64,000 bases of DNA from an uncultured Gammaproteobacteria bacterium (lineage in GTDB: Bacteria > Pseudomonadota > Gammaproteobacteria > SZUA-140). Under the pieces are notes generated by a model. That model made no database searches and was not told the DNA's origin. It saw nothing but the letters and a program-made list of their open reading frames with translations. The stretch is taken from NCBI GenBank assembly GCA_947258425.1, contig CAMYIG010000001.1, positions 866 to 64,865 of the forward strand, in the 5' to 3' direction. Shown here piece by piece: positions 1 to 64,000 of this stretch. Each line of letters begins with the position of its first letter. Within the stretch, counting starts at the first letter, position 1. The translations under genes and the position numbers were made by a program.

Positions 1-1282
1 CATAACGCCGCAGGCGCAGTGGATAATGCATCTCAAGGCTTTCGATCGGGGTGTTACGGGTATTGGTCATATGTGTCTGCGCCGCGCTAAGACCATCCAC
101 CTCAGCACCTGCCCCCATACCGCCACCGATGGTTTCGTAGTAATCCCACGCCTGTACAGTGCCATTTCGCGTCACTACCCCGCCCATCGCGACATTATTC
201 ATACTGCCGTGGCTCGCGGCCGGTACCTTATGCGGGATCGCCTGCGCCAATGCGCCCATCACGACATCAACAATGCGCGTGCTGGTTTCAACATTGCCAG
301 CCGCCACGGCCGCTGGACGGCGTGCATTTATGAGTGTCCCAGCGGGAATCGACAGGGTGACCGGGCGAAAGCTTCCCGCACACGCGGGCGTCTGCGCTGG
401 CATCAGGCAGCGGAAGACATAAAACGCAGCGGCGGCAGCCACCGACAGTGGACAGTTAATATTCCCCATGACCTGTGGCGCAGTGCCCGCGAAATCGAGG
501 TGCATCCGCCCTTGTTTCGCATGCAGCGCGACCTCAATGCGGATATCTTGCTGCCCCATGCCGTCATCGTCCATCACGTCATCAAAATGGTAACGGCCAT
601 CTGGAATCTCGCGAAGACTGCTTAATGCCAACCGTTCGGCGTAATCGTTGAGCGCAACCAACGCCTCACGAAACGATGCAATCCCCATCAGCTCGATCAG
701 CGCTTCAAGTCGCGCCACACCACAGCGGTTGGCGCTCAGCTGTGCCGAGTAGTCACCGTGAGACTGAAAGCTGTTACGGCTCTGCCCGGTAATCTCGGAT
801 AACACTGCCGCATCGAGCACGCCGCCGCGCACGATGAAAGTCGGCGGGATAATCACCCCTTCTTCTACAAGCGTTTGCGAGATCGGCATCGACCCCGGCG
901 TGGTCGCACCAATGTCTGCGTGGTGCGCGCGATTTGCCACAAAGCCCACCAGCACATCGCCGATAAAAAGCGGCGCGATTAGCGTGACATCGGGCAGATG
1001 TGTGCCACCAAGGTAGGGATCGTTCACCACCACCATATCACCCGCCTGCCATTCAAGCGCCGTGACAATCCCGGACATGGCAAAGGCCATACTGCCAAGG
1101 TGCACCGGAATATGCGCCGCCTGCGCGCACAGCTCGCCCGCAGGATCAAACACTGCACAGGAGAAATCGAGCCGATCTTTGATGTTGGGCGAGAGCGCCG
1201 TAGATTGCAGTACCGCCCCCATTTCCTCACAAATGGCATTAATACGGCTGGCAAAGATACTCAGTGAGATAGAATCCATCAT
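1..1282 (-). CDS. Hydantoinase B/oxoprolinase family protein (HyuB-like), partial: C-terminus runs off the window start
   Basis: Not in the ORF track because it is truncated. My minus-strand translation from the ATG at 1282 gives MMDSISLSIFASRINAICEEMGAVLQSTALSPNIKDRLDFSCAVFD...VVVNDPYLGGTHLPDVTLIAPLF. The DPYxGGTHLPD block is typical of Hydantoinase_B. The listed plus-strand ORFs here are antisense artefacts. Confidence 0.7.
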   Translation of the reverse strand, partial: MMDSISLSIFASRINAICEEMGAVLQSTALSPNIKDRLDFSCAVFDPAGELCAQAAHIPVHLGSMAFAMSGIVTALEWQAGDMVVVNDPYLGGTHLPDVTLIAPLFIGDVLVGFVANRAHHADIGATTPGSMPISQTLVEEGVIIPPTFIVRGGVLDAAVLSEITGQSRNSFQSHGDYSAQLSANRCGVARLEALIELMGIASFREALVALNDYAERLALSSLREIPDGRYHFDDVMDDDGMGQQDIRIEVALHAKQGRMHLDFAGTAPQVMGNINCPLSVAAAAAFYVFRCLMPAQTPACAGSFRPVTLSIPAGTLINARRPAAVAAGNVETSTRIVDVVMGALAQAIPHKVPAASHGSMNNVAMGGVVTRNGTVQAWDYYETIGGGMGAGAEVDGLSAAQTHMTNTRNTPIESLEMHYPLRLRRY

Positions 1283-1388
1283 GCCGCTTATCTTAACAGA
1301 GCAGACAGGCACTGCGAATCACATTGATTTATGCACGATTTAGCGTTAGTTTATGCGCCATCCAGTGATTACAATAAAGGAAACTGAC

Positions 1389-1970
1389 ATGGAACATAAA
1401 CTCCCCGAGCTACCTTATGCAATGAATGCCCTAGAACCTCACATCTCTGCGGAGACACTTGAGTTTCACTACGGCAAACATCATCAGACTTACGTCACCA
1501 ATTTGAATAACCTGATTAAAGGTACTGAATTTGAATCGATGACACTGGAAGAGATCATTCAAAAATCAAGTGGCGGCATGTTTAACAATGCGGCACAGAT
1601 CTGGAATCATTCATTCTACTGGAACTGCCTGAGCCCTAACGGCGGCGGCGAACCTACCGGCGCACTGCTGGATGCGATCAACAGCAGCTTCGGTTCATTC
1701 GACGAATTCAAAACCAAGTTCAGCCAGACCTCCATCACCACCTTCGGTTCTGGTTGGGGTTGGCTGGTCAAAAATAGTGATGGCTCACTGGCACTGGCGA
1801 GTACCAGCAATGCTGGCACCCCAATGACCTCAGATCAAACTGCACTGCTCACCTGCGATGTGTGGGAACACGCCTACTATGTTGATTACCGCAATGCACG
1901 CCCCAAGTATGTCGAGGCGTTCTGGAACCTGGTTAACTGGGAATTTGTAGCGAAGAATTTCGCGGCATAA
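1389..1970 (+). CDS. sodB: Fe-type superoxide dismutase
   Basis: [36 protein letters not shown]...[31 protein letters not shown] is the classic Fe/Mn-SOD signature (metal ligands H, H, D, H; Fe-type context). ATG at 1389 preceded by aaagga. The 1353 start in the track adds 12 unlikely residues. Confidence 0.93.
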
Positions 1971-1983
1971 GCAACACTAAAAA

Positions 1984-2010
1984 ACAGGGGAGGCAGTACG
2001 CCTTCCCTGT
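1984..2010 (+). terminator. Hairpin downstream of sodB (possible terminator, no clear U-tract)
   Basis: acaggggaggc-agtac-gccttccctgt: 11 bp stem with one G.U pair and a 5 nt loop, 14 nt after the sodB stop. No T-run follows, so function is uncertain. Confidence 0.35.
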
Positions 2011-2037
2011 CCTCAATGCTCATTCGTTTACATCGTT

Positions 2038-2583
2038 ATGAATCAAGCCCTACACCTCAGACAAATCGCAGCAGTCACGCCACTTGATGACACCGAGGCA
2101 TCCCACCAACAGGCCATGCTTTCGTTTGTGGAGCGTCATCATGATTTCTACAAAAGAACGCTGACGACAGGCCATGTTACTGGCTCTGCATGGATCATCA
2201 ATCCAGCATGTAGCCATGCGCTGATGCTTCACCACAAGAAACTTGATCGATGGTTACAGCCCGGCGGCCATATTGAAGAGGAGCTTGATATACTCAATAG
2301 CGCCCTGCGTGAGGCGCAGGAAGAGACTGGCATCTCAGATCTTAAGATCGTCAGTGATGCCATTTTTGATCTTGATATTCACGTCATTCCAGCCAATAAG
2401 AAAGAAGCAGAACATCAACATTATGACATTCGTTATCTGTTTGAAGCGGAACTCGATGCAACACCTGCGGTATCCGATGAATCAAACGACGTCAGGTGGT
2501 TTACCCTTGATGAGATCTCAAAAATCAATAGTGACGCATCCATTCAACGGATGATTTTAAAGACGATTACCCTTAAAATATAG
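2038..2583 (+). CDS. NUDIX hydrolase
   Basis: Nudix box GGHIEEELDILNSALREAQEETGI (REUxEExGU present, one-residue spacer variation). Confidence 0.8.
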   Translation: MNQALHLRQIAAVTPLDDTEASHQQAMLSFVERHHDFYKRTLTTGHVTGSAWIINPACSHALMLHHKKLDRWLQPGGHIEEELDILNSALREAQEETGISDLKIVSDAIFDLDIHVIPANKKEAEHQHYDIRYLFEAELDATPAVSDESNDVRWFTLDEISKINSDASIQRMILKTITLKI

Positions 2584-2649
2584 CGTTCAGACCATCAATA
2601 TACTGCTAATTAAGCACTAGAGTCTTGCGTATATCCCTGCCACTCGTAA

Positions 2650-3849
2650 TTAAAAATCGGGTTCGTTTTCTTTCACCAGCTCACGTTGCAATTCGTTTTC
2701 AGCATCTGCATCATCCAGACATTTTGAGATAACACTCAAGCCATCATCCTGCTCTTGCAGATTTTGCAATCCTCCCTCAAGAATGCGGGCATTGAGCCCT
2801 TGCTGTGCCATTAAAAACGCCGCTATCGTGCTGCGCTTGCCAATATCACAACAGACTACATACTCTTTACTCTTATCAAGAATGGATGCCGCCTTCCACA
2901 ACGTCGCCAGCGGCAAGTTGATACTGCCTCGCAGGCTCATTTTTTCAAATGCCGAATGGATTCGAACATCCAGTAACACCGCGCCCTCATCCTGCATCAT
3001 CAACATCTGCTCATATGACACCCGTTTGATGTAAGGGGTTACCAGCAGTGTCATAAACTCACTCTTGGGAATACGCACCAGTGCGCCATCTTCCAGCATT
3101 GTCACGGTGCTACTGTGCGGGGTATCGCCAATCAACGCACTCTCGCCAAATCCGCGCCCAATACCCAGTTCCGCCAGGCGGCTCTTTTTATCGGTTCCCT
3201 TAATAGAGCGGGTCACCACGCAGCTACCCTTTGTAATCACATAATAAAAATCACCCTCATCGCCTTCTTTCACCACGGCTTCACCCGCTTTTACGCAGAT
3301 CTCTTCTAAACGACGGGTCAACACCTGCACATGCGGACTTGGCAGGCGGAAAAAAAGTGGGGAATTTAACACCCACTCAATGCGTGCCGATCTTGAACGA
3401 TTATCTTTACTGCTCTCCATCCGATCTGTTTTATTAACAGCGACCATCGGTGTCGTTTTATTCAGCTTATAGAGCAGCTCAGTCGCCACGGAAAGCAGTG
3501 TCACACTACTCCTGGCCAATGCCGTCACCTCTCGGGGCTTGCTATCTGCGACTGCCTCCAACGCCTCATTACTGCCCGCCTTGATAGTAATCGCGGGATG
3601 CCCTTCCGCAATCAATGCAATTTGACCGGAGAGTAAAAAGACACTCTTACCATCCATATCCCCTTGATTGAAAATACGTCGCCCCGGTGGCAAGCGCTCA
3701 ACCGTGGCTTCATTCGCGATCGATTCCAGCATTTCAGCCGTAAAAGCAGTAAAAGGCTCAAATACGCTGAGATCAACGGTTTCAGGGATTTGATTTTTAT
3801 CTGGAGTTTTCAGGGGCTGCACAACTGCCTCACCGCTCATATTGACCAT
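2650..3849 (-). CDS. Cyclic-nucleotide-binding domain protein (two cNMP-like domains) with C-terminal rhodanese domain
   Basis: Second cNMP domain: VVKEGDEGDFYYVITKGSCVV...FGESALIGDTPHSSTVT. A weaker first domain: IFNQGDMDGKSVFLLSGQIAL. C-terminal rhodanese with active-site loop CCDIGKRS (CxxGxRS), at about 2695-2997. Confidence 0.75.
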   Translation of the reverse strand: MVNMSGEAVVQPLKTPDKNQIPETVDLSVFEPFTAFTAEMLESIANEATVERLPPGRRIFNQGDMDGKSVFLLSGQIALIAEGHPAITIKAGSNEALEAVADSKPREVTALARSSVTLLSVATELLYKLNKTTPMVAVNKTDRMESSKDNRSRSARIEWVLNSPLFFRLPSPHVQVLTRRLEEICVKAGEAVVKEGDEGDFYYVITKGSCVVTRSIKGTDKKSRLAELGIGRGFGESALIGDTPHSSTVTMLEDGALVRIPKSEFMTLLVTPYIKRVSYEQMLMMQDEGAVLLDVRIHSAFEKMSLRGSINLPLATLWKAASILDKSKEYVVCCDIGKRSTIAAFLMAQQGLNARILEGGLQNLQEQDDGLSVISKCLDDADAENELQRELVKENEPDF

Positions 3850-4226
3850 CCTTCATTAAGAAGTTTTTTATATCGAATTGATACCTAAAAAACACCCGAT
3901 TACGGAATAATTAATAAATATCATTAAGTTAAACTTGTTATTTCGCTATTATTGAGGCAATAAACTGTTCTCTGATGAGAAAACGGTGCGCATGTCACCC
4001 ATGATCTCAACCTGACCCGTAAATGATATATCGGCTATTTACCTATAAAAATGAAATATTTGATTCAGCCGCAACTACCCCACCATCGAAAAAACAGGGG
4101 TATTTATCGTAGGTACATACTTTCCGAAACAGTAAAATCCGCTATACTTTCTCGTTTGCTACGAAAGTGGCGGCCGGCATAATCACTGGCTGCCTTTTTG
4201 CTTTATGGAATATGAAGAATTTAACC

Positions 4227-5414
4227 ATGCCTGATTCAATTATGCCGACCTACGCACGTCTGCCAGTCACCTTTAAAAAAGGTGAAGGCGCCTGGCTGTG
4301 GGATACCCATGACCAGCGTTACCTCGATGCACTGAGCGGCATCGGCGTCTGTGGGCTGGGGCACGCCCACCCGGCCGTTGCCGCGACACTCGCTCAACAG
4401 GGCAGCACACTGATCCACACCAGCAACCTTTACCACATCCCACAGCAACAGCAGCTGGCCGATCAACTGATGCGCCTTTCTGGCATGGAGCAGGCCTTCT
4501 TTACCAATTCTGGTGCCGAGTCCTGCGAGGCTGCGATCAAGATTGCCCGGCTTTATGGGCACAATAAGGACATCACCACCCCCACCGTGGTGGTCACCGA
4601 AGGGAGCTTTCACGGGCGCACCCTCGCCACCCTCTCGGCCAGCGGTAGCCGTAAGGTGCAGGCCGGCTTTGAGCCACTAGTTCAGGGCTTTGTGCGCGCT
4701 AAATTTAACGACATCGATGAGCTCCGCGAGATCGCTAAAAACAGCGGTGATACTGTGGCGATTCTAGTCGAACCCATTCAGGGCGAAGGCGGCATCAATG
4801 TGCCCGATGACCACTACCTCACGGCAGTACGTGAACTCTGCGATGAGTATGGCTGGTTGATGATGCTAGATGAGGTTCAGACCGGCATCTGTCGCACCGG
4901 CAAATGGTTTGCATGGCAACACAGTGATATTCGGCCAGATGTCGTCACGCTTGCCAAAGGGCTCGGCAACGGCTTCCCGATTGGCGCATGCCTGGTTTCA
5001 GGCCCGGCGACCAATGTATTGCAGGCGGGTAACCACGGCTCTACCTTTGGGGGGAATCCGCTGGCCTGTAGCGTCGCGCTGACCGTGCTTCAGACAATGG
5101 AAAAAGAACAGCTTGCTGCACGTGCCGAGCAACTCGGCGAGCGCCTCCGCACAAACCTGACACAGGCGTTTGCCGAGGAAACGGGCGTAGCCGCCATTCG
5201 AGGTAAAGGGCTCATGATCGGCGTTGAACTTGATCGCCCATGTGGTGTGCTGCTCAAGGATGCCCTTGAAGCAGGTCTGCTGATCAGCATTCAGGCCGAC
5301 AACGTGATTCGTCTTCTACCACCCCTGATCATCAGCGATGAAGAGGCGGATGAGATCGTGGCGCGTCTGAAGACAATCGTGACAACATTCCTCAAAAAAG
5401 AAGCCCCATTATGA
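4227..5414 (+). CDS. argD: Acetylornithine aminotransferase (class III PLP aminotransferase)
   Basis: [59 protein letters not shown] and [13 protein letters not shown] (PLP lysine). Overlaps argF by 4 nt. Start uncertain (GTG 4167, ATG 4212/4227/4242); 4227 chosen. Confidence 0.85.
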
Positions 5415-6319
5415 TTCGCCATTTCCTCACCCTGAATGACCTGACGCCGGCCGAACTGGAGACGTTAATACAGCGCGCCATCGAATTAAAACGGATGCGG
5501 GCTAATGGCGAAAGCTATGAGCCATTCCGCGGCAAAGTGCTCGGCATGCTGTTTGAAAAGTCGTCCACCCGTACCCGCGTCTCGTTCGAAGCGGGCATGG
5601 CTCACTTCGGCGGCAGTGCGATCTTCCTCTCGCCACGTGATACGCAGTTTGGCCGCGGCGAGCCGGTTGAAGATACCGCCCGCGTGCTATCGCGCATGGT
5701 CGATCTTATTATGATTCGCACCTATGCCCACGAGACCCTGGTTACCTTCGCCGCCCATTCTCAGGTCCCGGTGATCAACGCCCTGTCTGATATGTATCAC
5801 CCCTGCCAGCTCCTCGCGGATATGCAGACCTGGTACGAACAGCGCGGCAGTATTCGCGGCAAACAGGTGGCATGGATCGGCGACGGCAACAATATGTGCC
5901 ACTCTTATATTAATGCCGCGCGTCAATTTGGCTTTCAGTTACGTATCGCATCGCCGCCGGGCTACACCCCCGATGCCACACTGCTTGCGTCACATCAGGA
6001 CTGCGTCACACTCACTCATGACCCGCTCGAAGCGGCCAGCGGAGCGGATCTCATCGTTACCGACGTATGGGCCAGCATGGGCCAGGAAGAAGAAAGCAGC
6101 AAACGCATCCTCGACTTCAAGGCGTACCAGGTCAACAGCCACCTCATGGCTGCCGCTGACAAGGACGCCCTATTTATGCACTGTCTGCCGGCACATCGCG
6201 GCGAAGAGGTCAGCGCGGAGGTCATTGACGGACGCCAGAGCGTGGTATGGGATGAGGCGGAAAATCGCCTGCATGCGCAGAAGGCGCTGATCGAGTTTCT
6301 ACTTAAATTAAGTGCTTAA
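5411..6319 (+). CDS. argF: Ornithine carbamoyltransferase
   Basis: Carbamoyl-phosphate motif [17 protein letters not shown] and [11 protein letters not shown]. Length 302 aa. Confidence 0.92.
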
Positions 6320-6326
6320 ACATCAG

Positions 6327-7373
6327 ATGAGCGCCCTACTCGACATTAAAAACATTGAGTGCCACTACCAGGGCCAGGCGATCATTCGTGAGCTCTCATT
6401 TCATGTTAATCAAGGAGATATCTCCTGCCTGCTCGGCCCCAGTGGTTGCGGAAAAACAACCGCACTACGGGCGATCGCCGGCCTTGAACCTATCCATCAC
6501 GGCAGTATCACACTGCGCGATAGGCAGGTCTCCACTCCCAGCAATATGCTCGCGCCAGAGAAACGCAAACTGGGGATGGTATTTCAGGATTACGCCCTGT
6601 TTCCACATCTCAATGTGTACAACAACATCACCTTTGGCCTGCGCGATATGAATAAAGCTGAGAAGCAGCAACGCGCCGATGAACTCCTGGCACTGGTCAA
6701 TCTTGAGGGTTTCGGCAGACGCTACCCACACGAGCTCTCAGGAGGACAACAGCAACGTATTGCGCTGGCACGAGCCATCGCATCAAAACCCGACCTGTTA
6801 CTGCTCGACGAGCCGTTCTCCAATCTCGATATCGATCTACGAGAAAAACTGGGGCTTGAGATCCGTAATATTCTAAAAAGTCAGGGCATTACCGCTTTGT
6901 TGGTCACTCACGATCAACACGAGGCCTTTGCGCTAGGTGACATGGTTGGCGTCATGAATGAAGGGCATATCCTCCAGTGGGATACCCCGTTCAATCTCTA
7001 CCACGAACCCACCAGTCGCTTCGTCGCCAATTTTATCGGGCAGGGCATTTTCATCAAGGGGACGCTGCTCGCACCCAATTTGGTCAAAACTGATATCGGT
7101 GAAATTCAGGGCGACCGTGCCTACCCATGGCCCCTCCATTCAGATGTCGAGGTGCTGATTCGACCCGACGATATCCTCCCCGAGAGCGATAGTGGCCTAC
7201 GCGCTGAAGTTGTCGATAAGGCCTTCAAAGGGGCCGAAATTATGTACACATTGAAGCTACCCAACGGCAGCCGGGTGCTTTCACTATTTCCAAGTCACCA
7301 CCACCACGCGGTGGGTGAACAAGTTGGGATTCGCATCGCTGCAGACCACCTGGTCGCATTTCCAGCATCGTAA
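6327..7373 (+). CDS. ABC transporter ATP-binding protein (FbpC/PotA-like importer ATPase with C-terminal TOBE-like region)
   Basis: Walker A GPSGCGKTT, signature LSGGQQQR, Walker B LLLLDEPFS and H-loop VTHD. ATG at 6327 preferred over GTG 6312. No permease or binding-protein gene is adjacent. Confidence 0.85.
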   Translation: MSALLDIKNIECHYQGQAIIRELSFHVNQGDISCLLGPSGCGKTTALRAIAGLEPIHHGSITLRDRQVSTPSNMLAPEKRKLGMVFQDYALFPHLNVYNNITFGLRDMNKAEKQQRADELLALVNLEGFGRRYPHELSGGQQQRIALARAIASKPDLLLLDEPFSNLDIDLREKLGLEIRNILKSQGITALLVTHDQHEAFALGDMVGVMNEGHILQWDTPFNLYHEPTSRFVANFIGQGIFIKGTLLAPNLVKTDIGEIQGDRAYPWPLHSDVEVLIRPDDILPESDSGLRAEVVDKAFKGAEIMYTLKLPNGSRVLSLFPSHHHHAVGEQVGIRIAADHLVAFPAS

Positions 7374-7440
7374 ACAGGCAAGCCTGACACCGCAGGAAAA
7401 CTGCCCCCTGGCGGCTACGTAACACCCAACCTTTCAAACA

Positions 7441-7475
7441 AAAAAAACGGTAGGCTGCAGCAGCCTACCGTTTTT
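7441..7475. terminator. Bidirectional rho-independent terminator between the ABC ATPase (+) and cytochrome c4 (-)
   Basis: aaaaaaa-cggtaggctg-cag-cagcctaccg-ttttt: perfect 10 bp stem with a 3 nt loop, flanked by an A-run and a T-run. Confidence 0.85.
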
Positions 7476-7527
7476 CTTTGCTTCCACTGCTCACCTGACC
7501 GAAATCAGGCACTACCACCTAAATAAA

Positions 7528-8178
7528 TTAAGGTAATTGAGCCGAAAGGTAATTAGCAGCGGCGTTCACCTCTCTATCCGAGAGCTTTTTCGCAATATCA
7601 CCCATCATTCCAGCGGGATCATTTGCGCGTGCACCGCTCTTAAAATCCTTCAGCTGCTTGATGATGTAGTCACGATGCTGGCCACCAATTCTTGGAAATA
7701 CCGCGATGTTTGGCGCTTTCCCTTTACCACGATCGCCATGGCAATTCACACAACCATATACACCGGTCTTTGGGTTTCCTTCATAAAACAATTTCTTACC
7801 TTCAGCGGCTAGCTTCTTATCCACAGGTACGAGCGGTTTTTTCGCCATTTTCTGTGCAGCAAAATAAGAACCAATATCCTTGGCATCCTGTAAAGAGGCT
7901 ACCATGGCCGCCATACCCGCCATGGTGTCATTATTGGCGCGATGGCCTTTCTGAAAGTCTCTGATTTGCTTAACGATATACATTTCATACTGCCCAGCAA
8001 GACGAGGAAATGTAGCGTCAGGACTGTTGCCATCACCACCGTGGCAACCGCCACATAATCCAGCCTGCATTTCACCGGCGACTGGGTCACCTACCTTAGC
8101 AGCATGCGCCCCACTAACTAGCACCAGTGACGCCAGCCCCCCCAAAAGTGCTATCAATATGCGTGATTTCTTGATCAT
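7528..8178 (-). CDS. Dihaem cytochrome c4, periplasmic
   Basis: Signal peptide MIKKSRILIALLGGLASLVLVSGAHA. Two CxxCH haem sites (CGGCHG, CVNCHG) in duplicated halves with downstream Met ligands. Confidence 0.88.
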   Translation of the reverse strand: MIKKSRILIALLGGLASLVLVSGAHAAKVGDPVAGEMQAGLCGGCHGGDGNSPDATFPRLAGQYEMYIVKQIRDFQKGHRANNDTMAGMAAMVASLQDAKDIGSYFAAQKMAKKPLVPVDKKLAAEGKKLFYEGNPKTGVYGCVNCHGDRGKGKAPNIAVFPRIGGQHRDYIIKQLKDFKSGARANDPAGMMGDIAKKLSDREVNAAANYLSAQLP

Positions 8179-8333
8179 AAAATGGACCCTTTTATTTTTA
8201 TATTGTGCTCCCCAAACACCATATCACGCACACGAACTCGTTTACACTATCAATCTCTCTGCCTTACGTCAATCCGAAGCTGATCGAAATTACCACAATT
8301 AACGCAATTCCACACCAGGCGATCACCCCATGC

Positions 8334-9332
8334 TCATTTTGATTGCCATAATCCAGTCAATTTGGATTGATGCGACTTCAATCCCCCCTCAAGCACTTCG
8401 ACCTTTTCTTCTAATGTGCACAGTCTTTGCTCCACATCAATCATCTTCTGGTTCACCTTATTATCTGCGCGATTATCCGCCCGACCATCCACATGGCTAG
8501 CCGAGTTCTCTGGCGCATAAGTAACCTCCCCCCGCAACTCAGCGGTCACCGCTTTAACGACTTCACTATCTATTTTATGTAGCTCCTCGAGATACCCAAA
8601 GAGCATCAGTCGATCACATAATGTATTGATTTTTCTTGGTGTACCCAAGGTATAGGCAAAAATTTCATCGTAGGCTGACGCATCAAACTCGGGGTCATTT
8701 TTCCATCCCGCAGCCTCCAGTCGATGAGTGATATACCCTTGAACCTCATCGCGCTCAAGCGCCTTCAGATAATAGGAAGCAATCACACGTTGGCGCAGCT
8801 GCTCCAGCCCTTCAGCCTGCAAGGTCTTAACAAACTCCCGCTGCCCGAGGAGAAAGATCTGCAAAAGCGCAGCGCCACCGGCCTGAAAGTTAGACAGCAT
8901 ACGTAGCTCTTCCAGAGATTTAAGCGGGATATTCTGCACCTCATCAATCACTAGCAAAACCCGTTTACCGAGGCGCGCCTGTTCCACAAAAAAGGTTTCA
9001 AGCGCCTTTAACAGTGATGCCTTGTCGAGCCCTTCATGGGATAGATCAAAAGCAGAGGCGACCATCCGTAACATGTCATCGGCCTCTAACTGCGTCGTCA
9101 CAATTTTGGCGGCAACGAGATTATCCTCGGTCAGATGATCGAACATATTCTGTACCAGCGTCGTCTTGCCGGTGCCAATATCCCCCATGATGACAATAAA
9201 ACCTTCACCCTGCGTAATCCCGTAACGCAAGTAAGACATGCCACGCTTATGGCCACGGCTATTGTAAAAAAAGCGCGCATTTGGGCTCAGCTGAAACGGC
9301 TTGGCATGCAGGTTATAAAATGACTCGTACAT
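8334..9332 (-). CDS. ExeA/MshM-like AAA ATPase; candidate PEP-CTERM-locus secretion ATPase subfamily
   Basis: N-terminus MYESFYNLHAKPFQLSPNARFFY, Walker A GDIGTGKTT, Walker B LLVIDEVQ and a C-terminal coiled-coil tail. Subfamily assignment (TIGR03015-like) is from memory of the family, not a search. Confidence 0.75.
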   Translation of the reverse strand: MYESFYNLHAKPFQLSPNARFFYNSRGHKRGMSYLRYGITQGEGFIVIMGDIGTGKTTLVQNMFDHLTEDNLVAAKIVTTQLEADDMLRMVASAFDLSHEGLDKASLLKALETFFVEQARLGKRVLLVIDEVQNIPLKSLEELRMLSNFQAGGAALLQIFLLGQREFVKTLQAEGLEQLRQRVIASYYLKALERDEVQGYITHRLEAAGWKNDPEFDASAYDEIFAYTLGTPRKINTLCDRLMLFGYLEELHKIDSEVVKAVTAELRGEVTYAPENSASHVDGRADNRADNKVNQKMIDVEQRLCTLEEKVEVLEGGLKSHQSKLTGLWQSK

Positions 9333-9636
9333 AGTATTGTATTAATGGGTTTTAACAAATATCACTTATTCAGTAAAAAAGACAAACAAACGCACTCTGC
9401 TCAACCACATCTCATATTGTTCAAAGAGCAACATAATACAACTAACAGCGTCGTAACGCTCTCTATCATTAATCGCCAGTAGCAAACTATTTAATAGCAA
9501 TTTGGATTACTCAACCGATTTTCAATACACAAAAACCAGCAGACAATGATACCATTTTCGGGGTAATGCCTGAATATGCGCTAGAAATGAGAAGGCGTCG
9601 TCACTCAATCACCAAACGACTGGATATCATACGACC

Positions 9637-10866
9637 ATGCAACACAGACCACAGACAACACCCTCGGCAATACTGCTCATTTTAACGCTACTGGTCACCC
9701 CCGCGTTAGCGTACGCCACAGCGCCCTGTGACGAAAACCATGAAGATATCCCCGCCATTGCGCTTGAAGAAGTTGTCAGCGGCCTGTCACTGCCAGTACA
9801 TATCACCCATGCAAACGATGCAAGTGGGCGATTGTATGTGGTTGAACAGCGAGGAGTGATCAAGATCATTAGTCAGGGGCGCCAAACGCTAAGCGACCCA
9901 TTTCTGGACATCAGAAATCGCGTTGCCAGCGGCGGTGAAAAAGGGTTATTAAGCTTGGCATTCCACCCAGATTATCGTAAAAATGGCTTTTTCTTCGTCA
10001 ACTACACACAAAAAATCGCTGGCAAACTCAACACCGTCATTTCGCGTTTCAGTCGTAATACGAAAGATCGTGCAGACATCAACAGCGAAGTTATCTTGCT
10101 GCGCATTTCACAACCTTACGATAATCACAATGGTGGCCAGCTTGTATTTGGCCAGGATGGCTATCTTTACATCGGTATGGGCGATGGCGGCTCACAAAAT
10201 GACCCGCATAATAACGCACAGAATCCAGCCACACTATTGGGCAGCTTACTCAGAATTGATGTAAACACGAGCGATGATCAAACATCAGTGCCTTATACCA
10301 TCCCACAGAATAATCCATTCGTCGGCAAAAAAGGCTTCCGCGGTGAGACGTGGGGTTATGGCCTGCGCAACCCATGGCGCTTCTCTTTTGATGCGCTCAC
10401 CGGCCAATTATATCTGGCCGATGTTGGGCAAAATGATATGGAAGAGATCAACCTCATTCAACGCGGTGGAAATTATGGCTGGAATATCATGGAGGGAGAT
10501 ATCTGCACACCCGCTGTAAAAGCCCCGTGCCAGCGAGACGGCATGATCCCCCCATTACATACCTATTACCACTCAAAAGGCTACTCCATTACGGGCGGCT
10601 TTGTTTACCGAGGTAAAGAGATCCCTTCACTCTGCGGCACTTATCTTTATGCCGACTATGTCACTCAACGGATATGGGGCATGAGGCACCACGACGGAAA
10701 ACTACTGGCCGAGGCTGAAATCTATCGCCCCTCGCTTACAGACAAAATCGCCCGCAAACTGGGAAAGTACAACCTCAACATCAGTAGCTTTGGCGAGGAT
10801 GAAAACTTCGAACTCTACATCGCGGAACATACATCGGGGAAAGTTTTCAAGATTGTCGCCCAGTAG
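9637..10866 (+). CDS. PQQ-dependent (soluble) sugar dehydrogenase, beta-propeller, secreted
   Basis: Signal peptide, then GLLSLAFHPDY, HNGGQLVFGQDGYLYIGMGDGG, GLRNPWRFSFD and GGNYGWN, all typical of the GSDH/YliI family. Confidence 0.8.
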   Translation: MQHRPQTTPSAILLILTLLVTPALAYATAPCDENHEDIPAIALEEVVSGLSLPVHITHANDASGRLYVVEQRGVIKIISQGRQTLSDPFLDIRNRVASGGEKGLLSLAFHPDYRKNGFFFVNYTQKIAGKLNTVISRFSRNTKDRADINSEVILLRISQPYDNHNGGQLVFGQDGYLYIGMGDGGSQNDPHNNAQNPATLLGSLLRIDVNTSDDQTSVPYTIPQNNPFVGKKGFRGETWGYGLRNPWRFSFDALTGQLYLADVGQNDMEEINLIQRGGNYGWNIMEGDICTPAVKAPCQRDGMIPPLHTYYHSKGYSITGGFVYRGKEIPSLCGTYLYADYVTQRIWGMRHHDGKLLAEAEIYRPSLTDKIARKLGKYNLNISSFGEDENFELYIAEHTSGKVFKIVAQ

Positions 10867-10886
10867 ATACCCCATATCCGCCACCG

Positions 10887-11537
10887 ATGATTAAGGCGCT
10901 TTTTCCCTCACAAGTTGTCACCGTCACGGCAACGCCTGCCATGTGGGATGGCAAACTCTACCCCGAAGAGGCCGCTTTCATCCAGAAAGCGGTCATTAAA
11001 CGGAGACGCGAATTCACTGCTGGTAGACTATGTGCAAAAGCGGCGTTAAAAGCATTGGGGGTCACCGGCTTTCCAGTGCTGTCAGGGGGAGAGCGTGAAC
11101 CACTCTGGCCACCCGGCATCACCGGTAGCATCTCCCATTGCGATGACTATTGCGGAGTCGCACTGGCGCGTCAAGCAACGCTCACAAGCATTGGGCTAGA
11201 CATTGAAACCATTAGACCGTTAGACGACGACCTCGAAGCGATGATCTGCACACCGCAGGAAATAACACGCGCTAACCTATCTCCACCACCCTCAGGCAGC
11301 AATTGGCAAAAATTTATATTCAGTGCCAAAGAGTCTGTCTATAAATCACTGTTTCCAGTCACGCGAATTTACCTGGATTTTCAAGACCTCGACATAACCT
11401 TCGACAGTGACAGGTTGCAATTTTCAGCCACTCTGCTCACCCAGCTTCCAACAGAATATAACCTGCCAGACACCCTGACTGGCCACTTCAGGTACAACGA
11501 AAGTCACATCTTTACCGGAATTTCACTATCCCAATAA
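10887..11537 (+). CDS. 4'-phosphopantetheinyl transferase (EntD/Sfp type)
   Basis: WPPGITGSISHC, GLDIE and FSAKESVYKS motifs. Converges on the end of the NRPS operon (2 nt gap). Confidence 0.85.
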   Translation: MIKALFPSQVVTVTATPAMWDGKLYPEEAAFIQKAVIKRRREFTAGRLCAKAALKALGVTGFPVLSGGEREPLWPPGITGSISHCDDYCGVALARQATLTSIGLDIETIRPLDDDLEAMICTPQEITRANLSPPPSGSNWQKFIFSAKESVYKSLFPVTRIYLDFQDLDITFDSDRLQFSATLLTQLPTEYNLPDTLTGHFRYNESHIFTGISLSQ

Positions 11538-11539
11538 AC

Positions 11540-12142
11540 CTAATATTTACCCAGAATAAGCCGCGCCTCACCCAGTAACATTGAGGGGTCATCCGCTGAT
11601 ACCGCTTTATAGACAGCCATTACATCCACATAATAAGTATTCCCAATCCCCCCTGAGCATGGCGGCAAATAACCGCCTACATCACCGCGATCGCTTCGGT
11701 GAAGTGCCTCAACATAAACGCCTTCCGGCAGGGCAGTGGTCTCAGCCGGAACAGAAGGGAACACAATGGAAGTCGTATCATTCGCCAGCGACATTCCTAT
11801 AACGCCATGGCCACCATTCAGCATCGGCTCGTAAGTTAAATCCCCAAATGCGAGCAGCACAGCATTTGCCTGTAATGGAATGTCAGAAATTAAGAGTGAA
11901 GGACTAGCCCCGCTGCCACCAAAATTGCGGCACTGCTGACCGTCTGGCACCGAGACCCCATCCCATTCTGAATCTGTGAAAGCGACCGCCAGTTGTGCGA
12001 CCTGTTCAGCTGGCGGGTAGGCACTCAATGGCAACTCAGGTTTGGCATCACGTTTAACGTAGAAAATAATGCCGACAAGCAGCCCTATAAAAATGATCGT
12101 GGACAGCAGGTATATCAGTTTATATGACTTATTAATATGCAT
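11540..12142 (-). CDS. Membrane-anchored periplasmic protein, possibly PEBP (YbhB/YbcL)-like
   Basis: N-terminal TM LIYLLSTIIFIGLLVGIIFYV. GGSGASPSLLISDIPLQANAVLLAFGD and GGYLPPCSGGIGNTYYVDVMAVY loosely parallel the YbhB blocks GDNISPxLxWxxVP...D and GYxGxxPPxGxHRYxFxVxAL. Last gene of the NRPS operon. Confidence 0.35.
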   Translation of the reverse strand: MHINKSYKLIYLLSTIIFIGLLVGIIFYVKRDAKPELPLSAYPPAEQVAQLAVAFTDSEWDGVSVPDGQQCRNFGGSGASPSLLISDIPLQANAVLLAFGDLTYEPMLNGGHGVIGMSLANDTTSIVFPSVPAETTALPEGVYVEALHRSDRGDVGGYLPPCSGGIGNTYYVDVMAVYKAVSADDPSMLLGEARLILGKY

Positions 12143-12169
12143 TTAACCAACCCGGGGAGCTCTCAAACC

Positions 12170-13009
12170 TTAGTCTCTATTTAATTCGCGCGCATAAGCT
12201 TGCGCCATCCAGCCACTAATAGTCTCAATTAACTTTTCTTTATCTTTTCTCAGGATATAGGTGTGGTCTGATTCCGGAAAATAATTAACCTGTAGCTGGT
12301 CATTAAAATTCACGGCGCTGAACATATCCTTAAATTGTCCGGCATAATTATAGTCCTCATGGCCGCCACTGTAGACATACAACAGGTTTACTTTGCGCTC
12401 AACCAACTCGCGCAACTCTGCCTCGGTCTGTTGCTTTGGGGGTAATACCCAGAAGTAATCATCCTGACCTGGTCCATCGTCGACACCATCCCCTGAGGGT
12501 GAAATTAGACGTTTAATTCGGTTAAACCATCCACTCAACGAAAACAGACGGGCGCCATAGCGGCGCATCAGAAATGCAGGGGTACGATATGCGTAGCCGT
12601 CAAGAAAAATGGCACCGACCACTCGAGGGTCAATCACAGCCCCCTTATGCGCATTGGCAGCGCCGGTACATAACCCAAACAGGATGAACTTTTTGACGCC
12701 GTATTTACTCGTAAAGAAATCCATTGCAGCCTGAATATCACCAATGATCTGTTCTTCATAAGCACGCGTATCTTTATGCTTCTGGCTATCACCAATCCCA
12801 GATAGATCGAACCGAAAGGATCGCACACCCTGCACTGCTAAACGACGGGCTAATTCAACATGTAACCTAAAGGGGCCGACTCGATGGAGTAAGCCTGCAT
12901 TGAGCATAATAACGGCAGGCAACGTATCGTTAGCGACGGCCTCATCCACTTCGGTCGCAATGCCAACGAGGTCTTTATCCTGCCCAAAAGTAAATACGCG
13001 CTCCATCAC
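12170..13009 (-). CDS. Alpha/beta-hydrolase fold protein with a cysteine nucleophile elbow (GLCTG)
   Basis: AVIMLNAG, FDLSGIGDS, elbow FILFGLCTGAANA, and candidate acid/His residues (GGHED, ESDHTY). Start overlaps the upstream gene stop (ATGA). Candidate exosortase A-associated hydrolase family member. Confidence 0.7.
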   Translation of the reverse strand: MMERVFTFGQDKDLVGIATEVDEAVANDTLPAVIMLNAGLLHRVGPFRLHVELARRLAVQGVRSFRFDLSGIGDSQKHKDTRAYEEQIIGDIQAAMDFFTSKYGVKKFILFGLCTGAANAHKGAVIDPRVVGAIFLDGYAYRTPAFLMRRYGARLFSLSGWFNRIKRLISPSGDGVDDGPGQDDYFWVLPPKQQTEAELRELVERKVNLLYVYSGGHEDYNYAGQFKDMFSAVNFNDQLQVNYFPESDHTYILRKDKEKLIETISGWMAQAYARELNRD

Positions 13010-13788
13010 TTAGCACCCTCCGAAAGCATCATCACAATATCCTGCAATAATGTACTGAGTAGTAGTGCTGATTCGAGTTCTGATAACGCATCCCAATTGC
13101 CAGCGTCATCAATCACGCGGTATTCGACATCGGCACTCTGTAAACAATCGTAAAGCGCTTGATACTCGTCTTTAGCATCAGAACCTACTATAAATACCCG
13201 CTTTGCTTTCGCTAAAAAATCTTTTTTCAGATCTAATGCTTCAATCTCAGAACACATTTCCTCAGAAAATGAAAAACCCAACAGTTCATTTTCGCCTTCG
13301 CCCTGCCGAGGTACGCTAAAACGATCAGGGTCAGCCAACATCTGCTGATGCATAGACTTTTGTGACGCGATGTAGTCTCGTCCACTGACCACGGGATCCC
13401 AGAGCACGAGCTCTTCAATATTCAAAGACTCTATTGAGGACGCAATCACAGCCCCCAGGCGCAACCCCACTAATGACACTCGCGTATTGCCCGACAGGCT
13501 CTTTAACTCTTCCACCGCCATCGAGACATCTTCGCAGCTTTGTGTCAGACGCCACTCTTCTGACGAGCCAGATGAATCACCCGTTCCATAGTAATCAAAT
13601 CGAAGCACATGAAAACCGGCCTTCGCCAGCAGGTCGGCCAGGCGATTAAACATTTTAAATGACCGCATGTATTCCTGGCCGAATGGATAGCAAAGCACAA
13701 CACTCGTATCTCGTAAGTCACGAGATCTTGGCGGGTGATAGATGCCAAACAGCTGCTTATTGGAAGCGCCAAAAAAGAATGGATTCAT
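13006..13788 (-). CDS. Alpha/beta-hydrolase fold protein with Ser replaced by Arg at the elbow (GLRLG)
   Basis: VVLCYPFGQE, FDYYGTGDSSG, elbow VSLVGLRLGAVIA. No obvious C-terminal catalytic His. Candidate second member of the exosortase A-associated hydrolase pair. Confidence 0.65.
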   Translation of the reverse strand: MNPFFFGASNKQLFGIYHPPRSRDLRDTSVVLCYPFGQEYMRSFKMFNRLADLLAKAGFHVLRFDYYGTGDSSGSSEEWRLTQSCEDVSMAVEELKSLSGNTRVSLVGLRLGAVIASSIESLNIEELVLWDPVVSGRDYIASQKSMHQQMLADPDRFSVPRQGEGENELLGFSFSEEMCSEIEALDLKKDFLAKAKRVFIVGSDAKDEYQALYDCLQSADVEYRVIDDAGNWDALSELESALLLSTLLQDIVMMLSEGAK

Positions 13789-13929
13789 TTTTAAATCTCA
13801 AACGCCAAAAAGAAAGTGAGGTGCCACTTATAAAAACCTAAAATAGCACTCATCATAAAAAACCATTATAAGCATAAATACTGTTATCCCGAAACTGACC
13901 TATCATCAAGCATTCAAAAACAAGCACAT

Positions 13930-16900
13930 CTATTTATTGAGCAACCTATTTTTAATTTTATTAAAAAAACCGGGAGATGCCGCAGCTTTTCGCTCAACGT
14001 TCGCTGACGAATCGACCGATCGTTGTTGTTGCCCCCCTGTGTCCTGTATATCAGGCTTACTGTCCACATCAGGAAGCGAATGCGTTGCCGCAATGGCTCC
14101 CAGCGACTCCATCAATAAAACCCTTGGTGAAATCACAACCGCGGTCTCTTTCCGAATGCGTTCAATCACCTTCATCGACAACAATGAGTGCCCACCCAGA
14201 TCAAAAAAATTATCGTGCACACTCACTCGTTCAATACCCAGTGCTTCACACCACACGGTAGCAAGGTATTTTTCTGTCCCTGTTTCAGGGGAGACATACT
14301 CATCATTTTCATAACTATCACCAAAGGGCGCTGGTAAACGTTTCCGATCTAATTTACCGTTCGGTGTCACCGGAAAACCGTCCATTTCAACGATGTGCTG
14401 AGGCACCATATATTCGGGTAACAGGGCACGCAAGTGCGTCCTTATTTCTGTCACTGTGGCGCCTTCGCCTCGCTTATAAATAAGATAGGCCACCAGGCGA
14501 TGATCACCAGGACGATTTTCCCAGACGTTCACTACAGCTCGCTCAATGGCATCATGTTCGCTGAGCGCAGACTCAATCTCACCCAGCTCTATTCTAAAGC
14601 CTCGCACCTTTACCTGATTATCAATACGTCGCATGTACTCAACATTACCATCATCGTGATAGAACGCGAGGTCACCTGTGCGATAGAGTCGACTATTTTC
14701 ATCAAATGGATTTGGAACAAAACGCTCTGCCGTCAATTCTGGGCGATTCAGATAATCGCGCGCAAGGCCAGCGCCACCAATATAAATCTCACCCGGGACA
14801 CCAACAGGCACAGGAAGGAGATGCTCATCAAGCAGATAAATCTGCGTGTTTTCGATCGGTCGACCGATCAATACTGTTGCCTCATCCGCATCACGTTTCA
14901 CTTGATAACGCATCGACCATACTGTCGTTTCTGTCGGGCCATAGAGATTCCATAACTCATCGCATTTTTCAACAAGTTGGCTTGCCAGTTCACGCGGCAT
15001 TGCTTCACCACCGCATAATACCTTCAGGCCTGATGTGCCCTGCCAATCTGATTCCAGTAGTAAACGCCAGGTAATCGGGGTTGCCTGCATAACAGTGATA
15101 TTTTCACTGGCGATAAGCGCCAGTAGACGGGTGCCATCAGAAGCCGCATCACGACTTGCGATGACCGTTGTAGCACCGGTCGTCAGTGGCAAATAGAGTT
15201 CAAGTACTGCAATATCAAAAGAGATAGTGGTCACAGCAAGCAGACGATCAACTTCTGTCAAACCTGGCGCACGCCGCATCGCACAAAGAAAGTTGACCAC
15301 GGCACGGTGCGGCAGCGTCACTCCCTTGGGCTTTCCGGTTGAACCGGATGTATAAATCACGTAAGCAAGATCATCAGATTGACCTTGCTTTAGCGGGTTT
15401 CGATCATCTTCTGCAGCAATCTTCGACCAGTCACTATCGATAAAGACGGTGCGCCCCGCATAACCCGTCAGACGTTCTTTTAACGCCGCCTGAATCACCA
15501 CTAACGGGGCCTGACTATCGCTCAACATATATGCCAGACGTTCTGTTGGATACGCAGGATCAAGCGGCACGTAAGCGCCCCCTGCTTTCAAAATGCCCAA
15601 CAACCCCACCATCATATCCAGTGAGCGCTCAACACATATGCCGATTAGTTGGCCGGGCTCGACACCTGCTTTAATTAAATAATGCGCTAGCTGGTTTGCT
15701 CGCTTATTTAGTTCGGCATAACTTAAATGCTTATCCTCAAAAACGCATGCGGATTTATCGGGAAAACGTTCAACTTGCGCCTCGAAGAGCTCATGCAGCT
15801 TGCTTTCAGCAGGAAACACTACGTTTGTGTTGTTCCACTCATTAATAATAAGTGACCTCTGCTCATCATCAAGTAACGACAGTGTTGCCAATTTTGCATC
15901 AGGTTGCTCAACAACCCGCATGAGCAGCACCTCAAACAGTTTAACCAAACGTTCAATGGTGTGTGCCTCGAATATATCAGCATTATATGCTAGTGCACCT
16001 GAAATTCCATCCGCGCTATCAGACAACATTAAATCAAGGTCAAAATGAGCAGTACCTCTTTCAAATTGATATTCACTCACTTCCACGCCAGACAAAGGAA
16101 AGTTATCGCACAAGGTTTCATTATGAAGCATAAACATCACCTGAAACATTGAGGTATGATTCAATGCTCGATGATGAGGAATCTTCTCCAGAATACTTTC
16201 GAACGGAAGATCCTGATGCGAAAAACAATCGACAGTAGACTCAGCAACATGCTCGACAATATCTCTAAACGTTGAGTCTGATGAAAACTCTGTACGCATC
16301 ACCAGATTATTAGAAAAATCCCCGAACATACTATCTAACTCTGGTCGGCTGCGGACCGTCGGTGACATACCCGTTAAAATATCTTCCTGGTTAGTATAGC
16401 GATACAGCAGACACTGGAATGCAGATAACAGCGACATAAATAAAGTCGAACCTAACGTTCCGCTTAATATTTTAAGTTGCTGGGAAAGCGTCTTCGGCAA
16501 TAAAAACCGATGGGTCCTACCCTTAAATGACATCACTCTTGGCCGCGGATGATCAGTCGGTAGATCAAGCACCGTGTTCGCATCCTGTAGATAGGCTTTC
16601 CAGTACTCCAGCTGGTTATTCACCTCATTAGACGCCAGCCAGTACTTTTCCCATAATGCAAAGTCACGGTACTGCGCAATGAAATTATCACCAGCCCCAT
16701 CGCCTACAGGGTTAGAGCCATCCGTTTTATGCGCGTTATAAGTAGTACTTATCTCGTTAACAAGTAACCGTACAGAAAGACCATCCATTGCGAAATGATT
16801 CGTTGTCATGATGAACACATGCTCATCTTCCGCCAACTGAATAACCAACACCCGTAAGTTAATATCATTGGTAAGATCAAACGGCGTACTAATTTCAGCA

Positions 16901-17325
16901 TTCACCGTTTCGAGCAGTTGACGTTCTTGCGCCTCAGAGGAGATAGCCTTCAAATCATCAACGACCATGCTAAACAGCGTCGATGGCAACAACTTCTGAT
17001 AAAGTTCATCCTCGCCCTCTAAACAGGCAGTTCGTAACACTTCATGACGTTGTACTACCTGCTGAAGACTTTTCTCGAGAATTGTAAGATCTAACTCACC
17101 CTTGAGTCGCACTATAAAAGATTCATTATAAGCAGAGCTTGCAGGATCCATCTGATAGATAAACCAGAAACGTCGTTGCGCTGATGACAAAGGCACCATT
17201 ACATCTTCAGCAACACGTGGCAGCGGTAATTGTTTCAATCCAATCTCGATGTCATCCAGCATTACGTCAAATAATTCGAGCTGATCTGAAGAGAGCGCAT
17301 CCAGCGCTTGATATACATCCTTCAT
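13930..17325 (-). CDS. NRPS3: C-A(Gly-like)-T, no TE/R/terminal C domain
   Basis: - C domain about 15886-17208: LSSAQRRFWF, NHFAMDGLS.
- A domain about 14326-15828: LAYVIYTSGSTGKPKGV, NLYGPTETT, YRTGDL, PNGKLDRK.
- T domain about 14086-14298: FFDLGGHSLL.
- Then a 51 aa tail.
- Hand-derived code DILQLGLVW(K).
- The ATG overlaps the NRPS2 stop (ATGA). Confidence 0.92.
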   Translation of the reverse strand: MKDVYQALDALSSDQLELFDVMLDDIEIGLKQLPLPRVAEDVMVPLSSAQRRFWFIYQMDPASSAYNESFIVRLKGELDLTILEKSLQQVVQRHEVLRTACLEGEDELYQKLLPSTLFSMVVDDLKAISSEAQERQLLETVNAEISTPFDLTNDINLRVLVIQLAEDEHVFIMTTNHFAMDGLSVRLLVNEISTTYNAHKTDGSNPVGDGAGDNFIAQYRDFALWEKYWLASNEVNNQLEYWKAYLQDANTVLDLPTDHPRPRVMSFKGRTHRFLLPKTLSQQLKILSGTLGSTLFMSLLSAFQCLLYRYTNQEDILTGMSPTVRSRPELDSMFGDFSNNLVMRTEFSSDSTFRDIVEHVAESTVDCFSHQDLPFESILEKIPHHRALNHTSMFQVMFMLHNETLCDNFPLSGVEVSEYQFERGTAHFDLDLMLSDSADGISGALAYNADIFEAHTIERLVKLFEVLLMRVVEQPDAKLATLSLLDDEQRSLIINEWNNTNVVFPAESKLHELFEAQVERFPDKSACVFEDKHLSYAELNKRANQLAHYLIKAGVEPGQLIGICVERSLDMMVGLLGILKAGGAYVPLDPAYPTERLAYMLSDSQAPLVVIQAALKERLTGYAGRTVFIDSDWSKIAAEDDRNPLKQGQSDDLAYVIYTSGSTGKPKGVTLPHRAVVNFLCAMRRAPGLTEVDRLLAVTTISFDIAVLELYLPLTTGATTVIASRDAASDGTRLLALIASENITVMQATPITWRLLLESDWQGTSGLKVLCGGEAMPRELASQLVEKCDELWNLYGPTETTVWSMRYQVKRDADEATVLIGRPIENTQIYLLDEHLLPVPVGVPGEIYIGGAGLARDYLNRPELTAERFVPNPFDENSRLYRTGDLAFYHDDGNVEYMRRIDNQVKVRGFRIELGEIESALSEHDAIERAVVNVWENRPGDHRLVAYLIYKRGEGATVTEIRTHLRALLPEYMVPQHIVEMDGFPVTPNGKLDRKRLPAPFGDSYENDEYVSPETGTEKYLATVWCEALGIERVSVHDNFFDLGGHSLLSMKVIERIRKETAVVISPRVLLMESLGAIAATHSLPDVDSKPDIQDTGGQQQRSVDSSANVERKAAASPGFFNKIKNRLLNK

Positions 17326-20300
17326 TTCACGACTCCTTTTTGCTCAACTAAACTGCGCGCGCTCAGTTGGTCACTCACTTCCCCTTTCGACAACTGTTTA
17401 ATCCGTTCAATCAGCCCTATCACACGCGAGTTAACATCCTCTTTAATCGCTACATTATTTTCACCATTCCGATATATTGCGCCACCCAATAGTGAGTGCA
17501 CAAAATAATGCCGCTCTTCAACATCAAACAACGCTCTAACCTTGTCAAAGTTTGCACCACCAATCTGACAAACAGCCAAATCGTGCTCACGCGCAGATTC
17601 ATCAATAAGGTGTGCGATGATCCCTGTTTCGAGTTTAGCCAGATAAGTAGAATACTTACCATAAGATGGCGCAACGGCACCAAGATCAGTGACAAAAAAT
17701 AGTGAAAATGCAGCTTCATCATAGATAGGAGTATTAACATACGGGACATGAATCGCGCGACTGATCTGCGCATCCTTTGTTAACGTGACCAAACGATGTT
17801 CAATGGGATGATAATAATATGTGCCCGCAGGAATGCCTTCGATTCTTCCTGGTTTAACATGCAGATAAACCTGCGTAGCGTAAAGCCCACCAGGGGAGGA
17901 ATAAAGATACTTTGGTTTACCATCCACCTCTATCTGATAAAAACATGACAGAAAATCACTAAACTGATCAAAAGGGATACACTCCAGTGAAAAACGTCGA
18001 TGACTAAAACGGTTCGCATATTTTTTCCTGAACGCTTCATCATCCACTGGTTTTTTGAGTTGTAAAAACTCTTTGCCTTCATCATTTTTTCGTATACCGG
18101 GCTGCGAATTCTTAAATGCCTCTCGCTCCGCGGGGTCGCGTAACTGCTGATATGAGGCAATCAGTGCTTTGACGCCCGAAAGTTCGCCTTCATCCTCGAC
18201 CGTTTTTTCCTTGTTGTCCTGCGCGCTATTGCTACGACAATAATCAGCAATGGCATTGACACTCTGAAGACGAAATATCTCATCCATACGCGGCCGAAAA
18301 CCAAACATCTTCTCCAGTTGATTACCAATCTTCACCATATCAAGCGAATTGGCACCCATTGATATCAGGTTCGCTTCATTCGACAGGTTATCCATTGATA
18401 ACAGCTCACAGATCATCGCATTCAACTGCGTAACAATCTCAGAATTATTAGCGGAGAGTGCGCTCTCTGAAGGACTGTCCTGCGGCTCCGGAAGTGATTT
18501 TCGATCCACTTTTCCGTTACGTGTCAGTGGCAGCTCATCCAGCGTTATAAACATGGCAGGCACCATGTAGTCTGGAAGTCTGCTAGCGAGATGTTCACGC
18601 AATTTATTTTCATCGATGGCATATCCCGGCGCCTTAACGAGATAAGCCAGCAGTCGCTGTTTTCCCGTCTGCGCAACCGTTACAACAGCGCTTATCACTG
18701 ACTCATGCTGTTGCAGTGCAGCCTCTACTTCACCACACTCAATCCGCTGCCCCTGAATCTTTATCTGAAAATCGGTACGGCCGACAAATTGAATATTGCC
18801 ATCGGGGAGGTAACGTCCAAGATCGCCAGTACGGTAAATCCGTTCACCAGTCTCCGGATGTTTTACAAATTTTTCAGCGGTTTTCTGTTCGTCCTGCCAG
18901 TACCCCATCGCAACGCCGATGCCGGCGACACACATCTCACCAGCCACCCAGTCAGGACACGGCGCAAGCGCCTCATCAAGAATATAATAGCGAGTATTCG
19001 CGATCGGCTTTCCGTATGGGATGCTTTTCCACGTGGGGTCAATCTGCTCAACGGGATACCAGATATTCCAGAGTGTCGTCTCCGTCGGCCCACCCACACT
19101 CACCAGTTGCGCACCTGTTTCTTTTTTAAGCCGCGCTGGCAACCCCAGTGGAATCCAGTCCCCCCCCAGAAATGCAGTCCGTAGACTATCGGGCGCGGTA
19201 CCGGGGTGACTCTCTACGTAGCACAGCAGCATATCCATCATTGCCGGTACAGAATTCCAGATGGTGGGCCTAAACTTCTGCATCATATCCACCCAATGAG
19301 CCGGGTCTCGACGCTCTTCTGGATCGGGCATCACGATTGAGCCGCCAGCACCCAGCATGCCAAACATGTCATAAATCGACATGTCATGATGCAGTGCAGT
19401 GACCGCTAATACACGGTCATCCGAACCCACATTAAAACAGCGGTTGGTTTCAACGATGGCATTCACCACGCCTCGATGGTTTAACATCACCCCTTTCGGT
19501 GTTCCGGTCGAACCAGAGGTATAGATGACATAAGCAAGATCATCTGGGGTCTGCAAATGAGCTAATGGCCCATCATCATATTCAGCGATATCATCGCTAT
19601 CCACACATAGCAGGGTTAAACCTTCAGGCCAGTTAATTTTATCAACCAACCACGACTGCGTTAATACTAGTTCAACGCCACTATTTGCTAACAACTTGCA
19701 TAAGCGCTCGCTCGGCTGCAAGGCATCCATTGGCGCATAGGCAGCACCCGACTGCAGCACACCATAGGCCGCAACCGCTTGCTCCCATCCTTTATCCATT
19801 ACAATCGCGACCAGCTTATTCGGCATGGCGTTCAGTTCACGTAAGCGTCTTCCCCAGCGGTTTGCTAACCCCAATAACTCTCTATAATTTAATGTTCGTT
19901 GAGTGGTAATCACGGCATCACTATCACCGGCTGTTTCAGCATGCGCAATAAACAGGTCTTGCAGCAGCCCTTGTGGCACATCGCGCTGATTATCATTGAC
20001 CTGTGCTCGACGTATTTTCTGCGACTCAGGCAGTAATCTCGTCGTAATCTCAAGCCAGCTCGCCTGCCATGCAGATTGATCAGCGGCTAGCCACTCCAGT
20101 AGCTGAATATAGGCATGTCCCATATCCTCCTGCAGCCCATCCGGGAAAAGCTCGCTGACATAGTCCCAGTCAACACCTAAGACACCCTTATATTCATAAA
20201 TATGATTATCAAGCCAGACCTGCGGCGTCTGATTAACGGCAAAAGTGACATTACCAATCAATCTTGCCGCATTAACGGTATACGCACTCGTGCCATCGGG

Positions 20301-21503
20301 GGCCTGTGGTGCACCGGTAAACACCACCGGTTTCAGACTCTCAGAACCACTCTTACCCTGCGTTGAAAGCTCTCTCAAAATATCTACGCCAGTAAAATAG
20401 TTATGATCCAGGTCATTCCATAACTGCTGCTGCACCACTTTCGCCTCATCGAGAAAATGGGCCTTGTCACCAATATCGATATCCAGCAGGCTAAATGAAG
20501 CGGCCTCACCGACAATGTTGTTGACCTGAGGGTCGAGTGGAAAACGATTAAACTGAGGGATATTCAGACAGAAATTTCGACTTTGACTCCACATCGCAAT
20601 CACATAAGCGTATGCCGTTAGCAAAACCACAATGGGGGTGACACCACTTTGATTGCAGTGCTGTTTAATACTGTTCCAGCTAGTTGCGCCCAGTTTAAGG
20701 CCTAGCCGGGTAAAGCGTCCCTCGTCAACTTCCTGAGGTGTTTTGGCAAGCGGCAGATCTGGTGCTGCAGACATGCGATCAATGCGTTGCTTCCAGTAAT
20801 CGGCATCTGCTTTAAATTTACTTGATTTTTTTAACGCGCGCTCAGCAAATACATAATCTCTAAATGTCAGATTAAGCGGGGGCAATGGCTCATCAGGACG
20901 ATGATAAAGCTGCGCCCATTCGGTGAAAATCACCGTCAAACTCCAGCCATCTACAATCAGCGCATCGAAACCGATATGCAGCCGTAACAGTCCATCTCTC
21001 AATTGTGCCGCAGTAATGGTAAACAGTGGCCACTGGTCTGAAGGTAGCACCTGATGTGAAATATTGTATCGCAGCTCCGCCAACTTCTTCTCGCGCGCAC
21101 CTTCATCGTGCTGCGTAAGGTCGACATAATCTATTTTATAGTCGGGTGTCTCCTCTAAAATCCGCTGATCACCATCGCGACTGATCACAACCCGCATCAT
21201 TTCATGCCGCACTATAAGCTTACAAAACGCCTCATTTAAACGCGCATAGTCAAGTTCATCTTCAATTTCATGATAAGCATAGCCCGCGACTTTACCCATC
21301 TCAAATGCGCCACTGCGTCCAATCCAGTACGCCTGCTGAAGTTCAGTCAACGGAAAAGGATCATAACGCTGGGCAGGGTTCGCCGTGATTTTATCAGATG
21401 CGATGTCAATCTTTTCAGCCGCCTGCTTCTGCGCAAGCTTCTTGATTAATAAAGCTCGCTTTTCAGGAGTAAGCCCTTCTAGCCGTTTTTTAAGGTCTGT
21501 CAT
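17322..21503 (-). CDS. NRPS2: Cy-A(Cys-like)-T-Ox (heterocyclisation plus FMN-type oxidase, thiazole-forming architecture)
   Basis: - Cy domain about 20034-21362: FPLTELQQAYWIGR, and DALIVDGWS (DxxxxD in place of HHxxxDG).
- A domain about 18489-19976: LAYVIYTSGSTGTPKGV, HHDMSIYD, IWNSVPAMM, LGGDWIP, VGGPTETT.
- T domain about 18234-18446: ISMGANSLD.
- C-terminal nitroreductase/SagB-like Ox domain about 17469-18056: YSSPGGLYATQVYLHV...CQIGG. Confidence 0.9.
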   Translation of the reverse strand: MTDLKKRLEGLTPEKRALLIKKLAQKQAAEKIDIASDKITANPAQRYDPFPLTELQQAYWIGRSGAFEMGKVAGYAYHEIEDELDYARLNEAFCKLIVRHEMMRVVISRDGDQRILEETPDYKIDYVDLTQHDEGAREKKLAELRYNISHQVLPSDQWPLFTITAAQLRDGLLRLHIGFDALIVDGWSLTVIFTEWAQLYHRPDEPLPPLNLTFRDYVFAERALKKSSKFKADADYWKQRIDRMSAAPDLPLAKTPQEVDEGRFTRLGLKLGATSWNSIKQHCNQSGVTPIVVLLTAYAYVIAMWSQSRNFCLNIPQFNRFPLDPQVNNIVGEAASFSLLDIDIGDKAHFLDEAKVVQQQLWNDLDHNYFTGVDILRELSTQGKSGSESLKPVVFTGAPQAPDGTSAYTVNAARLIGNVTFAVNQTPQVWLDNHIYEYKGVLGVDWDYVSELFPDGLQEDMGHAYIQLLEWLAADQSAWQASWLEITTRLLPESQKIRRAQVNDNQRDVPQGLLQDLFIAHAETAGDSDAVITTQRTLNYRELLGLANRWGRRLRELNAMPNKLVAIVMDKGWEQAVAAYGVLQSGAAYAPMDALQPSERLCKLLANSGVELVLTQSWLVDKINWPEGLTLLCVDSDDIAEYDDGPLAHLQTPDDLAYVIYTSGSTGTPKGVMLNHRGVVNAIVETNRCFNVGSDDRVLAVTALHHDMSIYDMFGMLGAGGSIVMPDPEERRDPAHWVDMMQKFRPTIWNSVPAMMDMLLCYVESHPGTAPDSLRTAFLGGDWIPLGLPARLKKETGAQLVSVGGPTETTLWNIWYPVEQIDPTWKSIPYGKPIANTRYYILDEALAPCPDWVAGEMCVAGIGVAMGYWQDEQKTAEKFVKHPETGERIYRTGDLGRYLPDGNIQFVGRTDFQIKIQGQRIECGEVEAALQQHESVISAVVTVAQTGKQRLLAYLVKAPGYAIDENKLREHLASRLPDYMVPAMFITLDELPLTRNGKVDRKSLPEPQDSPSESALSANNSEIVTQLNAMICELLSMDNLSNEANLISMGANSLDMVKIGNQLEKMFGFRPRMDEIFRLQSVNAIADYCRSNSAQDNKEKTVEDEGELSGVKALIASYQQLRDPAEREAFKNSQPGIRKNDEGKEFLQLKKPVDDEAFRKKYANRFSHRRFSLECIPFDQFSDFLSCFYQIEVDGKPKYLYSSPGGLYATQVYLHVKPGRIEGIPAGTYYYHPIEHRLVTLTKDAQISRAIHVPYVNTPIYDEAAFSLFFVTDLGAVAPSYGKYSTYLAKLETGIIAHLIDESAREHDLAVCQIGGANFDKVRALFDVEERHYFVHSLLGGAIYRNGENNVAIKEDVNSRVIGLIERIKQLSKGEVSDQLSARSLVEQKGVVK

Positions 21504-21641
21504 ATGCTATTAATTTTTTTATTGAATACTTTTTTAGCTTAATACCATCATCATAATCATCAGTTAAATACAGGATTTAAACCGAATACAACGACAGCGA
21601 TTATCACAATCAACATGCAAAAGTGAGGATAATATTCTTTA

Positions 21642-24600
21642 TCATTCGTCTTCAAGCTCACCCAATAGCGCAAGCAACTCATCTTCGTTTACATTCTCCA
21701 GCATCATCTGTTCAATCTTGCTGGAAAAATCGACCAATCGAGGCGAAAGAAAGATCGCTTGAAGTGGAATATCAATCGCAAAGTCCTGTCGGATGCGTGT
21801 AATCAACTGCACCGCGATCAACGAATGCCCGCCAATCTCGAAGAAATTATCGTACAACCCCACCTGCTTGAGCCCCAGTAACGCCTGTAAAATAGTAGCG
21901 ACCTGAATCTCAACTTCGCTAGCAGGTGCGACATATTCTGCCTGAGTATCAATATTCCCTTGCTCCGGCACTGGGAGTTTTTTACGATTAATTTTTCCAT
22001 TCGGTAATAATGGCAATCCCGCTAGCACGACGTAATTTACGGGCACCATAAATTCAGGTAAATGTTGTCCCAGATAGTTGCGTAGCGCATTGATATTGAT
22101 GTCAGTGCCTGTGTCTGGCACCACATACGCAACAAGCTTTTTATTCCCGGGCTCATCTTCTCGCAGTAGCACAAGCGCGTCATTCACTTCGGTATTCTCT
22201 AACAGAAGCTTCTCGATCTCACCCAGCTCAATCCGATAGCCATGTAGCTTGACCTGATGGTCGATGCGCCCCATGAACTCCAGCCGCCCATCACGACCCA
22301 TGCAGACCAGGTCGCCCGTTCGATACATACGGTCATTTAAATCACCACTCACACTGTTTTTTACAAACTTTTCAGCAGTGAGCTCGGGGCGATTCAGATA
22401 ACCCCGTACCACGCCGTCACCGGCAATTACCAGTTCACCCGGCACACCCAGCGGCTGAAGTTGCATATTGTTATCCAGCACATAGGTCTGTGTATTCGCA
22501 ATCGGGGAGCCCAATGGAATATCTGCGTCTGCCTCATGTAAATGATACGTGGTTGACCAGATCGTCGTCTCAGTCGGCCCGTACATATTCGTCACTTGAC
22601 CTTTCACCAATGAACGCAGCTTTACTGCCAACTGACTCGAAAAGGCTTCACCGCCCACCATCATATGAGACAAGCATCCCAGTGCGTGATGCATCTGCTG
22701 GTCTGATGCCAGCATATTGGCCATCGTTGGCGTACATTGAAAATGCGTGACGTTGTGTCGCTCGATAAGTGCAGCGATGGAATAATCCTTATCCGCCCCA
22801 TCAGACTGCGGCGGGTTAGCCGCCTCCTTCACCTGGCTTAGATAATGGAGGTGGGCCAGTACTTTTTCGGTCTCGATGCCAAAATCGATCAGACAACCGA
22901 TCTCATCCACCCCTATTTCCTTGAGTTGATCTGCACGTTCAACGCATCGTTCAACATTCCCAAAGAGCCCGCTGTGGTTATAATAGCGATCAAACGCGAA
23001 GGCCAGCAGGCTATCTCTATCCTCATCAGAAATATTATTAAAAAACTCATCCATGGTCTGCTCTGTACCCTCGGATACCTGCTTCCACGCCGGGCTATGC
23101 CACGCGGCCGCTTTCACCAGAGAAACTGCACTTTCCAGATAGTCCATCATCGGCTGCTGTGCAACATCACGCACCTGCGCCTCATCATCGCCGATGAAGG
23201 TGTGTAGCATTAATGTGACTTGCCCATCACCTGCATGACCGGCCTCTTTCCAGGCGCTACGATAGAGCCGAATATTCTCTGCCACCTTTTCAATATCCTG
23301 TCCGAGCAGGTGCGTCAGCACATGTGCACCAATTGATCCAGCCTGTCGGAAGGTGTCAGGATTCACCGCAACCGTTACCCAAATTGGTAACTTTTCCTGA
23401 ATAGGTCTAGGGTAGGTGCGGACTTCAACATCGCCTTTCGGCCCCGCAAACGTGACAGCCTCACCTTTCCATAATTGCTGGATAGTCTCAACGGAATCAA
23501 ACATGATCTCTTTTGCGCGCGCATGATTCTCAGGCTTGATCACAAAATCATTCGGCTGCCAGCCGGGCGCAATCGAAAGCCCCGCACGGCCATTGGAAAG
23601 GTTATCCACCACCGACCACTCTTCTGCGATGCGAATAGGGCTATGCAGTGGCACCACACAACTGCCCGCACGAATACCGATGTTTTGCGTAGTGGCCGCC
23701 AGTGCGGCACCGATGACTGAGGGGTTAGGGTACAGTCCGCCAAAGGCACCGAAATGTCGCTCAGGTGTCCATAGCGCTTCGAAGCCATTTTTGTCGGCGT
23801 ATTTAGCGCTTTCGAGCAGTAACTTATACTTATCTGCCTCGCGAGATGCCTCGTCTTTTACAAAATTCCAGTAAAAAAGACTAAAGGCAATCGGCTGAGC
23901 GGGGTATCGTGTCGCCACTTCCCCAGCCTTCAGGTCATCACCGGCGTAGAGCACCAGTTTAAACCCTCGACAGAGACTCCAGAAAATCTCAAGCACGGAG
24001 ATATCAAACGATATACTGGTCACAGCCAACCACACACCCGGGGAATCATGCGCAATGCGCTCATCCATGCCTGCGAAGAAATTCACCACATTACGGTGTT
24101 CGACCATCACCCCTTTGGGACGCCCGGTCGAGCCCGAAGTATATATCACATAAGCCAGACTCGATGACGCGCACGGGATTTCAAGATTATTATCGCTCTC
24201 GACATCGATTCGACTTCGCTCAAGATCAACCTGCAACAACTTTTCACCGGGCAGATAATTTGCGTAATCAGACTGGGTAACTACCAACGCCAGCTCTGCG
24301 TCATCGGCCATATAAACCAAACGATCTTTGGGATAAGTGGGATCCAGTGGCACATAGGCCGCGCCTGTTTTCCACGTTGCCAATAGCGCGATCACCATAT
24401 CAAAGGAACGATCCAACATCACACCGACCAGATCATCTACACCCACGCCATGTTTTACCAGATAGTGCGCCAGCTGATTTGCGCGAGCATTCAACTCATG
24501 ATAACTGAGGCTGTCATTGTGAAATGCCAGCGCGGATGTATCCGGTGTAGACACTACTTGTTGTTCAAACAGCTGAAATACACATCGATTTTCAGGGTAT

Positions 24601-27600
24601 GCAGTGGCAGTACCCGTGGCTATTTTTAATATGGCCTGTTGCTCTTCTCTCGGTAAAATCGGCACACTCGCTACCGGCGTATTGAGATCTTCAACCATGA
24701 CCTCCAGCACTTTTAGATAGTGCGCCAGCATACTTTCCATACGCGCTTGCGAGAAAAGGTCGGTGCAATATTCAAGTACCGCCTCCAGTCCAGAGGGACG
24801 CTCCCACATATAAAGGGTCATGTCATATTTTGAAGTACCACTATGAGTGTCCAGCTGTATCGTCCGCATGCCGGGAAGATTCATCACCGATTCATGCTCA
24901 AGCGCATCAAAAATAAACATCACCTGAAAAACCGGTGCATAACGTAAATCACGCTCTGGATTGAGCGCCTCAACCAATTTATCGAATGGCAATCCCTGAT
25001 GCGCAAAATCTGCAATGGTCGTCTTACGCACGCGGGCGATCAACTCTCTCAGTGAAACATCGCCTGATAGATCACAACATAAAGGGAGTGAGTTCATAAA
25101 CAGTCCGAGCATCGCTTCGGTCTCGAGCGGCTCGCGGTTCGCGACCGCAGTACCGACCACAAAATTCTCCTGTGATGAGTAGCGGTGGAGCAGTAATTGA
25201 TAGGCCGCCAACAGCAGCATAAATAGACTGGAACGCTCCTGTTGCGCAATGATATTAAGTCGCTGATGTAGCGCAGACGGTATCTTCAGGGTCACAGAAC
25301 TGCCATTAAATTGCTGCACGGACGAGCGTGGGAAATCAGTTGGTAACTCCAGTACCGGCGGCATCTGCTTTAACCGAGGCAGCCAGTAATCAATCTCCGC
25401 CTGAAGACGATCATCGGCCATATAAGTACTTTGCCAGGCAGTATAGTCAGCGTAATCGGCTGAGAGCTGAGGTAATTGCGGTTCAACGCCACTCACCATC
25501 GCACCATATACCTGCTCGAGCTCGCTTGCCAGCAGACGCACTGACCAGCCGTCAAACACGATGTGATGGATCACAAACGTCATCACATATTTTGATGGTG
25601 CCAGTTTGATAATATTGCAGCGCCACAACGGTCCCTGTTCGATATCGAACAGAGTGTGCGCCTCATTTGTGATCAACTTATCTATTTCCGCCTGCGGATC
25701 TGACGCCTGACTCAAGTCATGCATGAATACCGGCAAGTCGACCTGACCCGCTATCACCTGTGTCGGCGCGCCCCCTTTCACTGAAAACGTGGTACGCATT
25801 GAAGCGTGGCGCTTAACGATTACCGCCATCGCTTGTTTAAAGAGCTCGGGATCAAAATCACCATCGATCTTAAATGCATAAGGGATGTTATAGAGTGCGC
25901 CCACCTGCTCCATTTGCTCAAAAAACCAGATGCGACTCTGCATAAATGAAAGCGGGATATCGCCAGCATGTTCTTTTTTGTGTAGCACTGGTTGTGTCAC
26001 GGCCACATCCGTTACTGCCGATGACGAGATATATTTCGCAAGTTCAGCAATGGTGGGGGAGTTAAAGAGTGCAGTAATAGAAAGCTGCACACCGAACTCA
26101 CGCCGCAACCGGGCGACCATCTGCGCGGCCAGCAGGGAGTGGCCACCGGCATGAAAAAAATTAGCGTTCACACCTACTCTCTCTACACCCAAAAGGGCCT
26201 GCCATATCGCTGCGATCCTGGTTTCTGTATCGCCTGTCGGTGCAACATAATCACGATCTTCGAACAGGTCCGCGTACCGAGGATGGGGTAGCGCCTTTTT
26301 ATCCACCTTGCCATTCGCCGTTAAAGGAATCTCCGCAACAAAGACAAAATGCTGTGGAACCATATGGACAGGCAGACCATTGGCGACATAATCACGTAGT
26401 GCATCGACCTGTAGGCTGTCAGACTTTTTAACCACATACGCCACCAGGCGCTGGTCACCCACACCCAATTCAATGACATTCAATGCAACCTGCTTAACCT
26501 CGGGGTACGCAATGAGAAGCGATTCGATCTCACCAAGTTCTATTCTAAAGCCGCGCAATTGCACCTGGTCGTCAATTCGCCCTAGGTATTCCAGTTCATT
26601 ATTGGAGAGGCGGCGCGCTAAATCGCCAGTACGATACAGTCGGATGACAGTGCCGTTTTCTAACGTGTGGTTAATAAAACGTTCTGCGGTCAAGTCAGGC
26701 CGATTCAAATAGCCCTTCGATAGACCATCGCCGGCAACATACAGCTCCCCTTTCTGCCCATCGATAACAGGCTTCATCGCGTCATCAAAAAGATAGAGTT
26801 TCAGGTCTGGAATGGCCCGGCCAATCAGACTCCCCTTCGGGTGATCCACATCATCACGAGAAATGGGACGATACGTCACGTGCACGGTTGTTTCGGTGAT
26901 ACCGTACATATTAATCAATTGCGGGGCGTTGTCTCCGTGACGGGAAATCCACGGTTTTAAAGCGGCCAGGTTGAGCGCTTCACCGCCGAAGATCACATAA
27001 CGTAACGCCAGTGTATCTGCTGTGTGTCGCTCTTCATCCACCAGCTGTAGCTGCTGGAATGCTGAGGGGGTTTGATTCAGGACGGTGACCCCTTGCGATA
27101 TCAGCAGGGTATAAAACAATTCCGGGGTGCGTGCTGTTTCCGCTGACACAATCACCAGGCTGCCACCGTAGCTCAGCGCGCCCCAAATCTCCCACACAGA
27201 AAAATCAAAGGCATATGAGTGAAACAGGGTCCAGACATCATCCACACCAAAATCAAACCAGTGGTTAGTGGAATCAAAAAGCCGGGATACATTTTTATGA
27301 GTTACCTGCACTCCTTTGGGTGCCCCGGTAGAGCCCGAGGTATAGATGACATAGGCAAGGTGCTCGTCAGTCACCGCTACAGCAGGATTTTCTACTGTCG
27401 ATGAACCCTTCTCCATCGCATCAATCAATAAAATTTTAGCCGAACAGGCGGGTAAATTTTCGACCAGCGTCTGCTGCGTTACCAGTACAGCAGGTTTGGC
27501 ATCATTCAGGGTGTAGGCAATACGGGAAGCGGGGTAATTCGGGTCAACCGGCACATAGGCAGCGCCTGCCTTTAAAATACCCAAAATACCGATCACTGTA

Positions 27601-27815
27601 TCAAATGAGCGCGAAACACATAACCCAACCAGTGAACCCGGCGTGACCTCCTGTGTGATAAGCGCATTGGCGAGCTGGTTTGCCTGAGCATTAAGCTCAC
27701 CATAGGTAAGCTGGCGATCCTCCCAGATCAAGGCCGTCTTATCAGGATTACGTTGCGCATTGAGTTCAAAGCGCTGGTAACAGGTCGAAAGAGTAGTCAC
27801 ACAATCACCATTCAC
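21642..27815 (-). CDS. NRPS1: A(Thr-like)-T-C-A(Gly-like, split by a luciferase-like monooxygenase domain)-T
   Basis: - A1 about 26271-27788: LAYVIYTSGSTGAPKGV, AFDFSVWE, NMYGITETT.
- T1 about 26031-26243: FFHAGGHSLL.
- C about 24666-25973: HHIVFDGWS.
- A2 about 21966-24593: LAYVIYTSGSTGRPKGV, SFDISVLE ... NMYGPTETT, YRTGDL, PNGKINRK.
- T2 about 21726-21938: FFEIGGHSLI.
- Starts directly with an A domain (loading module). Confidence 0.92.
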   Translation of the reverse strand: MNGDCVTTLSTCYQRFELNAQRNPDKTALIWEDRQLTYGELNAQANQLANALITQEVTPGSLVGLCVSRSFDTVIGILGILKAGAAYVPVDPNYPASRIAYTLNDAKPAVLVTQQTLVENLPACSAKILLIDAMEKGSSTVENPAVAVTDEHLAYVIYTSGSTGAPKGVQVTHKNVSRLFDSTNHWFDFGVDDVWTLFHSYAFDFSVWEIWGALSYGGSLVIVSAETARTPELFYTLLISQGVTVLNQTPSAFQQLQLVDEERHTADTLALRYVIFGGEALNLAALKPWISRHGDNAPQLINMYGITETTVHVTYRPISRDDVDHPKGSLIGRAIPDLKLYLFDDAMKPVIDGQKGELYVAGDGLSKGYLNRPDLTAERFINHTLENGTVIRLYRTGDLARRLSNNELEYLGRIDDQVQLRGFRIELGEIESLLIAYPEVKQVALNVIELGVGDQRLVAYVVKKSDSLQVDALRDYVANGLPVHMVPQHFVFVAEIPLTANGKVDKKALPHPRYADLFEDRDYVAPTGDTETRIAAIWQALLGVERVGVNANFFHAGGHSLLAAQMVARLRREFGVQLSITALFNSPTIAELAKYISSSAVTDVAVTQPVLHKKEHAGDIPLSFMQSRIWFFEQMEQVGALYNIPYAFKIDGDFDPELFKQAMAVIVKRHASMRTTFSVKGGAPTQVIAGQVDLPVFMHDLSQASDPQAEIDKLITNEAHTLFDIEQGPLWRCNIIKLAPSKYVMTFVIHHIVFDGWSVRLLASELEQVYGAMVSGVEPQLPQLSADYADYTAWQSTYMADDRLQAEIDYWLPRLKQMPPVLELPTDFPRSSVQQFNGSSVTLKIPSALHQRLNIIAQQERSSLFMLLLAAYQLLLHRYSSQENFVVGTAVANREPLETEAMLGLFMNSLPLCCDLSGDVSLRELIARVRKTTIADFAHQGLPFDKLVEALNPERDLRYAPVFQVMFIFDALEHESVMNLPGMRTIQLDTHSGTSKYDMTLYMWERPSGLEAVLEYCTDLFSQARMESMLAHYLKVLEVMVEDLNTPVASVPILPREEQQAILKIATGTATAYPENRCVFQLFEQQVVSTPDTSALAFHNDSLSYHELNARANQLAHYLVKHGVGVDDLVGVMLDRSFDMVIALLATWKTGAAYVPLDPTYPKDRLVYMADDAELALVVTQSDYANYLPGEKLLQVDLERSRIDVESDNNLEIPCASSSLAYVIYTSGSTGRPKGVMVEHRNVVNFFAGMDERIAHDSPGVWLAVTSISFDISVLEIFWSLCRGFKLVLYAGDDLKAGEVATRYPAQPIAFSLFYWNFVKDEASREADKYKLLLESAKYADKNGFEALWTPERHFGAFGGLYPNPSVIGAALAATTQNIGIRAGSCVVPLHSPIRIAEEWSVVDNLSNGRAGLSIAPGWQPNDFVIKPENHARAKEIMFDSVETIQQLWKGEAVTFAGPKGDVEVRTYPRPIQEKLPIWVTVAVNPDTFRQAGSIGAHVLTHLLGQDIEKVAENIRLYRSAWKEAGHAGDGQVTLMLHTFIGDDEAQVRDVAQQPMMDYLESAVSLVKAAAWHSPAWKQVSEGTEQTMDEFFNNISDEDRDSLLAFAFDRYYNHSGLFGNVERCVERADQLKEIGVDEIGCLIDFGIETEKVLAHLHYLSQVKEAANPPQSDGADKDYSIAALIERHNVTHFQCTPTMANMLASDQQMHHALGCLSHMMVGGEAFSSQLAVKLRSLVKGQVTNMYGPTETTIWSTTYHLHEADADIPLGSPIANTQTYVLDNNMQLQPLGVPGELVIAGDGVVRGYLNRPELTAEKFVKNSVSGDLNDRMYRTGDLVCMGRDGRLEFMGRIDHQVKLHGYRIELGEIEKLLLENTEVNDALVLLREDEPGNKKLVAYVVPDTGTDININALRNYLGQHLPEFMVPVNYVVLAGLPLLPNGKINRKKLPVPEQGNIDTQAEYVAPASEVEIQVATILQALLGLKQVGLYDNFFEIGGHSLIAVQLITRIRQDFAIDIPLQAIFLSPRLVDFSSKIEQMMLENVNEDELLALLGELEDE
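22821..23903 (-). other. Luciferase-like monooxygenase (MOx) domain inserted into the second A domain of NRPS1, between the A4 and A5 cores
   Basis: About 360 aa between SFDISVLE (A4 region) and VTHFQCTPT/MVGGEAF/NMYGPTETT: FSLFYWNFVKDE...ESAKYADKNGFEALWTPERHFGAFGGLYPNPSV...GRAGLSIAPGWQPNDF...MLHTFIGDDEAQ...GVDEIGCLIDFG. This is a TIM-barrel LLM-like sequence. Confidence 0.8.
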
Positions 27816-27882
27816 ATTTTTATATTAGCATTGATTTCAGCCTGTTTAAGTTCAGACCCTGTTGGACAACAAATAACATTAA

Positions 27883-28617
27883 TTAGTGCGGTGAGTTACT
27901 AGACCGCCAGAATGTCACGGCCTGTGACATCCCCTCAAATACATGAAATCCCGGATATTGTTCAACATTCCATGTATCATATTTTTCTAGCCAACCGACC
28001 GATGCAAGTACTTTATCGTGCACTGGTGTGACATACACCAGTCGAAAAGCACGAGGATTCTTATCCAGCGAGCAGCGAATCGCCGCAAGTACTTCTAACA
28101 CTGTAATTTCCCCAAAGGGGTTGAACATAAACACGACGGTTACATCGTCAAAATCATACGCCTGAGCCAACCCTTCACGAAGCTCGATGTCAGCCTTCCG
28201 CCCGCGCAATTTCTGAGCATTTAAACGCGCAATGGGTAAAAAACTGCTGTTATATTCAAGCCCAATCACGCGCCCAACGTCTGTTCGCGCAGCGACGCTG
28301 AGTGTTCGCCCTTTACCACATCCCAGATCGACAAAGACATCTCGAGCATCTAAAGCGAGATGTTTCATGATGTCATGCAACAACAGGTACGGCGTTGCTT
28401 CATAACGAAAGCCGTCCTGTGGCATACCGATATCAACGATTGCCTCGGTATTGATCCCTAAATAGCGCTCCCAAAACTTGTCATGGAGTCTTATTTCATA
28501 GGGTGCAGCCCCAATTGCCTCACCCTTTCTAAAAATATAACGCGCCAGAAGAACATCTTTGTTTTTGATAATGAATCTGGGTAACTTCACAAAAAGAAGT
28601 TTCAGCTGGTTTAACAA
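27883..28617 (-). CDS. Class I SAM-dependent methyltransferase, first gene of the NRPS operon
   Basis: Motif I VFVDLGCGKGR, post-I VIGLEYN, motif II-like VVFMFNPF. Located 67 nt upstream of NRPS1 on the same strand. Confidence 0.75.
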   Translation of the reverse strand: MLNQLKLLFVKLPRFIIKNKDVLLARYIFRKGEAIGAAPYEIRLHDKFWERYLGINTEAIVDIGMPQDGFRYEATPYLLLHDIMKHLALDARDVFVDLGCGKGRTLSVAARTDVGRVIGLEYNSSFLPIARLNAQKLRGRKADIELREGLAQAYDFDDVTVVFMFNPFGEITVLEVLAAIRCSLDKNPRAFRLVYVTPVHDKVLASVGWLEKYDTWNVEQYPGFHVFEGMSQAVTFWRSSNSPH

Positions 28618-29254
28618 TGCTTCCGCCTTATTTTTTCTGTTTTATAATTAACATGGTCGCATGATCACAGCCAGAAGTGGACATCACAATACCCATCTTT
28701 AAATAACTAAAATGACTCAAAATTGATTTCACCTCGGATAAACATTACTTTATGACACAGCAACGTGGCCCCAAAACTGGATAAAGTCACAAACATTCCC
28801 CATCATTCTATCGTCGACTCACTCATAAAGCTTTAAATATAGTGGGACAACAATTAAACTCACTACCCTTTATCTACAGTCAACGACAGTGAGGAGATAT
28901 CCCTGCCTCTGAACAATCGTAACCCATTATTCTCATGATGAATATAGGGGAATTACCTCTGGTGATTAAACTTAATTAAATCTACTGCAAACCAGTTAAA
29001 ACTGATTATTCGGATTCACAATATGATATGTACTGCCACGCTTCGCAACACATGAACAAACGATCATAAGATACCTGCCCATTTAAATAACTACTGCAAT
29101 ATATAATCTCACCAAATCCGGGGCAACGACCCCTAATTGATTATACCGCGATATCCCACTTTTTAATCAATACGATGCCCGATGAGTTAAGTAATTACCA
29201 TCTCAAGACATGCTATTATTGGCCGCTGACTAAACTGGTCTTAACCTTACAATA

Positions 29255-30481
29255 ATGATAAACACTCAGGCACCAATGGCACATATCCCAACACACGAAT
29301 TCACTGTAGAGATATTGCGTTCAACAAAAGAGATCGAACAAATCACACCAGAATGGCAGGATTTTATTGCGACGCAGATCCGAGAAAAAAATATCCATCA
29401 AGACCCTTACGTAATACAGTCAAGATTAGCGACAGTTGAAGGCGTCACTGTATATAAACCACTGATTATAACCCTTCGAAATAATCATCAGATTATCGCT
29501 ATAGCACCTTTCTATAGCAATAAATCTAAATTTGACCTTAAGCTGGGTATCGTCAAGCTATTCTCTCTCCCAATCAATAAATTGCAGTTATTCGGTGATA
29601 GCGTGCTCATTCACAAAGATTATCAGCCAGCTGAGTGCCTCGATAAGATATTTGATACGCTAAGGGCGTTTAACAATGATTTTGATATTATTTCTATCAA
29701 TAGCACTCACGTGCCAGGAACCCTCTGGGACTATTTTGAAAGTGAGCAATGTTGCAAACAGAATATAAAGTTAGTGCCTGCCAGCAAAAAAATGGAGGTC
29801 AACAGGCAAATAAAAATGGCTGATAGCCTGGATGATTACCTGGGCGCGATGAAGAAAAAGACCCGCTACAATCTCAAACGCACTGCAAAAAAGCTTTCTG
29901 AACTCGATGACGGGACAATTAAGACCATTGAAGTCAGACAGCCAGATGACGTAAAGCAGTTTCTCCAGGACCTCGACACTATCTATAATTGCACATGGCA
30001 ATCAGGTACATTTGGTAAAAAAATAAGAAACACTGCTGCTGGCATCGCTTTCTTTGAAAATATAGCGGCTAAAGGATGGCTGAGATCTTATATACTCAAA
30101 AGTGACAAGACGCCTATTGCCTTCATCCTTGGCTATCAATACAACGGTATTTATTACTATGATGAGATCGGGCATGACCTCAGCTGGCGTAAAGAGAACC
30201 CGGGGAATGCACTTAATCTACACATGATGGAATTTCTTCATGCAAGCGATACCCCTGATATCGTCGATTTTGGGTATGGAGAAAATGACTATAAACGCAT
30301 CTTCGGTAACCTGGAGTTTGATGCTCGAAAAATATACCTTATAAAAACCTCACCCAATTACGGTGCCTGCTTGCTCCGCGCCCACCAACTGCTCGATTCA
30401 ATATACCTTACGCTACATACTATGGCCGTTAAGTATAAACTTGACGACTATTTGAGAAAGCTCACCAAAAAAAGAGCCTGA
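29255..30481 (+). CDS. FemAB/CelD-like GNAT-fold acyltransferase (candidate PEP-CTERM-locus FemAB-related protein)
   Basis: 408 aa. KKKTRYNLKRTAKKL, GWLRSYILKSDKTPIAFILGYQYNGIYYYDEIGHD and DFGYGENDYKRIFGN are typical of the BioF2-like/FemAB-like acetyltransferase fold. Position in an XrtA locus fits. Confidence 0.6.
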   Translation: MINTQAPMAHIPTHEFTVEILRSTKEIEQITPEWQDFIATQIREKNIHQDPYVIQSRLATVEGVTVYKPLIITLRNNHQIIAIAPFYSNKSKFDLKLGIVKLFSLPINKLQLFGDSVLIHKDYQPAECLDKIFDTLRAFNNDFDIISINSTHVPGTLWDYFESEQCCKQNIKLVPASKKMEVNRQIKMADSLDDYLGAMKKKTRYNLKRTAKKLSELDDGTIKTIEVRQPDDVKQFLQDLDTIYNCTWQSGTFGKKIRNTAAGIAFFENIAAKGWLRSYILKSDKTPIAFILGYQYNGIYYYDEIGHDLSWRKENPGNALNLHMMEFLHASDTPDIVDFGYGENDYKRIFGNLEFDARKIYLIKTSPNYGACLLRAHQLLDSIYLTLHTMAVKYKLDDYLRKLTKKRA

Positions 30482-30821
30482 CCAAGGCCTCAGAGAGCAG
30501 TAACGCTGCGAATTCCTCTCGGCGTCGGTTAAATTCAAGGCATACCTTAGACATCCCAAGTATGGGCCTCCTGTCGCCCGCTAAAAACTATCAATTCAAT
30601 ACTACAAAAGCTAAAAATCGACAAAGGTTACCTCCGTCTCATCCGGGTTGTGATGGACCTAACAAAATCCAACTCCCAGTCTAAGAATACGTTCCGTAAG
30701 CCGAATTATAGTGACATGGTAGCCAACGTTTTCACGCTACCCCTGAATAAGCGCAAGGAAAGAAAAACAGCATCTGTTTTTACTTCAGGTCACCAGAGTC
30801 GTATAGCGGAGTTTACTTTCC

Positions 30822-32942
30822 ATGAGCACACAGCAACAAGCCACCAATAGCACATGCTCTAAAACCCCCTTAAGCAAGCTCTCAGGGCTTTTTTCACTAG
30901 GTCTTTGCATATTAATCGCGGGTTGTGGCGGCGGCGGCTCATCATCTGAGAATGATTCTGCAGCCAGCACCACCACTAGCAGTATCTCTACAACCACAGT
31001 AGTCCTGCCGGTTATTAGTGCGCTGATTAATAACACTTCGGATGATGCTGAAGAATCTGTTGCTAACGGAGAAATGGACCTCATGAGCAGTGATATTGAA
31101 CTGATTAATGAGACTAATGGTGTGGGCGACCAGCTGGTTGGCTTACGTTACGCACTTCTGGTGCCAGACAACAGCACCATTACAAATGCATATATACAGT
31201 TTACTACAGATGAAGTGTCAACAGGCACCAGCAATTTAGTAATTAAAGGTGAAAATGCTATCGATGCTGCTGGCTTCACAACGACTAACTACAACATCTC
31301 TTCAAGGCAGACAACGAATACATCCGTGAACTGGACACCCCCAGACTGGAACGAAGTCGGTGAAAGTAATAATGCACAACGCACACCCGATCTGAGCACG
31401 ATCATTCAGGAAATCATTGAATTACCTAACTGGCAGATCAACAACCATATTGCCTTTATTATCAGCGGCAGTGGCACACGTACTTCTGTGTCACATAATG
31501 GCTCCCCAGTATTTGCACCAAAACTTCATGTGGAATACACAACATCACTAGCACCAGTACTCAACGATAGTATTCCAGTCGCATATCCAGACACATTGAC
31601 CACACCAGCGAATACCCCTGCAACGATTAATATCCTAACCAACGACCAGGGCATTGCTGATACACCTGTTTCTATCAGCATCAGCAGTGCGCCTTCAAAT
31701 GGCAATGTAGTGATTGGACAAAACGGTGCCATTACATACACACCTAATGGCGGTTATTCAGGTGCCGATTTGATCACTTACCAAATAACTGATGCAGATG
31801 GTGATACTGACACCGCTACTATTACGATTAATGTAACACCCACTGCCGTTGATTATATTCCAGTCGCCAATAGCGACAGCATTAGCCTCGATATCAACAC
31901 CGCTGCTTCTATAAATGTACTCACTAATGATACCGGGCTTGAAAATGGCGGCATCGTTGTGAGCATCAATAGCACTGCCTCAAACGGCACCATATCCATT
32001 GGTCAAAATGGCAACCTGACATATACCCCCAATAACAACTACATCGGGAATGATGGCTTTAGTTACAGAATCACCGATATTGATGGTGATACTAGCAGCG
32101 CCAGTGTCAATGTCACCGTGAGTGACATCGATCACTTTCCAGTCGCTAACGACGATAGCATCATGACTAACACCAACATTGCTGGCGCTATAAACATACT
32201 CACAAATGACACCGGCCTGGAAGATGGCAGCATTACCGTTAGCATTAATAGCGCACCAGCCAATGGTAATGTCTCAATCGGACAAAATGGACTGCTATCA
32301 TATACCCCAAATAATAATTACACAGGTAACGATGCATTTAGCTATGTGATTACAGATGCTGATGGCGACAGTGATAACGCAACCGTCAACATCACCGTTA
32401 CTTCAAATGATATCGATTACACGCCTGTTGCCAACACAGATAATGCCACCACACAAACCGTCACTCCCGTTACCATCGCGGTACTGAGTAATGACACGGG
32501 CATAGAAGATGGGCCAATCACAGTGTCGATTACAAGTGCGCCCTCTTATGGCAGTGTTGTCATCGAATCAGACAACACCGTTACTTACACCCCAAATGCA
32601 GGTCACTTCGGCCCTGATAGCTTTATCTATACCATTACTGATACTGACAGTGATAATGCAGCAGCCAACGTTGCGATCACGGTGGTATGCACATCCGGAA
32701 TCTGCACTAAAACCATTCGAGTTTCATGGAACGCTAACCCCGAGTCTGATCTCTCCGGTTATTACATCCATCATGGGACTCAATCAGGTGTTTATACCGA
32801 TAAAATATGGGTAGGTAACGTCACTTCGTATGACTATGAAACATCTGACTTAACCGGCCATTTCTTTGCCATATCTGCCGCAAATACGGCAAGTGATGAA
32901 TCCGGCCTGTCCAGTGAAGTCTCCATATCATTAGCGCTTTAA
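30822..32942 (+). CDS. Surface lipoprotein with four tandem ~95-aa Ig/cadherin-like repeats and a C-terminal FN3-like domain
   Basis: Lipobox LIAGC, then a G/S/T-rich linker and an uncharacterised ~180 aa N-terminal module. Four repeats of the type PVANxDxxxTxxxxxxxINxLTNDTGxEDGxIxVSIxSAPxNGxVxIxxNGxxTYTPNxxYxGxDxFxYxITDxDGDxxxAxVNxTV. C-terminal VSWNANPESDLSGYYIHHGTQSGVY...ISAANTASDESGLSSEV. Confidence 0.8.
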   Translation: MSTQQQATNSTCSKTPLSKLSGLFSLGLCILIAGCGGGGSSSENDSAASTTTSSISTTTVVLPVISALINNTSDDAEESVANGEMDLMSSDIELINETNGVGDQLVGLRYALLVPDNSTITNAYIQFTTDEVSTGTSNLVIKGENAIDAAGFTTTNYNISSRQTTNTSVNWTPPDWNEVGESNNAQRTPDLSTIIQEIIELPNWQINNHIAFIISGSGTRTSVSHNGSPVFAPKLHVEYTTSLAPVLNDSIPVAYPDTLTTPANTPATINILTNDQGIADTPVSISISSAPSNGNVVIGQNGAITYTPNGGYSGADLITYQITDADGDTDTATITINVTPTAVDYIPVANSDSISLDINTAASINVLTNDTGLENGGIVVSINSTASNGTISIGQNGNLTYTPNNNYIGNDGFSYRITDIDGDTSSASVNVTVSDIDHFPVANDDSIMTNTNIAGAINILTNDTGLEDGSITVSINSAPANGNVSIGQNGLLSYTPNNNYTGNDAFSYVITDADGDSDNATVNITVTSNDIDYTPVANTDNATTQTVTPVTIAVLSNDTGIEDGPITVSITSAPSYGSVVIESDNTVTYTPNAGHFGPDSFIYTITDTDSDNAAANVAITVVCTSGICTKTIRVSWNANPESDLSGYYIHHGTQSGVYTDKIWVGNVTSYDYETSDLTGHFFAISAANTASDESGLSSEVSISLAL
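31572..32690 (+). repeat. Four in-frame coding tandem repeats (periods 285, 279 and 285 nt)
   Basis: Repeat units begin at about 31572, 31857, 32136 and 32421 (att/ttt/acg cc[at] gt[ct] gc...). The units are clearly diverged at DNA level (by eye about two-thirds identical). Confidence 0.8.
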
Positions 32943-33018
32943 ACAAAGCATAAATAGCTATCCATATCGCACCAGTGATTTAGTACTAAAAAGCACCAAC
33001 TACGTCAGGAAGATTACA

Positions 33019-34614
33019 ATGAAAGTTACATCAAAATTCAGATTACTACTACCCACAGCACTGCTTATAATGCTTGGAAGTAACAACTGTCTTGCTGCCG
33101 ATTATTATGTTGCCATAACCGGAAGTGATACTGCCGGTCAGGGCACTACTGGCTCACCGTGGGGTACGATTGGCTACGGTATCAATCAATTAGCATCGGG
33201 TGACACACTGATCGTCAAAGCTGGCACTTATCTCGGAAGAGAAAACTTCATCAATTCTCGACTATCCGCTCTACCTAGCGGAACACCCGGCAACTACACT
33301 ACGATTAAAGCAGAGTCGCCATTAACCGCAGTCATTAGAAACAGTGGTTCCATTAATTACTATGACAATTTACTGCGCCTCGAAGGGAACTATATTCACG
33401 TTGATGGCTTCGTAATTGATATGATCAATCAACGCGAACCAGAATACAATGCAGAAGTCACAGGTAATTATAACAAGATCACGCAGAGCCTGTTTCGCAG
33501 AGAAGGCGATGTGAATGAATTTGGTGGCTGGGTATCAATACTAGGGGACTATAATCTTGTTGAAGACAGCGCCGGAGTAGGTGCAGCACGATACGGTTTT
33601 TATACCGGCGGGCCGACTTCATCTGCCAGCCAAAATATTTTTCGCCGCATCGTCGCACGCGTTGATTACTCCAACTCACTACAACCCAAATCAGCGTTTG
33701 CCGCCTACGGAAATAATGATGGCCACAACATGCATGATGTCTTATTCCAGAACTGCATTGCTATCGACGGACGCCGTGGCCCTACAGGCTCAGAAGAGAC
33801 TTACGGGGGCTTTTATTTCCCTAAAAACGCCGCCAATGTCACAGTTCAAGGCAGCATCGTGCTCAATAATGAAGCTGCACATGCGGGCTATTTTGCAAAA
33901 GAATTACACGGCGAAAATATTCGCCTGGAACACTCGATTGCCTGGGATGTGTATGGCACCTCCTATATTGCAGGAGTACGTATTAACGGCGCGGGCGGGC
34001 CCTACTTTGGCATGGATCATATGACCATTGGTGAGTCACCTGTCGCCTATTATAATCAGGACAGCGCGCAACAACGTGTCATGACTAATTCCTTATTACA
34101 CAATAACGGCGCACGCTCTAATGGATCAGATTATGGTTGGACGAGCGCAACACACAATGCATTTTCCCCCGCTCCGCAGGCCACTGGTAGTAACTCAGTA
34201 ACAGGGAATGTAGACCTGAAATATATTCTGCGCGCAGAATCAGACAGTGCACTTGTGGGGGCCGCCAGCGATAGCGGTAACATTGGTGCAGATGTTACAC
34301 AACAATATGGCGTATCAGGGACTTTATGGGGGGAACCCGGTTATGATCAACGTACTACTAATAACCTCTGGCCCTGGAATCATGAAGACACCATTAAACA
34401 GTGGTTCAGCGTTACCAATAATCCGCCAGCAGGCAATGTGCCTAGCACTAACAACACCATCCGTGGGTTTACTGTTGCAAACGATCAGTTTGGTAAAAGC
34501 ATGACCTTAACCCGCTATATCTGGCAATACCTGGGGAATGAAATCCCAGCTGGCATCTATACGATATCATCAATTTCTACACCAACGGGAGCCTCTGCCA
34601 CCAAACTCCCATAG
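33019..34614 (+). CDS. Secreted right-handed beta-helix protein (possible polysaccharide lyase/depolymerase)
   Basis: Signal peptide ending NNCLA-ADYYV. N-terminus YYVAITGSDTAGQGTTGSPWGTIGYGINQLASGDTLIVKAGTY is typical of pectate-lyase-fold proteins. Function inferred from fold and locus only. Confidence 0.55.
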   Translation: MKVTSKFRLLLPTALLIMLGSNNCLAADYYVAITGSDTAGQGTTGSPWGTIGYGINQLASGDTLIVKAGTYLGRENFINSRLSALPSGTPGNYTTIKAESPLTAVIRNSGSINYYDNLLRLEGNYIHVDGFVIDMINQREPEYNAEVTGNYNKITQSLFRREGDVNEFGGWVSILGDYNLVEDSAGVGAARYGFYTGGPTSSASQNIFRRIVARVDYSNSLQPKSAFAAYGNNDGHNMHDVLFQNCIAIDGRRGPTGSEETYGGFYFPKNAANVTVQGSIVLNNEAAHAGYFAKELHGENIRLEHSIAWDVYGTSYIAGVRINGAGGPYFGMDHMTIGESPVAYYNQDSAQQRVMTNSLLHNNGARSNGSDYGWTSATHNAFSPAPQATGSNSVTGNVDLKYILRAESDSALVGAASDSGNIGADVTQQYGVSGTLWGEPGYDQRTTNNLWPWNHEDTIKQWFSVTNNPPAGNVPSTNNTIRGFTVANDQFGKSMTLTRYIWQYLGNEIPAGIYTISSISTPTGASATKLP

Positions 34615-34903
34615 GTATGGATTTTAGTTTTCACTAGTTAATTAAAACTATTATCTGCGTTACTCTACGCTCTGGTCATACGTTTGTCGTAACTTAGGGT
34701 GTTTACGGCCAGGGCAATCATACCAAGACTCACACTGAAACTCAGTCCTGAAACGCTCTCCAGTATAATGTTATTCACTTGTAGTAGTGGCGAGGTGACC
34801 CGAAAGCGCAAATCATCATCAATGATTCAAACCACATCATGGATTTCAGCAGCCCACAGAAAGGGCTTATTATCTGTGACAACCAGGTCTTATTTGGAAC
34901 TTC

Positions 34904-36070
34904 TTAACTGGATACCGGAAATGGCCTTGGGATCACATAGTCACGGTAATCGCTCGGCTCACCTGTCTCGCCTGCCTCAGCGGCTTTAACGATGTTATAC
35001 GCCTCTCTTGCAGTCACATAATGCAGCGCATAGTCAGTGCCATCGTTATATCTATTTTCTAAATGCTGACACATTCGCTCCAGTGCCCCGCCAAATAAAA
35101 AGTCCGCATTAAGTTCTGTTGCGCCGTGCGTATGAACCTTAACGAAGACCCACTCTGGTCGCCCCTTGACATGAATATCCTGTTCCACCCATTGATCTAT
35201 TCTTCTCTCAAAAGGCAGCTCGGTCGGAGTGACATCGCCATTTTCTACCTTCGGCCAGATACCCAGTTTTCGATGTTTCCAGTCGAGTGTTAATGGCCCC
35301 TGAAATATCATCAGGTCACCACATTCAGGCTTGCCAACCTCAACCCGAACGCCGATATCATGTGATTTCGGCTTATCAGGATCATCCGTCGCATAATAGA
35401 TCTCATTCATTGCCTGAGTCTGAGTGTCACTGGGTGCTGAGGGCAGCGTGTAGTCCACATAGCAACCTAACTCTTTTAGGATCGTTATTTCGTTATTCAG
35501 CCCGCACCATTTTCCGTCTGCTCGCGCATTATCCAGCGCCCAGTTTCCATGGATAAATGCGAATCTGGGCTTTCCATCCACCATAGGCACTAAGCCATGT
35601 CGTTCAGATAGCATGTCAAGAAAGCCGTTTATTTTATCTTTAAATTCCTGTTCCGTATCACCATCGTGGTGAATGTGAATATCCACTTCGCCATAGCCAT
35701 CACGGCATAGCTGTTCGATCAAATTCATATGACCAATGCGATACTCTTCCTCGGGACAGAAGAAAGAATGCGTGGGCGGCTTGCCATCGGCATCACTGAA
35801 CTTTGATGCGATCTTTGGATACTCCTCATACCATCGATCCACACGATTTTGCGCATGCGTTTCATCGACACCACCGGCCAGCGGCTCATAATGATCGACA
35901 AAACAGAACATCACATGCTTCTTGCCAGTGTAGGTAGACTTCTTCCGCTCAAACACACCTCTAACATAACTCACTATCCATATATCTATTTGGCGCTGTT
36001 GTAAACCGACATAAAACACCACTAGTGCAGCTAGCATCCCTAATAAAATAGTGATAAAGATCGTCATCAT
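34904..36070 (-). CDS. Membrane-anchored protein of unknown function, His-rich metal-hydrolase/deacetylase-like motifs; last gene of the EPS operon
   Basis: N-terminal TM. HVMFCFVDHYEP, VDIHIHHDGDTEQEF, FAFIHGNWALDN and FVKVHTHGATE suggest a metal-dependent hydrolase/deacetylase-like barrel, but I cannot assign a family. Confidence 0.3.
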   Translation of the reverse strand: MMTIFITILLGMLAALVVFYVGLQQRQIDIWIVSYVRGVFERKKSTYTGKKHVMFCFVDHYEPLAGGVDETHAQNRVDRWYEEYPKIASKFSDADGKPPTHSFFCPEEEYRIGHMNLIEQLCRDGYGEVDIHIHHDGDTEQEFKDKINGFLDMLSERHGLVPMVDGKPRFAFIHGNWALDNARADGKWCGLNNEITILKELGCYVDYTLPSAPSDTQTQAMNEIYYATDDPDKPKSHDIGVRVEVGKPECGDLMIFQGPLTLDWKHRKLGIWPKVENGDVTPTELPFERRIDQWVEQDIHVKGRPEWVFVKVHTHGATELNADFLFGGALERMCQHLENRYNDGTDYALHYVTAREAYNIVKAAEAGETGEPSDYRDYVIPRPFPVSS

Positions 36071-36073
36071 GGG

Positions 36074-37243
36074 TTATCGTCTCTCCGCCTGTTCAACAAG
36101 CTCAAGAAACTGTTCGCCAATTTTCTCCCATGTATATTTTTCCATCGTCACCTGATAGCCTTTCATTGCCTTCCCATGCGCCTCTTCTTTATGCTCAACG
36201 ACGTGCTCAATCACATCAATCAATTCCTTTGCGGTATCTGCATAATAAAGGAAGTCTTCGTCAATATGTTTTAATTCATGTAGCCGCGTACTGATCACCG
36301 GTTTTTTTTGACTAAGGTATTCAAATAACTTGATCGGACAGGCTCGGTGTGAGACTGGGATCGGTGTGAAAATATTCAGGCAGACATCCATCTTATGAAT
36401 ATACTTAAAGACATCAATATGCGGTACACCCCCCGTTAGCTCCACATTCATTAACCCGCGAGTTTCGACCTTCTGCTTCACCGTCTGCCAGTCCCGGCCC
36501 GTCCCTACCAGTAAAAAATGGATATTCGGTAGCGCCTTCGCAGCCTCCAGAATAACGTCAAAATCGATAAAGTATTCAAAGGCGCCAATAAACCCGACGA
36601 CAGGTACCCCTTCCGCTGCGTTAATAGCGACAGGCTTATCGCCACCTGACTCATCAACAATCGATTTTCTAGCGCCCACACCATTAGGCAGCACATGCAC
36701 ATTTCCACTCGCGAGCGTTGCCAGTTCATGCGAGACAGATAGCGTTAACGAAGCGTTTTTCATCATTTTATCGAGCATCTTACCCGCCAGACCCAGCGCC
36801 AGTGGATTGCTAAACTTACCCAGTTCAACGCCCAGCATATCGACATAATCGTCGGCAAAATCGAAGACCTGAACAACATTTCCGCGCAGTGAGCTGAACT
36901 GAAATTGCGGAATGTTATAGAGCAAAACTACATCGATTTTATTTGTCTTCAGATATTGTTTTGCATAACGGTAGGCGCAATAAGAAAAAATTGCTTTTTT
37001 TGCCAGTTTCTCGAAAGGTAGCTTTAGCTTCCAGAGCTTTTGGTTAATCGGCACATCGCGTACTATGACATTAGCCTGATCAACCACCTCTATTTCCTGG
37101 TAATTAGTCTCAGCCGACTCTAATGAAGGCGGTTGTAACACATGGACCTCATGCCCCATCTCGGCCAGTGCAGAGAGCAGTGAATGGTATCGGGTCCAGT
37201 TAACCGCATGCCAGCGGGCCATGTACGGAAATAATATTTTCAC
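36074..37243 (-). CDS. Glycosyltransferase, GT-B fold (GT4-like)
   Basis: VVGFIGAFEYFIDFDVILEAAK...FLLVGTGRD...IKLFEYLSQKKPVIST (EX7E-like region). Confidence 0.75.
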   Translation of the reverse strand: MKILFPYMARWHAVNWTRYHSLLSALAEMGHEVHVLQPPSLESAETNYQEIEVVDQANVIVRDVPINQKLWKLKLPFEKLAKKAIFSYCAYRYAKQYLKTNKIDVVLLYNIPQFQFSSLRGNVVQVFDFADDYVDMLGVELGKFSNPLALGLAGKMLDKMMKNASLTLSVSHELATLASGNVHVLPNGVGARKSIVDESGGDKPVAINAAEGVPVVGFIGAFEYFIDFDVILEAAKALPNIHFLLVGTGRDWQTVKQKVETRGLMNVELTGGVPHIDVFKYIHKMDVCLNIFTPIPVSHRACPIKLFEYLSQKKPVISTRLHELKHIDEDFLYYADTAKELIDVIEHVVEHKEEAHGKAMKGYQVTMEKYTWEKIGEQFLELVEQAERR

Positions 37244-37244
37244 C

Positions 37245-38381
37245 TTATACTCCCAGACGTGCTGCTAATACATCGATTATTTTTGTCGCCGCATTCCCAT
37301 CACCATAGGGATTTTCATTAGCGACCATCTGTTCATAATACTGTTTATCATTCAGCAGGCGCGTAATTTCATCAATAATTTTATGCTGATCTGTGCCTAC
37401 AAGCTTAGCAGTCCCAGCCTCAATGCCCTCGGGTCGTTCTGTAGTTTCACGAAGGACAAGAATCGGTTTCTTCAATGAAGGCCCCTCTTCCTGAACGCCA
37501 CCAGAGTCGGTCACAAGGATTTCAGCCTTACTCATTAAATGAGAAAAGTTTACATAATCCATCGGTTCAATCAGGTAAATATTATCCTGAGACGAAAGCA
37601 TACCCTCAGCCTGTTTTCTCACATTAGGATTAGGATGAACGGGGAAGATGATGGAAACATCCGGAAATTTCTCGGCGATCTCAATAATAGCGCTAAACGT
37701 TCTCATCATGGGTTCACCAAAACTCTCTCTTCGGTGGCTTGTCAGTAGAATAAAACGACCATTGATCGCTTCACATACCGTATCAGACAGAATACTGCTG
37801 AAGTCCGGTTGCCGATTCTGCAACACCCACTGGATCGCATCAATGGATGTATTTCCTGTGACAATCACATCATCTGCAGGCACGTTCTCCGCCAGTAAAT
37901 TTTGAGCTGATTGGTCTGTCGGGGCAAAGTGAAGATTCGCAATAGCACCGCTCAATTTGCGGTTCACCTCTTCCGGAAATGGAGAATATTTCTGATGTGT
38001 TCTAAGCCCTGCCTCGACATGGGCTACGGGAATACGCCGATAAAAAGCCGCCAGCGCACCGATAAATGTAGAGGTTGTATCACCCTGCACGATCACATAA
38101 TCTGGTTCATACGAATCTAGCACGGGCTTGATACCACTTAATGCGTCAATTGTGACATCAAACAAGTCCTGATTATCACGCATAATATTCAAATCATAAT
38201 CTGGAGTCATAGAGAATATCTTCAGCGACTGATCCAGCATATCGCGATGCTGCGCTGTAACCAGTACCTTCACTTCAAACGTATCTGCGCGCCTCTTTAG
38301 CTCATGAAAGATCGGGGCTAATTTGATAACCTCCGGGCGTGTCCCAAATATCAACAGTATTTTTTTCAGCGCCATTACCAT
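37245..38381 (-). CDS. wecB: UDP-N-acetylglucosamine 2-epimerase (non-hydrolysing)
   Basis: KKILLIFGTRPEVIKLAPI, VLVTAQHRDMLDQ, VIVQGDTTSTF, VAHVEAGLRT, LVTDSGGVQEE and NPYGDGNAA. Confidence 0.92.
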   Translation of the reverse strand: MVMALKKILLIFGTRPEVIKLAPIFHELKRRADTFEVKVLVTAQHRDMLDQSLKIFSMTPDYDLNIMRDNQDLFDVTIDALSGIKPVLDSYEPDYVIVQGDTTSTFIGALAAFYRRIPVAHVEAGLRTHQKYSPFPEEVNRKLSGAIANLHFAPTDQSAQNLLAENVPADDVIVTGNTSIDAIQWVLQNRQPDFSSILSDTVCEAINGRFILLTSHRRESFGEPMMRTFSAIIEIAEKFPDVSIIFPVHPNPNVRKQAEGMLSSQDNIYLIEPMDYVNFSHLMSKAEILVTDSGGVQEEGPSLKKPILVLRETTERPEGIEAGTAKLVGTDQHKIIDEITRLLNDKQYYEQMVANENPYGDGNAATKIIDVLAARLGV

Positions 38382-39331
38382 TAATCCTCAATATGCATGC
38401 CACGCTCGATGTATTCTTGATACGTCACGACCTCAAGCTCATCATCCACTAACAGATCCAGCATCTCTTCAAAACCAGGAATCTTTTTAATATCCATCGG
38501 GTCCATATAAATATTGATGTACGAACCGGTCTGTTTTCCCATCTCGATCAGATCTTTAAAAAGCCCCAGATAATCCTCTGGCCCGCGATGGATTAATCGA
38601 TGAGATAATCTTTGTGCATTTAATGAATGCCAGGTATCGAAAACGGTAAATGGATGTTTGGGACAGGTGCTGAGTGGAATTTCAATAATCCCGTCACTCG
38701 CCATATATGGCAGCCCTGATGTGGTTGTATTTGTCAGCCAGGTCGATGAAGAGTAGGTATAATTCAGCTCTTTAAGAATTGAATAGATCTCGTCAGTAAA
38801 CAGGTTTTTAAAGTGCGGAATGCGTAGTCCAGTCGGCTCAACACCTAACACTCGCTGACATATCTCATGACACCGCGCGACCTCTTCCACCTTTTCATCA
38901 CGCGAGATATCTTTAAACTTTCGTCCTGGATTTAATAACTCGTTATCAGGGTGGGAATAGGTGTGGTTCATCAACTCATGCCCACCCAATAATACCGATT
39001 CATGCTCTTTGGGGTAGTCTTCTATCCAATGTCCCACTGCTGCAAAGGTTGCCTTAAAAGGATAAGGCTCCATCATCTTGACGATATCGGGTAACGCCTC
39101 AACATCCTCTGGATAATCACAATCAAAAGATAATGTGAAACAAGCCTTCTTCCCGTTCCACAATGACCTGCCTTTATTAACATTATAAATGGATCTGACA
39201 AACGCCTTAGGAAAGGTAAATGTAATCAGTCCAATCAGTGGAAGATTGTGATTTTGTGTTGAAATCCATCGATAAAGTCCACTTGGAATTTTCACAGTAG
39301 CGCCCCTGTATTTATTGCTTATCAAGCGCAA
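38381..39331 (-). CDS. Polysaccharide deacetylase (CE4/NodB-like, divergent)
   Basis: CFTLSFDCDYPED (variant of TFDDG), GHELMNHTYSHP (H-S/T-x-x-H motif) and RIPHF. Confidence 0.65.
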   Translation of the reverse strand: MRLISNKYRGATVKIPSGLYRWISTQNHNLPLIGLITFTFPKAFVRSIYNVNKGRSLWNGKKACFTLSFDCDYPEDVEALPDIVKMMEPYPFKATFAAVGHWIEDYPKEHESVLLGGHELMNHTYSHPDNELLNPGRKFKDISRDEKVEEVARCHEICQRVLGVEPTGLRIPHFKNLFTDEIYSILKELNYTYSSSTWLTNTTTSGLPYMASDGIIEIPLSTCPKHPFTVFDTWHSLNAQRLSHRLIHRGPEDYLGLFKDLIEMGKQTGSYINIYMDPMDIKKIPGFEEMLDLLVDDELEVVTYQEYIERGMHIED

Positions 39332-40493
39332 AGTTCAACGAAACCTTTGCATTATTAAACCAGTTATGGGTTTCAACCACATGTTGTCTTGCAGCAACAC
39401 CCATCTGATGAGTTAGTTCATCACTCGACAGGAGTTTACTTAAACATTTCTCCAGTGAAGCGACATCTTTTTTATTGAAAATCAGCCCTTGTTTGCCATC
39501 TTCAATGGCATCCAGTAGTGGCCCGTAATCCGGCCCAACCACAGGCTTGCACATGGACATGTATTCAAAAATCTTCATCGGTGAGCCATAGTCATTTGAA
39601 TCCGGCATCACGCCAATCGTGAACGCAGACATATAGTGGGGAAGTTCAGCATGGTTCACCTTGCCAGCAAAAATGACATTCGCTAACAAACCTAATCGCT
39701 CCACCTGCACCTCAATTTTCTCACGTTCAGGACCATCGCCAATCAGCAACAACATAGTCTCTGGATTATTTTCCACAACCTTAGCAAAGGCGTTAACGAG
39801 TAAATCCAGACCATGCCAGGGATAAAATCCGCCGACAAAACCAACCACTTTTTTCCCGGCTAAAGAGGTACCCTTTACCTCCGCAATAGCGGGAATATCT
39901 GGAGAGAATTTATCCGGATAGGCCGCATTTGGTACCACCAGAATTTTCTCCTCGCTCATTCCGTAATCATTTATCAGGTGCGCTTTTAAATGGCTAGAGA
40001 CAGCAATTAAGGTCGTCGCCTGACAAAATATTAGCTTATCGACCCATTTCGCCAGCGGCATTAGTAATGCACTCCTTTTACGTACTAAAGCAGTTTTCGC
40101 GGTATAATTCACCTCGATAATCAACGGTACTTTCCATATCCGGGAATAGAGCGCCCCCGCTACCGCGAATATAGCGTAACGCTCATAAATTGCGCCATAA
40201 CTTTTGCCTCTCGACGCGCTTCTCACATTAGCGATCGCAATAGCATTGTAGGCAATCTCAGCCAACTCAAAAACAGCAGAAGGTGAGTACTGGCTAATTA
40301 CTTTAAACAATCGGCTTTTAAACGATGGTCGCTGTTCACTTGCGACTGCTGGCTGATCAGATTGCCTGTCACCACCCACCGGAGAGACAACATTAACTTC
40401 ATGCCCAAGTGCCGTCAGGCCATCGATAATGCCCCAGATATGCACACCTTCGACACCGCCCCCCTGGGTTCTATGCAGATAAAGTATATTCAT
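39312..40493 (-). CDS. Glycosyltransferase family 4
   Basis: MNILYLHRTQGGGVEGVHI...VVGFVGGFYPWHGLDLLV...LLLIGDGPE...SPMKIFEYMSMCKPVVG. Confidence 0.8.
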   Translation of the reverse strand: MNILYLHRTQGGGVEGVHIWGIIDGLTALGHEVNVVSPVGGDRQSDQPAVASEQRPSFKSRLFKVISQYSPSAVFELAEIAYNAIAIANVRSASRGKSYGAIYERYAIFAVAGALYSRIWKVPLIIEVNYTAKTALVRKRSALLMPLAKWVDKLIFCQATTLIAVSSHLKAHLINDYGMSEEKILVVPNAAYPDKFSPDIPAIAEVKGTSLAGKKVVGFVGGFYPWHGLDLLVNAFAKVVENNPETMLLLIGDGPEREKIEVQVERLGLLANVIFAGKVNHAELPHYMSAFTIGVMPDSNDYGSPMKIFEYMSMCKPVVGPDYGPLLDAIEDGKQGLIFNKKDVASLEKCLSKLLSSDELTHQMGVAARQHVVETHNWFNNAKVSLNFALDKQ

Positions 40494-40535
40494 AAAATTT
40501 CAGACTTAATGCACCATCGCTCACTGTTCATCCCT

Positions 40536-41177
40536 TCACCCTTTCAATAATTCCGAGACTGTCACTGACTGCAGCCCACTCGCCGCGAGCTGATCTAATA
40601 ATGATTTGAGTGCCAATGGGGTATATGGTGTCTTATCGTGCAAAAGAGCAATATCACCAGCGATTAGTGGATGTTGCTCAAAAAAATCCGTAATCTCATC
40701 AGCAGAGGTTACTTTATAGTCCTCTGGATCCACATTCCATAATATGGCTTTCTGCCTTTTAGCTAAAATATACCGAAGTAATCCCAATGTAATCACCCCT
40801 TTAGGCGGCCGAAAAAGTGACCGGCTCTCAGGCGCCTGGTCGTCAGACCTAAGTAGCTCCCACACATCATCAAGTTCATCGCTTATCGCATGGTAGCCCA
40901 ATAAGCTGAACTCGGGGTGCGTCATAGAATGGTTACCTAATTCATGGCCTCGTGCTTCAATCATTTTCGTTATTTCAGGATATTTCTTAACCTGCTCTCC
41001 CACTACGAAAAATGTTGCCTTCATACCCGCCTCATCCAGCACATCCAGCACCTGTTCTGTATAGGGGTGGAATGGACCGTCATCAAAGGTCAGCGCGACC
41101 TTTTCAGCACCTGTTGTTGAACGGCAAACAAGAAAATGAGACAAGATAACTTCTTTTACCCATTTCTTAAGGTTCAT
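40536..41177 (-). CDS. Polysaccharide deacetylase (CE4/NodB)
   Basis: VALTFDDGPFHPYTEQVLDVLDEAGMKATFFVVG, GHELGNHSMTHP, RPPKG and LLHD. ATG at 41177 (MNLKKW...) preferred over the longer ORF start at 41249, which would lie deep inside the upstream gene. Confidence 0.85.
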   Translation of the reverse strand: MNLKKWVKEVILSHFLVCRSTTGAEKVALTFDDGPFHPYTEQVLDVLDEAGMKATFFVVGEQVKKYPEITKMIEARGHELGNHSMTHPEFSLLGYHAISDELDDVWELLRSDDQAPESRSLFRPPKGVITLGLLRYILAKRQKAILWNVDPEDYKVTSADEITDFFEQHPLIAGDIALLHDKTPYTPLALKSLLDQLAASGLQSVTVSELLKG

Positions 41178-42387
41178 AACCGTTATCCTGTAATTGATCA
41201 AAAACCTTGATATACGCTTGCGCAGTACTATCCCAGTTCGCCCAGGCAACGGTCTCGGTGATCGCTAGCGGGTCCCACTGTTTATGGATAACATCAAATA
41301 ACCCCTGAGCAAGCTCATTGGCATCTTCTTTCTGCACCAACAGACCGTTACTACGATTAACCAATTCAGGAATCCCGCCAACATTTGATGCTATCGCCGG
41401 TAACCCACATGCAAACGCTTCAATCAAAACACTTGGGCGTCCCTCCATGCGGCTGGGCAGGCACAGGGCATCAGACACCTTCATCCAACGATGAATCTCA
41501 TCGTGCTGCATCGTGCCTAAAAAACTAACACTCTCAGAAAGATTATTATCTCGCACATAATTCTCTAGTAATTGACGCTGTGGGCCATCGCCAATCAAAT
41601 GGGTATAAAAATTGAGCATACCCTTATTTTTCAACAACAATAAAGATTCCAGTAAAACATCAAGCCCCTTTACCTCATGGAGCCTGCCTACGAATAGCAG
41701 AAATTTTTTATCATGATCCAGGTTCAACATTGACCGAAGACGCAATTTTTCTTCTGCAATAAAATTGAATCGATTGGAATCCACACCATCTGATATAAAA
41801 ATACCTTTTTCTTTCGGCAAGCCTATTTCAATCACTCGATCCAATAACGCCTGACTCTTCGTTGTTACCATTCTGGATTTCGTAAACGCCCACCGTAACT
41901 GCGGCTTACTCCACCAGATATTGCTATAGACATTGATGTCAGAACCCAGCGTCGTCTGCACAACAGGAATTTTTAGTAAGATGCCTAGCAACGTCGCAGC
42001 GATTCCCGCAGGATAAATAAAATGCGCGTTGATTACATCAAGCCCTTTTTCATCGCGGATACGCTTCAGCACACGATAGCTTCCTAATACCATCCACAAT
42101 GCCTGAATAGCACGAAATACAACTGGCACATATAAATACTTCGGATAGTAAATCGTTATACCGTCACGTTCATCACACTCGGGGAGTCCAATAAATTCGG
42201 ACCACGCACGATTATTACGTAGAAATGTCAGATTGGGGCACCACGGGACTGGGCACACGACGGTTACATCTGAATATTTCTGTAGCGCCTTAACAAGCTC
42301 CACATTAAAAGTGCCACCCGCGATATCATTCCGGGTCGGAAACTCCCGGGTGAAAATAACAATTTTTTTATTATTCTGAGATTCCAT
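41167..42387 (-). CDS. Glycosyltransferase family 4
   Basis: KKIVIFTREFP..., LLFVGRLHEVKGLDVLL, LIGDGPQR, LPSRMEGRPSVLIEAFACGLPAIASNVGGIPE. Confidence 0.85.
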   Translation of the reverse strand: MESQNNKKIVIFTREFPTRNDIAGGTFNVELVKALQKYSDVTVVCPVPWCPNLTFLRNNRAWSEFIGLPECDERDGITIYYPKYLYVPVVFRAIQALWMVLGSYRVLKRIRDEKGLDVINAHFIYPAGIAATLLGILLKIPVVQTTLGSDINVYSNIWWSKPQLRWAFTKSRMVTTKSQALLDRVIEIGLPKEKGIFISDGVDSNRFNFIAEEKLRLRSMLNLDHDKKFLLFVGRLHEVKGLDVLLESLLLLKNKGMLNFYTHLIGDGPQRQLLENYVRDNNLSESVSFLGTMQHDEIHRWMKVSDALCLPSRMEGRPSVLIEAFACGLPAIASNVGGIPELVNRSNGLLVQKEDANELAQGLFDVIHKQWDPLAITETVAWANWDSTAQAYIKVFDQLQDNGYEP

Positions 42388-42390
42388 ACA

Positions 42391-43533
42391 TCAAGCACCG
42401 GAACGATAAGCTTTTTCATAAAGCGAACTATAACGAGTAATCATAGCACTTTTACTAAAATGACTTTCGACGACGGCCCGACCCTCATTTCCCATCGCCT
42501 CTCTTTTTTTCTCATCTTCCACTAATTCAAGCACTTTCAGAGACATCGTATCAGCATCGCCAACCGGCGTAAGTAGCCCACTAACATGATTCTTTACCAA
42601 CTGAGGATTTCCACCCACATCTGTGGCTATTACTGGTAATGCACTACTCATTGCTTCGAGAATACTTAGGCTCATCCCTTCGCTTATTGAGGAGACCATA
42701 TAGATATCCATCGCGCAATAATAGGGGCTCACATCTTCCTGCTCACCTGCAAAAATAACATTATTTTCTACCTTGGCACTCCTTACAAACTGCTCCAGTT
42801 CTTCACGCAGAATGCCATCTCCTACAATGATGAGCTTTATATCACTTCTGAGGTTTGTAATTAATGCTAACGCGGCAATCATTGTCTTATGATCTTTGAC
42901 TGGCACCAGCCGACCAATCGTACCTAATACAATGTCACTGTTATTAATTCCCAGACTTTCACGAACTTGACCGCCAACAACCGCATCCTTTGCAAATCGT
43001 TTAGTATCTACGCCATTCGGTACTACCTGAATATTGTTACTGTCGATACCAGAATCTTCAATCATCACTTTTCTGACCTGATCTGATACAGTCACCACGC
43101 TATCTGTAAAGTAGGTCAAACATCTCTCCAATATAAAGCGATGTTTCTTTTTTGCTGTTTCATTGGAGTGCGCCGTATACACTACCCGTGTACCACGACA
43201 AAGTAGAGCGGCAACTACAGAATACAGCCACGCGGAATAGTTATTGCTATGAACAACGTGAATTTTCTGTTCTTTTATAAATCGAATTAATTTGAAAAAT
43301 AAAAAAAGATCTATCCCTTCTTTTTTATCAAACACATGCACAGGCACTTTTGCCCTCTGTAGGTCTTGCTCTAAAACACCACCACCCTCGAATACCGCAA
43401 CCTGCACTGAATATTTATCATTTTCAAGGCCCGAAACCATTTCAACGATCATCCGCTCGATACCACCCATGCCCATTGAGTGATTAACAAACAGCAAATT
43501 AATTTTCTGTGAGGAAACCACCGATTTGCTCAT
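42391..43533 (-). CDS. Glycosyltransferase family 4
   Basis: INLLFVNHSMGMGGIERM, LGTIGRLVPVKDH, IIVGDGILRE, VSSISEGMSLSILEAMSSALPVIATDVGGNPQ. Confidence 0.85.
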   Translation of the reverse strand: MSKSVVSSQKINLLFVNHSMGMGGIERMIVEMVSGLENDKYSVQVAVFEGGGVLEQDLQRAKVPVHVFDKKEGIDLFLFFKLIRFIKEQKIHVVHSNNYSAWLYSVVAALLCRGTRVVYTAHSNETAKKKHRFILERCLTYFTDSVVTVSDQVRKVMIEDSGIDSNNIQVVPNGVDTKRFAKDAVVGGQVRESLGINNSDIVLGTIGRLVPVKDHKTMIAALALITNLRSDIKLIIVGDGILREELEQFVRSAKVENNVIFAGEQEDVSPYYCAMDIYMVSSISEGMSLSILEAMSSALPVIATDVGGNPQLVKNHVSGLLTPVGDADTMSLKVLELVEDEKKREAMGNEGRAVVESHFSKSAMITRYSSLYEKAYRSGA

Positions 43534-44792
43534 ATAATTTCCTTAACCGCTGCCAACCAAATCATAAATATCAAGCCAAACATGCCCGATATAATTATCA
43601 ATAAATCCTTTTTTGATAATGAAACCACTGGAACTTGATCCGATTCTTTACGTGCAACCAGATATGCAGCCGCAGACAAACCCAGCACAAAATAGAGCAG
43701 GTCAAGTTCCATTACGACAAAAAACGTAGTGGCCAGGTAACCTATTAGCGCCGCTGTTAGCATTCCATTTGCAGCCACTATTCGCCCATCAAGTCCCTCT
43801 ACCTGCTTGCTTACATAGTAATTACCTTTAAAGCTAAACCACAAAATTGCAGTAAAACAGAAAAACCCAAGCAATCCTAACTCTGCAAAATTCTGCACAT
43901 AATTATTATGAGCGATCAGCTTCAATTCAGAGGCCGCAGCAAACTGCCCTCGTCCAATACCTAATAATGGGTTATCGACCAACATTTCGAGCCCTTGCTC
44001 CCATAGCCATACCCGCTCACCGGCAGATGACTCCGAAGAACTCACTTCGCTCATTCTAGAAGGTCCGACAAGTACGATCGCAGAAATGACAGCAACACCT
44101 AACAGTACCGCCTTCCAGAGCTTAAAATAACTTTTAAAATAAAAAATAAGTGCGCAAATCACGGCAAGTACTGCGCCTCTTGAATTTGTGAAATATATCG
44201 CGTACATAAACAGCCCAAAAAGTCCCATACCAAACAACTTTACACCCAGCGAATTAGTCTTTCTTGCGAATAGATCGATAGACATTGCTGCCGAGATAAC
44301 AAATAGCAGCCCATACACATTTGGGCCGTCCCAATCGCCATACCAACGCACTCGTATTTCGGTATAGCCAGGATAAGAAGTAAGTCCACCCCAGCTTTCA
44401 CCGGTAAGCGCTTGCAAAATCGCCTGATACGCAAGGAATATCGACATCAAAAATACCATGTAAACAACTGATATTAATTTTTCTTTGGTATTTACTAGCC
44501 ATACGACCATAATAAAAACTAATACGCGTTTAAGAAAAATAATAAACTGCTCTATCGCGGTCCCTGCATCCACAGAAATAAATGTAGACAGAAAAATAAC
44601 CACTAAATAGAAAACAAGTAATTTAATTTGTGGGATCTGGAATTCTGAAGGGTTTTGTGAATAATTCATAAACCCAATCACTAACCCCAGTGGGATCAGA
44701 ATATCATTCGTGGGCATCCCCATGAGTGACGGCACCCAATCCTGAGGCCTCACATATAGCGAGACCAGATATAAAAATATAATTATGCGCAC
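43530..44792 (-). CDS. O-antigen ligase/polymerase-like (Wzy_C) integral membrane protein; candidate exosortase A-associated O-glycosylation ligase
   Basis: About 10-12 predicted TM segments. FTNSRGAVLAVI loop and a large periplasmic loop with ERVWLWEQGLEML..NPLLGIGRGQF are typical of the Wzy_C/O-antigen ligase family. Confidence 0.7.
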   Translation of the reverse strand: MRIIIFLYLVSLYVRPQDWVPSLMGMPTNDILIPLGLVIGFMNYSQNPSEFQIPQIKLLVFYLVVIFLSTFISVDAGTAIEQFIIFLKRVLVFIMVVWLVNTKEKLISVVYMVFLMSIFLAYQAILQALTGESWGGLTSYPGYTEIRVRWYGDWDGPNVYGLLFVISAAMSIDLFARKTNSLGVKLFGMGLFGLFMYAIYFTNSRGAVLAVICALIFYFKSYFKLWKAVLLGVAVISAIVLVGPSRMSEVSSSESSAGERVWLWEQGLEMLVDNPLLGIGRGQFAAASELKLIAHNNYVQNFAELGLLGFFCFTAILWFSFKGNYYVSKQVEGLDGRIVAANGMLTAALIGYLATTFFVVMELDLLYFVLGLSAAAYLVARKESDQVPVVSLSKKDLLIIISGMFGLIFMIWLAAVKEII

Positions 44793-44829
44793 TGAATAGT
44801 ACCCCGCGCATCCATTCCAACCATCACCA

Positions 44830-46293
44830 TCACAAAAACTTTTCCTTCAATGATGAGGCTCGAACAGCTAACTCTTTAAACATCCCCCTTACCTTGCTAT
44901 CAATCAGGTACAACACCAGCACAAATCCGAGAATCAGACCCGTTTTCACAACAATACCCCAAATTATTTCTGCCGGAACAAGAAACAGGCTAAGCACATA
45001 GAAAGTTATTGCGACTAACGTGACAATGAGCGACCTTACATGCAGGTATGACACAGGGTAAATTTTCTGCGACACGTAGAACGTAAGAAAAGAGAAAATG
45101 ACACCAGAAATAATAAACATGGTTGCCGCGCCGTACACTCCCATCAACTGGATGAGGATAAAATTTCCGGCCACATCAATCACGAAAACAACCATACTGA
45201 TATACAATATATATTTGGTCTTTTTCTGATATAAAAGACCGGTTTGATAGCAATATGACATTTCTCGAGCGGCCACACCCACTAACAAAAGTGGGACAAC
45301 TGAACTTGCAGTCCAAAACGCCTCGCTCGAAGCTATCACTAAAACATCTGATGCAAATAAAGATATGCCTAGCGCAACAAAAGAAACCGCTACGACAAAA
45401 TAATGGGTGACGACTATCTGAATATCCTTAGCATCATCCTGATTCATTATTGAAAATCTAAATGGACCGTAGACCCTCTGAAATGGTTCTACCAGCATAA
45501 ATCTCAATAACAGACCAAACTTCATTGCAAGCCCGTAAACACCAACGGCTTCTAATGATGCATAGGTACGCAACATCACTTGCCCAACATTAATCATCAG
45601 CACCATCACAATAGCGCTACCCGCAAATGGTACGCTGTACTTTATGACTGGAATGGCCTTGGCAAGATCAAAACTGAAGCCACAGTGTCTAATCACGTAG
45701 AAAATTAATATTGTACCAACCAGCCCAGCACATATTAAATTAGCTTTTAATACACCAACAATTCCTTCTTCCCAATAGGCCACAAACAACACACTAAAGA
45801 CCAACTGTGTTATCAACTTTGCAATGGATAATAAAACATAAAAAATAGAGAGTTCTTTTGCTCTGAGGTATGCATAACCGATTTCTGAACTTAACTCGAT
45901 CACTATAATAACTAAAACAAGCTGTAATGCTTTCTCATACCCACTATCACCGAGCAAAAGCACTGTCATTTCTGGCACCCAGCTAGCCAGCAATAGAACC
46001 CCAGCAATGGACAACCCTAATGATGTAAATAGATTTGTGGTAATAACAGCATTACGATCTTTTTTACTTTCGTAATCAAAATAGAATCTTAATGTTGCAT
46101 GTGATAACCCAGCGCCAAGCAGTACCGATAGCGTTGCACTACTCGCGTAGAGTAGCTCTAGTGCGCCATACTCTGATAGTGAAAGATAATGCGTATATAA
46201 AGGAAGTAAGACGAAAGCCCCAAGCCTGTTAATTGCATTGCCAATCCAGTATATCGCACCGTGATGAAGCAGACGCTGTATGTCCTTCTTCAT
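44830..46293 (-). CDS. Polysaccharide flippase (Wzx/MOP superfamily)
   Basis: 487 aa, highly hydrophobic with about 12-14 TM segments. N-terminus LLHHGAIYWIGNAINRLGAFVLLPLYTHYLSLSEYG is typical of Wzx/polysaccharide biosynthesis proteins. Confidence 0.75.
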   Translation of the reverse strand: MKKDIQRLLHHGAIYWIGNAINRLGAFVLLPLYTHYLSLSEYGALELLYASSATLSVLLGAGLSHATLRFYFDYESKKDRNAVITTNLFTSLGLSIAGVLLLASWVPEMTVLLLGDSGYEKALQLVLVIIVIELSSEIGYAYLRAKELSIFYVLLSIAKLITQLVFSVLFVAYWEEGIVGVLKANLICAGLVGTILIFYVIRHCGFSFDLAKAIPVIKYSVPFAGSAIVMVLMINVGQVMLRTYASLEAVGVYGLAMKFGLLLRFMLVEPFQRVYGPFRFSIMNQDDAKDIQIVVTHYFVVAVSFVALGISLFASDVLVIASSEAFWTASSVVPLLLVGVAAREMSYCYQTGLLYQKKTKYILYISMVVFVIDVAGNFILIQLMGVYGAATMFIISGVIFSFLTFYVSQKIYPVSYLHVRSLIVTLVAITFYVLSLFLVPAEIIWGIVVKTGLILGFVLVLYLIDSKVRGMFKELAVRASSLKEKFL

Positions 46294-46294
46294 A

Positions 46295-48130
46295 TCAGTA
46301 CGGTTTATTATTAGAATTGTTATTTTCTTGGATATCTATTGCTTCGATCATTCGAATAAGTACTTCTTTAATGTTCTCGCGCGCAAAATCAGGATGGGAC
46401 TTTAATCCTGATGAAACTCTATCGCGTAGATGAGTTAACCAAAACAAACACTTAAGCGGAAATAAAAGTTCTGTGGGCAGCGCATACTTAGCGCATGCCA
46501 TTTCAATAAGATCTTTATAAAAAACGTCTGTTTTTCCAGGAAGCAGAATATTTTTATATACATCAGCCAACGACTGCCCTGTTTCAGATGAAATCCTGTA
46601 CAGAATCAGCGTATAGATATCCAGTAGTGGCATGCCATTCTTTTCAGACATATCCCAGTCGATAATTCCGCCAAGCTGGCCATCATCTAAAAAGAGAATA
46701 TTACCTAGCTTATAATCACCGTGAGACCTGACAAATGGAATATTTTTATCCTTAAAGGCCCCAAACAAAAACTCACCTATTATAGACAGCAGGGGCTTCA
46801 CATCATCATCACATAAGGCTGCCAATGGTGATATTGCGCCAACAATAAATTGATTAATTAATATTTCATCGAACGCTCTATTTTTTACTCCATTCATTTG
46901 CATATCAATAAAAAGCTCGCAAGATTGCATTATCATCAACTCTGCTTTCTCACCAAAGCCGTCTAACTCCTTCCCTCGTATTTTCTCTTCAATGATATAA
47001 CCCTTAGACTCTTGAACTTTATCTACGTAAAGTCTTGGAACAAAGCCTGAAAATATTTCATTTGATAATGCCTTAAGTGCATCAGCATTTCGCTGTACTG
47101 CCATTAAACCTTCAGACGTCCTTGGATGGCGCACGACAATATCTCGATCATTTTCATCCTCAGGGCCGACTATCAGAATGGTAACGCCAGAGTTCCCAGC
47201 AACAATTTTCTTTACAACTACGCGGCCTACCCCCCAATTAAGCATTACACCTATCCGCTCAGACTCAATAACTTCATCAATGACTCGCTTATGAGATACC
47301 CGAGAAGCAATCAGCATAAAGGATGGCCAAAGATTTGATGGTAAAAAGCGATGTTTTATATACTGCTTAATTTTATAGAATGCGCTCATGCAGTACACAC
47401 TCAAATCGCCTAAACTACCATTTTTCACAAACACGGGAAGCGGCATAAAACTAGATGTGTAATAAAAATCGCCAATATACTTATCTATAATACTATATTG
47501 CTGGCAGGATAAAATCCGCTTTAAACGCTTAACGGGGACTCCATTCAATTCTTTATCACGTGAAACCCCATGCAAATTGTGCAACCAATCTCGATAGTTT
47601 TGAGCATTATTATCGATAATAACGAGTGAACCATTCAGAGATAACAAAGCCTTACTGTTAGCTACAAATATGCGGTAGCGGTCACATACGCTCATCTCAC
47701 TTTGAAATGAACGGCTATTACTTACATGCAACAATATAACAAGTGAAACAGCTTCAGCGGCTATAGGTAGTGGCTTAGACAAATCAGCCTGCACTGGAAT
47801 CACATTATCCACTGATTTTTTCAGTGCCTCACGCTTTACCTTCATCAACGCATTCACATCACTATGAATGGCAATTACAGTTAAAAAATGCGGTGCAAGT
47901 TTACATGAGATATTTCCATCCGTATCATCGATCACTAACGCAACACTCTGGTTCTTCACATAATGTGGTAACAGCGGCAACCAGAAGGCGTGATCCGCGT
48001 TCGACTTCCCTAATAAATCTTTATACTGCGAAAAGCTCTCCGATTGATCCAGCATTGAACGTAGTGAATCCTGACAATCAGTTATGTCACCACTAGAATC
48101 GCAATAATTTTCTGGATAACTCTCTTTCAC
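46295..48130 (-). CDS. Two-domain protein: degenerate Rossmann/methyltransferase-like N-half plus protein-kinase-like phosphotransferase (APH/ChoK-like) C-half
   Basis: C-half: FVRSHGDYKLGNILFLDDGQLGGIIDWDMS (HGDxxxxN...IDWD catalytic/Mg loop of APH/choline-kinase-like enzymes). N-half: SVALVIDDTDGNIS...VIAIHSD...VSLVILLHV resembles a class I MTase fold but lacks the GxGxG motif. Confidence 0.55.
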   Translation of the reverse strand: MKESYPENYCDSSGDITDCQDSLRSMLDQSESFSQYKDLLGKSNADHAFWLPLLPHYVKNQSVALVIDDTDGNISCKLAPHFLTVIAIHSDVNALMKVKREALKKSVDNVIPVQADLSKPLPIAAEAVSLVILLHVSNSRSFQSEMSVCDRYRIFVANSKALLSLNGSLVIIDNNAQNYRDWLHNLHGVSRDKELNGVPVKRLKRILSCQQYSIIDKYIGDFYYTSSFMPLPVFVKNGSLGDLSVYCMSAFYKIKQYIKHRFLPSNLWPSFMLIASRVSHKRVIDEVIESERIGVMLNWGVGRVVVKKIVAGNSGVTILIVGPEDENDRDIVVRHPRTSEGLMAVQRNADALKALSNEIFSGFVPRLYVDKVQESKGYIIEEKIRGKELDGFGEKAELMIMQSCELFIDMQMNGVKNRAFDEILINQFIVGAISPLAALCDDDVKPLLSIIGEFLFGAFKDKNIPFVRSHGDYKLGNILFLDDGQLGGIIDWDMSEKNGMPLLDIYTLILYRISSETGQSLADVYKNILLPGKTDVFYKDLIEMACAKYALPTELLFPLKCLFWLTHLRDRVSSGLKSHPDFARENIKEVLIRMIEAIDIQENNNSNNKPY

Positions 48131-48176
48131 ACCCTATCCTATAAACAATTATTTACCAGAAAGCATTAGCTTTAAA

Positions 48177-49205
48177 TTACATAAAAATTGATGGCAAGGA
48201 GAGCATCGCGGCAAACTCTTCCCTTGACTGATATCTTTCTACATGAAGCCGCTTGAGTGCATATTTTTCATAACATACGAACGAGTTAGTACCATTTACA
48301 TAACTAGTAGAAAACTCATACCCACACTGCTCTGCCATCTTCAACGCTCTTTTATCAAAAGCATTTTTGCCGCCCACAGGATATGCAAGTACCTGGCAAG
48401 GTTTGGCTAGCTGATCTTCAAGTACATTTTTTGAGTGTTCTATCTCGTAATATAATTCATCATCATCTAAATTAGAAAAAATTGGATGCGTGACTGAATG
48501 AGAGCCAAATTCGATATTACTTGCGGACATCTCTTTTACTTGCTCCCAGGTTAATGGAGCACTCTGGGAAAACTTTTCTTTGTTTTTTACAAACCCCGTT
48601 TGATGCTCAAGAATTTCTATAGTAGTAATCCTGGAGCTATTAGGTATTTCTTTCAGGCGTTGTAACAAAGTTTTCAGTAGTAATTTACGTTGATTACGGT
48701 CACTGTTTAGCTCAAGCACTAAATCTGCACTGTGAAGATCAATCATCATATTATCCGCGCAAAGAATCATATACGCGACCCAATCAAACCAGAATGGTTT
48801 AGTGCCACCGATATAATCCGTTGAGATAAAAATGGTTGCCGGCACATTACATTTTTTTAATATAGGAAACGCCACTGTATAGTTATCATCAAAGCCGTCG
48901 TCAAACGTAACAATGAGTGGCCGCGGCGGCATCTGCATCCTTCCTGCGGTTATTTCCACGAGATCGAAAAAAGTTATAGGATTGTAGTGTTTTTTAACAA
49001 AAGTCATTTGCCATTCGAAATCATCACTGGATGCACTAATCAGATCTAAATCAAACTTGTATTCTGTATCATCAGCAAGGTCTACTATTCTATGGTAGGC
49101 TAAAATCATTAACTCGCTTACATATCTCGATCGCAGTCCTGCAATAACTGGCAAAAGCCCTAAAGCGCTTAATGCCCGCCCTGCGAATGCTTTTTTACTA
49201 CCCAC
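48177..49205 (-). CDS. Polysaccharide deacetylase (CE4), candidate PEP-CTERM-locus subfamily
   Basis: LIVTFDDGFDDNYTVAFPILKKCNVPATIFI, FGSHSVTHP and AYPVGG. Positioned directly after the OM barrel gene, as in XrtA loci. Confidence 0.85.
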   Translation of the reverse strand: MGSKKAFAGRALSALGLLPVIAGLRSRYVSELMILAYHRIVDLADDTEYKFDLDLISASSDDFEWQMTFVKKHYNPITFFDLVEITAGRMQMPPRPLIVTFDDGFDDNYTVAFPILKKCNVPATIFISTDYIGGTKPFWFDWVAYMILCADNMMIDLHSADLVLELNSDRNQRKLLLKTLLQRLKEIPNSSRITTIEILEHQTGFVKNKEKFSQSAPLTWEQVKEMSASNIEFGSHSVTHPIFSNLDDDELYYEIEHSKNVLEDQLAKPCQVLAYPVGGKNAFDKRALKMAEQCGYEFSTSYVNGTNSFVCYEKYALKRLHVERYQSREEFAAMLSLPSIFM

Positions 49206-49294
49206 TTATTTATTAATCCAGTTTGTCATTCTAGCTTTCCTATCAACTAGCCCATTAAAATATTTACAACCAACAGCACCACTAATTCTTAAAC

Positions 49295-50842
49295 TCACAG
49301 AATCAGAACTAACTGCATGCGAATAACATTTTCTTTATAGTCATTTATAACAAAATTAGAATCTCGCTCTGTATATCTATATTCAATAGTGCCTGTCAGG
49401 CGCTGCGTTATTTCATTAGCCATCTCAATTGACGCAGTTCGTGCCCAGTCAATTCTAATTCCATCCCTAAACTTCTCTTTCATCCACTCATGGTTAAAAC
49501 CTAATGTCGTACGAATACCTACGCGTAACGAGATATCAATGTCTGCACTCAGCCTATTTTCTTTATCCTGCACGATTTGATACTCAAGCTTCCTTTCGTC
49601 AACATTAAACTCCCAAACGAGTTTACGCCCGGTATATTTATAACCTATAGATGATGTTTTACGAACAAATGCCTCAGCATTCAATTCGGCATTCAATCCC
49701 AGTCGAGAAACAGAAAGCCCTTCGTCCGATTCAAAAACTTGCTGTCCAATTTGAGACTTCGATGTTGTACTAACGTCTTCGTTATACCGCGCTCGCCATC
49801 TTGTCCGATCTATTTCTCTGTCATATATAAGCAGGTATGTGTCACCAAAAAACCGCTCGCCAGCCCGCGCTTCTACTCTTGTATACCTGTCTAACTGCCA
49901 TCCAAACCCGACATTCCAGAACTCACCATCTAAATCAATCTCCGACTCAGGCATAACCATTCCGAAATCAACTTCTTCATAGCCCCCACCCGTCAATAGC
50001 TCAAGACGTCGCGTAGCCTGCCACCGTAAATCGTAGATCAGTACTTTGAATCTGGAATCTACAGCTGATTTATGATCTATTTTTTCATCGCTATAACCCA
50101 GCGCCCAAAAAAAACGATCCCGCTTAACACGGTTATTTACATCTATGCTAAATTTACTTGTATCTACATCAGCGATATCATTCTCAGTCCTTACTACATC
50201 TGCATCGTAACGTGTTTCAACAACAATACCGGCGCCATATACATAGCGCCAACTGGGGCTAGCGCCAAGCGTAAAAACATTTCTCCGATCTTCTGTAGAA
50301 GAAAGGTTTTCTCTAAGTATCGGCTCCTCATCTCCCAAAACTTGCTGAAAATAACTACCCCTCATATCAACCAAAAATTGATCGGGGATGACTTCATAAG
50401 CTGCATTGGTTCTAAACTGATGAAACGTTGCGTTACGACTACGCTCTTTTGAAAAATACAGGTTTTGCATATTATAGTTAAGAAAGAAATTAGACCTTCC
50501 CCACTCATTCTCTATAGCAACACCAGGCATCACTTCAGTAATATACTCTTCGGTAACGCTGTCTCCCTGTGCAAGACTTACATTATCGGTATAGATCTCA
50601 CTTAATGAGACCTGAGGTGTAATCATCCAGTTTGCAGCAAGAGTATTAGAAAAAAACAATAGCGGAAGTACAAAAACAAAAGACGTGGATAGCCTTTTCT
50701 TCGCCGAGGAAAAATAACTTGAAGCCTTGCTTGCACTCGATATTTTTAACGGCATGATTGATAATATTCTCAGTATCATTTGCTTAATATATATAGCGGC
50801 TACCCGCAAAAGAAACGTATAAACAGACCTCCTATTATTCAC
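49295..50842 (-). CDS. Outer-membrane beta-barrel protein (candidate PEP-CTERM system-associated OMP family)
   Basis: Signal-like segment TSFVFVLPLLFFSNTLAANW, alternating beta-strand pattern and a C-terminal aromatic-rich end (RMQLVLIL). The true start is probably internal (Met at 50779 or 50755). Confidence 0.65.
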   Translation of the reverse strand: MNNRRSVYTFLLRVAAIYIKQMILRILSIMPLKISSASKASSYFSSAKKRLSTSFVFVLPLLFFSNTLAANWMITPQVSLSEIYTDNVSLAQGDSVTEEYITEVMPGVAIENEWGRSNFFLNYNMQNLYFSKERSRNATFHQFRTNAAYEVIPDQFLVDMRGSYFQQVLGDEEPILRENLSSTEDRRNVFTLGASPSWRYVYGAGIVVETRYDADVVRTENDIADVDTSKFSIDVNNRVKRDRFFWALGYSDEKIDHKSAVDSRFKVLIYDLRWQATRRLELLTGGGYEEVDFGMVMPESEIDLDGEFWNVGFGWQLDRYTRVEARAGERFFGDTYLLIYDREIDRTRWRARYNEDVSTTSKSQIGQQVFESDEGLSVSRLGLNAELNAEAFVRKTSSIGYKYTGRKLVWEFNVDERKLEYQIVQDKENRLSADIDISLRVGIRTTLGFNHEWMKEKFRDGIRIDWARTASIEMANEITQRLTGTIEYRYTERDSNFVINDYKENVIRMQLVLIL

Positions 50843-50845
50843 TTC

Positions 50846-51718
50846 TTAGCGACGGCGGTTATCTACCCCATAACCATAATGGTCAGAGCTTTTTACGTGG
50901 TCACATTTATTCAATAACAACCCAACAGCTTTATCTTTTCCTAAAAGCTTCAGTGCATTTTTCACATCTGACTGCTTACTTTCCTCTGCCGCTACAACCA
51001 TGACAACCTGCCCAACCATCTCAGACAACACTACCGCTTCATTGGTTACAAGCAGCGGTGGAGCATCAAATATCACAATTCTATCGTTATAGCGCGATGC
51101 AAATTCAGCCATCAATTTCTTCATATTATTACTTGAAAGCAGCTCAACTGAATGAGGGTGGTGGCGGCCAGAAATCATCACTTTTAGATTAGGAATATCT
51201 GTTTCACAAATCAGGCCATCTAGCACAGAAGCCTCATCAAGCAAATAATCTACAAGCCCCGCCCCACCATCAGCATTCAATAACCGACTAATTGAAGGCC
51301 TCCCAAGATCAACATCCACCAGTAGTACTTTTTTGTCACGCTCCATCGCAATGCTTTTTGCAAGATTAATCGCGGTGAATGTTTTTCCTTCACCAGAAAG
51401 CGCACTCGTCACCATAATTAGATTGCCATTCTTAACAGGGGCAGTTTCAAACCCTGACGCATTATTGATTAATGGTCTTTTAATCCGTCTAAACTGCTCA
51501 GTAATGATGACGCCATCTTCACCATGTCCCATCACTTTATCAGACTTACTCCATATCAATACTTTATTACCGGACGATTGCGCCTGACTTGTTTTAACCC
51601 CGCCATCTACTTGTTGCTTGTCATGGTCAGGCATAGAGGAGGCACTTTCATCACTACGTTTTTTTCTAGCTTTATTATCAGTAATTTTATCAATTGCTTT
51701 CTCGATAATGCTCATCAC
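50846..51718 (-). CDS. Tyrosine-autokinase-like P-loop ATPase (CpsD/CapB/BY-kinase catalytic domain)
   Basis: Walker A VTSALSGEGKTFTAINLA, Walker A' VLLVDVDLGRPS, Walker B IVIFDAPPLL and a C-terminal HYGYG tyrosines. Confidence 0.85.
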   Translation of the reverse strand: MMSIIEKAIDKITDNKARKKRSDESASSMPDHDKQQVDGGVKTSQAQSSGNKVLIWSKSDKVMGHGEDGVIITEQFRRIKRPLINNASGFETAPVKNGNLIMVTSALSGEGKTFTAINLAKSIAMERDKKVLLVDVDLGRPSISRLLNADGGAGLVDYLLDEASVLDGLICETDIPNLKVMISGRHHPHSVELLSSNNMKKLMAEFASRYNDRIVIFDAPPLLVTNEAVVLSEMVGQVVMVVAAEESKQSDVKNALKLLGKDKAVGLLLNKCDHVKSSDHYGYGVDNRRR

Positions 51719-53292
51719 TAACCACCTATTCCTGTAGATACAATTGACATTAGAGCGTCAACATCAAATAAGGCAATAGCCAATACGATTAGGTATGAAG
51801 CAAACAAGCCAATGCACGCAACAATAAATACTGACAATGATAATTTTTGCGCCCTTTTTTCAGAGCCAGGAACTATCTTTGTCACTGATCCTAATGCCGT
51901 AGCACCTTCTATCTGAGACAGATCATCTTCCGTAATAAAGGTCGCCTTTAACATTCCAAATAATATCGCCAGTCCAACACCGCCGCCAATGCCCAGGAAC
52001 AAAACCATAGTGATGAACAGTCCTCGATGAGGCCAAACGGGCACCAGTGGAACTGCGGGAGGATCGATGATACGAAATTGCACGTCATCAACGCTTTGAG
52101 ACGCTTCTCTTGAAATTTTAGCCGACTCACGTCTAACTACTAACGCCTCATAATTTTGCTTATTAATAGTATAGTCTCGATTAAGTTTTGCGAGCTCAGC
52201 CTCTACCCGAGGCACAACATCGACCAGTTTTCTCAACCCCGCCACTCGGCGTTCATGCTCTACGACACGCACTTTCAACACTGAAACATCCGCTTCTGCA
52301 CGACCTAACGAGATTTTTAATTCCTGAAAAATCGGGTTATCTGCGTCACCGTCCGCCCATTGTGTCAGTTTCCGCGACTCAAGCTTGCCATCTCTTTGTG
52401 CTTTTAACTGCTCTATTGTCCGCTTCGCAGCAATCACATCAGGATGCTTGTCAGTAAACTGCAATAACAAACCATCCAGCGTCACTTCAAGCCCACTAAT
52501 CCGGCTATCAATGTCATTGACCCCTTGCACCATCCTGTCTTGCGTCAGCGGGATATCTCCATCAATTTGGCGCTGAAGCTCATCTCTTCTTCTTTCAGCT
52601 TCTCGTAAATCAAGCTTTGCTCGTTCCAGACCTTCCATGCCAATTCTTAAACGATCAAAATAGCCACCCGCTTCTGTCGGCATAAAACCAACATTTTTCC
52701 TTTTAAATACTTTTAGCCGTTCTTCTGCTTCTTCTAATTTCGCCTCATATTCGTCAATTTGCTGATCTAAAAACACTTCCGTTCTGCTTGTGTCTTTACG
52801 CGCTGTCATCAGGGTCGTTTCGACAAAAAGAGCCAGCAACTTTTCGACTACATTTTTTGCTAGAAGCGGGTTTTTATCCTGATATGAAATTACATATATT
52901 CCATCACCAGACGAGCCCTTCACATTTATTTTCTCACTCAGCCTGTTTATCACTCTCTCCAGATCTTCCGGGGTTTTTACCTCCAGATCTAACGCAGATT
53001 CCTTAACAATTTTTTCAAGATTTGGACGACTTAATAAGGTCCTACGGGTTGTCAGCGCCACTGCTGAACGCACATCACTATCAACTGCAATACCTCGCAA
53101 CACTGGCTGCAACATCGATTGAGTGTCGAGATAAACTCTCGTCATCGCCTCATACCGATCTGGCAAGACATAAACAACGCCCCAGCCTACCGCACAGATG
53201 ACCGCTGCTGTGACAATCGCAAGCCAGCGTCGTATCCAGGCAAGATGTGCCATTCGCGTATACTTCTTAAACTCCTCAAATGCGCCACTCAT
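51718..53292 (-). CDS. Polysaccharide chain-length determinant (PCP/GumC/Wzz family)
   Basis: N-terminal TM, PDRYEAMTRVYLD, a long coiled-coil periplasmic region, a proline-rich IDPPAVPLVPVWPHR motif before the C-terminal TM. Confidence 0.85.
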   Translation of the reverse strand: MSGAFEEFKKYTRMAHLAWIRRWLAIVTAAVICAVGWGVVYVLPDRYEAMTRVYLDTQSMLQPVLRGIAVDSDVRSAVALTTRRTLLSRPNLEKIVKESALDLEVKTPEDLERVINRLSEKINVKGSSGDGIYVISYQDKNPLLAKNVVEKLLALFVETTLMTARKDTSRTEVFLDQQIDEYEAKLEEAEERLKVFKRKNVGFMPTEAGGYFDRLRIGMEGLERAKLDLREAERRRDELQRQIDGDIPLTQDRMVQGVNDIDSRISGLEVTLDGLLLQFTDKHPDVIAAKRTIEQLKAQRDGKLESRKLTQWADGDADNPIFQELKISLGRAEADVSVLKVRVVEHERRVAGLRKLVDVVPRVEAELAKLNRDYTINKQNYEALVVRRESAKISREASQSVDDVQFRIIDPPAVPLVPVWPHRGLFITMVLFLGIGGGVGLAILFGMLKATFITEDDLSQIEGATALGSVTKIVPGSEKRAQKLSLSVFIVACIGLFASYLIVLAIALFDVDALMSIVSTGIGG

Positions 53293-53341
53293 CTTAACTT
53301 GCCTTTAGTATTAATATTAATGTACAGCCGTAAAATAGGCA

Positions 53342-53983
53342 TTAAAACCATGATTCCGGAATAATTAATATGTCACCAGGTCTCATTTCAACATTGGCAG
53401 AAATTTCCCCACCTGACATCAAGTCTTCAATCTTGACACGAAACTCTCTTCGTTCGCCGTCAATTTCACGAACAATATGAGCCTTATTGCCGGCGGCAAA
53501 CTCGGTTAATCCACCCACTGCAATCATCACATCTAGTAGTGTCATTGCCTCACGATATGGAAGCGCCTGAGGCTGTGCCGCAGCCCCTACCACTCTGATT
53601 TGCTGGTTATAAGGGCCGCCAAAGCCACTCACAATCACAGTAACAACAGGCTCTTTTATATATTTCGATAGCACACCCTCGATGTCTCGAGCCAACTGGG
53701 TGGGGGTTTTACCAATGGCGACCATATCCTCAACAAGTGGACTGGACACTGTCCCATTTGGACGTACCGGCACCGTGATAGAAACATCGGGATTACGCCA
53801 AACAAAAATATTTATCGTGTCACCCGGACCGATCAGGTATTCAGAGTGAGTCCTATCAGAACTCACACCGTCTAATGCCGGTGTTGGGAGCGACGTAGTC
53901 GATGCACAACCCACCAGTAAAACGGGTACAAAAAGAAACCCGGTAATGGCCCTTGCGCAAGATTTAAGTGAAAACATTTTCAC
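53342..53983 (-). CDS. Polysaccharide export outer-membrane lipoprotein (Wza/EpsE-like), first gene of the EPS operon
   Basis: Lipobox LLVGCAS. YLIGPGDTINIFVWRNPDVS (Poly_export PES motif), GTVSSPLVEDMVAIGKTPTQL and an SLBB-like C-terminal part. Confidence 0.85.
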   Translation of the reverse strand: MKMFSLKSCARAITGFLFVPVLLVGCASTTSLPTPALDGVSSDRTHSEYLIGPGDTINIFVWRNPDVSITVPVRPNGTVSSPLVEDMVAIGKTPTQLARDIEGVLSKYIKEPVVTVIVSGFGGPYNQQIRVVGAAAQPQALPYREAMTLLDVMIAVGGLTEFAAGNKAHIVREIDGERREFRVKIEDLMSGGEISANVEMRPGDILIIPESWF

Positions 53984-54351
53984 GTAATAGCCCTTCCTTA
54001 GTTCAAATTTGGTTAACCCGTTATTATAAATGAAATATCGTCATAATATACGAGCACTTTAACTACTCGCTCATTAAATCAGTCTAGCGTCGCACCTAAT
54101 TTAGCCAATTGACCCCTTCAATAATTATCGATAATAATATGTTTTATCGGGTACCAATATGCTGCAGCACTTTCAATCTATCGGCACAAGCTGGGGATCA
54201 AGCAAAAAATATAAATCAACACGCCAATTTCCATTCTTTGTTCATGGTCATTAGGTTTTTTAGTATACTTAATGTCGGATTATTTTACAGGCCATTAAAG
54301 ATAATTATCACAATAAATTTTATTTTGATAGATATCAACTAGTTATATTTA

Positions 54352-54367
54352 TGGCACGGTTAGTGCT
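54352..54367 (+). promoter_or_regulatory. Sigma-54 (-24/-12) promoter for the PEP-CTERM protein gene
   Basis: TGGCAC-ggtta-GTGCTT against the consensus TGGCAC-N5-TTGCW. GG/GC spacing is correct, and the element sits about 40 nt upstream of the ATG at 54407. A sigma-54 activator (prsR) is encoded nearby. Confidence 0.6.
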
Positions 54368-54406
54368 TAGAGTAAAGTAGATGTAAAATAATCGAGGATT
54401 TATCAA

Positions 54407-54970
54407 ATGAACAAAGTTTTTGCAGCAGCCCTGATACTACTATTAATAGTTGCAGGAAATGCACACGCAACATTATCAAACCCATACAGCTATACTCCAG
54501 AGGATCTGCAGACATTTTCACTGCAGCAGGATGCCCCTGGCGGTAGCGCACAAGCTTTTTATGGCATTTTCCCAGATGGCACCTTCACCACAATATGGGA
54601 TCGTTCAAATACAGGTGGAACGGCATATATTGGTGCGAGCGGCACCAAAGACCTGAGCGCTTTTGACGGCATAAGCTTGAATATTACCAATAGCTCATTT
54701 GCACCGATCTCAGCAGCACTCTATGTAGTCGAAGACGCCATGATCTATATAGGTAGCATCATTGAGCTGGATGACAATGAGACAGGCATCATGAAACTCG
54801 CTTTTGGTGGTCCAAGCCAGTCAACGACGATGGATGACCAGTACGGCTTCTTTACCGCACAGACTACAGGCTATATGACCCATGCAAAAGTGCCTGAGCC
54901 AGCAACCATCGCGATGATGGGACTTGGCCTGATCGGCCTGGGATTCATGGCAAGACGTAGAAACAGCTAA
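54407..54970 (+). CDS. PEP-CTERM sorting-domain protein (predicted XrtA substrate)
   Basis: Signal peptide MNKVFAAALILLLIVAGNAHA. C-terminus VPEPATIAMMGLGLIGLGFMARRRNS gives the VPEP motif, a TM helix and a basic cluster (54890-54967). Confidence 0.9.
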   Translation: MNKVFAAALILLLIVAGNAHATLSNPYSYTPEDLQTFSLQQDAPGGSAQAFYGIFPDGTFTTIWDRSNTGGTAYIGASGTKDLSAFDGISLNITNSSFAPISAALYVVEDAMIYIGSIIELDDNETGIMKLAFGGPSQSTTMDDQYGFFTAQTTGYMTHAKVPEPATIAMMGLGLIGLGFMARRRNS

Positions 54971-54997
54971 CAACAAAAAGGTGCCTAAGCACCATTG

Positions 54998-55033
54998 GCC
55001 CTCAGATAGCGAACCTATCTGAGGGCTTTTTTT
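54998..55033 (+). terminator. Rho-independent terminator after the PEP-CTERM gene
   Basis: gccctcagatag-cgaac-ctatctgagggc followed by ttttttt: perfect 12 bp stem with a 5 nt loop. Confidence 0.9.
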
Positions 55034-55042
55034 ATTCTCCAT

Positions 55043-57322
55043 TCACAAGCTATCACGTAACGCTTTAGCTAGCGCGTAGCTTGAGAACGAACCCGGTTTT
55101 GCAACTAGCAACTCATCCAGCAGATCTCTTGCTTTGTCAGCATCACCTGTTTTCGCATAACCTGCTGCCAGATGATACTGTATATCAGGCATCTTTGGTG
55201 CCCGCTCATGCGCATCCTCAAGTAAAGACAGACCTCGCTTCAATCGCCCTTCTTGAACCAGGATCCAGCCAAGCGTATCCAGAACCGAAGCATTCTCTTT
55301 ATTTAGCGCATAAGCACGCTCAGCAAATGACAATGCACGCTTATCACCAGCTTGTGAAAAAAACCAGGCAAGATCATTCAGGGCGATCAAATTTTCCGGA
55401 TCATTTTCGAGCAGTATTAAATAATGCCTGATTGCAGAGTCACTATCATTCAACTGGTTATAGCCCCCCACCAGCACTAACCGAGCTCTGGCGTCATCTG
55501 TAAACTCATCAAGCCACTGCTCAAGAAATGCCTGTGCCTGTGCAAGCTGATTAGCCTGTGCATAGGTCCGATGCACTTTGATCGCGATCGTACTCCGCCG
55601 TTCTTTTTGTAGTCCCATTTTATACTCAGCAAGGGCATCACTGTATCTCTTCTCCGACATCATCAAGTCGCCTGCCAGCTCAAATCCAACCGCGACATCA
55701 GGCGCCGCGTTCTTTACACCTTCAGCGACTTTTAATGCACTATCCACCTTGCCTTCACTAAGTTCAAGACGTACCAGATTGATCGCAGCAGGAAAATAAT
55801 CACCTTTAAGCTCCAATGCACGTTTCAGATATTGACGCGCATCATTATTATTACCCTTATTTAAATAAACTGTACCAAGCAAATGGTTAAAAACCGGTTG
55901 ATCTGGTGAACTGGAAACCATTTTCTTAGCAACTACAAGCGCTTGATCAAGGCGTTTCTCGCGCAGATAAAGCATCACCAGCAATACGCCTGCACGATCT
56001 GTGCGTTTCTCTAGCCCCTTCGCGTTTTCTAGCTCATTAATTGCAGCTTCAACGTGACCCTGCTTTAAATAGGACACCGCCAGCTCAGTTCTTGCAAAAT
56101 GATTATCCGGATCGTTATCAATCGCGGATCTGAGATAACGAACACCATTTTCAACATCGCCACTATAATTAGAAGCCGCCCCTATCAGTGCAAGTAACTG
56201 AGCATCAGTAGACGCATTCTTAAGTGCAGGGGAAAGCAGGTCAACCACCCCCTCGTGGTGTTGCTGCTGAAGCCGCAACGATGCCAGCATCTTACGTGCA
56301 GTAGTATTGTCAGGTTGTAAAATGACATAACGACTCAATAACTGGTCAGCTTGTTCCAAATTACCCATCGCATAATTGACCGCACCTAACATCAACATGG
56401 TCGGTTCATGCTCAGGCGCGAGTTGCTGAACAATTATCAGATATTTGCGTGCCGTATCGAGGTCACCACTTTCATATGCTATTTTTGCACGCATAAAATT
56501 GGGTAGTGGATGTTGAGGCAGAAGCGCTATAAGCTCATCGACTACCGCGAGTGCCTCTTCGTTCTTTTGCTGTGCATTCAATACGCCTACCAGGCCTAAG
56601 CGTGCCTGCACTGAATACTGACTAGACACTTGCTTAGGTTCATTTAACAAAACAAATTTATAGCTATTCTCAGCCACAGAAAAATTCGCGTTGATAGTGG
56701 CTACTTTTCCTTTTAGAAGCAAGGCCTCCGCATTTTTATCATCGATAGCCAATAAATTATCAATATATTGCGATGCCTGACCAATCTTATCCTCTAATAA
56801 ACTTAACCTCGCCAAACCAATATTTGCAAAAGCTGATTGACTGTTAATCTTTAATGCGGCGCTAAAATCAGCTCGTGCCTCATTAAATTTCTGAGAACCC
56901 AGTAGCGCTTCACCCCTTAGTGCGAGTAAATCAGACTTTGACTTTTTCGACAGGTCCTGATCGATGCTAATTTCATCCAATAATTGAGTGTATTTTTTCT
57001 GTATTAATAATGACCGCGAAAGTAATATTACAACATCGTCATTACCTGACGTCTGCATACCCAGCACTCGTCGAAGTTCTCGTTCACCACTTTCACCGTC
57101 ACCGGTATCAACATAGATAGCACCTAACAGATATCGCGCACGCACACTTGACTCATCTTGCTGGAGAACATTCTTTAGCTCAATCACTGCTGAACGATAG
57201 TTTTTCTCCTGAAAAAATACTTCGGCTCGCTGCATATGCTCAGCCGGATCCAGACTTGCTTTCTCACAGGCCGCGACCAAAAAAATCAAAAAGACAAGAC
57301 ACCAGAAACGTTTTTTCTTCAT
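55043..57322 (-). CDS. prsT: PEP-CTERM system TPR-repeat lipoprotein
   Basis: Lipobox FLVAAC. 759 aa of continuous TPR repeats. Immediately downstream of xrtA. Confidence 0.8.
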   Translation of the reverse strand: MKKKRFWCLVFLIFLVAACEKASLDPAEHMQRAEVFFQEKNYRSAVIELKNVLQQDESSVRARYLLGAIYVDTGDGESGERELRRVLGMQTSGNDDVVILLSRSLLIQKKYTQLLDEISIDQDLSKKSKSDLLALRGEALLGSQKFNEARADFSAALKINSQSAFANIGLARLSLLEDKIGQASQYIDNLLAIDDKNAEALLLKGKVATINANFSVAENSYKFVLLNEPKQVSSQYSVQARLGLVGVLNAQQKNEEALAVVDELIALLPQHPLPNFMRAKIAYESGDLDTARKYLIIVQQLAPEHEPTMLMLGAVNYAMGNLEQADQLLSRYVILQPDNTTARKMLASLRLQQQHHEGVVDLLSPALKNASTDAQLLALIGAASNYSGDVENGVRYLRSAIDNDPDNHFARTELAVSYLKQGHVEAAINELENAKGLEKRTDRAGVLLVMLYLREKRLDQALVVAKKMVSSSPDQPVFNHLLGTVYLNKGNNNDARQYLKRALELKGDYFPAAINLVRLELSEGKVDSALKVAEGVKNAAPDVAVGFELAGDLMMSEKRYSDALAEYKMGLQKERRSTIAIKVHRTYAQANQLAQAQAFLEQWLDEFTDDARARLVLVGGYNQLNDSDSAIRHYLILLENDPENLIALNDLAWFFSQAGDKRALSFAERAYALNKENASVLDTLGWILVQEGRLKRGLSLLEDAHERAPKMPDIQYHLAAGYAKTGDADKARDLLDELLVAKPGSFSSYALAKALRDSL

Positions 57323-57339
57323 CCTATTCCCCTTGAATA

Positions 57340-58929
57340 CTAGTTATCACGTCGCGTATATTCTGCATTTAACTGTCCATTCAGCTCATCAAGCCGCACA
57401 CTTATATGCGGCATCATCTGCCTATAAAACAGCGCCAACTCCCTCCGAGCAGAATCAGCACCCTGATCGCTATCTATAGATATTGAAACCACCATTGCAC
57501 TTCTATTTGAAATGATCGCGCCCCAGATATCCAGTAGCTTGGCGGTGATTTGACTGGTCGTAGATATCCCCGCGACATTGTACCAATACCAGATTACTTT
57601 TTCTTTCGATGAGCGAAACTCAACTTCAACCACCTGTTGACTTTCAAAATCGCTGACTAAAATATGTCGCACACCACCTGGTACAACAACCTCATTGGCG
57701 CCCGTAAAAAAACCATTTTCTGAATTGATTAACTCCGCCCCCTGTCGTTGATGCGCATAGTATGCAACATACAACATGACTGACTCATCGCCCTTGTGAT
57801 ATTTTGCGGCGAGTACTTTGTCCGCGCCATGAAATAAGGGGCGCCAGCCATCATCAATATACTCAGGACCAATCCATTTTTCAGCCCCTTTAGGAAACAC
57901 TAAATCGACAGAAGAAAATGTATTAGGCAACGACAGGGCTTGTGACTCTACATTCTTTATCACTACAAAAAAAATAATTAACCCCGTTAGCACGCCGCCA
58001 TATAAATATTGCTTACGCAGGGGTAATACTTCATCTCTAACATTTCTCGGCTTAAATTTAGTTTCACTAATAATGCCTGTCTTTTGTTTTTCTTTAGGCA
58101 TCAGTATCCATAATAAAGGATACATCAACCCTGCGTATAACGCCCACCCAAGGCCTTCATGATCCTCGACCATCCAGTGTTGCATATCGGTCAGGTGTCC
58201 AATCCAGATGATGATCAACACCCGCAACCAGTTTAATGCAATCGACCAAAAAACGATGATCGAAAACACCATCAAACGTTTACGATTACCCTCGAAAAAA
58301 ACATATACGTAAAGAGAACCTAATGCCATAGATGCGAGTAAGAACCTAAGCCCGCCACATACCTCTTCGATTAAAAATCGTCCTTCAGGTATTGTCAGAT
58401 AGTACCCCTCCATTAGCGTTGGAATACCCTGAAACTGCAGTACTTTATATGCAACCACTGCCGTCATATCCTGCAGTATAGACGCGACTGGGTCCCATAT
58501 AGGTGTTGCGAAAATAAGATAGCTCAGCGGAAAGAAAAGCACGCGGCCAGTTTGATTTCCAAAAACAGCCCATATCAGCGCAGGAAACATCATGATAAAA
58601 CTTACATATTCTACCGTCATCACGCCAACAAGCCTTGAAACCAACCAGAGTAGCGATAACGCTATTAACACACTCAAGCCAAGCTTCGATGGTACAGGCA
58701 CGATATCACCAAGCAGCATCCTACGCTGCCAAATCAAATACGCGCTTACTATGACCACAAGAAAACCGTAGCTGTATTGGCTGGACTCCCACCAAAAAGT
58801 AACGACCGAAGCAGCAGTATCGGAAAATAATGTCGCTAATACTAATATTAAAACAACACTGGAAACTAGCGGGACAGTCCATAGTGAGTGGCCAGACTCA
58901 ACTCCCCCTCTAGCCCCCGTTTTATCCAT
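57340..58929 (-). CDS. xrtA: Exosortase A with fused C-terminal EpsI-family domain
   Basis: Polytopic core with the exosortase catalytic-type residues: Cys191 in EEVCGGLRFL (codon 58357-58359), Arg236 in LNWLRVL, His257 in EDHEGLGW. After an extra TM, a periplasmic domain (about 57343-58032) with VMLYVAYYAHQRQGAELINSEN typical of EpsI. Confidence 0.88.
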   Translation of the reverse strand: MDKTGARGGVESGHSLWTVPLVSSVVLILVLATLFSDTAASVVTFWWESSQYSYGFLVVIVSAYLIWQRRMLLGDIVPVPSKLGLSVLIALSLLWLVSRLVGVMTVEYVSFIMMFPALIWAVFGNQTGRVLFFPLSYLIFATPIWDPVASILQDMTAVVAYKVLQFQGIPTLMEGYYLTIPEGRFLIEEVCGGLRFLLASMALGSLYVYVFFEGNRKRLMVFSIIVFWSIALNWLRVLIIIWIGHLTDMQHWMVEDHEGLGWALYAGLMYPLLWILMPKEKQKTGIISETKFKPRNVRDEVLPLRKQYLYGGVLTGLIIFFVVIKNVESQALSLPNTFSSVDLVFPKGAEKWIGPEYIDDGWRPLFHGADKVLAAKYHKGDESVMLYVAYYAHQRQGAELINSENGFFTGANEVVVPGGVRHILVSDFESQQVVEVEFRSSKEKVIWYWYNVAGISTTSQITAKLLDIWGAIISNRSAMVVSISIDSDQGADSARRELALFYRQMMPHISVRLDELNGQLNAEYTRRDN

Positions 58930-58938
58930 AAAAACTGC

Positions 58939-60312
58939 TCACTTTAATCCGTGTCTTTCTAATAAGGTGTACAGCGTCGGACGACTCACACCAAGCAACT
59001 CCGCCATCTGAGAGATATTATTACCACACACCCCCATCGCTCTACGAAGTGCCTGTAGTTCTGCTGCATGTTTAATCTCACGTAAGTTAAGCTGGATATC
59101 AGCATCAGCCGTTATCGATTCTAAATCAAGATCTTCGGCAGTAATGTGACTTTCATCTGCCATGATCACCGCCCGCTTAACACGATTTTCTACTTCTCTA
59201 ACATTACCCGGCCATAGGTGAGCTTCTATCTCAACCAGCGCATCTCTGGAAAACCCTTTTATATTCTTATTGTTCTCTCGATTAAAACGCTCCAGAAAGG
59301 TTCTAGCGAGCAATAGCGCATCATCTGATCGCTCACAAAGCGGTGGGATTTTGATTGTCATTTCGCTAATCCGATAATATAAATCTTCTCTAAACCGTCC
59401 ATCACTCACCTGGCCTTCCAGATTCTGGTGTGTTGCACAGACAACTCGCACATCGACAGGAATTTCATCTCGTCCCCCAATGCGCTCAATCACTCTTTCT
59501 TGTAAAAAACGTAATAATTTTGCTTGCAGCGGCTGACCAAGATCACCTATCTCATCAAGAAAAAGCGTACCGCCGTGTGCACACTCAATCTTGCCCAGCG
59601 TCTGCTTAGCCGCCCCGGTAAAAGCACCTTTCTCATAACCAAAAAGCTCACTTTCTAAAAGATTCTCTGGAATCGCAGCACAATTTATTGCAACAAAACG
59701 CTTGCTGGCGCGATCACTCATATCGTGTAATGCACGCGCAAGCAACTCCTTTCCTGTGCCGCTATCACCAAGTAGTAATGTAGTGATATCTGTCGGCGCA
59801 ACCTTTTCGATCGTCTTACAGATTTTCTGCATAACATCACTTGCGAAAACGATCCCGCCAAATGTAGTTTCAAAACCCTGCTTTAATAACATCTTATTTT
59901 GCAGTTCAAGCGCCCTAAGGTAAGCTGCGCGATCAACGACAAACTTCAATGTATCCGGTTTCACCGGTTTCTGATAAAAATCATACGCACCGAGACCAAT
60001 GGCTCTCATTGCATTTTTATCATCATCATTACCTGTCACAACAATTACTTTTGCACTCGCATCATGCTCAATGATCTCAGTCAGCGCAGCAAGCCCTTCA
60101 CTTGCATTTTCTGGGTCAGGCGGTAAACCCAAATCAAGCGTGATCACATCTGGACAATGTTCAGTTAACTGTTTGATGCCTTCCGCACGATCAGCGGCAA
60201 CGATCACTTCATAGCCATCAAAACACCAACGCATCTGACTCTGCAAACCAGGGTCGTCTTCAATCACTAACACCTTTTTCAAAGCCTGCTTCGATACTGC
60301 CACAGTAGTCAC
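58939..60312 (-). CDS. prsR: Sigma-54-dependent response regulator (NtrC family), PEP-CTERM-box regulator
   Basis: Receiver domain (VLVIEDD...DVITLDLGLPP), AAA+ sigma-54 interaction domain (GDSGTGKE, GAFTGA, ESELFGYEKGAFTGA, RFREDLYYR) and a C-terminal Fis-type HTH. Confidence 0.88.
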   Translation of the reverse strand: MTTVAVSKQALKKVLVIEDDPGLQSQMRWCFDGYEVIVAADRAEGIKQLTEHCPDVITLDLGLPPDPENASEGLAALTEIIEHDASAKVIVVTGNDDDKNAMRAIGLGAYDFYQKPVKPDTLKFVVDRAAYLRALELQNKMLLKQGFETTFGGIVFASDVMQKICKTIEKVAPTDITTLLLGDSGTGKELLARALHDMSDRASKRFVAINCAAIPENLLESELFGYEKGAFTGAAKQTLGKIECAHGGTLFLDEIGDLGQPLQAKLLRFLQERVIERIGGRDEIPVDVRVVCATHQNLEGQVSDGRFREDLYYRISEMTIKIPPLCERSDDALLLARTFLERFNRENNKNIKGFSRDALVEIEAHLWPGNVREVENRVKRAVIMADESHITAEDLDLESITADADIQLNLREIKHAAELQALRRAMGVCGNNISQMAELLGVSRPTLYTLLERHGLK

Positions 60313-60315
60313 CTT

Positions 60316-62400
60316 TTATTTAGTTTGCTCATTATAACGAGGTATCTTGATAAAAAACCTCGTCCCACGCTGAAGTTGACTATCGACGGCTATGGTTCCA
60401 TCCAGACCACTAATAAACTCTCGGGCCTCATAAACACCTATTCCCATTCCAGCATTTCCCTTAGTTGTGTCAAACGGACGAAAGAGGCGTTCACGTATAA
60501 ACACTTCATCCATACCACTGCCACTATCTTCTATCGTAATATTAGCCCAATCGTTACTTGACGCTAATCGAATTTCTACACTACCGTTTTCGTCTGTGGC
60601 TTCTTGCGCATTTTGTACCAGATGTTCAATCACAGACAGCATTCTGTCATATTCAGCTAAAATTAAAATCTCATCGTCGCATCCAACCACCCTCGGAACA
60701 GGCTGAGTGACTGACCTGTTCTCAACCGCACTTTTTAATAATGAACCCAACCTCACTACAGCTTTACCACTTGAAAAGGTACTTTCGCCCTTTAACTGCG
60801 ATAGCATTCGATTCATTTTTCCTACCGAATTATTAACAGTCCCAAGTGCGTCATCAATAAATTCTGGCTTATTCTTGAACTTTTTTGCGTTCTCGACCAC
60901 CAATGACAGCTGACCAACCACATTTTTAAGGTCATGCACAACATAAGCGGACAAACGATTAAAGGCCTCAAACTGACGTGCGTCTAATAACGCCTGATTT
61001 GCTTCGAGTAATGCTAGGTAACTGGCAAGTTCGCGCCCCGCGATCCTTAACAGATCGATATCTTCCCAGTTGAAATGGTCTCCACCACGTGATTTAGCCA
61101 ACACAACAAAACCGAAAATCTCTGTTTTTTTCATTAGTGGAACAATAAGCCAGACATCCTGTAGTTCACTTAGCCATGCGGGTAACTTAAGACCGCGATA
61201 TAAACTTGTGTCAATCTTATACTCATTCAAGTTCACTACCCATTGCCATTTTTCCATAAACATCACCAGTGAGCTATTTCTATCCTCTATTGCATGCTCA
61301 GGGAGCCCCATATCCCAGCCACTTACGGGCTTATACCCTTTATCATGTTCACTATATAACCATAGTCCCCCACCCGAACTTTCCACGATATCTGCAATCG
61401 CTTTAATTGCGCGCACACGCAACTGTTCGTCTGTCCCCCCCATAGAAAGCGCTCGAATAAATGTTATCCACTGTTCACGGTAATCGTATTTATATGCAAA
61501 GAAATTCTTCGCCAAGTAGACCTTTAGGTATGCACGTATTTGCCCAGAAAACATTAATACAAGCAATAAAATCAGAGCGCCCATAACAAAAACGACCTGA
61601 ATAACCCCGCCCCAGTCACCCCCAAAAAACTGTATGTAATAGCCAGCTACCGCCATTATCAGCAAGTATATACCGGCACTTATTATCGACACTGTATGAA
61701 AAACAACTCGATGTGATACCGCCTCATTGATCGCCCAATTACGATTTCGCTGCATTGAGATTGCAATCAAAGGCATAGCAAGTGCGCTTACAACTCCTCG
61801 CGCATTCCAGAAATCAGGATTAATAGACCCAAAGAGCAATGCCTCTGAATAGAGAAACAGGTCGTATACAAACATACTGCCGACCCCCAAACATAGAAAC
61901 TTATATACCCATCGTTCATCTGCCCAAATATTTCGAGCCAGCTGTTCTACCAGGACCAGCCCCGCTACCGCTAAAATGACATGTCCAAATAAAGCGGAAT
62001 ACCCCCCCATAAAACTTAAAGGCATAGCACCTACGACCGCGAGATATAAATACCTAAAGAAAAGAGCAAGCGCACAAACACCACATATCAGGGCAAGTAC
62101 AATTAGTTTCAGATTGAAACCCTTACCTCGCTCATCAGAGTTCCGTACCAACTGCACCAACCAGAAGAAGAGCGTTAGCCATGCCACATTTTTGGCAATC
62201 TCGAGCAAAGGGAAAACTGAGGATATAGCTGCGAATGCAGCCTGATATGCGCCAGCCGCCGACCACAAAGTAGTGACGCCTAGTGTTATCGCAAGAATAA
62301 TGCCGCCTGAGCGTTGACGCCAGCCGAACAACGAAATAATTGTTAACAGCAGGAATAACGCCGCCGAAATAGAGTAACTTGCTGCGCCTACATTCAACAT
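60316..62400 (-). CDS. prsK: XrtA/PEP-CTERM system sensor histidine kinase
   Basis: About 10 N-terminal TM segments, a central GAF-like region, the H-box AYVVHDLKN, and the HATPase N/G boxes (LVQNAQEAT, EDSGSGMD, GMGIGVYE). Adjacent to prsR with a 3 nt gap. Confidence 0.85.
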   Translation of the reverse strand: MLNVGAASYSISAALFLLLTIISLFGWRQRSGGIILAITLGVTTLWSAAGAYQAAFAAISSVFPLLEIAKNVAWLTLFFWLVQLVRNSDERGKGFNLKLIVLALICGVCALALFFRYLYLAVVGAMPLSFMGGYSALFGHVILAVAGLVLVEQLARNIWADERWVYKFLCLGVGSMFVYDLFLYSEALLFGSINPDFWNARGVVSALAMPLIAISMQRNRNWAINEAVSHRVVFHTVSIISAGIYLLIMAVAGYYIQFFGGDWGGVIQVVFVMGALILLLVLMFSGQIRAYLKVYLAKNFFAYKYDYREQWITFIRALSMGGTDEQLRVRAIKAIADIVESSGGGLWLYSEHDKGYKPVSGWDMGLPEHAIEDRNSSLVMFMEKWQWVVNLNEYKIDTSLYRGLKLPAWLSELQDVWLIVPLMKKTEIFGFVVLAKSRGGDHFNWEDIDLLRIAGRELASYLALLEANQALLDARQFEAFNRLSAYVVHDLKNVVGQLSLVVENAKKFKNKPEFIDDALGTVNNSVGKMNRMLSQLKGESTFSSGKAVVRLGSLLKSAVENRSVTQPVPRVVGCDDEILILAEYDRMLSVIEHLVQNAQEATDENGSVEIRLASSNDWANITIEDSGSGMDEVFIRERLFRPFDTTKGNAGMGIGVYEAREFISGLDGTIAVDSQLQRGTRFFIKIPRYNEQTK

Positions 62401-62535
62401 TCAATTATCATCGGCGATGAGAAAACCCTAAAATGGCAAAATATTATAAATTATGAACATCAAAATATAGCGCACTTACACGCAGTCCGTGACATTCCAG
62501 ACAGGACTCGCCTCATCAGTGAAACCAGTTAACGA

Positions 62536-63927
62536 CTACCTGCCACCTTTACCCCACAAAACTGCACCTGCCGTTTGAAACAGAATGACAAGATCGAGAA
62601 AGACGCTGTAATTTTTCACATAATAAAGATCAAACTGTAATTTTTCACGTGAATCTTTTTCAGAGTCGCCATAGGGATAACATATCTGCGCCCACCCCGT
62701 AATACCCGGTTTCAAACGATGGCGTTCTGAGTAATATGGAATATTTTCAGATAACTTCTCAACAAACTCTGGTCGCTCTGGGCGCGGCCCGACAAAACTC
62801 ATATCGCCCTTCAATACATTTACTATCTGCGGAAGCTCATCGATGCGAAGCTTTCTTATCAGGGTACCCACTCGCGTCACTCGACTATCATTCTTTGTTG
62901 CCCACTGAGCCTTACCATCGCCTTCTGCATCTACTCGCATGCTGCGAAATTTTAACACCTGAAAAAGTTTCCAGTTTTCACCAACCCGTACCTGCTTATA
63001 GAGAACAGGCCCACGGTCTTCCAGATAAATAGCAATCACTGTAATAACAATAGCAGGGGACGAGATCAGCAATAAAAGCAGACTGGCCCCAACATCAAAA
63101 ATTCGCTTTATATAGACCCTTAAAATGCCATATTTGAAGCCATCAGAGAAAATAAGCCAACTCGGATTCAAGATGTCCAACATAATCTTACCCGTTTGCC
63201 GCTCAAAAAAACTGAGGAGATCCAGCACCTCCACGCCACTCATACGACAATCGACAATCTCGTGCATCGGGAAATTTTTCCGCCGGTCATCAATCGCCAC
63301 AATGATTTCATCAACCTGATATTGCTGTGCAAGCTCCAACAAGGTCATATCATGCGGCACTATCTTCTCATCCACAACGCTACGTTCCCCAGGAAACCTA
63401 ACGTAGCCTACGATCGTAAACCCACGCTGATCTGTTTTACGACGAAGTAAACTGTTGATTGCGGTCGCACGCTTACCTGTGCCCAGCACCAGTATCCGCT
63501 TATTCATTGCCTCCTTATCAACCAGCTTATAAAACACCAGCCGAACGATAACCACGCCAACTAAAGCGACCAGAAATGAAATGGCAAACTCACCTCGCCC
63601 TAAAATTAACGTGGGAAAAATATAGAAAAAGATACTAATTAATACAAAGCCGAAGAGCAGACCACCCATCACTCTCATCAACATACCGCCAAAACCATCT
63701 CTGAGATTACGCTGATAAAGCCCCATGACGGTCATGGAGCTCAGCATCACAAAGGTATATTGTGCTGCCTTAAGAAAAAAGACCCCGCCACCAACACTAA
63801 CGTGTTCTTCATCGATAAAACGTATCGTGGCACCAATATAGACTGATGCCAGCAGAATACAGGCCTCAAGCAACCCCAACATCAAAAATGAAACAGGAAT
63901 ATAGTGCCGAAAAATTCTTACCATCAT
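62536..63927 (-). CDS. Polyprenyl-phosphate sugar phosphotransferase (EpsB/WcaJ-type priming transferase, PEP-CTERM-associated type)
   Basis: N-terminus MVRIFRHYIPVSFLMLGLLEA and four TM segments. C-terminal bacterial sugar transferase domain: KRIFDVGASLLLL, RVGENWKLFQVLKFRSM, DELPQIVNVLKGDMSFVGPRPERPEF, KPGITGWAQ. Confidence 0.88.
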   Translation of the reverse strand: MMVRIFRHYIPVSFLMLGLLEACILLASVYIGATIRFIDEEHVSVGGGVFFLKAAQYTFVMLSSMTVMGLYQRNLRDGFGGMLMRVMGGLLFGFVLISIFFYIFPTLILGRGEFAISFLVALVGVVIVRLVFYKLVDKEAMNKRILVLGTGKRATAINSLLRRKTDQRGFTIVGYVRFPGERSVVDEKIVPHDMTLLELAQQYQVDEIIVAIDDRRKNFPMHEIVDCRMSGVEVLDLLSFFERQTGKIMLDILNPSWLIFSDGFKYGILRVYIKRIFDVGASLLLLLISSPAIVITVIAIYLEDRGPVLYKQVRVGENWKLFQVLKFRSMRVDAEGDGKAQWATKNDSRVTRVGTLIRKLRIDELPQIVNVLKGDMSFVGPRPERPEFVEKLSENIPYYSERHRLKPGITGWAQICYPYGDSEKDSREKLQFDLYYVKNYSVFLDLVILFQTAGAVLWGKGGR

Positions 63928-64000
63928 ATTTTTATTACCTTAATCGGATTAATCACATATCGGACATTTACGTAAAATGCTTTACGATTAAATCATCACG

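What the first reader, a model, noticed from the sequence alone, without database searches (positions are those of the whole stretch)
17322..21503. Cy-A-T-Ox thiazole-type module with a divergent Cys-like specificity code
**What is seen**
- A heterocyclisation domain: FPLTELQQAYWIGR, and DALIVDG replacing HHxxxDG.
- An A domain with Cys-type hallmarks: HHDMSIYD, IWNSVPA, GGDWIP.
- A carrier domain with GANSLD.
- A C-terminal nitroreductase/SagB-like oxidase placed after the T domain.

The extracted code DMYNFGVLW keeps the Y239/N278/W331 hallmarks of Cys-activating domains (canonical DLYNLSLIW). It differs at 236, 299, 301 (Ser to Gly), 322 and 330. The substrate could therefore be Cys or a related residue.

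**Context**
Together with the MOx-Gly module, the architecture resembles parts of myxobacterial Mta/Mel systems, but here it is in a different host context and has no PKS parts.
Basis: partly seen in the sequence, partly recalled or inferred. Interest (0 to 1): 0.5.

Follow-up and report, generated by a model that had tools for sequence, protein, structure and literature searches.

The report
Azole-forming NRPS module, probably oxazole
This gene encodes an intact peptide-assembly module that builds and then oxidises a five-membered ring, but its substrate pocket matches threonine-loading relatives rather than cysteine-loading ones, so the ring is more likely a methyl-oxazole than a thiazole.

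Summary
Window 17322-21503 (minus strand) is one intact 1393-aa ORF with the order Cy-A-T-Ox. All quoted motifs are present, and the code DMYNFGVLWK was extracted correctly.

- The Cy domain aligns to EpoB-Cy (1e-90) and BmdB-Cy2 and keeps DxxxxDxxS and the Asn, gating Phe, Thr and Asp residues.
- The Ox domain aligns to the bacillamide oxidase BmdC (3e-30) and keeps the FMN-binding and Tyr residues.

The "thiazole/Cys-like" reading is probably wrong.
- Y239, N278 and W331 mark the whole lineage of A domains in Cy modules. FmoA3, which loads alpha-methylserine, has them too.
- In a published code table, the characterised Cys codes of this lineage have L/F236 and, with one exception, S301. All Thr/Ser-cyclising codes have G301.
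- The query is 9/10 identical to LeuA (Thr-type, leupyrrin) and 5/10 to canonical Cys.
- It differs at five residues that contact Cys-AMP in PchE.

The module belongs to an uncharacterised, widespread clade that, wherever the upstream gene could be read (seven relatives), follows an MtaG-type MOx-glycine module. Here the cluster sits inside an XrtA/PEP-CTERM exopolysaccharide locus. Substrate and product remain inferred.

The parts
17322..21503 (-). Whole gene: stand-alone NRPS elongation module Cy-A-T-Ox, 1393 aa
   Evidence: ORF list and translation. Pfam domains. 94% identical to P0001 and 45-56% identical to many Cy-A-T-Ox proteins of about 1400 aa.
21366..21503 (-). N-terminal 46 aa (LTPEKRALLIKKL...), conserved in orthologues; possibly a docking helix
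   Evidence: Conserved in alignment A1. No Pfam hit even at E=1, so the docking role is inference only.
20073..21365 (-). [not shown]
   Evidence: Sequence search of solved structures: EpoB-Cy 5t7z 1e-90, BmdB-Cy2 5t3e 7e-84, HMWP2/Irp2, PchE and FmoA3. Residue roles come from PMC9547227 and PMC8807600. Residue positions.
20496..20510 (-). Clade-specific floor-loop variant GEAAS, where canonical Cy domains have GDFTS (HMWP2-Cy2 D1770-F-T1772)
   Evidence: Alignments. Class statistics: G[EQ]x[AG]S never accompanies an S301 (Cys-type) code (0/253 and 0/60 modules). Position 335 is Ala in 91% of variant-class modules and Thr in 97% of Cys-class modules.
18489..19946 (-). Adenylation domain, aa 520-1005. 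Core motifs A3 YTSGSTGTPKG, A4 HHDMSIYD, A5 GGPTETTLWN, A7 YRTGD, A8 GRTDFQIKIQGQRIE and A10 NGKVDRK are intact. Code: D707 M708 Y711 N750 F778 G780 V803 L811 W812 K998
   Evidence: Pfam and TIGR01733 (2e-122). Code. In the A-core search the best single-domain hit is FmoA3 at 319 bits, against BmdB 283 and PchE 249.
18240..18425 (-). Carrier (T/PCP) domain, aa 1027-1088, with phosphopantetheine attachment Ser1053 in GANSLD
   Evidence: Pfam PP-binding 1.5e-9. S1053 is invariant in 16 orthologues.
18018..18239 (-). T-Ox linker, aa 1089-1162, with the conserved DPxEREAFKxSQPGIR stretch; no RRE-like domain
   Evidence: Conservation in alignment A1. BmdC has a long linker that wraps around the partner protomer; any analogy is inferred.
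17478..18017 (-). FMN-dependent oxidase (Ox) domain, aa 1163-1342. Key residues: R1165-x-S1167-x-R1169, N1257, Y1281, G1315
   Evidence: Sequence search: BmdC oxidase 7ly5 3.4e-30. These residues align to BmdC R145/S147/R149 (FMN phosphate and N1/O2), N236, catalytic Y260 and G294, as described in PMC8795117. Apart from R1165, they are invariant or more than 90% conserved in orthologues.
21642..27815 (-). Upstream NRPS (2057 aa): A(Thr, DFWNIGMVHK)-T-C-A(Gly, DIL-MGMIWK, split by a luciferase-like monooxygenase at aa 1311-1663)-T. It supplies the donor for the Cy domain.
   Evidence: Pfam and TIGR04020 (2e-145). Codes and insertion point between A4 and A5.
13930..17325 (-). Downstream NRPS (1131 aa): C-A(Gly, DILQLGLVWK)-T with no TE domain. 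Its start codon overlaps the stop codon of the Cy-A-T-Ox gene (ATGA).
12170..13788 (-). Two alpha/beta-hydrolase genes (13006-13788 and 12170-13009) related to 'exosortase A system-associated hydrolase 2 and 1'. They are the likely release or transfer enzymes.
   Evidence: NCBIfam TIGR03101 1e-29 and TIGR03100 6e-23, both below the curated cut-offs. The same pair follows the NRPS in L001/L003, L005 and L007.
10887..11537 (+). Sfp-type phosphopantetheinyl transferase
   Evidence: Pfam 4PPT_N 1e-27 and ACPS 9e-13. A PPTase is also adjacent in L001/L003.
27883..28617 (-). SAM-dependent methyltransferase directly upstream of the NRPS operon; role not established
   Evidence: Pfam Methyltransf_25/11. 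It was not found in the related loci.

Best explanation
The gene encodes a functional NRPS elongation module that forms an azoline ring and oxidises it to an azole.

**Proposed steps**
1. The A domain activates a beta-hydroxy amino acid, most likely L-threonine, and loads it on Ser1053 of the T domain. The substrate is inferred.
2. The Cy domain takes the acyl chain from the second carrier domain of the upstream synthetase. That chain is Thr-Gly, its alpha-hydroxyglycyl form made by the embedded monooxygenase, or the glyoxylyl remnant left if the carbinolamide collapses. The Cy domain forms the amide bond and then cyclodehydrates it to a 5-methyloxazoline, using the Asn314/Thr396/Asp432 set.
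3. The C-terminal FMN oxidase, with Tyr1281 as base, removes two hydrogens to give a 5-methyloxazole-4-carbonyl thioester.
4. The downstream C-A(Gly)-T protein adds glycine, and the two hydrolase-like proteins release or transfer the product.

**Shown versus inferred**
- Shown: the domain order, the intact catalytic and cofactor residues, the code, and the conserved gene neighbourhood.
- Inferred: the identity of the amino acid, the nature of the donor, and the product.
For: **Domains and catalytic residues**

**Substrate class**
1. In the curated code tables of PMC12283262, the characterised Cys codes of this lineage have L or F at 236 and S at 301. The one A301 exception is AjuD. Every Thr/Ser code from a cyclising module has G301: PmsG, VibF, BasA, FbsF, LeuA and DkxG. 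The query matches LeuA (DMFNFGVLWK) at 9/10 positions, DkxG at 7/10 and canonical Cys at 5/10.
2. The PchE cryo-EM structure with Cys-AMP names F741, L743, S813, A841 and I846 (positions 234, 236, 301, 325, 330) as pocket residues. The query has H, M, G, P and L at these positions.
3. Across 33 variant-code and 244 Cys-code modules, the class-discriminating positions are 234, 301, 325, 328 and 332, plus one Cy floor-loop residue.
4. Both classes occur side by side inside single multi-heterocycle synthetases (P0241, P0246). The difference is therefore not lineage drift.
5. The A core is closer to FmoA3, which forms an oxazoline from alpha-methylserine (319 bits), than to the Cys enzymes BmdB (283) and PchE (249).

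**Context**
In the seven relatives whose upstream gene could be read, that gene is [F or C]-A(Gly, MOx)-T.
Against: - No biochemical datum exists for any member of this clade.
- The LeuA and DkxG assignments rest on product structures listed in one compilation. That compilation contains at least one doubtful entry: AjuD is listed as Ox-Cys although ajudazol carries an oxazole (ajudazol is cited as a precedent for Ser-derived oxazole modules in the icumazole preprint).
- Y239 and N278 are shared with Cys codes.
- Several orthologues have L236 (DLYNFGTLWK).
- Module 1 of the same assembly line uses the ordinary Thr code DFWNIGMVHK. Thr would therefore be recognised by two unrelated pockets. This is normal for Cy modules such as VibF, but it is not proof.
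- I could not obtain the LeuA, DkxG or VibF sequences to place them in a tree with the query.
Confidence: 0.6

Rival explanations
1. The A domain still loads L-cysteine despite the divergent code. The module then makes a thiazoline and oxidises it to a thiazole, as in EpoB, MtaC/D, BlmIII/IV and BmdB/C.
For: - The code keeps D235, Y239, N278, W331 and K517 of DLYNLSLIWK.
- The closest solved Cy and Ox structures come from thiazole pathways.
- The A core is about 49% identical to Irp2/HMWP2 fragments.
- Some variant-code modules in cyanobacteria keep the canonical GDFTS floor loop (10 of 41).
Against: - None of the characterised Cys codes of this lineage has G301 or M236.
- Five of the PchE Cys-pocket residues are changed.
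- The nearest characterised codes are Thr-type.
- The retained residues are also present in FmoA3, which does not load Cys.
- The Cys class and the variant class coexist within single proteins.
Confidence: 0.25
2. The A domain loads a less common building block that a Cy domain can still cyclise. Candidates are L-serine, 4-hydroxythreonine, allo-threonine or 2,3-diaminopropionate. The product would then be an unsubstituted or otherwise substituted oxazole, or an imidazoline.
For: - The LeuA entry itself is ambiguous ('beta-OH-Thr/Thr').
- FbsF takes Ser or Thr.
- The Cy floor loop (GEAAS) and the Pro replacing the HMWP2 T1753 position are unusual and could reflect an unusual substrate.
Against: - The window holds no gene for making a non-proteinogenic amino acid next to the NRPS.
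- DkxG, listed as plain Thr, shares GVLWK with the query.
Confidence: 0.12
3. The module, or one of its domains, is inactive or skipped, and the divergent residues reflect decay.
For: - The floor-loop Asp, Phe and Thr, which are highly conserved in other Cy domains, are replaced.
- No exact copy of the protein exists in the public collections.
Against: - The ORF is intact.
- All A core motifs, the carrier serine, the Cy catalytic residues and the Ox FMN/Tyr residues are present.
- The same substitutions are conserved across phyla at 45-56% identity, which indicates selection.
- The gene is translationally coupled to the next gene.
Confidence: 0.03

Closest known systems
BmdB module 2 plus BmdC (bacillamide synthetase and its oxidase; PDB 7ly4/7ly7/5t3e)
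   Same: Cy-A-T followed by an FMN nitroreductase-fold oxidase acting on the carrier-bound azoline. Cy+A scores 686 bits and Ox 3e-30. The FMN-binding and Tyr residues are the same.
   Different: BmdC is a separate protein with an RRE-like domain; here the Ox domain is fused after T and has no RRE-like domain. BmdB loads Cys (DLYNLSLIWK, floor loop GDFTS); the query has DMYNFGVLWK and GEAAS.
FmoA3 (JBIR-34/35; Cy-A-T making 4-methyloxazoline; PDB 6lta)
   Same: It is the best solved match over Cy+A (721 bits) and over the A core (319 bits). It forms an oxazoline and shares Y239, N278, W331, P325 and T328.
   Different: FmoA3 has no Ox domain. It loads alpha-methylserine with the code DAYNVSSCWK (S301) and has a GDYTN floor loop.
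LeuA (leupyrrin) and DkxG (DKxanthene) heterocyclising modules of myxobacteria
   Same: These are the nearest characterised specificity codes: DMFNFGVLWK (9/10) and DFYWMGVLWK (7/10). Both are listed as Thr-type for oxazoline rings.
   Different: Both belong to PKS-NRPS hybrids with a pyrrole-carbonyl donor, and no Ox step is listed for either.
EpoB, MtaC/MtaD and BlmIII/IV thiazole modules
   Same: The Cy-A-(Ox)-T logic is the same. The Ox domain follows the carrier domain as in BlmIII. EpoB-Cy is the best Cy-domain hit (1e-90).
   Different: These modules load Cys (DLYN[LM]SLIWK) and lie in PKS hybrids. In EpoB the Ox domain is inserted in the A domain.
MtaG/MelG monooxygenase-glycine modules
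   Same: The upstream partner module has the luciferase-like monooxygenase inserted between A4 and A5 of a Gly-specific A domain.
   Different: In Mta/Mel this module is terminal (followed by TE) and serves to release a C-terminal amide. Here, and in the seven relatives whose upstream gene was read, it feeds a Cy module.

Membership tests
NRPS heterocyclisation (Cy) domain | DxxxxD(xxS) motif in place of HHxxxDG | tested here: met
   [not shown]
NRPS heterocyclisation (Cy) domain | Cyclodehydration residues: Asn (EpoB N335), Thr (BmdB T1196) and Asp (BmdB D1226 / PchE D480), plus the gating Phe (HMWP2 F1755 / PchE F372) | tested here: met
   N314, T396, D432 and F318 are aligned. Their roles come from PMC9547227 and PMC8807600.
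NRPS heterocyclisation (Cy) domain | Conserved floor-loop motif G-D-F-T-S (HMWP2 D1770, T1772) | tested here: not met
   The query has GEAAS. This is a clade-specific variant. The motif is conserved but has not been shown to be essential, so the query's status as a Cy domain stands.
Cys-activating A domains of Cy modules (DLYN[LM]SLIWK class) | L (or F) at 236 and S at 301. In PchE, F234, L236, S301, A325 and I330 form the Cys pocket. | tested here: not met
   The query has H234, M236, G301, P325 and L330. None of the Cys codes of this lineage in PMC12283262 Table S8 has G301 or M236.
Cys-activating A domains of Cy modules (DLYN[LM]SLIWK class) | D235, Y239, N278, W331 and K517 | tested here: met
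   All five are present, but they are also found in FmoA3, which does not load Cys. LeuA keeps all but Y239. They therefore do not discriminate.
Thr/Ser-activating A domains of Cy modules (VibF, PmsG, BasA, FbsF, LeuA, DkxG) | G at 301 with W331-K517; M or F at 236 | tested here: met
   DMYNFGVLWK matches LeuA at 9/10 and DkxG at 7/10 positions.
Thr/Ser-activating A domains of Cy modules (VibF, PmsG, BasA, FbsF, LeuA, DkxG) | Demonstrated activation of Thr/Ser; grouping with these enzymes in a whole-domain tree | not testable with these tools
The sequences of VibF, LeuA and DkxG could not be retrieved (searches did not return them).
NRPS FMN-dependent oxidase (Ox) domain (BmdC / EpoB / BlmIII type) | Nitroreductase fold with the RxSxR FMN-phosphate motif, Asn and Gly contacts to the isoalloxazine ring, and a conserved active-site Tyr | tested here: met
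   Pfam Nitroreductase and BmdC 3.4e-30. R1165/S1167/R1169, N1257, Y1281 and G1315 align to BmdC R145/S147/R149, N236, Y260 and G294.
Peptidyl carrier protein | Conserved Ser for phosphopantetheine in the GxxS motif; a PPTase available | tested here: met
   Ser1053 in GANSLD. An Sfp-type PPTase lies at 10887-11537.
Myxothiazol/melithiazol-type (Mta/Mel) system | PKS-NRPS hybrid with bis-thiazole modules and a terminal MOx-Gly-TE module that releases an amide | tested here: not met
   The window has no PKS domains and no TE domain, and the MOx-Gly module is internal. Only the MOx insertion site and the Ox-after-T layout are shared.
XrtA/PEP-CTERM exosortase system (genomic context) | Exosortase A, PrsK/PrsR/PrsT, and the chain-length determinant, autokinase, export protein, outer-membrane protein and ATPase of the system | tested here: met
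   NCBIfam equivalog hits above the curated cut-offs: TIGR03109, TIGR02916, TIGR02915, TIGR02917, TIGR03007, TIGR03018, TIGR03027, TIGR03016, TIGR03015 and TIGR03013.

The most novel reading that the evidence does not exclude
The Cy-A-T-Ox protein and its obligatory MOx-glycine partner may form a conserved two-gene unit with an unusual donor.

- The N-terminal cap varies between relatives: formyl, a C-domain-delivered acyl group, or Thr. It could be a sacrificial group.
- Alpha-hydroxylation of the glycine, followed by collapse of the carbinolamide, would leave a glyoxylyl thioester.
- The remodelled Cy domain (Pro at the HMWP2 T1753 position, floor loop GEAAS) would accept this thioester and give a 2-formyl-5-methyloxazole-4-carbonyl unit.

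In this genome the assembly line stands where XrtA/PEP-CTERM loci, as I recall from the NCBIfam/TIGRFAM family set, usually carry an acyl-CoA ligase, an ACP and a decarboxylase next to hydrolases 1 and 2. Its small reactive azole peptide might therefore be transferred by the hydrolase pair onto the exopolysaccharide or onto an exosortase substrate rather than secreted as a free metabolite.
Probability: 0.2. Interest if true: 0.75.

Novelty: new variant of a known kind. Interest (0 to 1): 0.45.

Why it matters
**For annotation**
Y239/N278/W331 should not be read as a Cys signature. A rule based on S301 versus G301 (plus positions 234, 236 and 325) separates thiazoline-forming from oxazoline-forming modules in the characterised set. 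Under this rule the product prediction for this cluster changes from a thiazole peptide to a methyl-oxazole peptide.

**For biology**
The module defines an uncharacterised clade found in Proteobacteria, Acidobacteriota, Gemmatimonadota and Cyanobacteria. In every relative whose upstream gene could be read, the clade is coupled to an MtaG-type monooxygenase-glycine module used mid-line. That arrangement has no characterised precedent in the literature I could search.

**For the XrtA system**
The cluster is embedded in an XrtA/PEP-CTERM locus and ends with the system's two 'hydrolase' homologues. This offers a tractable handle on what the XrtA-associated acyl-activating cassette does, which as far as I know has not been established.

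Tried and rejected
1. **Exact-match look-ups** of the protein and of the window's Fe-SOD found nothing. The source organism stays unidentified. The best named relative is 51% identical (Alphaproteobacteria MAG).
2. **A search with only the A-domain core** returned short fragments and no named Thr-type enzymes.
3. **A profile search with variant-clade Cy-A-T sequences**, meant to fish out LeuA or DkxG, was swamped by multi-module proteins. It did show both code classes inside single proteins.
4. **Literature searches** for the code strings found only one compilation. Searches for MOx plus Cy, or for exosortase plus NRPS, found no description of this cluster family.
5. **My first claim of perfect covariation** between the A code and the Cy floor loop was rejected. 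Per-module analysis of genome loci found 10 of 41 variant-code modules with the canonical GDFTS. Only the reverse implication holds.
6. **A TubC_N-type docking domain** at the N-terminus was not supported by Pfam.
7. **A raw BLAST alignment to GrsA** gave D at position 278. I rejected it as a gap-placement artefact on the basis of the BmdB/FmoA3 alignments.
It was verified only at positions 235-331; K517 was taken from the NGK(V/I)DRK motif.


Full report
**1. What is at the coordinates**

Window 17322-21503 holds a single minus-strand ORF of 1393 aa. Pfam finds these domains:
- Condensation, aa 51-477
- AMP-binding, aa 520-869
- AMP-binding_C, aa 925-998
- PP-binding, aa 1027-1088
- Nitroreductase, aa 1163-1332

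The stop codon overlaps the start of the next NRPS gene (ATGA at 17322-17325). The protein has the same length as its 94%-identical relative P0001. It has dozens of full-length relatives of about 1400 aa at 45-56% identity with the same four domains.

**2.

*Cy domain.*
- A sequence search of solved structures puts aa 35-474 on EpoB-Cy (1e-90), BmdB-Cy2 (7e-84), Irp2/HMWP2, PchE and FmoA3.
- The residues implicated in catalysis are also present: Asn314 (EpoB N335), the gating Phe318 (HMWP2 F1755 / PchE F372), Thr396 (BmdB T1196) and Asp432 (BmdB D1226 / PchE D480).

*Ox domain.*
- The C-terminal region matches the bacillamide oxidase BmdC at 3.4e-30.
- Read against the BmdC structure paper, the query keeps the FMN-phosphate residues R-x-S-x-R (R1165, S1167, R1169), Asn1257 (BmdC N236), the proposed catalytic base Tyr1281 (Y260) and Gly1315 (G294).

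Neither refutation condition is met.

**3. The specificity code and what it means**

I re-derived the code as DMYNFGVLWK. Five results argue against that.

- *The three residues are not specific to Cys.* FmoA3 loads alpha-methylserine and makes an oxazoline. It is the best solved match to the query over Cy+A (721 bits, against 686 for BmdB and 532 for PchE) and over the A core (319, 283 and 249 bits). Its code, read off that alignment, is DAYNVSSCWK. The three residues therefore mark the lineage of A domains that sit in Cy modules.
- *Characterised codes separate at positions 236 and 301.* The tables of PMC12283262 list the characterised Cys codes of this lineage. All have L or F at 236 and S at 301. 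The one A301 exception is AjuD, and ajudazol, its product, carries an oxazole. All characterised Thr/Ser codes from cyclising modules have G301:
  - PmsG: DMFCAGLIWK
  - VibF: DMFSAGLIWK
  - BasA: DMFVAGLIWK
  - FbsF: DMFCNGIIWK
  - LeuA: DMFNFGVLWK
  - DkxG: DFYWMGVLWK

  The query is 9/10 identical to LeuA, 7/10 to DkxG and 5/10 to DLYNLSLIWK.
- *The differences fall on the Cys pocket.* The PchE cryo-EM structure with bound Cys-AMP names F741, D742, L743, S813, G814, A841, T842, I846, W847 and K1325 as the pocket. These are positions 234, 235, 236, 301, 302, 325, 326, 330, 331 and 517. The query differs at 234 (H), 236 (M), 301 (G), 325 (P) and 330 (L).
- *The class difference is sharp.* I compared 33 variant-code modules with 244 Cys-code modules. 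The positions conserved within each class and different between them are 234, 301, 325, 328, 332, one further A-domain site, and one Cy floor-loop residue.
- *Both classes occur in the same proteins.* P0241 and P0246 each contain a variant-code module and a Cys-code module. This is what one expects if they load different amino acids, not if one class is a drifted copy of the other.

I conclude that the substrate is most likely a beta-hydroxy amino acid, with Thr the best candidate. The ring would then be a 5-methyloxazoline oxidised to a 5-methyloxazole. This conclusion rests on comparison, not on an assay. I give it about 0.6, against 0.25 for Cys.

**4. A clade-specific Cy active site**

- Canonical Cy domains carry G-D-F-T-S in the floor loop. 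By its offset from the DxxxxD motif, this corresponds to HMWP2-Cy2 D1770 and T1772.
- The query and its orthologues have G-E-A-A-S.
- They also have Pro at the position of HMWP2 T1753, a residue said to flank the donor entrance.
- G[EQ]x[AG]S never accompanies an S301 code (0/253 modules in proteins, 0/60 in genome loci).
- The converse is not absolute. In proteins, 31 of 33 variant-code modules have the variant loop. In genome loci, 10 of 41 variant-code modules, all cyanobacterial, keep GDFTS.
- The loop change is therefore an added feature of part of the class. The GEAAS form is largely confined to the relatives that follow a monooxygenase-glycine module, and it may reflect the donor rather than the acceptor. 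That last point is inference.

**5. Surroundings**

*The assembly line in the window*
- The upstream synthetase (21642-27815) is A(Thr, DFWNIGMVHK)-T-C-A(Gly)-T. A luciferase-like monooxygenase (TIGR04020, 2e-145) splits the Gly A domain between A4 and A5. This is the insertion site described for MtaG and MelG.
- The downstream synthetase (13930-17325) is C-A(Gly, DILQLGLVWK)-T without a TE domain.
- Two alpha/beta-hydrolase genes follow. They are related to 'exosortase A system-associated hydrolase 2 and 1', below the curated cut-offs.
- An Sfp-type PPTase lies nearby.

*Relatives*
- In relatives from an Alphaproteobacteria MAG, Bryobacterales, Gemmatimonadota, Xenococcus and metagenomes, the gene upstream of the Cy-A-T-Ox protein is always [formylation or C domain]-A(Gly, MOx)-T.
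- The gene downstream is either C-A(Gly)-T plus the hydrolase pair, or C-T-TE.
- The N-terminal cap therefore varies, while the MOx-Gly plus variant Cy-A-T-Ox core is constant.

*The alpha-hydroxyglycine intermediate*
The literature gives both possible fates. It is cleaved to an amide plus a glyoxylyl thioester in Mta/Mel. It is retained mid-chain in solanimycin B. I cannot tell which applies here.

**6. Wider context**

The window carries a complete XrtA/PEP-CTERM system:
- exosortase A
- PrsK, PrsR and PrsT
- the chain-length determinant, the autokinase and the export protein
- the TIGR03016 outer-membrane protein, the TIGR03015 ATPase and the EpsB_2 transferase

The NRPS cluster lies inside this system. 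The same association is seen at the P0015/L001 locus and the P0004 locus. I found no paper describing it.

**7. Comparison with known systems, and verdict**

- The module works like the azole modules of the bacillamide, epothilone, myxothiazol and bleomycin pathways. It passes the membership tests for a Cy domain, a carrier domain and an NRPS Ox domain.
- It fails the test for the Cys-activating class and meets the code-level test for the Thr/Ser-cyclising class.
- It is not part of an Mta/Mel-type system: there is no PKS and no terminal MOx-TE.
- I rate it a new variant of a known kind, with moderate interest (0.45).
- The most novel reading that the evidence does not exclude is a glyoxylyl-fed oxazole unit whose product serves the exosortase/EPS system. 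I give that reading about 0.2.

Noticed in passing
window 8334-9332 and 29255-63927: The window holds a complete XrtA/PEP-CTERM exosortase system: ATPase, FemAB-like GNAT, glycosyltransferases, deacetylases, Wzy, flippase, outer-membrane protein, autokinase, chain-length determinant, export protein, PrsT, XrtA-EpsI, PrsR, PrsK and EpsB_2. The NRPS cluster is embedded in it. From my recollection of the NCBIfam/TIGRFAM family set, this is the position where such loci usually carry an acyl-CoA ligase, an ACP and a decarboxylase beside hydrolases 1 and 2.
   Followed up: partly
window 12170-13788 (minus strand): Neither hydrolase-like protein has a GxSxG serine motif. The hydrolase-1 homologue has GLCTG, with a Cys where a nucleophile is expected. 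The hydrolase-2 homologue has GLRLG and no obvious nucleophile. They may act as a transacylase plus a non-catalytic partner rather than as plain thioesterases.
   Followed up: no
window 21642-27815 (aa 1311-1663 of the upstream NRPS); loci L001/L003, L004, L005, L016, L083, L084: An MtaG-type monooxygenase insertion (between A4 and A5) in a Gly A domain is used mid-assembly-line. In relatives the module begins with a formylation domain or a C domain instead of the A(Thr)-T-C found here. The N-terminal cap is thus variable while the MOx-Gly/Cy-A-T-Ox core is fixed.
   Followed up: partly
proteins P0254, P0256, P0267, P0268, P0277, P0337, P0345: There is a third class of Cy-module codes with G301 and H331 (DLYSMGLIH, DLYNLGLIH) paired with floor loops GDF[SAT][SG]. 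It occurs in the first Cy modules of multi-heterocycle synthetases from Nocardia, Bradyrhizobium, Salmonella and Streptomyces. Its substrate was not looked into.
   Followed up: no
locus L025 (Tychonema sp. LEGE 06208) and about 20 other cyanobacterial loci: The DMYNFGVLWK code without an Ox domain is common in cyanobacteria (Microcoleus, Tychonema, Nostoc, Symploca). In L025 the synthetase carries a fatty-acyl-AMP-ligase-like start and lies next to a TonB-dependent receptor, which suggests a lipopeptide siderophore with an azoline.
   Followed up: partly
PMC12283262, Table S8: AjuD is listed as 'Ox-Cys' with the code DLYNLALVWK, although ajudazol contains an oxazole. The compilation used as the reference therefore has at least one doubtful substrate label. 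This exception is also the only 'Cys' code of the lineage without S301.
   Followed up: no
window 27883-28617 (minus strand) and 11540-12142 (minus strand): A SAM methyltransferase heads the NRPS operon, and a 200-aa protein with an N-terminal hydrophobic stretch and no significant family match lies between the hydrolases and the PPTase. Neither was found in the related loci, and their roles are unknown.
   Followed up: no
window 30822-32942 (+), 33019-34614 (+) and 46295-48130 (-): Three further proteins sit between or within the EPS genes and were not examined: a 706-aa protein of Big_9/cadherin-like repeats, a 531-aa ORF with no family match, and a 611-aa ORF with only a short APH-like kinase segment.
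   Followed up: no
whole window: The source organism is not represented in the searched collections. There is no exact protein match. The nearest NRPS relative (94%) comes only from a Logan assembly of SRR15505513, and the best GTDB genome hit is 51% identical. GC content is 39-55%, with persistently negative GC skew on the plus strand.
   Followed up: partly

Follow-up and report, generated by a model that had tools for sequence, protein, structure and literature searches.

Why does one exopolysaccharide operon of an uncultured gammaproteobacterium encode several deacetylase-like proteins, and on what would these act? The sequence examined (the window) is a stretch of 64,000 nucleotides of contig CAMYIG010000001.1.

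Organization of the locus

The minus strand from 53983 to 34904, throughout which intergenic gaps do not exceed 89 bp, is a single Wzx/Wzy-dependent exopolysaccharide operon within a complete XrtA/PEP-CTERM (exosortase A) locus:

54407..63927: XrtA/PEP-CTERM core, namely PEP-CTERM protein (+) and PrsT, XrtA-EpsI fusion, PrsR, PrsK and TIGR03013 priming transferase (all -)
49295..53983 (-): XrtA-type export genes, namely Wza-like TIGR03027, chain-length TIGR03007, Tyr kinase TIGR03018 and outer-membrane protein TIGR03016, all above NCBIfam cut-offs
48177..49205 (-): CE4a, putative PgaB/IcaB-like CE4 deacetylase, its motifs in permuted order and with ~100 aa inserted between MT1 and MT2
46295..48130 (-): APH-type kinase-like protein of 611 aa, with a C-terminal APH/choline-kinase-type domain (HGDYKLGN, IDWD)
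44830..46293 (-): Wzx-type flippase (PF01943 62.9 bits, PF13440 33.4 bits)
43530..44792 (-): Wzy/O-antigen-ligase-like polymerase (PF04932 64.8 bits; TIGR03097 54 bits, below the cut-off of 188)
42391..43533 (-): GT4a (PF00534 134 bits, PF13439 107 bits; TIGR03088 264.5 bits, below the cut-off of 409)
41167..42387 (-): GT4b, TuaC-like (PF00534 120.7 bits; NF047684 191 bits, below cut-off)
40536..41177 (-): CE4b, putative minimal canonical NodB-domain deacetylase without signal peptide
39312..40493 (-): GT4c (PF00534 105 bits; PF13579 and PF13439 above cut-off)
38381..39295 (-): CE4c, putative D-x-D variant CE4 deacetylase (FDCD / HTYSH / RIPH), linked to wecB
37245..38381 (-): wecB, non-hydrolysing UDP-GlcNAc 2-epimerase (TIGR00236 492.3 bits, cut-off 210; PF02350 391 bits)
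36074..37243 (-): GT4d, glycosyltransferase with a divergent N-terminal domain (PF13524 54.6, PF13692 51.3 and PF00534 34.8 bits, all above cut-off)
34904..36070 (-): X (unk388), membrane protein with a single TM helix and a predicted cytoplasmic (beta/alpha)7 deacetylase/GH57-like barrel

The export genes form the upstream part of the transcription unit carrying the deacetylase genes. Within the core, TIGR02917 (595 bits), TIGR03109 (233.9), TIGR02915 (683.6), TIGR02916 (763.7) and TIGR03013 (577.3) all exceed their cut-offs, and the PEP-CTERM protein matches PF07589 (31.8 bits); a sigma-54-like site is found upstream of its gene.

Between 34904 and 49205, Pfam and NCBIfam profiles identify three PF01522/CE4 genes among 13 consecutive genes, together with wecB, four GT4 genes, Wzx and a Wzy-like gene. 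The wecB, GT4, Wzx and Wzy assignments of the first-pass annotation are thereby confirmed through TIGR00236, GT-B/GT4-clan Pfam families, PF01943 and PF04932. Each of GT4a-d passes GT-B/GT4-clan Pfam cut-offs, GT4d on its C-terminal domain only (PF13439 25.5 bits, below the cut-off of 28.5); its homologue in the related locus L082 also matches Glyco_transf_4. That annotation had passed over the 611-aa kinase-like gene in the same interval. Its product matches PF01636 (43.3 bits) at residues 463-527, with no assignment for the N-terminal half, found no match in a PDB sequence search and gave an AF2 model too poor to use (pLDDT 32); its position is kept in loci L081-L085 at 25-29% identity.

The CE4 proteins

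Three CE4 genes had been proposed from their motifs, and all three hold up: they score 82.2 (CE4a), 99.6 (CE4b, ORF 40536-41249) and 65.3 bits (CE4c, with a weak PF03065 match) against PF01522, the gathering cut-off of which is 23.1 bits, and the catalytic residues are kept in ~25-56 homologues each.

The CE4a domain (motifs IVTFDDG / HSVTHP) is matched in pieces across residues 92-298. Y37-H38-R39, D102-D103, H240, P276 and G278 do not vary among 54 sequences, of which 53 have H236. It resembles the PNAG de-N-acetylases PgaB, IcaB and BpsB in its N-terminal region (PgaB/BpsB 5bu6), in the permuted order, TFDDG coming after the Y-H-R strand that holds the catalytic His, and in its metal-binding Asp/His. 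It differs from them in falling below the family cut-offs, in its insertion of ~100 aa, and in serving a system that depends on Wzy and not on a synthase.

CE4b (LTFDDG / NHSMTHP) is called as 213 aa on the near-identical public contig L081, which supports the start at 41177 given previously. Across 56 homologues, residues D56, D57, H107, H111, R147, P149, D174, L202 and H204 do not vary, and 55 retain D177. Among solved structures 7y51, SpPgdA and Bc1960 come nearest, the closest relative being described as an acetylxylan esterase; the HfsH model gives only 20 bits (cut-off 400).

For CE4c (SFDCD / NHTYSHP) we prefer a start at 39295 rather than 39331, the same near-identical contig calling 304 aa. 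D58, D60, H111, H115, R158, P160 and H161 are invariant in 25 sequences, and its PDB matches include HpPgdA 3qbu and 3rxz.

Protein X

The first-pass annotation also pointed to a fourth, His-rich hydrolase-like membrane protein at 34904-36070, a description borne out by its one N-terminal TM helix, its many invariant His/Asp residues and a predicted deacetylase-like fold. The X family comprises 1869 clusters at 50% identity and has no matching model in Pfam-A or NCBIfam. Some 90 residues are invariant among homologues at 51-61% identity. The Asp/His among them cluster where predicted barrel strands end C-terminally: strand 1 carries D58/H59, strand 3 H131/H133/H134/D137, strand 4 H173 and strand 7 H312/H314. 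The motifs are D-H-[YF]-E-P, H-x-H-H-D-x-D, HGNWxLDN and HTHG.

Structural modelling indicates that X has a deacetylase-type fold, with deacetylases and deformylases (HpPgdA, 3rxz, insect chitin deacetylases, PuuE, ArnD and Agd3) predominating among its best matches, and we infer that it would be catalytically active as a deacetylase. It is nonetheless only 8-16% identical to HpPgdA (3qbu), M. smegmatis 3rxz, PuuE and ArnD, lacks profile-level similarity to them, and has a TM anchor and motifs of its own. The GH57/GH38 glycosidases share this fold, and X could instead be a GH57/GH38-like member of the barrel superfamily, whether a glycoside hydrolase or some other hydrolase, that might for instance trim or proof-read a lipid-linked oligosaccharide; the operon would then have only three deacetylases. 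In favor of such an enzyme, no relation of X to CE4 is detected by sequence (hhalign probability 0.6%, no Pfam match), and X offers no evident equivalent of the second His in the CE4 motif H-x-x-x-H. We nevertheless consider it unlikely, given the structural matches, invariant residues that are His-rich as in metal hydrolases (H59, H131, H133, H134, H173, H314) with no GH57 Glu/Asp pair, and fusion partners that are CE4 and acyltransferase domains, not glycosidases.

CE4 pseudoenzymes exist, BA3943 being an example, and one (7bkf) is among the fold matches of X. X is found fused to or beside CE4a-type domains (nine such fusions among the best 150 cluster representatives) and possesses a membrane anchor that the CE4 proteins lack, as might be expected of a non-catalytic partner (pseudoenzyme, scaffold or anchor) for membrane recruitment of CE4a and the GT4 enzymes. 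The ~90 invariant residues with their clustered His/Asp, and motifs that persist in distant fusion proteins, make this improbable. Moreover, the X domain is retained in fusions without a TM helix; its role is therefore not merely anchoring.

Conservation in other genomes

A cassette with the order CE4a-Wzy-GT4-CE4b-GT4-X, X standing at its end, recurs in hundreds of genomes, at least mainly of Gamma- and Betaproteobacteria; Pseudoxanthomonas, Dyella and Luteibacter are among the cultured carriers. The arrangement CE4a-Wzy-...-GT4a-(GT4b)-CE4b-(GT4c)-X occurs in most of 80 genome loci, a Wzy-like homologue in 60 of the 80, and gene order is common to independent contigs at 25-80% protein identity. 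L082 and L084 also have the 13 genes in full order; L085 has most of this order, its contig ending at CE4c. Around X homologues with full flanks, at least one CE4 gene was found in 44 of 48 loci and at least two in 34 of 48. The density of deacetylases, which had been called unusual, thus exceeds chance, as the recurring gene order shows, yet it is not unique to this genome or unusual for this type of locus. The conserved core of the widespread cassette is CE4a, CE4b and X.

Beside this core, CE4c-wecB-GT4d is an accessory module. wecB directly adjoins CE4c in 10 of ~14 orthologous loci with flanks; two of these show 34-38% identity and are without the rest of the cassette. The order wecB-GT4d-X is seen in L001, L007, L081, L082, L084, L089 and L090; in L002 GT4d-X is present and the contig ends before wecB. 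As judged by its profile matches, wecB provides an N-acetyl-hexosamine donor, UDP-ManNAc.

Site of action

The first-pass annotation envisaged removal of acetyl groups from the polymer. This appears not to be the case: the charge bias and fusions of X suggest that the substrates are probably lipid-linked units in the cytoplasm. X is placed on the cytoplasmic side because K/R residues are concentrated after its TM helix (2.35 in the following 15 residues versus 0.06 before), because in some organisms X is joined to a GT2 or a hexapeptide acyltransferase with no TM helix between, and because in three fusions a secreted-type beta-helix lies across the TM helix from it. Since a clear signal peptide is absent from all four proteins, the deacetylases probably act at the cytoplasmic face on lipid-linked units and not on finished polymer.

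PgaB, IcaB and PplD, the closest characterised relatives of CE4a, work outside the cytoplasm. Some or all of the deacetylases might likewise act after export, as do PgaB, IcaB and PelA, tuning the charge and adhesion of the EPS. CE4a is most similar to the PgaB/BpsB/IcaB types and adjoins the export genes, and in the window its N-terminus is weakly signal-peptide-like (KK...ALSALGLLPVIAGL), a basic stretch followed by 14 hydrophobic residues. However, CE4a lacks both a clear signal peptide and a lipoprotein box, the N-terminus of its L083 homologue is charged and amphipathic and not a signal peptide, and CE4a reaches 98 bits with the PgaB model, whose cut-off is 322. Neither CE4b nor CE4c has a signal peptide, and CE4a-type domains are fused straight to X, itself fused elsewhere to cytoplasmic GT2 and hexapeptide transferase domains. 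Action after export is accordingly quite unlikely in our estimation.

Some CE4 enzymes are O-acetyl esterases. In the present case N- rather than O-deacetylation is suggested because the operon supplies N-acetyl sugars and profile annotation of its genes revealed no O-acetyltransferase.

Neighbouring genes

Three further features lie near the operon:

33019..34614 (+): secreted right-handed beta-helix protein with a clear Sec signal peptide, convergent with X
29255..30481 (+): Fem-like GNAT (PF13480 Acetyltransf_6, 74.3 bits)
13930-27815: NRPS

Homologues of the beta-helix protein adjoin X in L001, L002, L007, L081, L082 and L083 (those of L082 and L083 being Pel9A-like by Pfam), and beta-helix-TM-X fusion proteins occur. 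The FemAB-like gene and NRPS reported nearby are both real. The GNAT, encoded 4.4 kb away from the operon, has no NCBIfam match and hence is not TIGR03019; it is 33% identical to its counterpart in the syntenic L084, where a PF13480 gene and then an NRPS/PKS directly follow X. Of 84 related loci, only 13 have a PF13480 gene no more than 10 kb away, and re-acylation is therefore not general to such loci.

Comparison with known systems

As in XrtA/PEP-CTERM exopolysaccharide loci (Haft 2006, PMC1569441), including the floc-formation loci of Zoogloea and Aquincola (PMC9850573), the window has XrtA, PrsK, PrsR, PrsT, a PEP-CTERM protein, TIGR03013, TIGR03007, TIGR03018, TIGR03027 and TIGR03016, all above curated cut-offs, and GT4 and CE4 genes are typical neighbours. 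It differs in that TIGR03006, the canonical XrtA deacetylase, is matched by none of its CE4 proteins, and TIGR03019 and the stp1-3 glycosyltransferases are likewise unmatched at cut-offs; present instead are three other CE4 types, X and the APH-like kinase gene, and a full NRPS replaces the small acyl-CoA ligase/ACP set.

In the Wbp/Vim system of Porphyromonas and Tannerella the CE4 enzyme VimE de-N-acetylates an amino sugar, the Fem-like VimA adds an amino acid to the amine, and proteins are attached at this site by a sortase-like enzyme, a logic its authors proposed for exosortase loci as well (PMC7468200). The gene-level likeness of the window lies in its CE4 genes, PF13480 GNAT, 2-epimerase beside CE4c, and XrtA. 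Profile annotation of the operon did not find the Wbp dehydrogenase, aminotransferase and N-acetyltransferase for 2,3-diamino uronic acid, and the window has four candidate deacetylases rather than one and a GNAT that is outside the operon.

In the Caulobacter holdfast, the cytosolic CE4 HfsH is thought to deacetylate lipid-linked precursors and the Fem-like GNAT HfsK is proposed to acylate the freed amines (PMC5362036). Like the polymer predicted for the window, this adhesive polysaccharide is Wzx/Wzy-dependent and contains HexNAc; unlike the window, the holdfast system has one deacetylase, no exosortase and no X-family protein. The suggestion of the first-pass annotation that freed amines might accept acyl groups has published precedents in VimE/VimA and HfsH/HfsK.

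Proposed pathway

On balance we favor, with some reserve, a multi-deacetylase Wzx/Wzy repeat-unit pathway in which four enzymes act before flipping. The TIGR03013 phosphoglycosyl transferase would prime undecaprenyl phosphate, and the four GT4 enzymes would build a repeat unit of up to ~five sugars, GT4d being the probable transferase for the UDP-ManNAc made by wecB. At the cytoplasmic face, CE4a, CE4b, CE4c and membrane-tethered X would each take an acyl group, most likely N-acetyl, off a given residue of the lipid-linked unit, and the CE4c module would add and de-N-acetylate a ManNAc-derived residue. Three or four deacetylations per ~five-sugar unit are many, and some of the enzymes could use other substrates. 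The unit would then be flipped by Wzx, polymerised by the Wzy-like protein and exported by the XrtA-type Wzc/Wza/outer-membrane set. Exposed amines would render the polymer cationic, and in the window locus the nearby Fem-like GNAT may re-acylate them.

Operon and exosortase setting

The open reading frames running from 53983 down to 34904 all lie on the minus strand and either overlap or are separated by no more than 89 bp, which is consistent with a single transcription unit. Gene order, read 5′ to 3′ along the minus strand, was assigned using Pfam and NCBIfam.

Genes of the exopolysaccharide operon and the PEP-CTERM gene upstream of it (window positions, strand, product, and match)
54407–54970 (+): PEP-CTERM protein gene, upstream of the operon; above the curated cut-off
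53342–53983 (−): Wza-like exporter; TIGR03027, 238 bits
51718–53292 (−): chain-length determinant; TIGR03007, 522 bits
50846–51718 (−): tyrosine autokinase; TIGR03018, 243.5 bits
49295–50842 (−): outer-membrane protein; TIGR03016, 192.5 bits
48177–49205 (−): deacetylase CE4a; PF01522, 82.2 bits
46295–48130 (−): 611-aa APH-type kinase-like protein; PF01636, 43.3 bits
44830–46293 (−): Wzx; PF01943
43530–44792 (−): Wzy_C protein; PF04932
42391–43533 (−): glycosyltransferase GT4a; PF00534, PF13439
41167–42387 (−): glycosyltransferase GT4b; PF00534
40536–41177 (−): deacetylase CE4b; PF01522, 99.6 bits
39312–40493 (−): glycosyltransferase GT4c; PF00534
38381–39295 (−): deacetylase CE4c; PF01522, 65.3 bits
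37245–38381 (−): wecB, non-hydrolysing UDP-GlcNAc 2-epimerase; TIGR00236, 492.3 bits against a cut-off of 210
36074–37243 (−): glycosyltransferase GT4d; PF13524, PF13692, PF00534
34904–36070 (−): protein X, 388 aa; no Pfam or NCBIfam match

Also upstream of the operon are PrsT (TIGR02917, 595.2 bits), an XrtA–EpsI fusion, PrsR (TIGR02915, 683.6 bits), PrsK (TIGR02916, 763.7 bits), and the TIGR03013 priming transferase, all of which pass the curated cut-offs. Exosortase A (TIGR03109) scores 233.9 bits against a cut-off of 208 and the PEP-CTERM substrate (TIGR02595) 27 bits against 16, and every model of the XrtA-type polysaccharide set (TIGR03013, TIGR03007, TIGR03018, TIGR03027, and TIGR03016) is likewise passed. 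Since the upstream core genes all exceed their cut-offs, the locus is a complete exosortase A (XrtA/PEP-CTERM) system enclosing the deacetylase operon. This type of locus was described by Haft et al. (PMC1569441), and there is genetic evidence that such exosortase loci drive floc formation (PMC9850573). The exosortase itself (57340–58929, minus strand) is a 529-aa XrtA with a C-terminal EpsI domain (TIGR02914, 99 bits); on the XrtW model it reaches 228 bits, under the cut-off of 425.

The wecB gene, four GT4 genes, Wzx, and Wzy-like protein claimed in the first-pass annotation are all confirmed by these matches, as is the presence of a nonribosomal peptide synthetase (NRPS) near the operon, at 13930–27815. 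Its account of the interval left out the 611-aa kinase-like gene lying within it. A public MAG contig (GCA_947259125.1, CAMYKX010000085.1) shows 99–100% protein identity to the window, and in its gene calls CE4b is 213 aa and CE4c 304 aa long, which backs the shorter start of each.

The three CE4 deacetylases

The NodB/CE4 motifs previously read in three genes are present in CE4a, CE4b, and CE4c, and all three proteins score above the Pfam gathering cut-off for PF01522 (23.1 bits). In this family the Asp-Asp of motif 1 provides the catalytic base and a metal ligand, the histidines of motif 2 are metal ligands, and the histidine of motif 5 is the catalytic acid. Catalytic competence was judged by aligning each protein with its own homologues (54 sequences for CE4a, 56 for CE4b, and 25 for CE4c). 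The acidic pair of motif 1 and the H-x-x-x-H of motif 2 are kept in all three, being invariant or found in 53 of 54 homologues.

CE4b has the canonical form of all five NodB motifs (D56-D57; H107/H111; R147-P-P149; D174..D177-Y; L202-x-H204), invariant or nearly so across its alignment, and its closest solved relatives are the small NodB domains 7y51, SpPgdA, and Bc1960. CE4a is of the permuted PgaB/IcaB-like type: T-F-D102-D103-G and H236-x-x-x-H240, also invariant or nearly so, are preceded by an N-terminal strand (Y37-H38-R39) bearing the catalytic-acid histidine, motif 3 reads Y-P-x-G instead of R-x-P-Y, and the domain is interrupted by an insertion of about 100 residues. Its matches to the PgaB and IcaB equivalogs cover the N-terminal region only and fall short of both cut-offs (TIGR03938, 98.1 against 321.9 bits; TIGR03933, 50.7 against 248 bits). 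In CE4c, motif 1 takes the D-x-D form (F-D58-C-D60), a variant also seen in HpPgdA, and is followed by H111-T-Y-S-H115 and R158-I-P160-H161, all invariant in its alignment; its sequence matches in the PDB include HpPgdA (3qbu), 3rxz, and Bc1960.

None of them belongs to TIGR03006, the canonical XrtA deacetylase: against a cut-off of 276.2 bits, CE4c, CE4b, and CE4a score 40.2, 40.1, and 18.9; this model gave no match on protein X. Among related loci, the CE4a homologue of metagenome contig L082 (L082 1–122) is 547 aa long with a faint hexapeptide-transferase match, and may be an acyltransferase–deacetylase fusion. The related contig L083 carries a further deacetylase-superfamily gene (19513–20259) with PF10096 (DUF2334) and a weak GH57 match.

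Protein X, a candidate deacetylase

Protein X is the most interesting element of the operon: a large family lacking a Pfam or NCBIfam model, with a confidently modeled barrel of the deacetylase/GH57 type. More than 7000 homologues are found in a collection of 5.8 billion proteins. The best 120 show 52–63% identity, apart from one near-identical sequence; none carries a Pfam domain, and source names, where given, are "hypothetical protein." A HMMER search of 1.84 billion cluster representatives delimits the family as 1869 clusters at E ≤ 1e-3 and 540 at E ≤ 1e-30.

The first-pass annotation had offered X as a possible fourth deacetylase. Membership of CE4 is not supported by sequence comparison: hhalign of X against the CE4c family returned a probability of 0.6%, and the sole profile alignment, which sets H100 opposite the first motif 2 histidine, is not significant. 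Among 31 aligned members (the window protein and 30 homologues) scanned against Pfam at E ≤ 5, no family matched more than two members and PF01522 was not among the matches; phmmer and hmmsearch of X against PDB sequences found nothing at E ≤ 10.

The fold and the pattern of conservation do support X as a candidate deacetylase; it may also be a hydrolase of another kind or a partner with no catalytic role. The AlphaFold2 model from the 31-sequence alignment (pLDDT 90.6, pTM 0.92) comprises an N-terminal helix (residues 2–24) followed by a barrel of alternating strands and helices, predicted to be the (β/α)7 barrel of glycoside hydrolases and deacetylases. Foldseek with this model recovered a Bombyx chitin deacetylase (E 1e-6) and 3lm3 (E 5e-4). 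About 90 columns of the alignment are invariant, including D58-H59-x-E61-P, H131-x-H133-H134-D-x-D137, H173-G-N-W-x-L-D-N, and H312-T-H314-G at the ends of predicted strands 1, 3, 4, and 7, respectively. It is at such strand ends that barrel enzymes of the deacetylase and glycoside hydrolase superfamily carry their catalytic and metal-binding residues.

Domain fusions and probable site of action

The best 150 X-family representatives were surveyed for fusions by Pfam scans, and 18 of these are longer than about 550 aa. Eight, of about 700 aa, begin with a CE4 domain that an insertion interrupts and continue with X, here lacking its transmembrane helix; another has the reverse order, X and then CE4. 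The fused CE4 domain and window CE4a share 28% identity (E 1e-30) in a 275-residue alignment that takes in the insertion. Such CE4a-type fusions are evidence of the Rosetta-stone kind for X and CE4a acting jointly within one compartment. Three representatives (P0252, P0253, and P0256) have an N-terminal right-handed β-helix, a transmembrane helix, and X, and single examples join a hexapeptide acyltransferase to X with no transmembrane helix, X to a following GT2 domain, and a PMT_2 membrane domain to a following X.

Lys and Arg residues average 0.06 before the transmembrane helix of the X family and 2.35 in the 15 residues after it, a bias which by the positive-inside rule places the barrel in the cytoplasm. 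This agrees with the direct fusions of X, one to GT2 and one to a hexapeptide transferase of the acetyl-CoA type, and with the β-helix of the fusions, which stands on the opposite side of the transmembrane helix; the separate β-helix protein encoded beside X (33019–34614) has a clear Sec signal peptide. X is thus predicted to be a cytoplasmic, membrane-tethered protein. Neither CE4b nor CE4c has a signal peptide; the N-terminus of window CE4a is ambiguous, and that of its L083 homologue is charged and amphipathic. From the topology of X, the fusions, and the missing signal peptides of CE4b and CE4c, we surmise that the deacetylases would act on undecaprenyl-PP-linked repeat units at the cytoplasmic face, before flipping. 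The membrane-associated ArnD offers an analogy for such pre-flip action on undecaprenyl-linked units. Action on lipid-linked precursors has also been proposed for HfsH, the cytosolic CE4 deacetylase of the Caulobacter holdfast (PMC5362036). The operon contains no O-acetyltransferase gene and N-acetyl sugars are supplied, which favors de-N-acetylation over de-O-acetylation as the probable reaction.

A cassette conserved across genomes

At least 595 loci encode X homologues when one genome per GTDB species is scanned. The best 80 of these were sampled for synteny using tblastn with all window proteins; they belong mostly to the Lysobacterales (Pseudoxanthomonas, Dyella, Luteibacter, Rhodanobacter, and Luteimonas), with other Gammaproteobacteria (Colwellia, Thalassotalea, Agarivorans, and Cellvibrionaceae) and Burkholderiales. 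The recurrent order among these 80 is CE4a–Wzy–(Wzx and one more gene)–GT4a–(GT4b)–CE4b–(GT4c)–X, with homologues of CE4a in 54, CE4b in 54, Wzy in 60, and GT4a in 66. All 13 genes of the window's order, the kinase-like gene among them, recur at 25–80% identity on independent metagenome contigs: L082, and L084, which has an additional AsnB-like gene. A third contig, L085, shares the order up to its end at CE4c, and in L083 the order is rearranged. The gene inserted in L084 (6303–8165), between GT4b and CE4b, encodes an AsnB-type amidotransferase and has no counterpart in the window; it is reminiscent of the WbpS/TIGR03108 amidotransferases, which are associated with exosortase loci and with the linking sugar of the T9SS.

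Because the same order recurs across independent loci, the clustering of deacetylases is selected rather than accidental. Of the 48 loci whose 10-kb flanks are complete, 44 have one or more CE4-like genes, 34 two or more, and five have three. Several deacetylases together are therefore the norm for the cassette, not the unusual density first reported, and the idea that a set of four is unique to this genome is rejected by the synteny.

The common trio is CE4a, CE4b, and X, to which the window adds a CE4c–wecB–GT4d block. With CE4c as the query, wecB directly adjoins in 10 of about 14 loci with usable flanks, among them two distant loci (34–38% identity) that have no other cassette genes. This adjacency, even where the rest of the cassette is missing, supports by inference an accessory module which would supply, transfer, and deacetylate a ManNAc-derived residue. 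The region is, then, a variant XrtA exopolysaccharide operon, in which a widespread conserved cassette with three deacetylase-fold enzymes is joined by the accessory CE4c–wecB–GT4d. No description of the cassette or of an X-like protein was found in the literature searched on exosortase/PEP-CTERM systems, polysaccharide deacetylases, FemAB, and UDP-GlcNAc 2-epimerase.

Neighboring genes and regulatory sites

The gene convergent with X (33019–34614, plus strand) encodes a right-handed β-helix protein (Pel9A/NosD-like) with a clear Sec signal peptide, and its homologues adjoin X in six related loci (L001, L002, L007, L081, L082, and L083). This adjacency, and the three representatives in which the two are fused with a transmembrane helix between them, suggests that they function as a pair across the membrane, with the outer partner possibly a lyase or epimerase of the EPS and the inner one a hydrolase. 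Between the β-helix gene and the Fem-like GNAT gene lies 30822–32942 (plus strand), encoding 706 aa with four Big_9/cadherin-like repeats, likely a surface adhesin.

At its C-terminus the 611-aa protein carries a domain of the APH/choline-kinase type, in which the HGDxxxxN and IDWD motifs are intact; the N-terminal 300 or so residues alternate between strands and helices and match no family. Its position is kept in syntenic loci, and its sequence is fast-evolving (25–29% identity). A word-indexed homologue search returned two near-identical sequences only, comparison with the PDB gave no informative match, and an AlphaFold2 model from a shallow alignment reached a pLDDT of 32. Resemblance to the kinase-methyltransferase WbdD was considered and rejected, there being no match. 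Its role could be to modify the repeat unit with a phosphate or phospho-substituent.

The NRPS is organized as A-T-C-A-T (the second A domain carrying a luciferase-like monooxygenase insert), C-A-T-oxidase (nitroreductase family), and C-A-T. After it, within the region 10887–27815, come two α/β hydrolases, a 200-aa protein with no match, and an Sfp-type PPTase; no thioesterase domain is among the Pfam matches of this region. The hydrolases weakly resemble exosortase A system-associated hydrolases 2 and 1 (104 and 81 bits, below cut-off), and the whole group resembles an enlarged form of the acyl-CoA ligase/ACP/hydrolase set known from XrtA loci. In L084, a related NRPS/PKS, also with a luciferase-like domain, comes after the cassette and the GNAT gene that follows X.

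A scan of the window for sigma-54 promoters gave eight sites against 5.3 expected, an overall excess which is not significant. Two −24/−12 elements, each with one mismatch, are suggestive by position: TGGCAC-N5-GTGC at 54352–54366 (plus strand), some 40 bp upstream of the PEP-CTERM gene, and TGGCAC-N5-TTTC at 13812–13826 (minus strand), in the gap that separates the hydrolase genes from the last gene of the NRPS. Regulation of PEP-CTERM genes by sigma-54/PrsR has been reported, and the former site would fit such control. Scans for sigma-70 promoters and terminators at the operon ends stayed at chance level, except for a strong terminator 3′ of the PEP-CTERM gene.

Sugar amines as possible acceptors

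The first-pass annotation confirmed here as to its observation is partly supported in its wider interpretation, which saw the freed amines as able to accept acyl or peptidyl groups and held this relevant to the adjacent FemAB-like gene and the NRPS. That gene (29255–30481) does match PF13480 (Acetyltransf_6) with 74.3 bits. It matches no NCBIfam family at E ≤ 1e-3, and hence not TIGR03019, so that it is Fem-like at the Pfam level only; it lies 4.4 kb past the operon end with two secreted-protein genes (the Big_9/cadherin-like and β-helix proteins) between. In L084 a GNAT 33% identical to it stands directly after X, and PF13480 genes are found inside the cassette in L082 and L083, the latter with two. 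A PF13480 gene within 10 kb occurs in only 13 of 84 related loci, and a Fem-like GNAT as constant partner of the cassette is therefore rejected.

In the Wbp/Vim pathway, the CE4 enzyme VimE removes the N-acetyl group of an amino sugar, the Fem-like VimA attaches Ser or Gly, and the T9SS sortase joins cargo proteins to that amine; the authors of that work explicitly raised, as a speculation, the same role for the paired deacetylase and Fem-like protein found in exosortase loci (PMC7468200). Given this precedent and proposal, the amine-acceptor idea is plausible and not new. The window shares with that pathway a CE4 deacetylase and a PF13480 GNAT, but the Wbp enzymes (UDP-GlcNAc dehydrogenase, oxidase/aminotransferase, and N-acetyltransferase) are absent, and neither a sugar dehydrogenase nor an aminotransferase assignable to the pathway was found in the operon or elsewhere in the window; the only aminotransferase (4167–5414) adjoins an ornithine carbamoyltransferase gene.

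The most far-reaching proposal is that X would found a new carbohydrate-esterase/deacetylase family acting with CE4a on undecaprenyl-linked units at the cytoplasmic face, and that in XrtA loci of this kind the resulting amines, aminoacylated or peptidylated by the GNAT and the NRPS, would serve exosortase A as acceptor for PEP-CTERM proteins. It parallels Lipid II/FemABX/sortase and the T9SS Wbp/Vim linking sugar, and we regard it as improbable. If it were true, sugar amines would be the long-sought attachment point for PEP-CTERM proteins.

Significance

If the enzymes prove ordinary, the finding is a well-annotated variant EPS operon; if X is active, it would represent a new carbohydrate-esterase family working on lipid-linked intermediates. 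In environmental and wastewater bacteria, XrtA/PEP-CTERM systems drive the formation of flocs and biofilms, and here a widespread EPS cassette (at least 595 loci; 1869 protein clusters) carries a conserved deacetylase-fold trio, one member of which belongs to a family with no Pfam-A or NCBIfam model. That family is present in cultured strains of Pseudoxanthomonas, Dyella, Luteibacter, Rhodanobacter, and Thalassotalea, which offer tractable hosts in which to ask whether multiple de-N-acetylations make cationic or acylatable sites and whether these serve protein attachment.

Follow-up and report, generated by a model that had tools for sequence, protein, structure and literature searches.

The PEP-CTERM box of proteobacteria was defined by Haft, Paulsen, Ward and Selengut in 2006 (BMC Biol 4:29; PMC1569441). 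They found it upstream of 99 of 167 proteobacterial PEP-CTERM genes, and most such genes are single-gene operons that lie behind large intergenic regions, typically over 200 nt (PMC1569441). The box has two parts. Motif 1 is 17 nt long and ends in TTTACA. After a spacer (mean 62.8 nt, SD 10.6, range 32-92) comes motif 2, also of 17 nt, which fits the -24/-12 promoter of sigma-54 and lies on average 71 nt from the start codon (range 23-221) (PMC1569441). Across 13 proteobacterial genomes, the phylogenetic profile of the element was exactly that of PrsR, PrsK, and PrsT (PMC1569441).

The element also has experimental backing in other bacteria. In Aquincola tertiaricarbonis RN12, primer extension placed the transcription start of pepA downstream of TGGCAC/CTGCTT, and the gene requires RpoN1 for its transcription (PMC9850573). 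The authors of that study also note a predicted enhancer upstream of pepA and a terminator ahead of prsT. The mutant was not complemented by a plasmid with prsK or with prsK-prsR (PMC9850573). In Zoogloea resiniphila MMB, transcription of the PEP-CTERM gene pepA is under the control of RpoN and PrsK-PrsR (Gao et al. 2018, as summarised in PMC9012009). According to the same summary, the Zoogloea mutants still make exopolysaccharide and lose flocculation, and overexpression of PepA bypasses PrsK and PrsR.

Here we describe a further instance of this known element, in a 64,000-nt stretch of DNA (the window) from an uncultured gammaproteobacterium. Very probably, positions 54273-54368 form a complete PEP-CTERM box, an enhancer-dependent promoter from which a single PEP-CTERM cargo gene is transcribed. 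We also describe two patterns in the architecture of the box that emerged from a comparison with other loci and with metagenomes.

The cargo gene and its neighbours

The gene behind the promoter encodes a secreted PEP-CTERM protein (Table 1). Its N-terminus, MNKVFAAALILLLIVAGNAHA, is a Sec-type signal peptide that ends in ...GNAHA, and its C-terminal tail is VPEPATIAMMGLGLIGLGFMARRRNS. The tail scores 27 bits against TIGR02595, where the cut-off is 16. The protein is PepA-like by role and is not a member of the PepA family: it scores 53.6 bits against floc_PepA (NF033554), whose cut-off is 80, and only profile positions 139-261 (the C-terminal half) align. The FxDxF model gives 41.3 bits, which is also below its cut-off (50). 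The sequence-only reading, which preceded this analysis and was made by eye, had described this as the only gene for a PEP-CTERM substrate, and for the window this holds. An HMM built from the tails of other loci finds the cargo ORF at E 1.9e-14 (the next best match in the window has E > 1), and a scan of the window with regular expressions turned up no further convincing tail of this kind.

The mature domain (encoded by 54470-54886) is rarely seen elsewhere. An exhaustive search of 1.84 billion representatives gave 8 relatives at E <= 1e-3. Five of these are PEP-CTERM proteins of 185-207 aa with the same layout and a common "(Y/F)DG...NSS" block. Two long repeat proteins match the first 60 residues of the cargo query in 7-8 stretches, and one of these two (P0003) repeats "APDGTATxxWxRSxG", which resembles FPDGTFTTIWDRSNTG in the cargo. 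A word-indexed search for homologues of the cargo returned the same protein at 99% identity only, and we found no record of the exact protein of the window.

Downstream of the cargo gene is an intrinsic terminator, so the gene is expected to be monocistronic. (The terminator scan also found a second hairpin on the other strand, which would serve the convergent prsT.) Beyond it lie four genes that we called with the curated NCBIfam cut-offs (Table 1). The fusion of XrtA and EpsI is the sorting enzyme for the cargo protein. The next two genes had been named prsR and prsK from the sequence by eye, and both names were correct, as each protein exceeds its curated cut-off. The translation of prsR contains the GAFTGA motif, a Walker A motif, and a Fis-type helix-turn-helix (HTH) at the C-terminus. 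A gene for a TIGR03013 glycosyltransferase comes after prsK. On the divergent side, an XrtA-type exopolysaccharide cluster extends down to about 34.9 kb; it includes genes for an export protein, a chain-length determinant, a tyrosine kinase, an outer-membrane protein, glycosyltransferases, deacetylases, and WecB. There is no rpoN within the 64-kb window.

Other parts of the window call for brief mention. Adjoining the exopolysaccharide cluster, at 30822-32942 (+), is a gene for a 706-aa protein with Big_9 and cadherin-like repeats; it is a putative surface adhesin and has no PEP-CTERM tail. Three genes for non-ribosomal peptide synthetases (NRPS), which are unrelated to the promoter, occupy 13930-27815 (-) and encode proteins of 1131, 1393, and 2057 aa. 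One of these has an embedded luciferase-like monooxygenase domain and another has a nitroreductase domain.

A second strain is represented by a contig from a metagenome-assembled genome (L081; GCA_945787585.1, CALZIG010000140.1), an 11-kb stretch of which is 99.9% identical to positions 51519-62500 of the window. Two differences fall in the promoter region, an extra T after 54372 (between the -12 element and the predicted +1) and a change of C>A at 54404; the elements of the box are identical. At 99.9% identity, this comparison is uninformative for footprinting.

Table 1. Features of the cargo promoter and of the adjacent XrtA genes, with positions counted from the first nucleotide of the window
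Feature	Coordinates	Strand	Relative to predicted +1	Sequence	Basis
Motif 1 of PEP-CTERM box, predicted PrsR enhancer site	54273-54289	+	-105 to -89	TGTCGGATTATTTTACA	Cross-species matrix
AT-rich spacer between activator site and promoter, 62 nt, 19% GC	54290-54351	+			
Candidate IHF site	54333-54345	+	-45 to -33	TATCAACTAGTTA (consensus WATCAANNNNTTR)	Exact consensus match
Motif 2, sigma-54 -24/-12 promoter	54352-54368	+	-26 to -10	TGGCACGGTTAGTGCTT	Sequence and cross-species matrix
Predicted transcription start	54377-54379 (+1 at about 54378)	+			Sigma-54 geometry, counting the C of GC as position -12
Inverted half-box, 12 nt, exact reverse complement of the 3' two-thirds of motif 1	54382-54393	-	+5 to +16	GATTATTTTACA	Inverted-repeat scan
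Shine-Dalgarno	54394-54398	+	+17 to +21	GAGGA	From sequence, 8 nt 5' of ATG
Cargo gene, 187-aa secreted PEP-CTERM protein	54407-54970	+	ATG at +30		TIGR02595
Second hairpin, for convergent prsT	54993-54980	-			Terminator scan
Intrinsic terminator, 13-bp stem and T-run, downstream of cargo gene	54997-55027	+			
prsT, XrtA/PEP-CTERM system TPR-repeat protein	55043-57322	-			TIGR02917, 595 bits (cut-off 312)
Exosortase XrtA fused to EpsI domain	57340-58929	-			TIGR03109, 233.9 bits (cut-off 208); TIGR02914, 99.4 bits (cut-off 42.8)
prsR, sigma-54 enhancer-binding response regulator	58939-60312	-			TIGR02915, 683.6 bits (cut-off 502.6)
prsK, transmembrane histidine kinase, partner of PrsR	60316-62400	-			TIGR02916, 763.7 bits (cut-off 300)

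The promoter and the activator site

We then examined motif 2. The GG of the -24 element is at 54353-54354 and the GC of the -12 element is at 54365-54366, which is the canonical spacing. The sequence-only reading had reported these two elements correctly, along with their spacing, and had placed the promoter about 40 nt from the ATG (the distance from the end of the motif to the ATG at 54407 is 38 nt). It went wrong in ending the motif at 54367, as the 17-mer reaches 54368. Compared to TGGCACG-N4-TTGCW, the only departure is a G instead of T at -15. Among the metagenomic matches listed (see below), 14 of 120 other boxes also have G at this position, and T is commoner. If transcription starts at the position predicted from the geometry of sigma-54 promoters, then the 5' UTR would be about 29 nt long. 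The predicted leader shows no unusual folding (z = +1.0), and a search of the whole window against Rfam gave no match.

Matches to the consensus are about as frequent as expected by chance. The pattern TGGCAC-N6-TGCW occurs once in the window, where 0.36 occurrences are expected, and 34 of 100 shuffled sequences have at least one. Similarly, the 16-mer consensus with one mismatch allowed gives 1 match, with 0.89 expected. Neither count is above chance, so the case for the promoter rests on context and comparison. These counts are also what would be seen if the motif were a chance GG-N10-GC in AT-rich intergenic DNA, with the gene transcribed from a sigma-70 promoter instead. A candidate for such a promoter is TTGACC-18-AATAAT (54109-54138), about 270 nt upstream, which matches at 10 of 12 positions; but sigma-70-like sites in the region are at the chance level (4, with 3.2 expected). 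Furthermore, both motifs of the box are the top matrix matches of the window, and they are at the canonical spacing. We scored the window (128 kb, counting both strands) with matrices built from 16 sites outside it, which had been preselected with a loose regular expression, so that the information at fixed positions is inflated. By these matrices, motif 2 scores 21.1 bits, which is the best in the window and is reached by 2 of 200 null sequences, and motif 1 scores 23.0 bits, with the next match in the window at 15.1 and none of 200 null sequences reaching its score. Together with the comparisons below, in which the composite element stands before 16 of 17 PEP-CTERM genes of other species and the spacer lengths exclude chance for such sites among the metagenomic matches listed, this makes a chance origin with sigma-70 transcription very improbable.

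The second-best match to motif 2 on either strand of the window scores 18.4 bits. This sequence, TGGCATGCTGGGTGCTG at 19346-19362 (-), lies inside the ORF for the 1393-aa NRPS, on the same strand as that ORF and with no motif 1 upstream, and is probably a chance match. We also considered whether the divergent export operon has a sigma-54 promoter of its own on the minus strand, and rejected this, as the matrix has no match for one in the intergenic region.

The DNA upstream of the promoter is AT-rich: positions 54100-54350 are 30% GC, against 46% for the window, and the whole upstream intergenic region (423 nt) is 32% GC. The sequence-only reading had noted this correctly. It had also proposed that this DNA could hold IHF and activator sites, and had picked out no convincing inverted repeat. 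We find that a predicted activator site is present, in the form of motif 1, which had been overlooked. Motif 1 is a 17-mer of the form TGTCG-N6-TTTACA (other loci share YGTCG-N6-TTTACA) with a weak TGT/ACA dyad and no obvious inverted repeat, which is probably why it escaped the eye. It precedes motif 2 on the same strand, as it should, with 62 nt between it and TGGCAC. As for the IHF site, the candidate in the spacer matches the consensus exactly, is in the direct orientation, and ends 6 nt before TGGCAC, which is a position that is conserved in other boxes (see below). This suggests that IHF may bind there, as had been proposed.

The intergenic region seems to have just one copy of motif 1, as the next best score there is -0.3 bits. 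The matrices found no second PEP-CTERM box on either strand of the window, including at the exopolysaccharide genes. Several inverted repeats in the region (an imperfect palindrome at 54300-54336 and others) were considered as activator sites and rejected: they are AT-rich and their positions are not conserved elsewhere. The spacer of the box also contains two sigma-70-like hexamer pairs (within 54282-54338, on the minus strand) that face the divergent export operon; their number is at the chance level.

The box in related loci

To compare the window with other loci, we fetched 80 related XrtA loci via the neighbouring export protein (53-68% protein identity). These are from Gammaproteobacteria, Betaproteobacteria, and a few Alphaproteobacteria. 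A loose composite pattern (motif 1, a spacer, and motif 2) gave 20 matches, including the one in the window, of which 16 are directly upstream of PEP-CTERM ORFs. Conversely, the 80 loci contain 17 ORFs with a PEP-CTERM tail, and the composite is upstream of all but one of them. In 14 of the loci with a box, we compared the downstream protein to the cargo protein of the window, and the C-terminal sorting tail was the only part in common. Because the proteins are alike in the tail only, the cis element is conserved with the class of genes and is not inherited with a gene family.

The box in metagenomes

We then searched metagenome contigs with the exact pattern TGTCG-N6-TTTACA-N50-80-TGGCAC-N6-TGC, and found at least 120 sites. 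Among the 120 matches listed, the spacers fall into three classes: 50-53 nt (16 boxes), 59-66 nt (77 boxes), and 71-76 nt (27 boxes). No spacers have intermediate lengths, and the classes are separated by steps of about 11 bp. The spacer in the window (62 nt) belongs to the main class among these matches. The 16 boxes from genome loci extend the series, with spacers of 84-85 and 94-98 nt. Quantised spacers are expected if activation depends on the face of the helix, while chance matches would spread evenly. This implies that essentially all of the metagenomic matches are real and that the activator site must keep to a single helical face with respect to the promoter.

The spacers are also enriched in the IHF consensus. 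Among the matches listed, 59 of 120 spacers contain it with at most one mismatch, compared to 9.6 +/- 2.9 in shuffled spacers, and it is enriched in 15 genome-derived spacers as well. Furthermore, its position is nearly fixed. Among the matches listed, 19 of the 25 sites in the direct (+) orientation end 5-7 nt before TGGCAC, and 30 of the 40 sites in the inverted (-) orientation have a gap of 18-20 nt. The candidate site in the window, with its gap of 6 nt, has the commonest offset for the direct orientation among these matches.

Where the contig extends far enough beyond a metagenomic box, a recognisable PEP-CTERM gene follows in most cases. Of 71 listed boxes with at least 1,100 nt downstream, 44 are followed by a PEP-CTERM ORF, as identified by a small tail HMM (14 sequences). 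The tail HMM recognised no PEP-CTERM ORF after the other 27 (about 38%), and several of these are visibly followed by proteins with variant tails. Others may be targets of PrsR that are not PEP-CTERM proteins. A second copy of motif 1 within 150 nt upstream is found for only 18 of the 120 boxes listed, and the window has none.

Neither spacer phasing nor IHF is mentioned in the paper that defined the box (PMC1569441) or in the Aquincola paper (PMC9850573). Judging from these sequence patterns, the spacer classes at steps of about 11 bp and the IHF site at a fixed position are modest refinements of the published box and not a new phenomenon. They do make the likely mechanism of the box clearer, and they could guide biochemical work on PrsR. 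In particular, they predict that insertions of 5 bp in the spacer would abolish activation and that insertions of 11 bp would be tolerated.

An inverted half-box downstream of the promoter

The leader of the cargo gene contains a perfect inverted copy of the 3' two-thirds of motif 1 (Table 1). The upstream arm of this 12-nt repeat (GATTATTTTACA, facing TGTAAAATAATC in the downstream arm) is at 54278-54289, inside motif 1, so that the two arms flank the sigma-54 promoter, and the downstream arm abuts the Shine-Dalgarno sequence. This half-box is specific to the window and is absent from the 2006 description of the PEP-CTERM box.

The half-box may have arisen by coincidence, or it may act as a local operator. 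As an operator, it could be a second site for PrsR or for another protein, which would form a loop, sit on the promoter, or block elongation or translation, giving feedback that is specific to this gene. Just 1.4-2% of shuffled intergenic regions have a non-overlapping 12-nt inverted repeat, and the involvement of motif 1 at one end and of the Shine-Dalgarno sequence at the other fits this idea; but we made this observation post hoc, and the downstream arm, in which the invariant TGTCG half is missing, scores -6.3 bits with the matrix for motif 1. The repeat is identical in the second strain, but at 99.9% identity its conservation there is uninformative. The half-box is not conserved in other boxes: TGTAAA is not enriched downstream of motif 2, where it occurs in 5 of the 120 metagenomic boxes listed, with 2.4 expected. 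Overall, we put little faith in an operator at this site. If there is one, it would add negative or feedback control, which has not been described for PEP-CTERM genes. We also considered whether the repeat came from a MITE-like element, and rejected this: no target-site duplication accompanies the repeat, which does not extend over the 5' half of motif 1.

How the promoter might work

We propose the following mechanism for the box. RNA polymerase with sigma-54 would bind the -24/-12 element as a closed complex. PrsK would sense a signal and phosphorylate PrsR, which would then bind motif 1. By bending the spacer at its candidate site, IHF would bring PrsR to the right face of the helix, where the GAFTGA loop of PrsR would contact sigma-54. 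Hydrolysis of ATP by PrsR would open the promoter, and the transcript would start near 54378 and end at the terminator behind the cargo gene. The product would be secreted via Sec and handed to the exosortase XrtA that is encoded next door. For the organism of the window, the binding of PrsR and of IHF, the transcription start, and the dependence on RpoN are all predictions from its DNA.

An alternative concerns the binding of PrsR to motif 1, which we infer from phylogenetic profiling and mutant phenotypes. The promoter could be a genuine sigma-54 promoter with another activator, in which case motif 1 would be bound by a different regulator or PrsR would act indirectly. In the literature that we searched, we found no experiment on the binding of PrsR to DNA, such as a mobility-shift assay on motif 1, and Haft and colleagues tied the two together through phylogenetic profiles alone (PMC1569441). 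Those profiles do agree exactly, with motif 1 following PrsK, PrsR, and PrsT across the 13 proteobacterial genomes. Of the genetic evidence, the failure of the prsK and prsK-prsR plasmids to complement in Aquincola (PMC9850573) speaks for another activator, and the bypass of PrsK and PrsR by overexpressed PepA in Zoogloea, as given in the summary cited above (PMC9012009), speaks against one. At the locus itself, PrsR is encoded just 4.5 kb away and has both the GAFTGA motif and a Fis-type HTH, and no further sigma-54 activator is evident in the annotated part of the window. We therefore consider another activator to be unlikely, and we favour PrsR as the protein that would bind motif 1.

Discussion

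As a discovery, little is at stake here: this is one more PEP-CTERM box, a kind of element with genetic support from floc-forming Betaproteobacteria. Its use lies in annotation, as the box marks a 187-aa protein as a likely cargo, controlled by PrsK/PrsR, of the adjacent XrtA exosortase and exopolysaccharide locus. The exopolysaccharide genes themselves have no box, which agrees with the reports that polysaccharide synthesis is independent of PrsK/PrsR. The promoter is compact (about 135 bp from motif 1 to the ATG), which makes it suitable for reporter tests or for tests of PrsR binding.

There is no essential difference between the window and the published description of the box. Motif 1 ends in TTTACA, the spacer is 62 nt long where the mean was 62.8, and motif 2 is 38 nt from the start codon. 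The cargo gene forms a single-gene operon behind a 423-nt intergenic region, and PrsK, PrsR, and PrsT are all encoded within 8 kb. With all of the defining features of the element present, the earlier proposal that a sigma-54 promoter puts this PEP-CTERM gene under the control of PrsK/PrsR seems well supported.

The arrangement around pepA in Aquincola and Zoogloea is also similar. There, as in the window, a PEP-CTERM gene lies beside prsT with a terminator between the two, the promoter has the form TGGCAC ... (C/G)TGCTT, and an enhancer is predicted upstream. One difference is in the kind of evidence: the dependence on RpoN was established by experiment in both of those bacteria (in Zoogloea, as summarised, the dependence on PrsK/PrsR was as well), whereas the window is known from its sequence alone. 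Another difference is in the cargo. The window's protein is not a PepA equivalog; its family, of proteins about 190 aa long, is a rare one, and its gene is convergent with prsT.

More broadly, the box resembles the classical IHF-assisted sigma-54 promoters with activators of the NtrC family, such as nifH with NifA (which binds TGT-N10-ACA) and Pu with XylR. Those promoters share with the window an activator site that lies some 100 bp from the start, strict helical phasing, an activator carrying the GAFTGA motif, and an IHF site (a candidate one, in the window) in the DNA that separates the activator site from the promoter. The activator site itself is what sets the window apart: it is a single asymmetric 17-mer (TGT-N11-ACA), whereas the classical sites are clear palindromes or occur in pairs.
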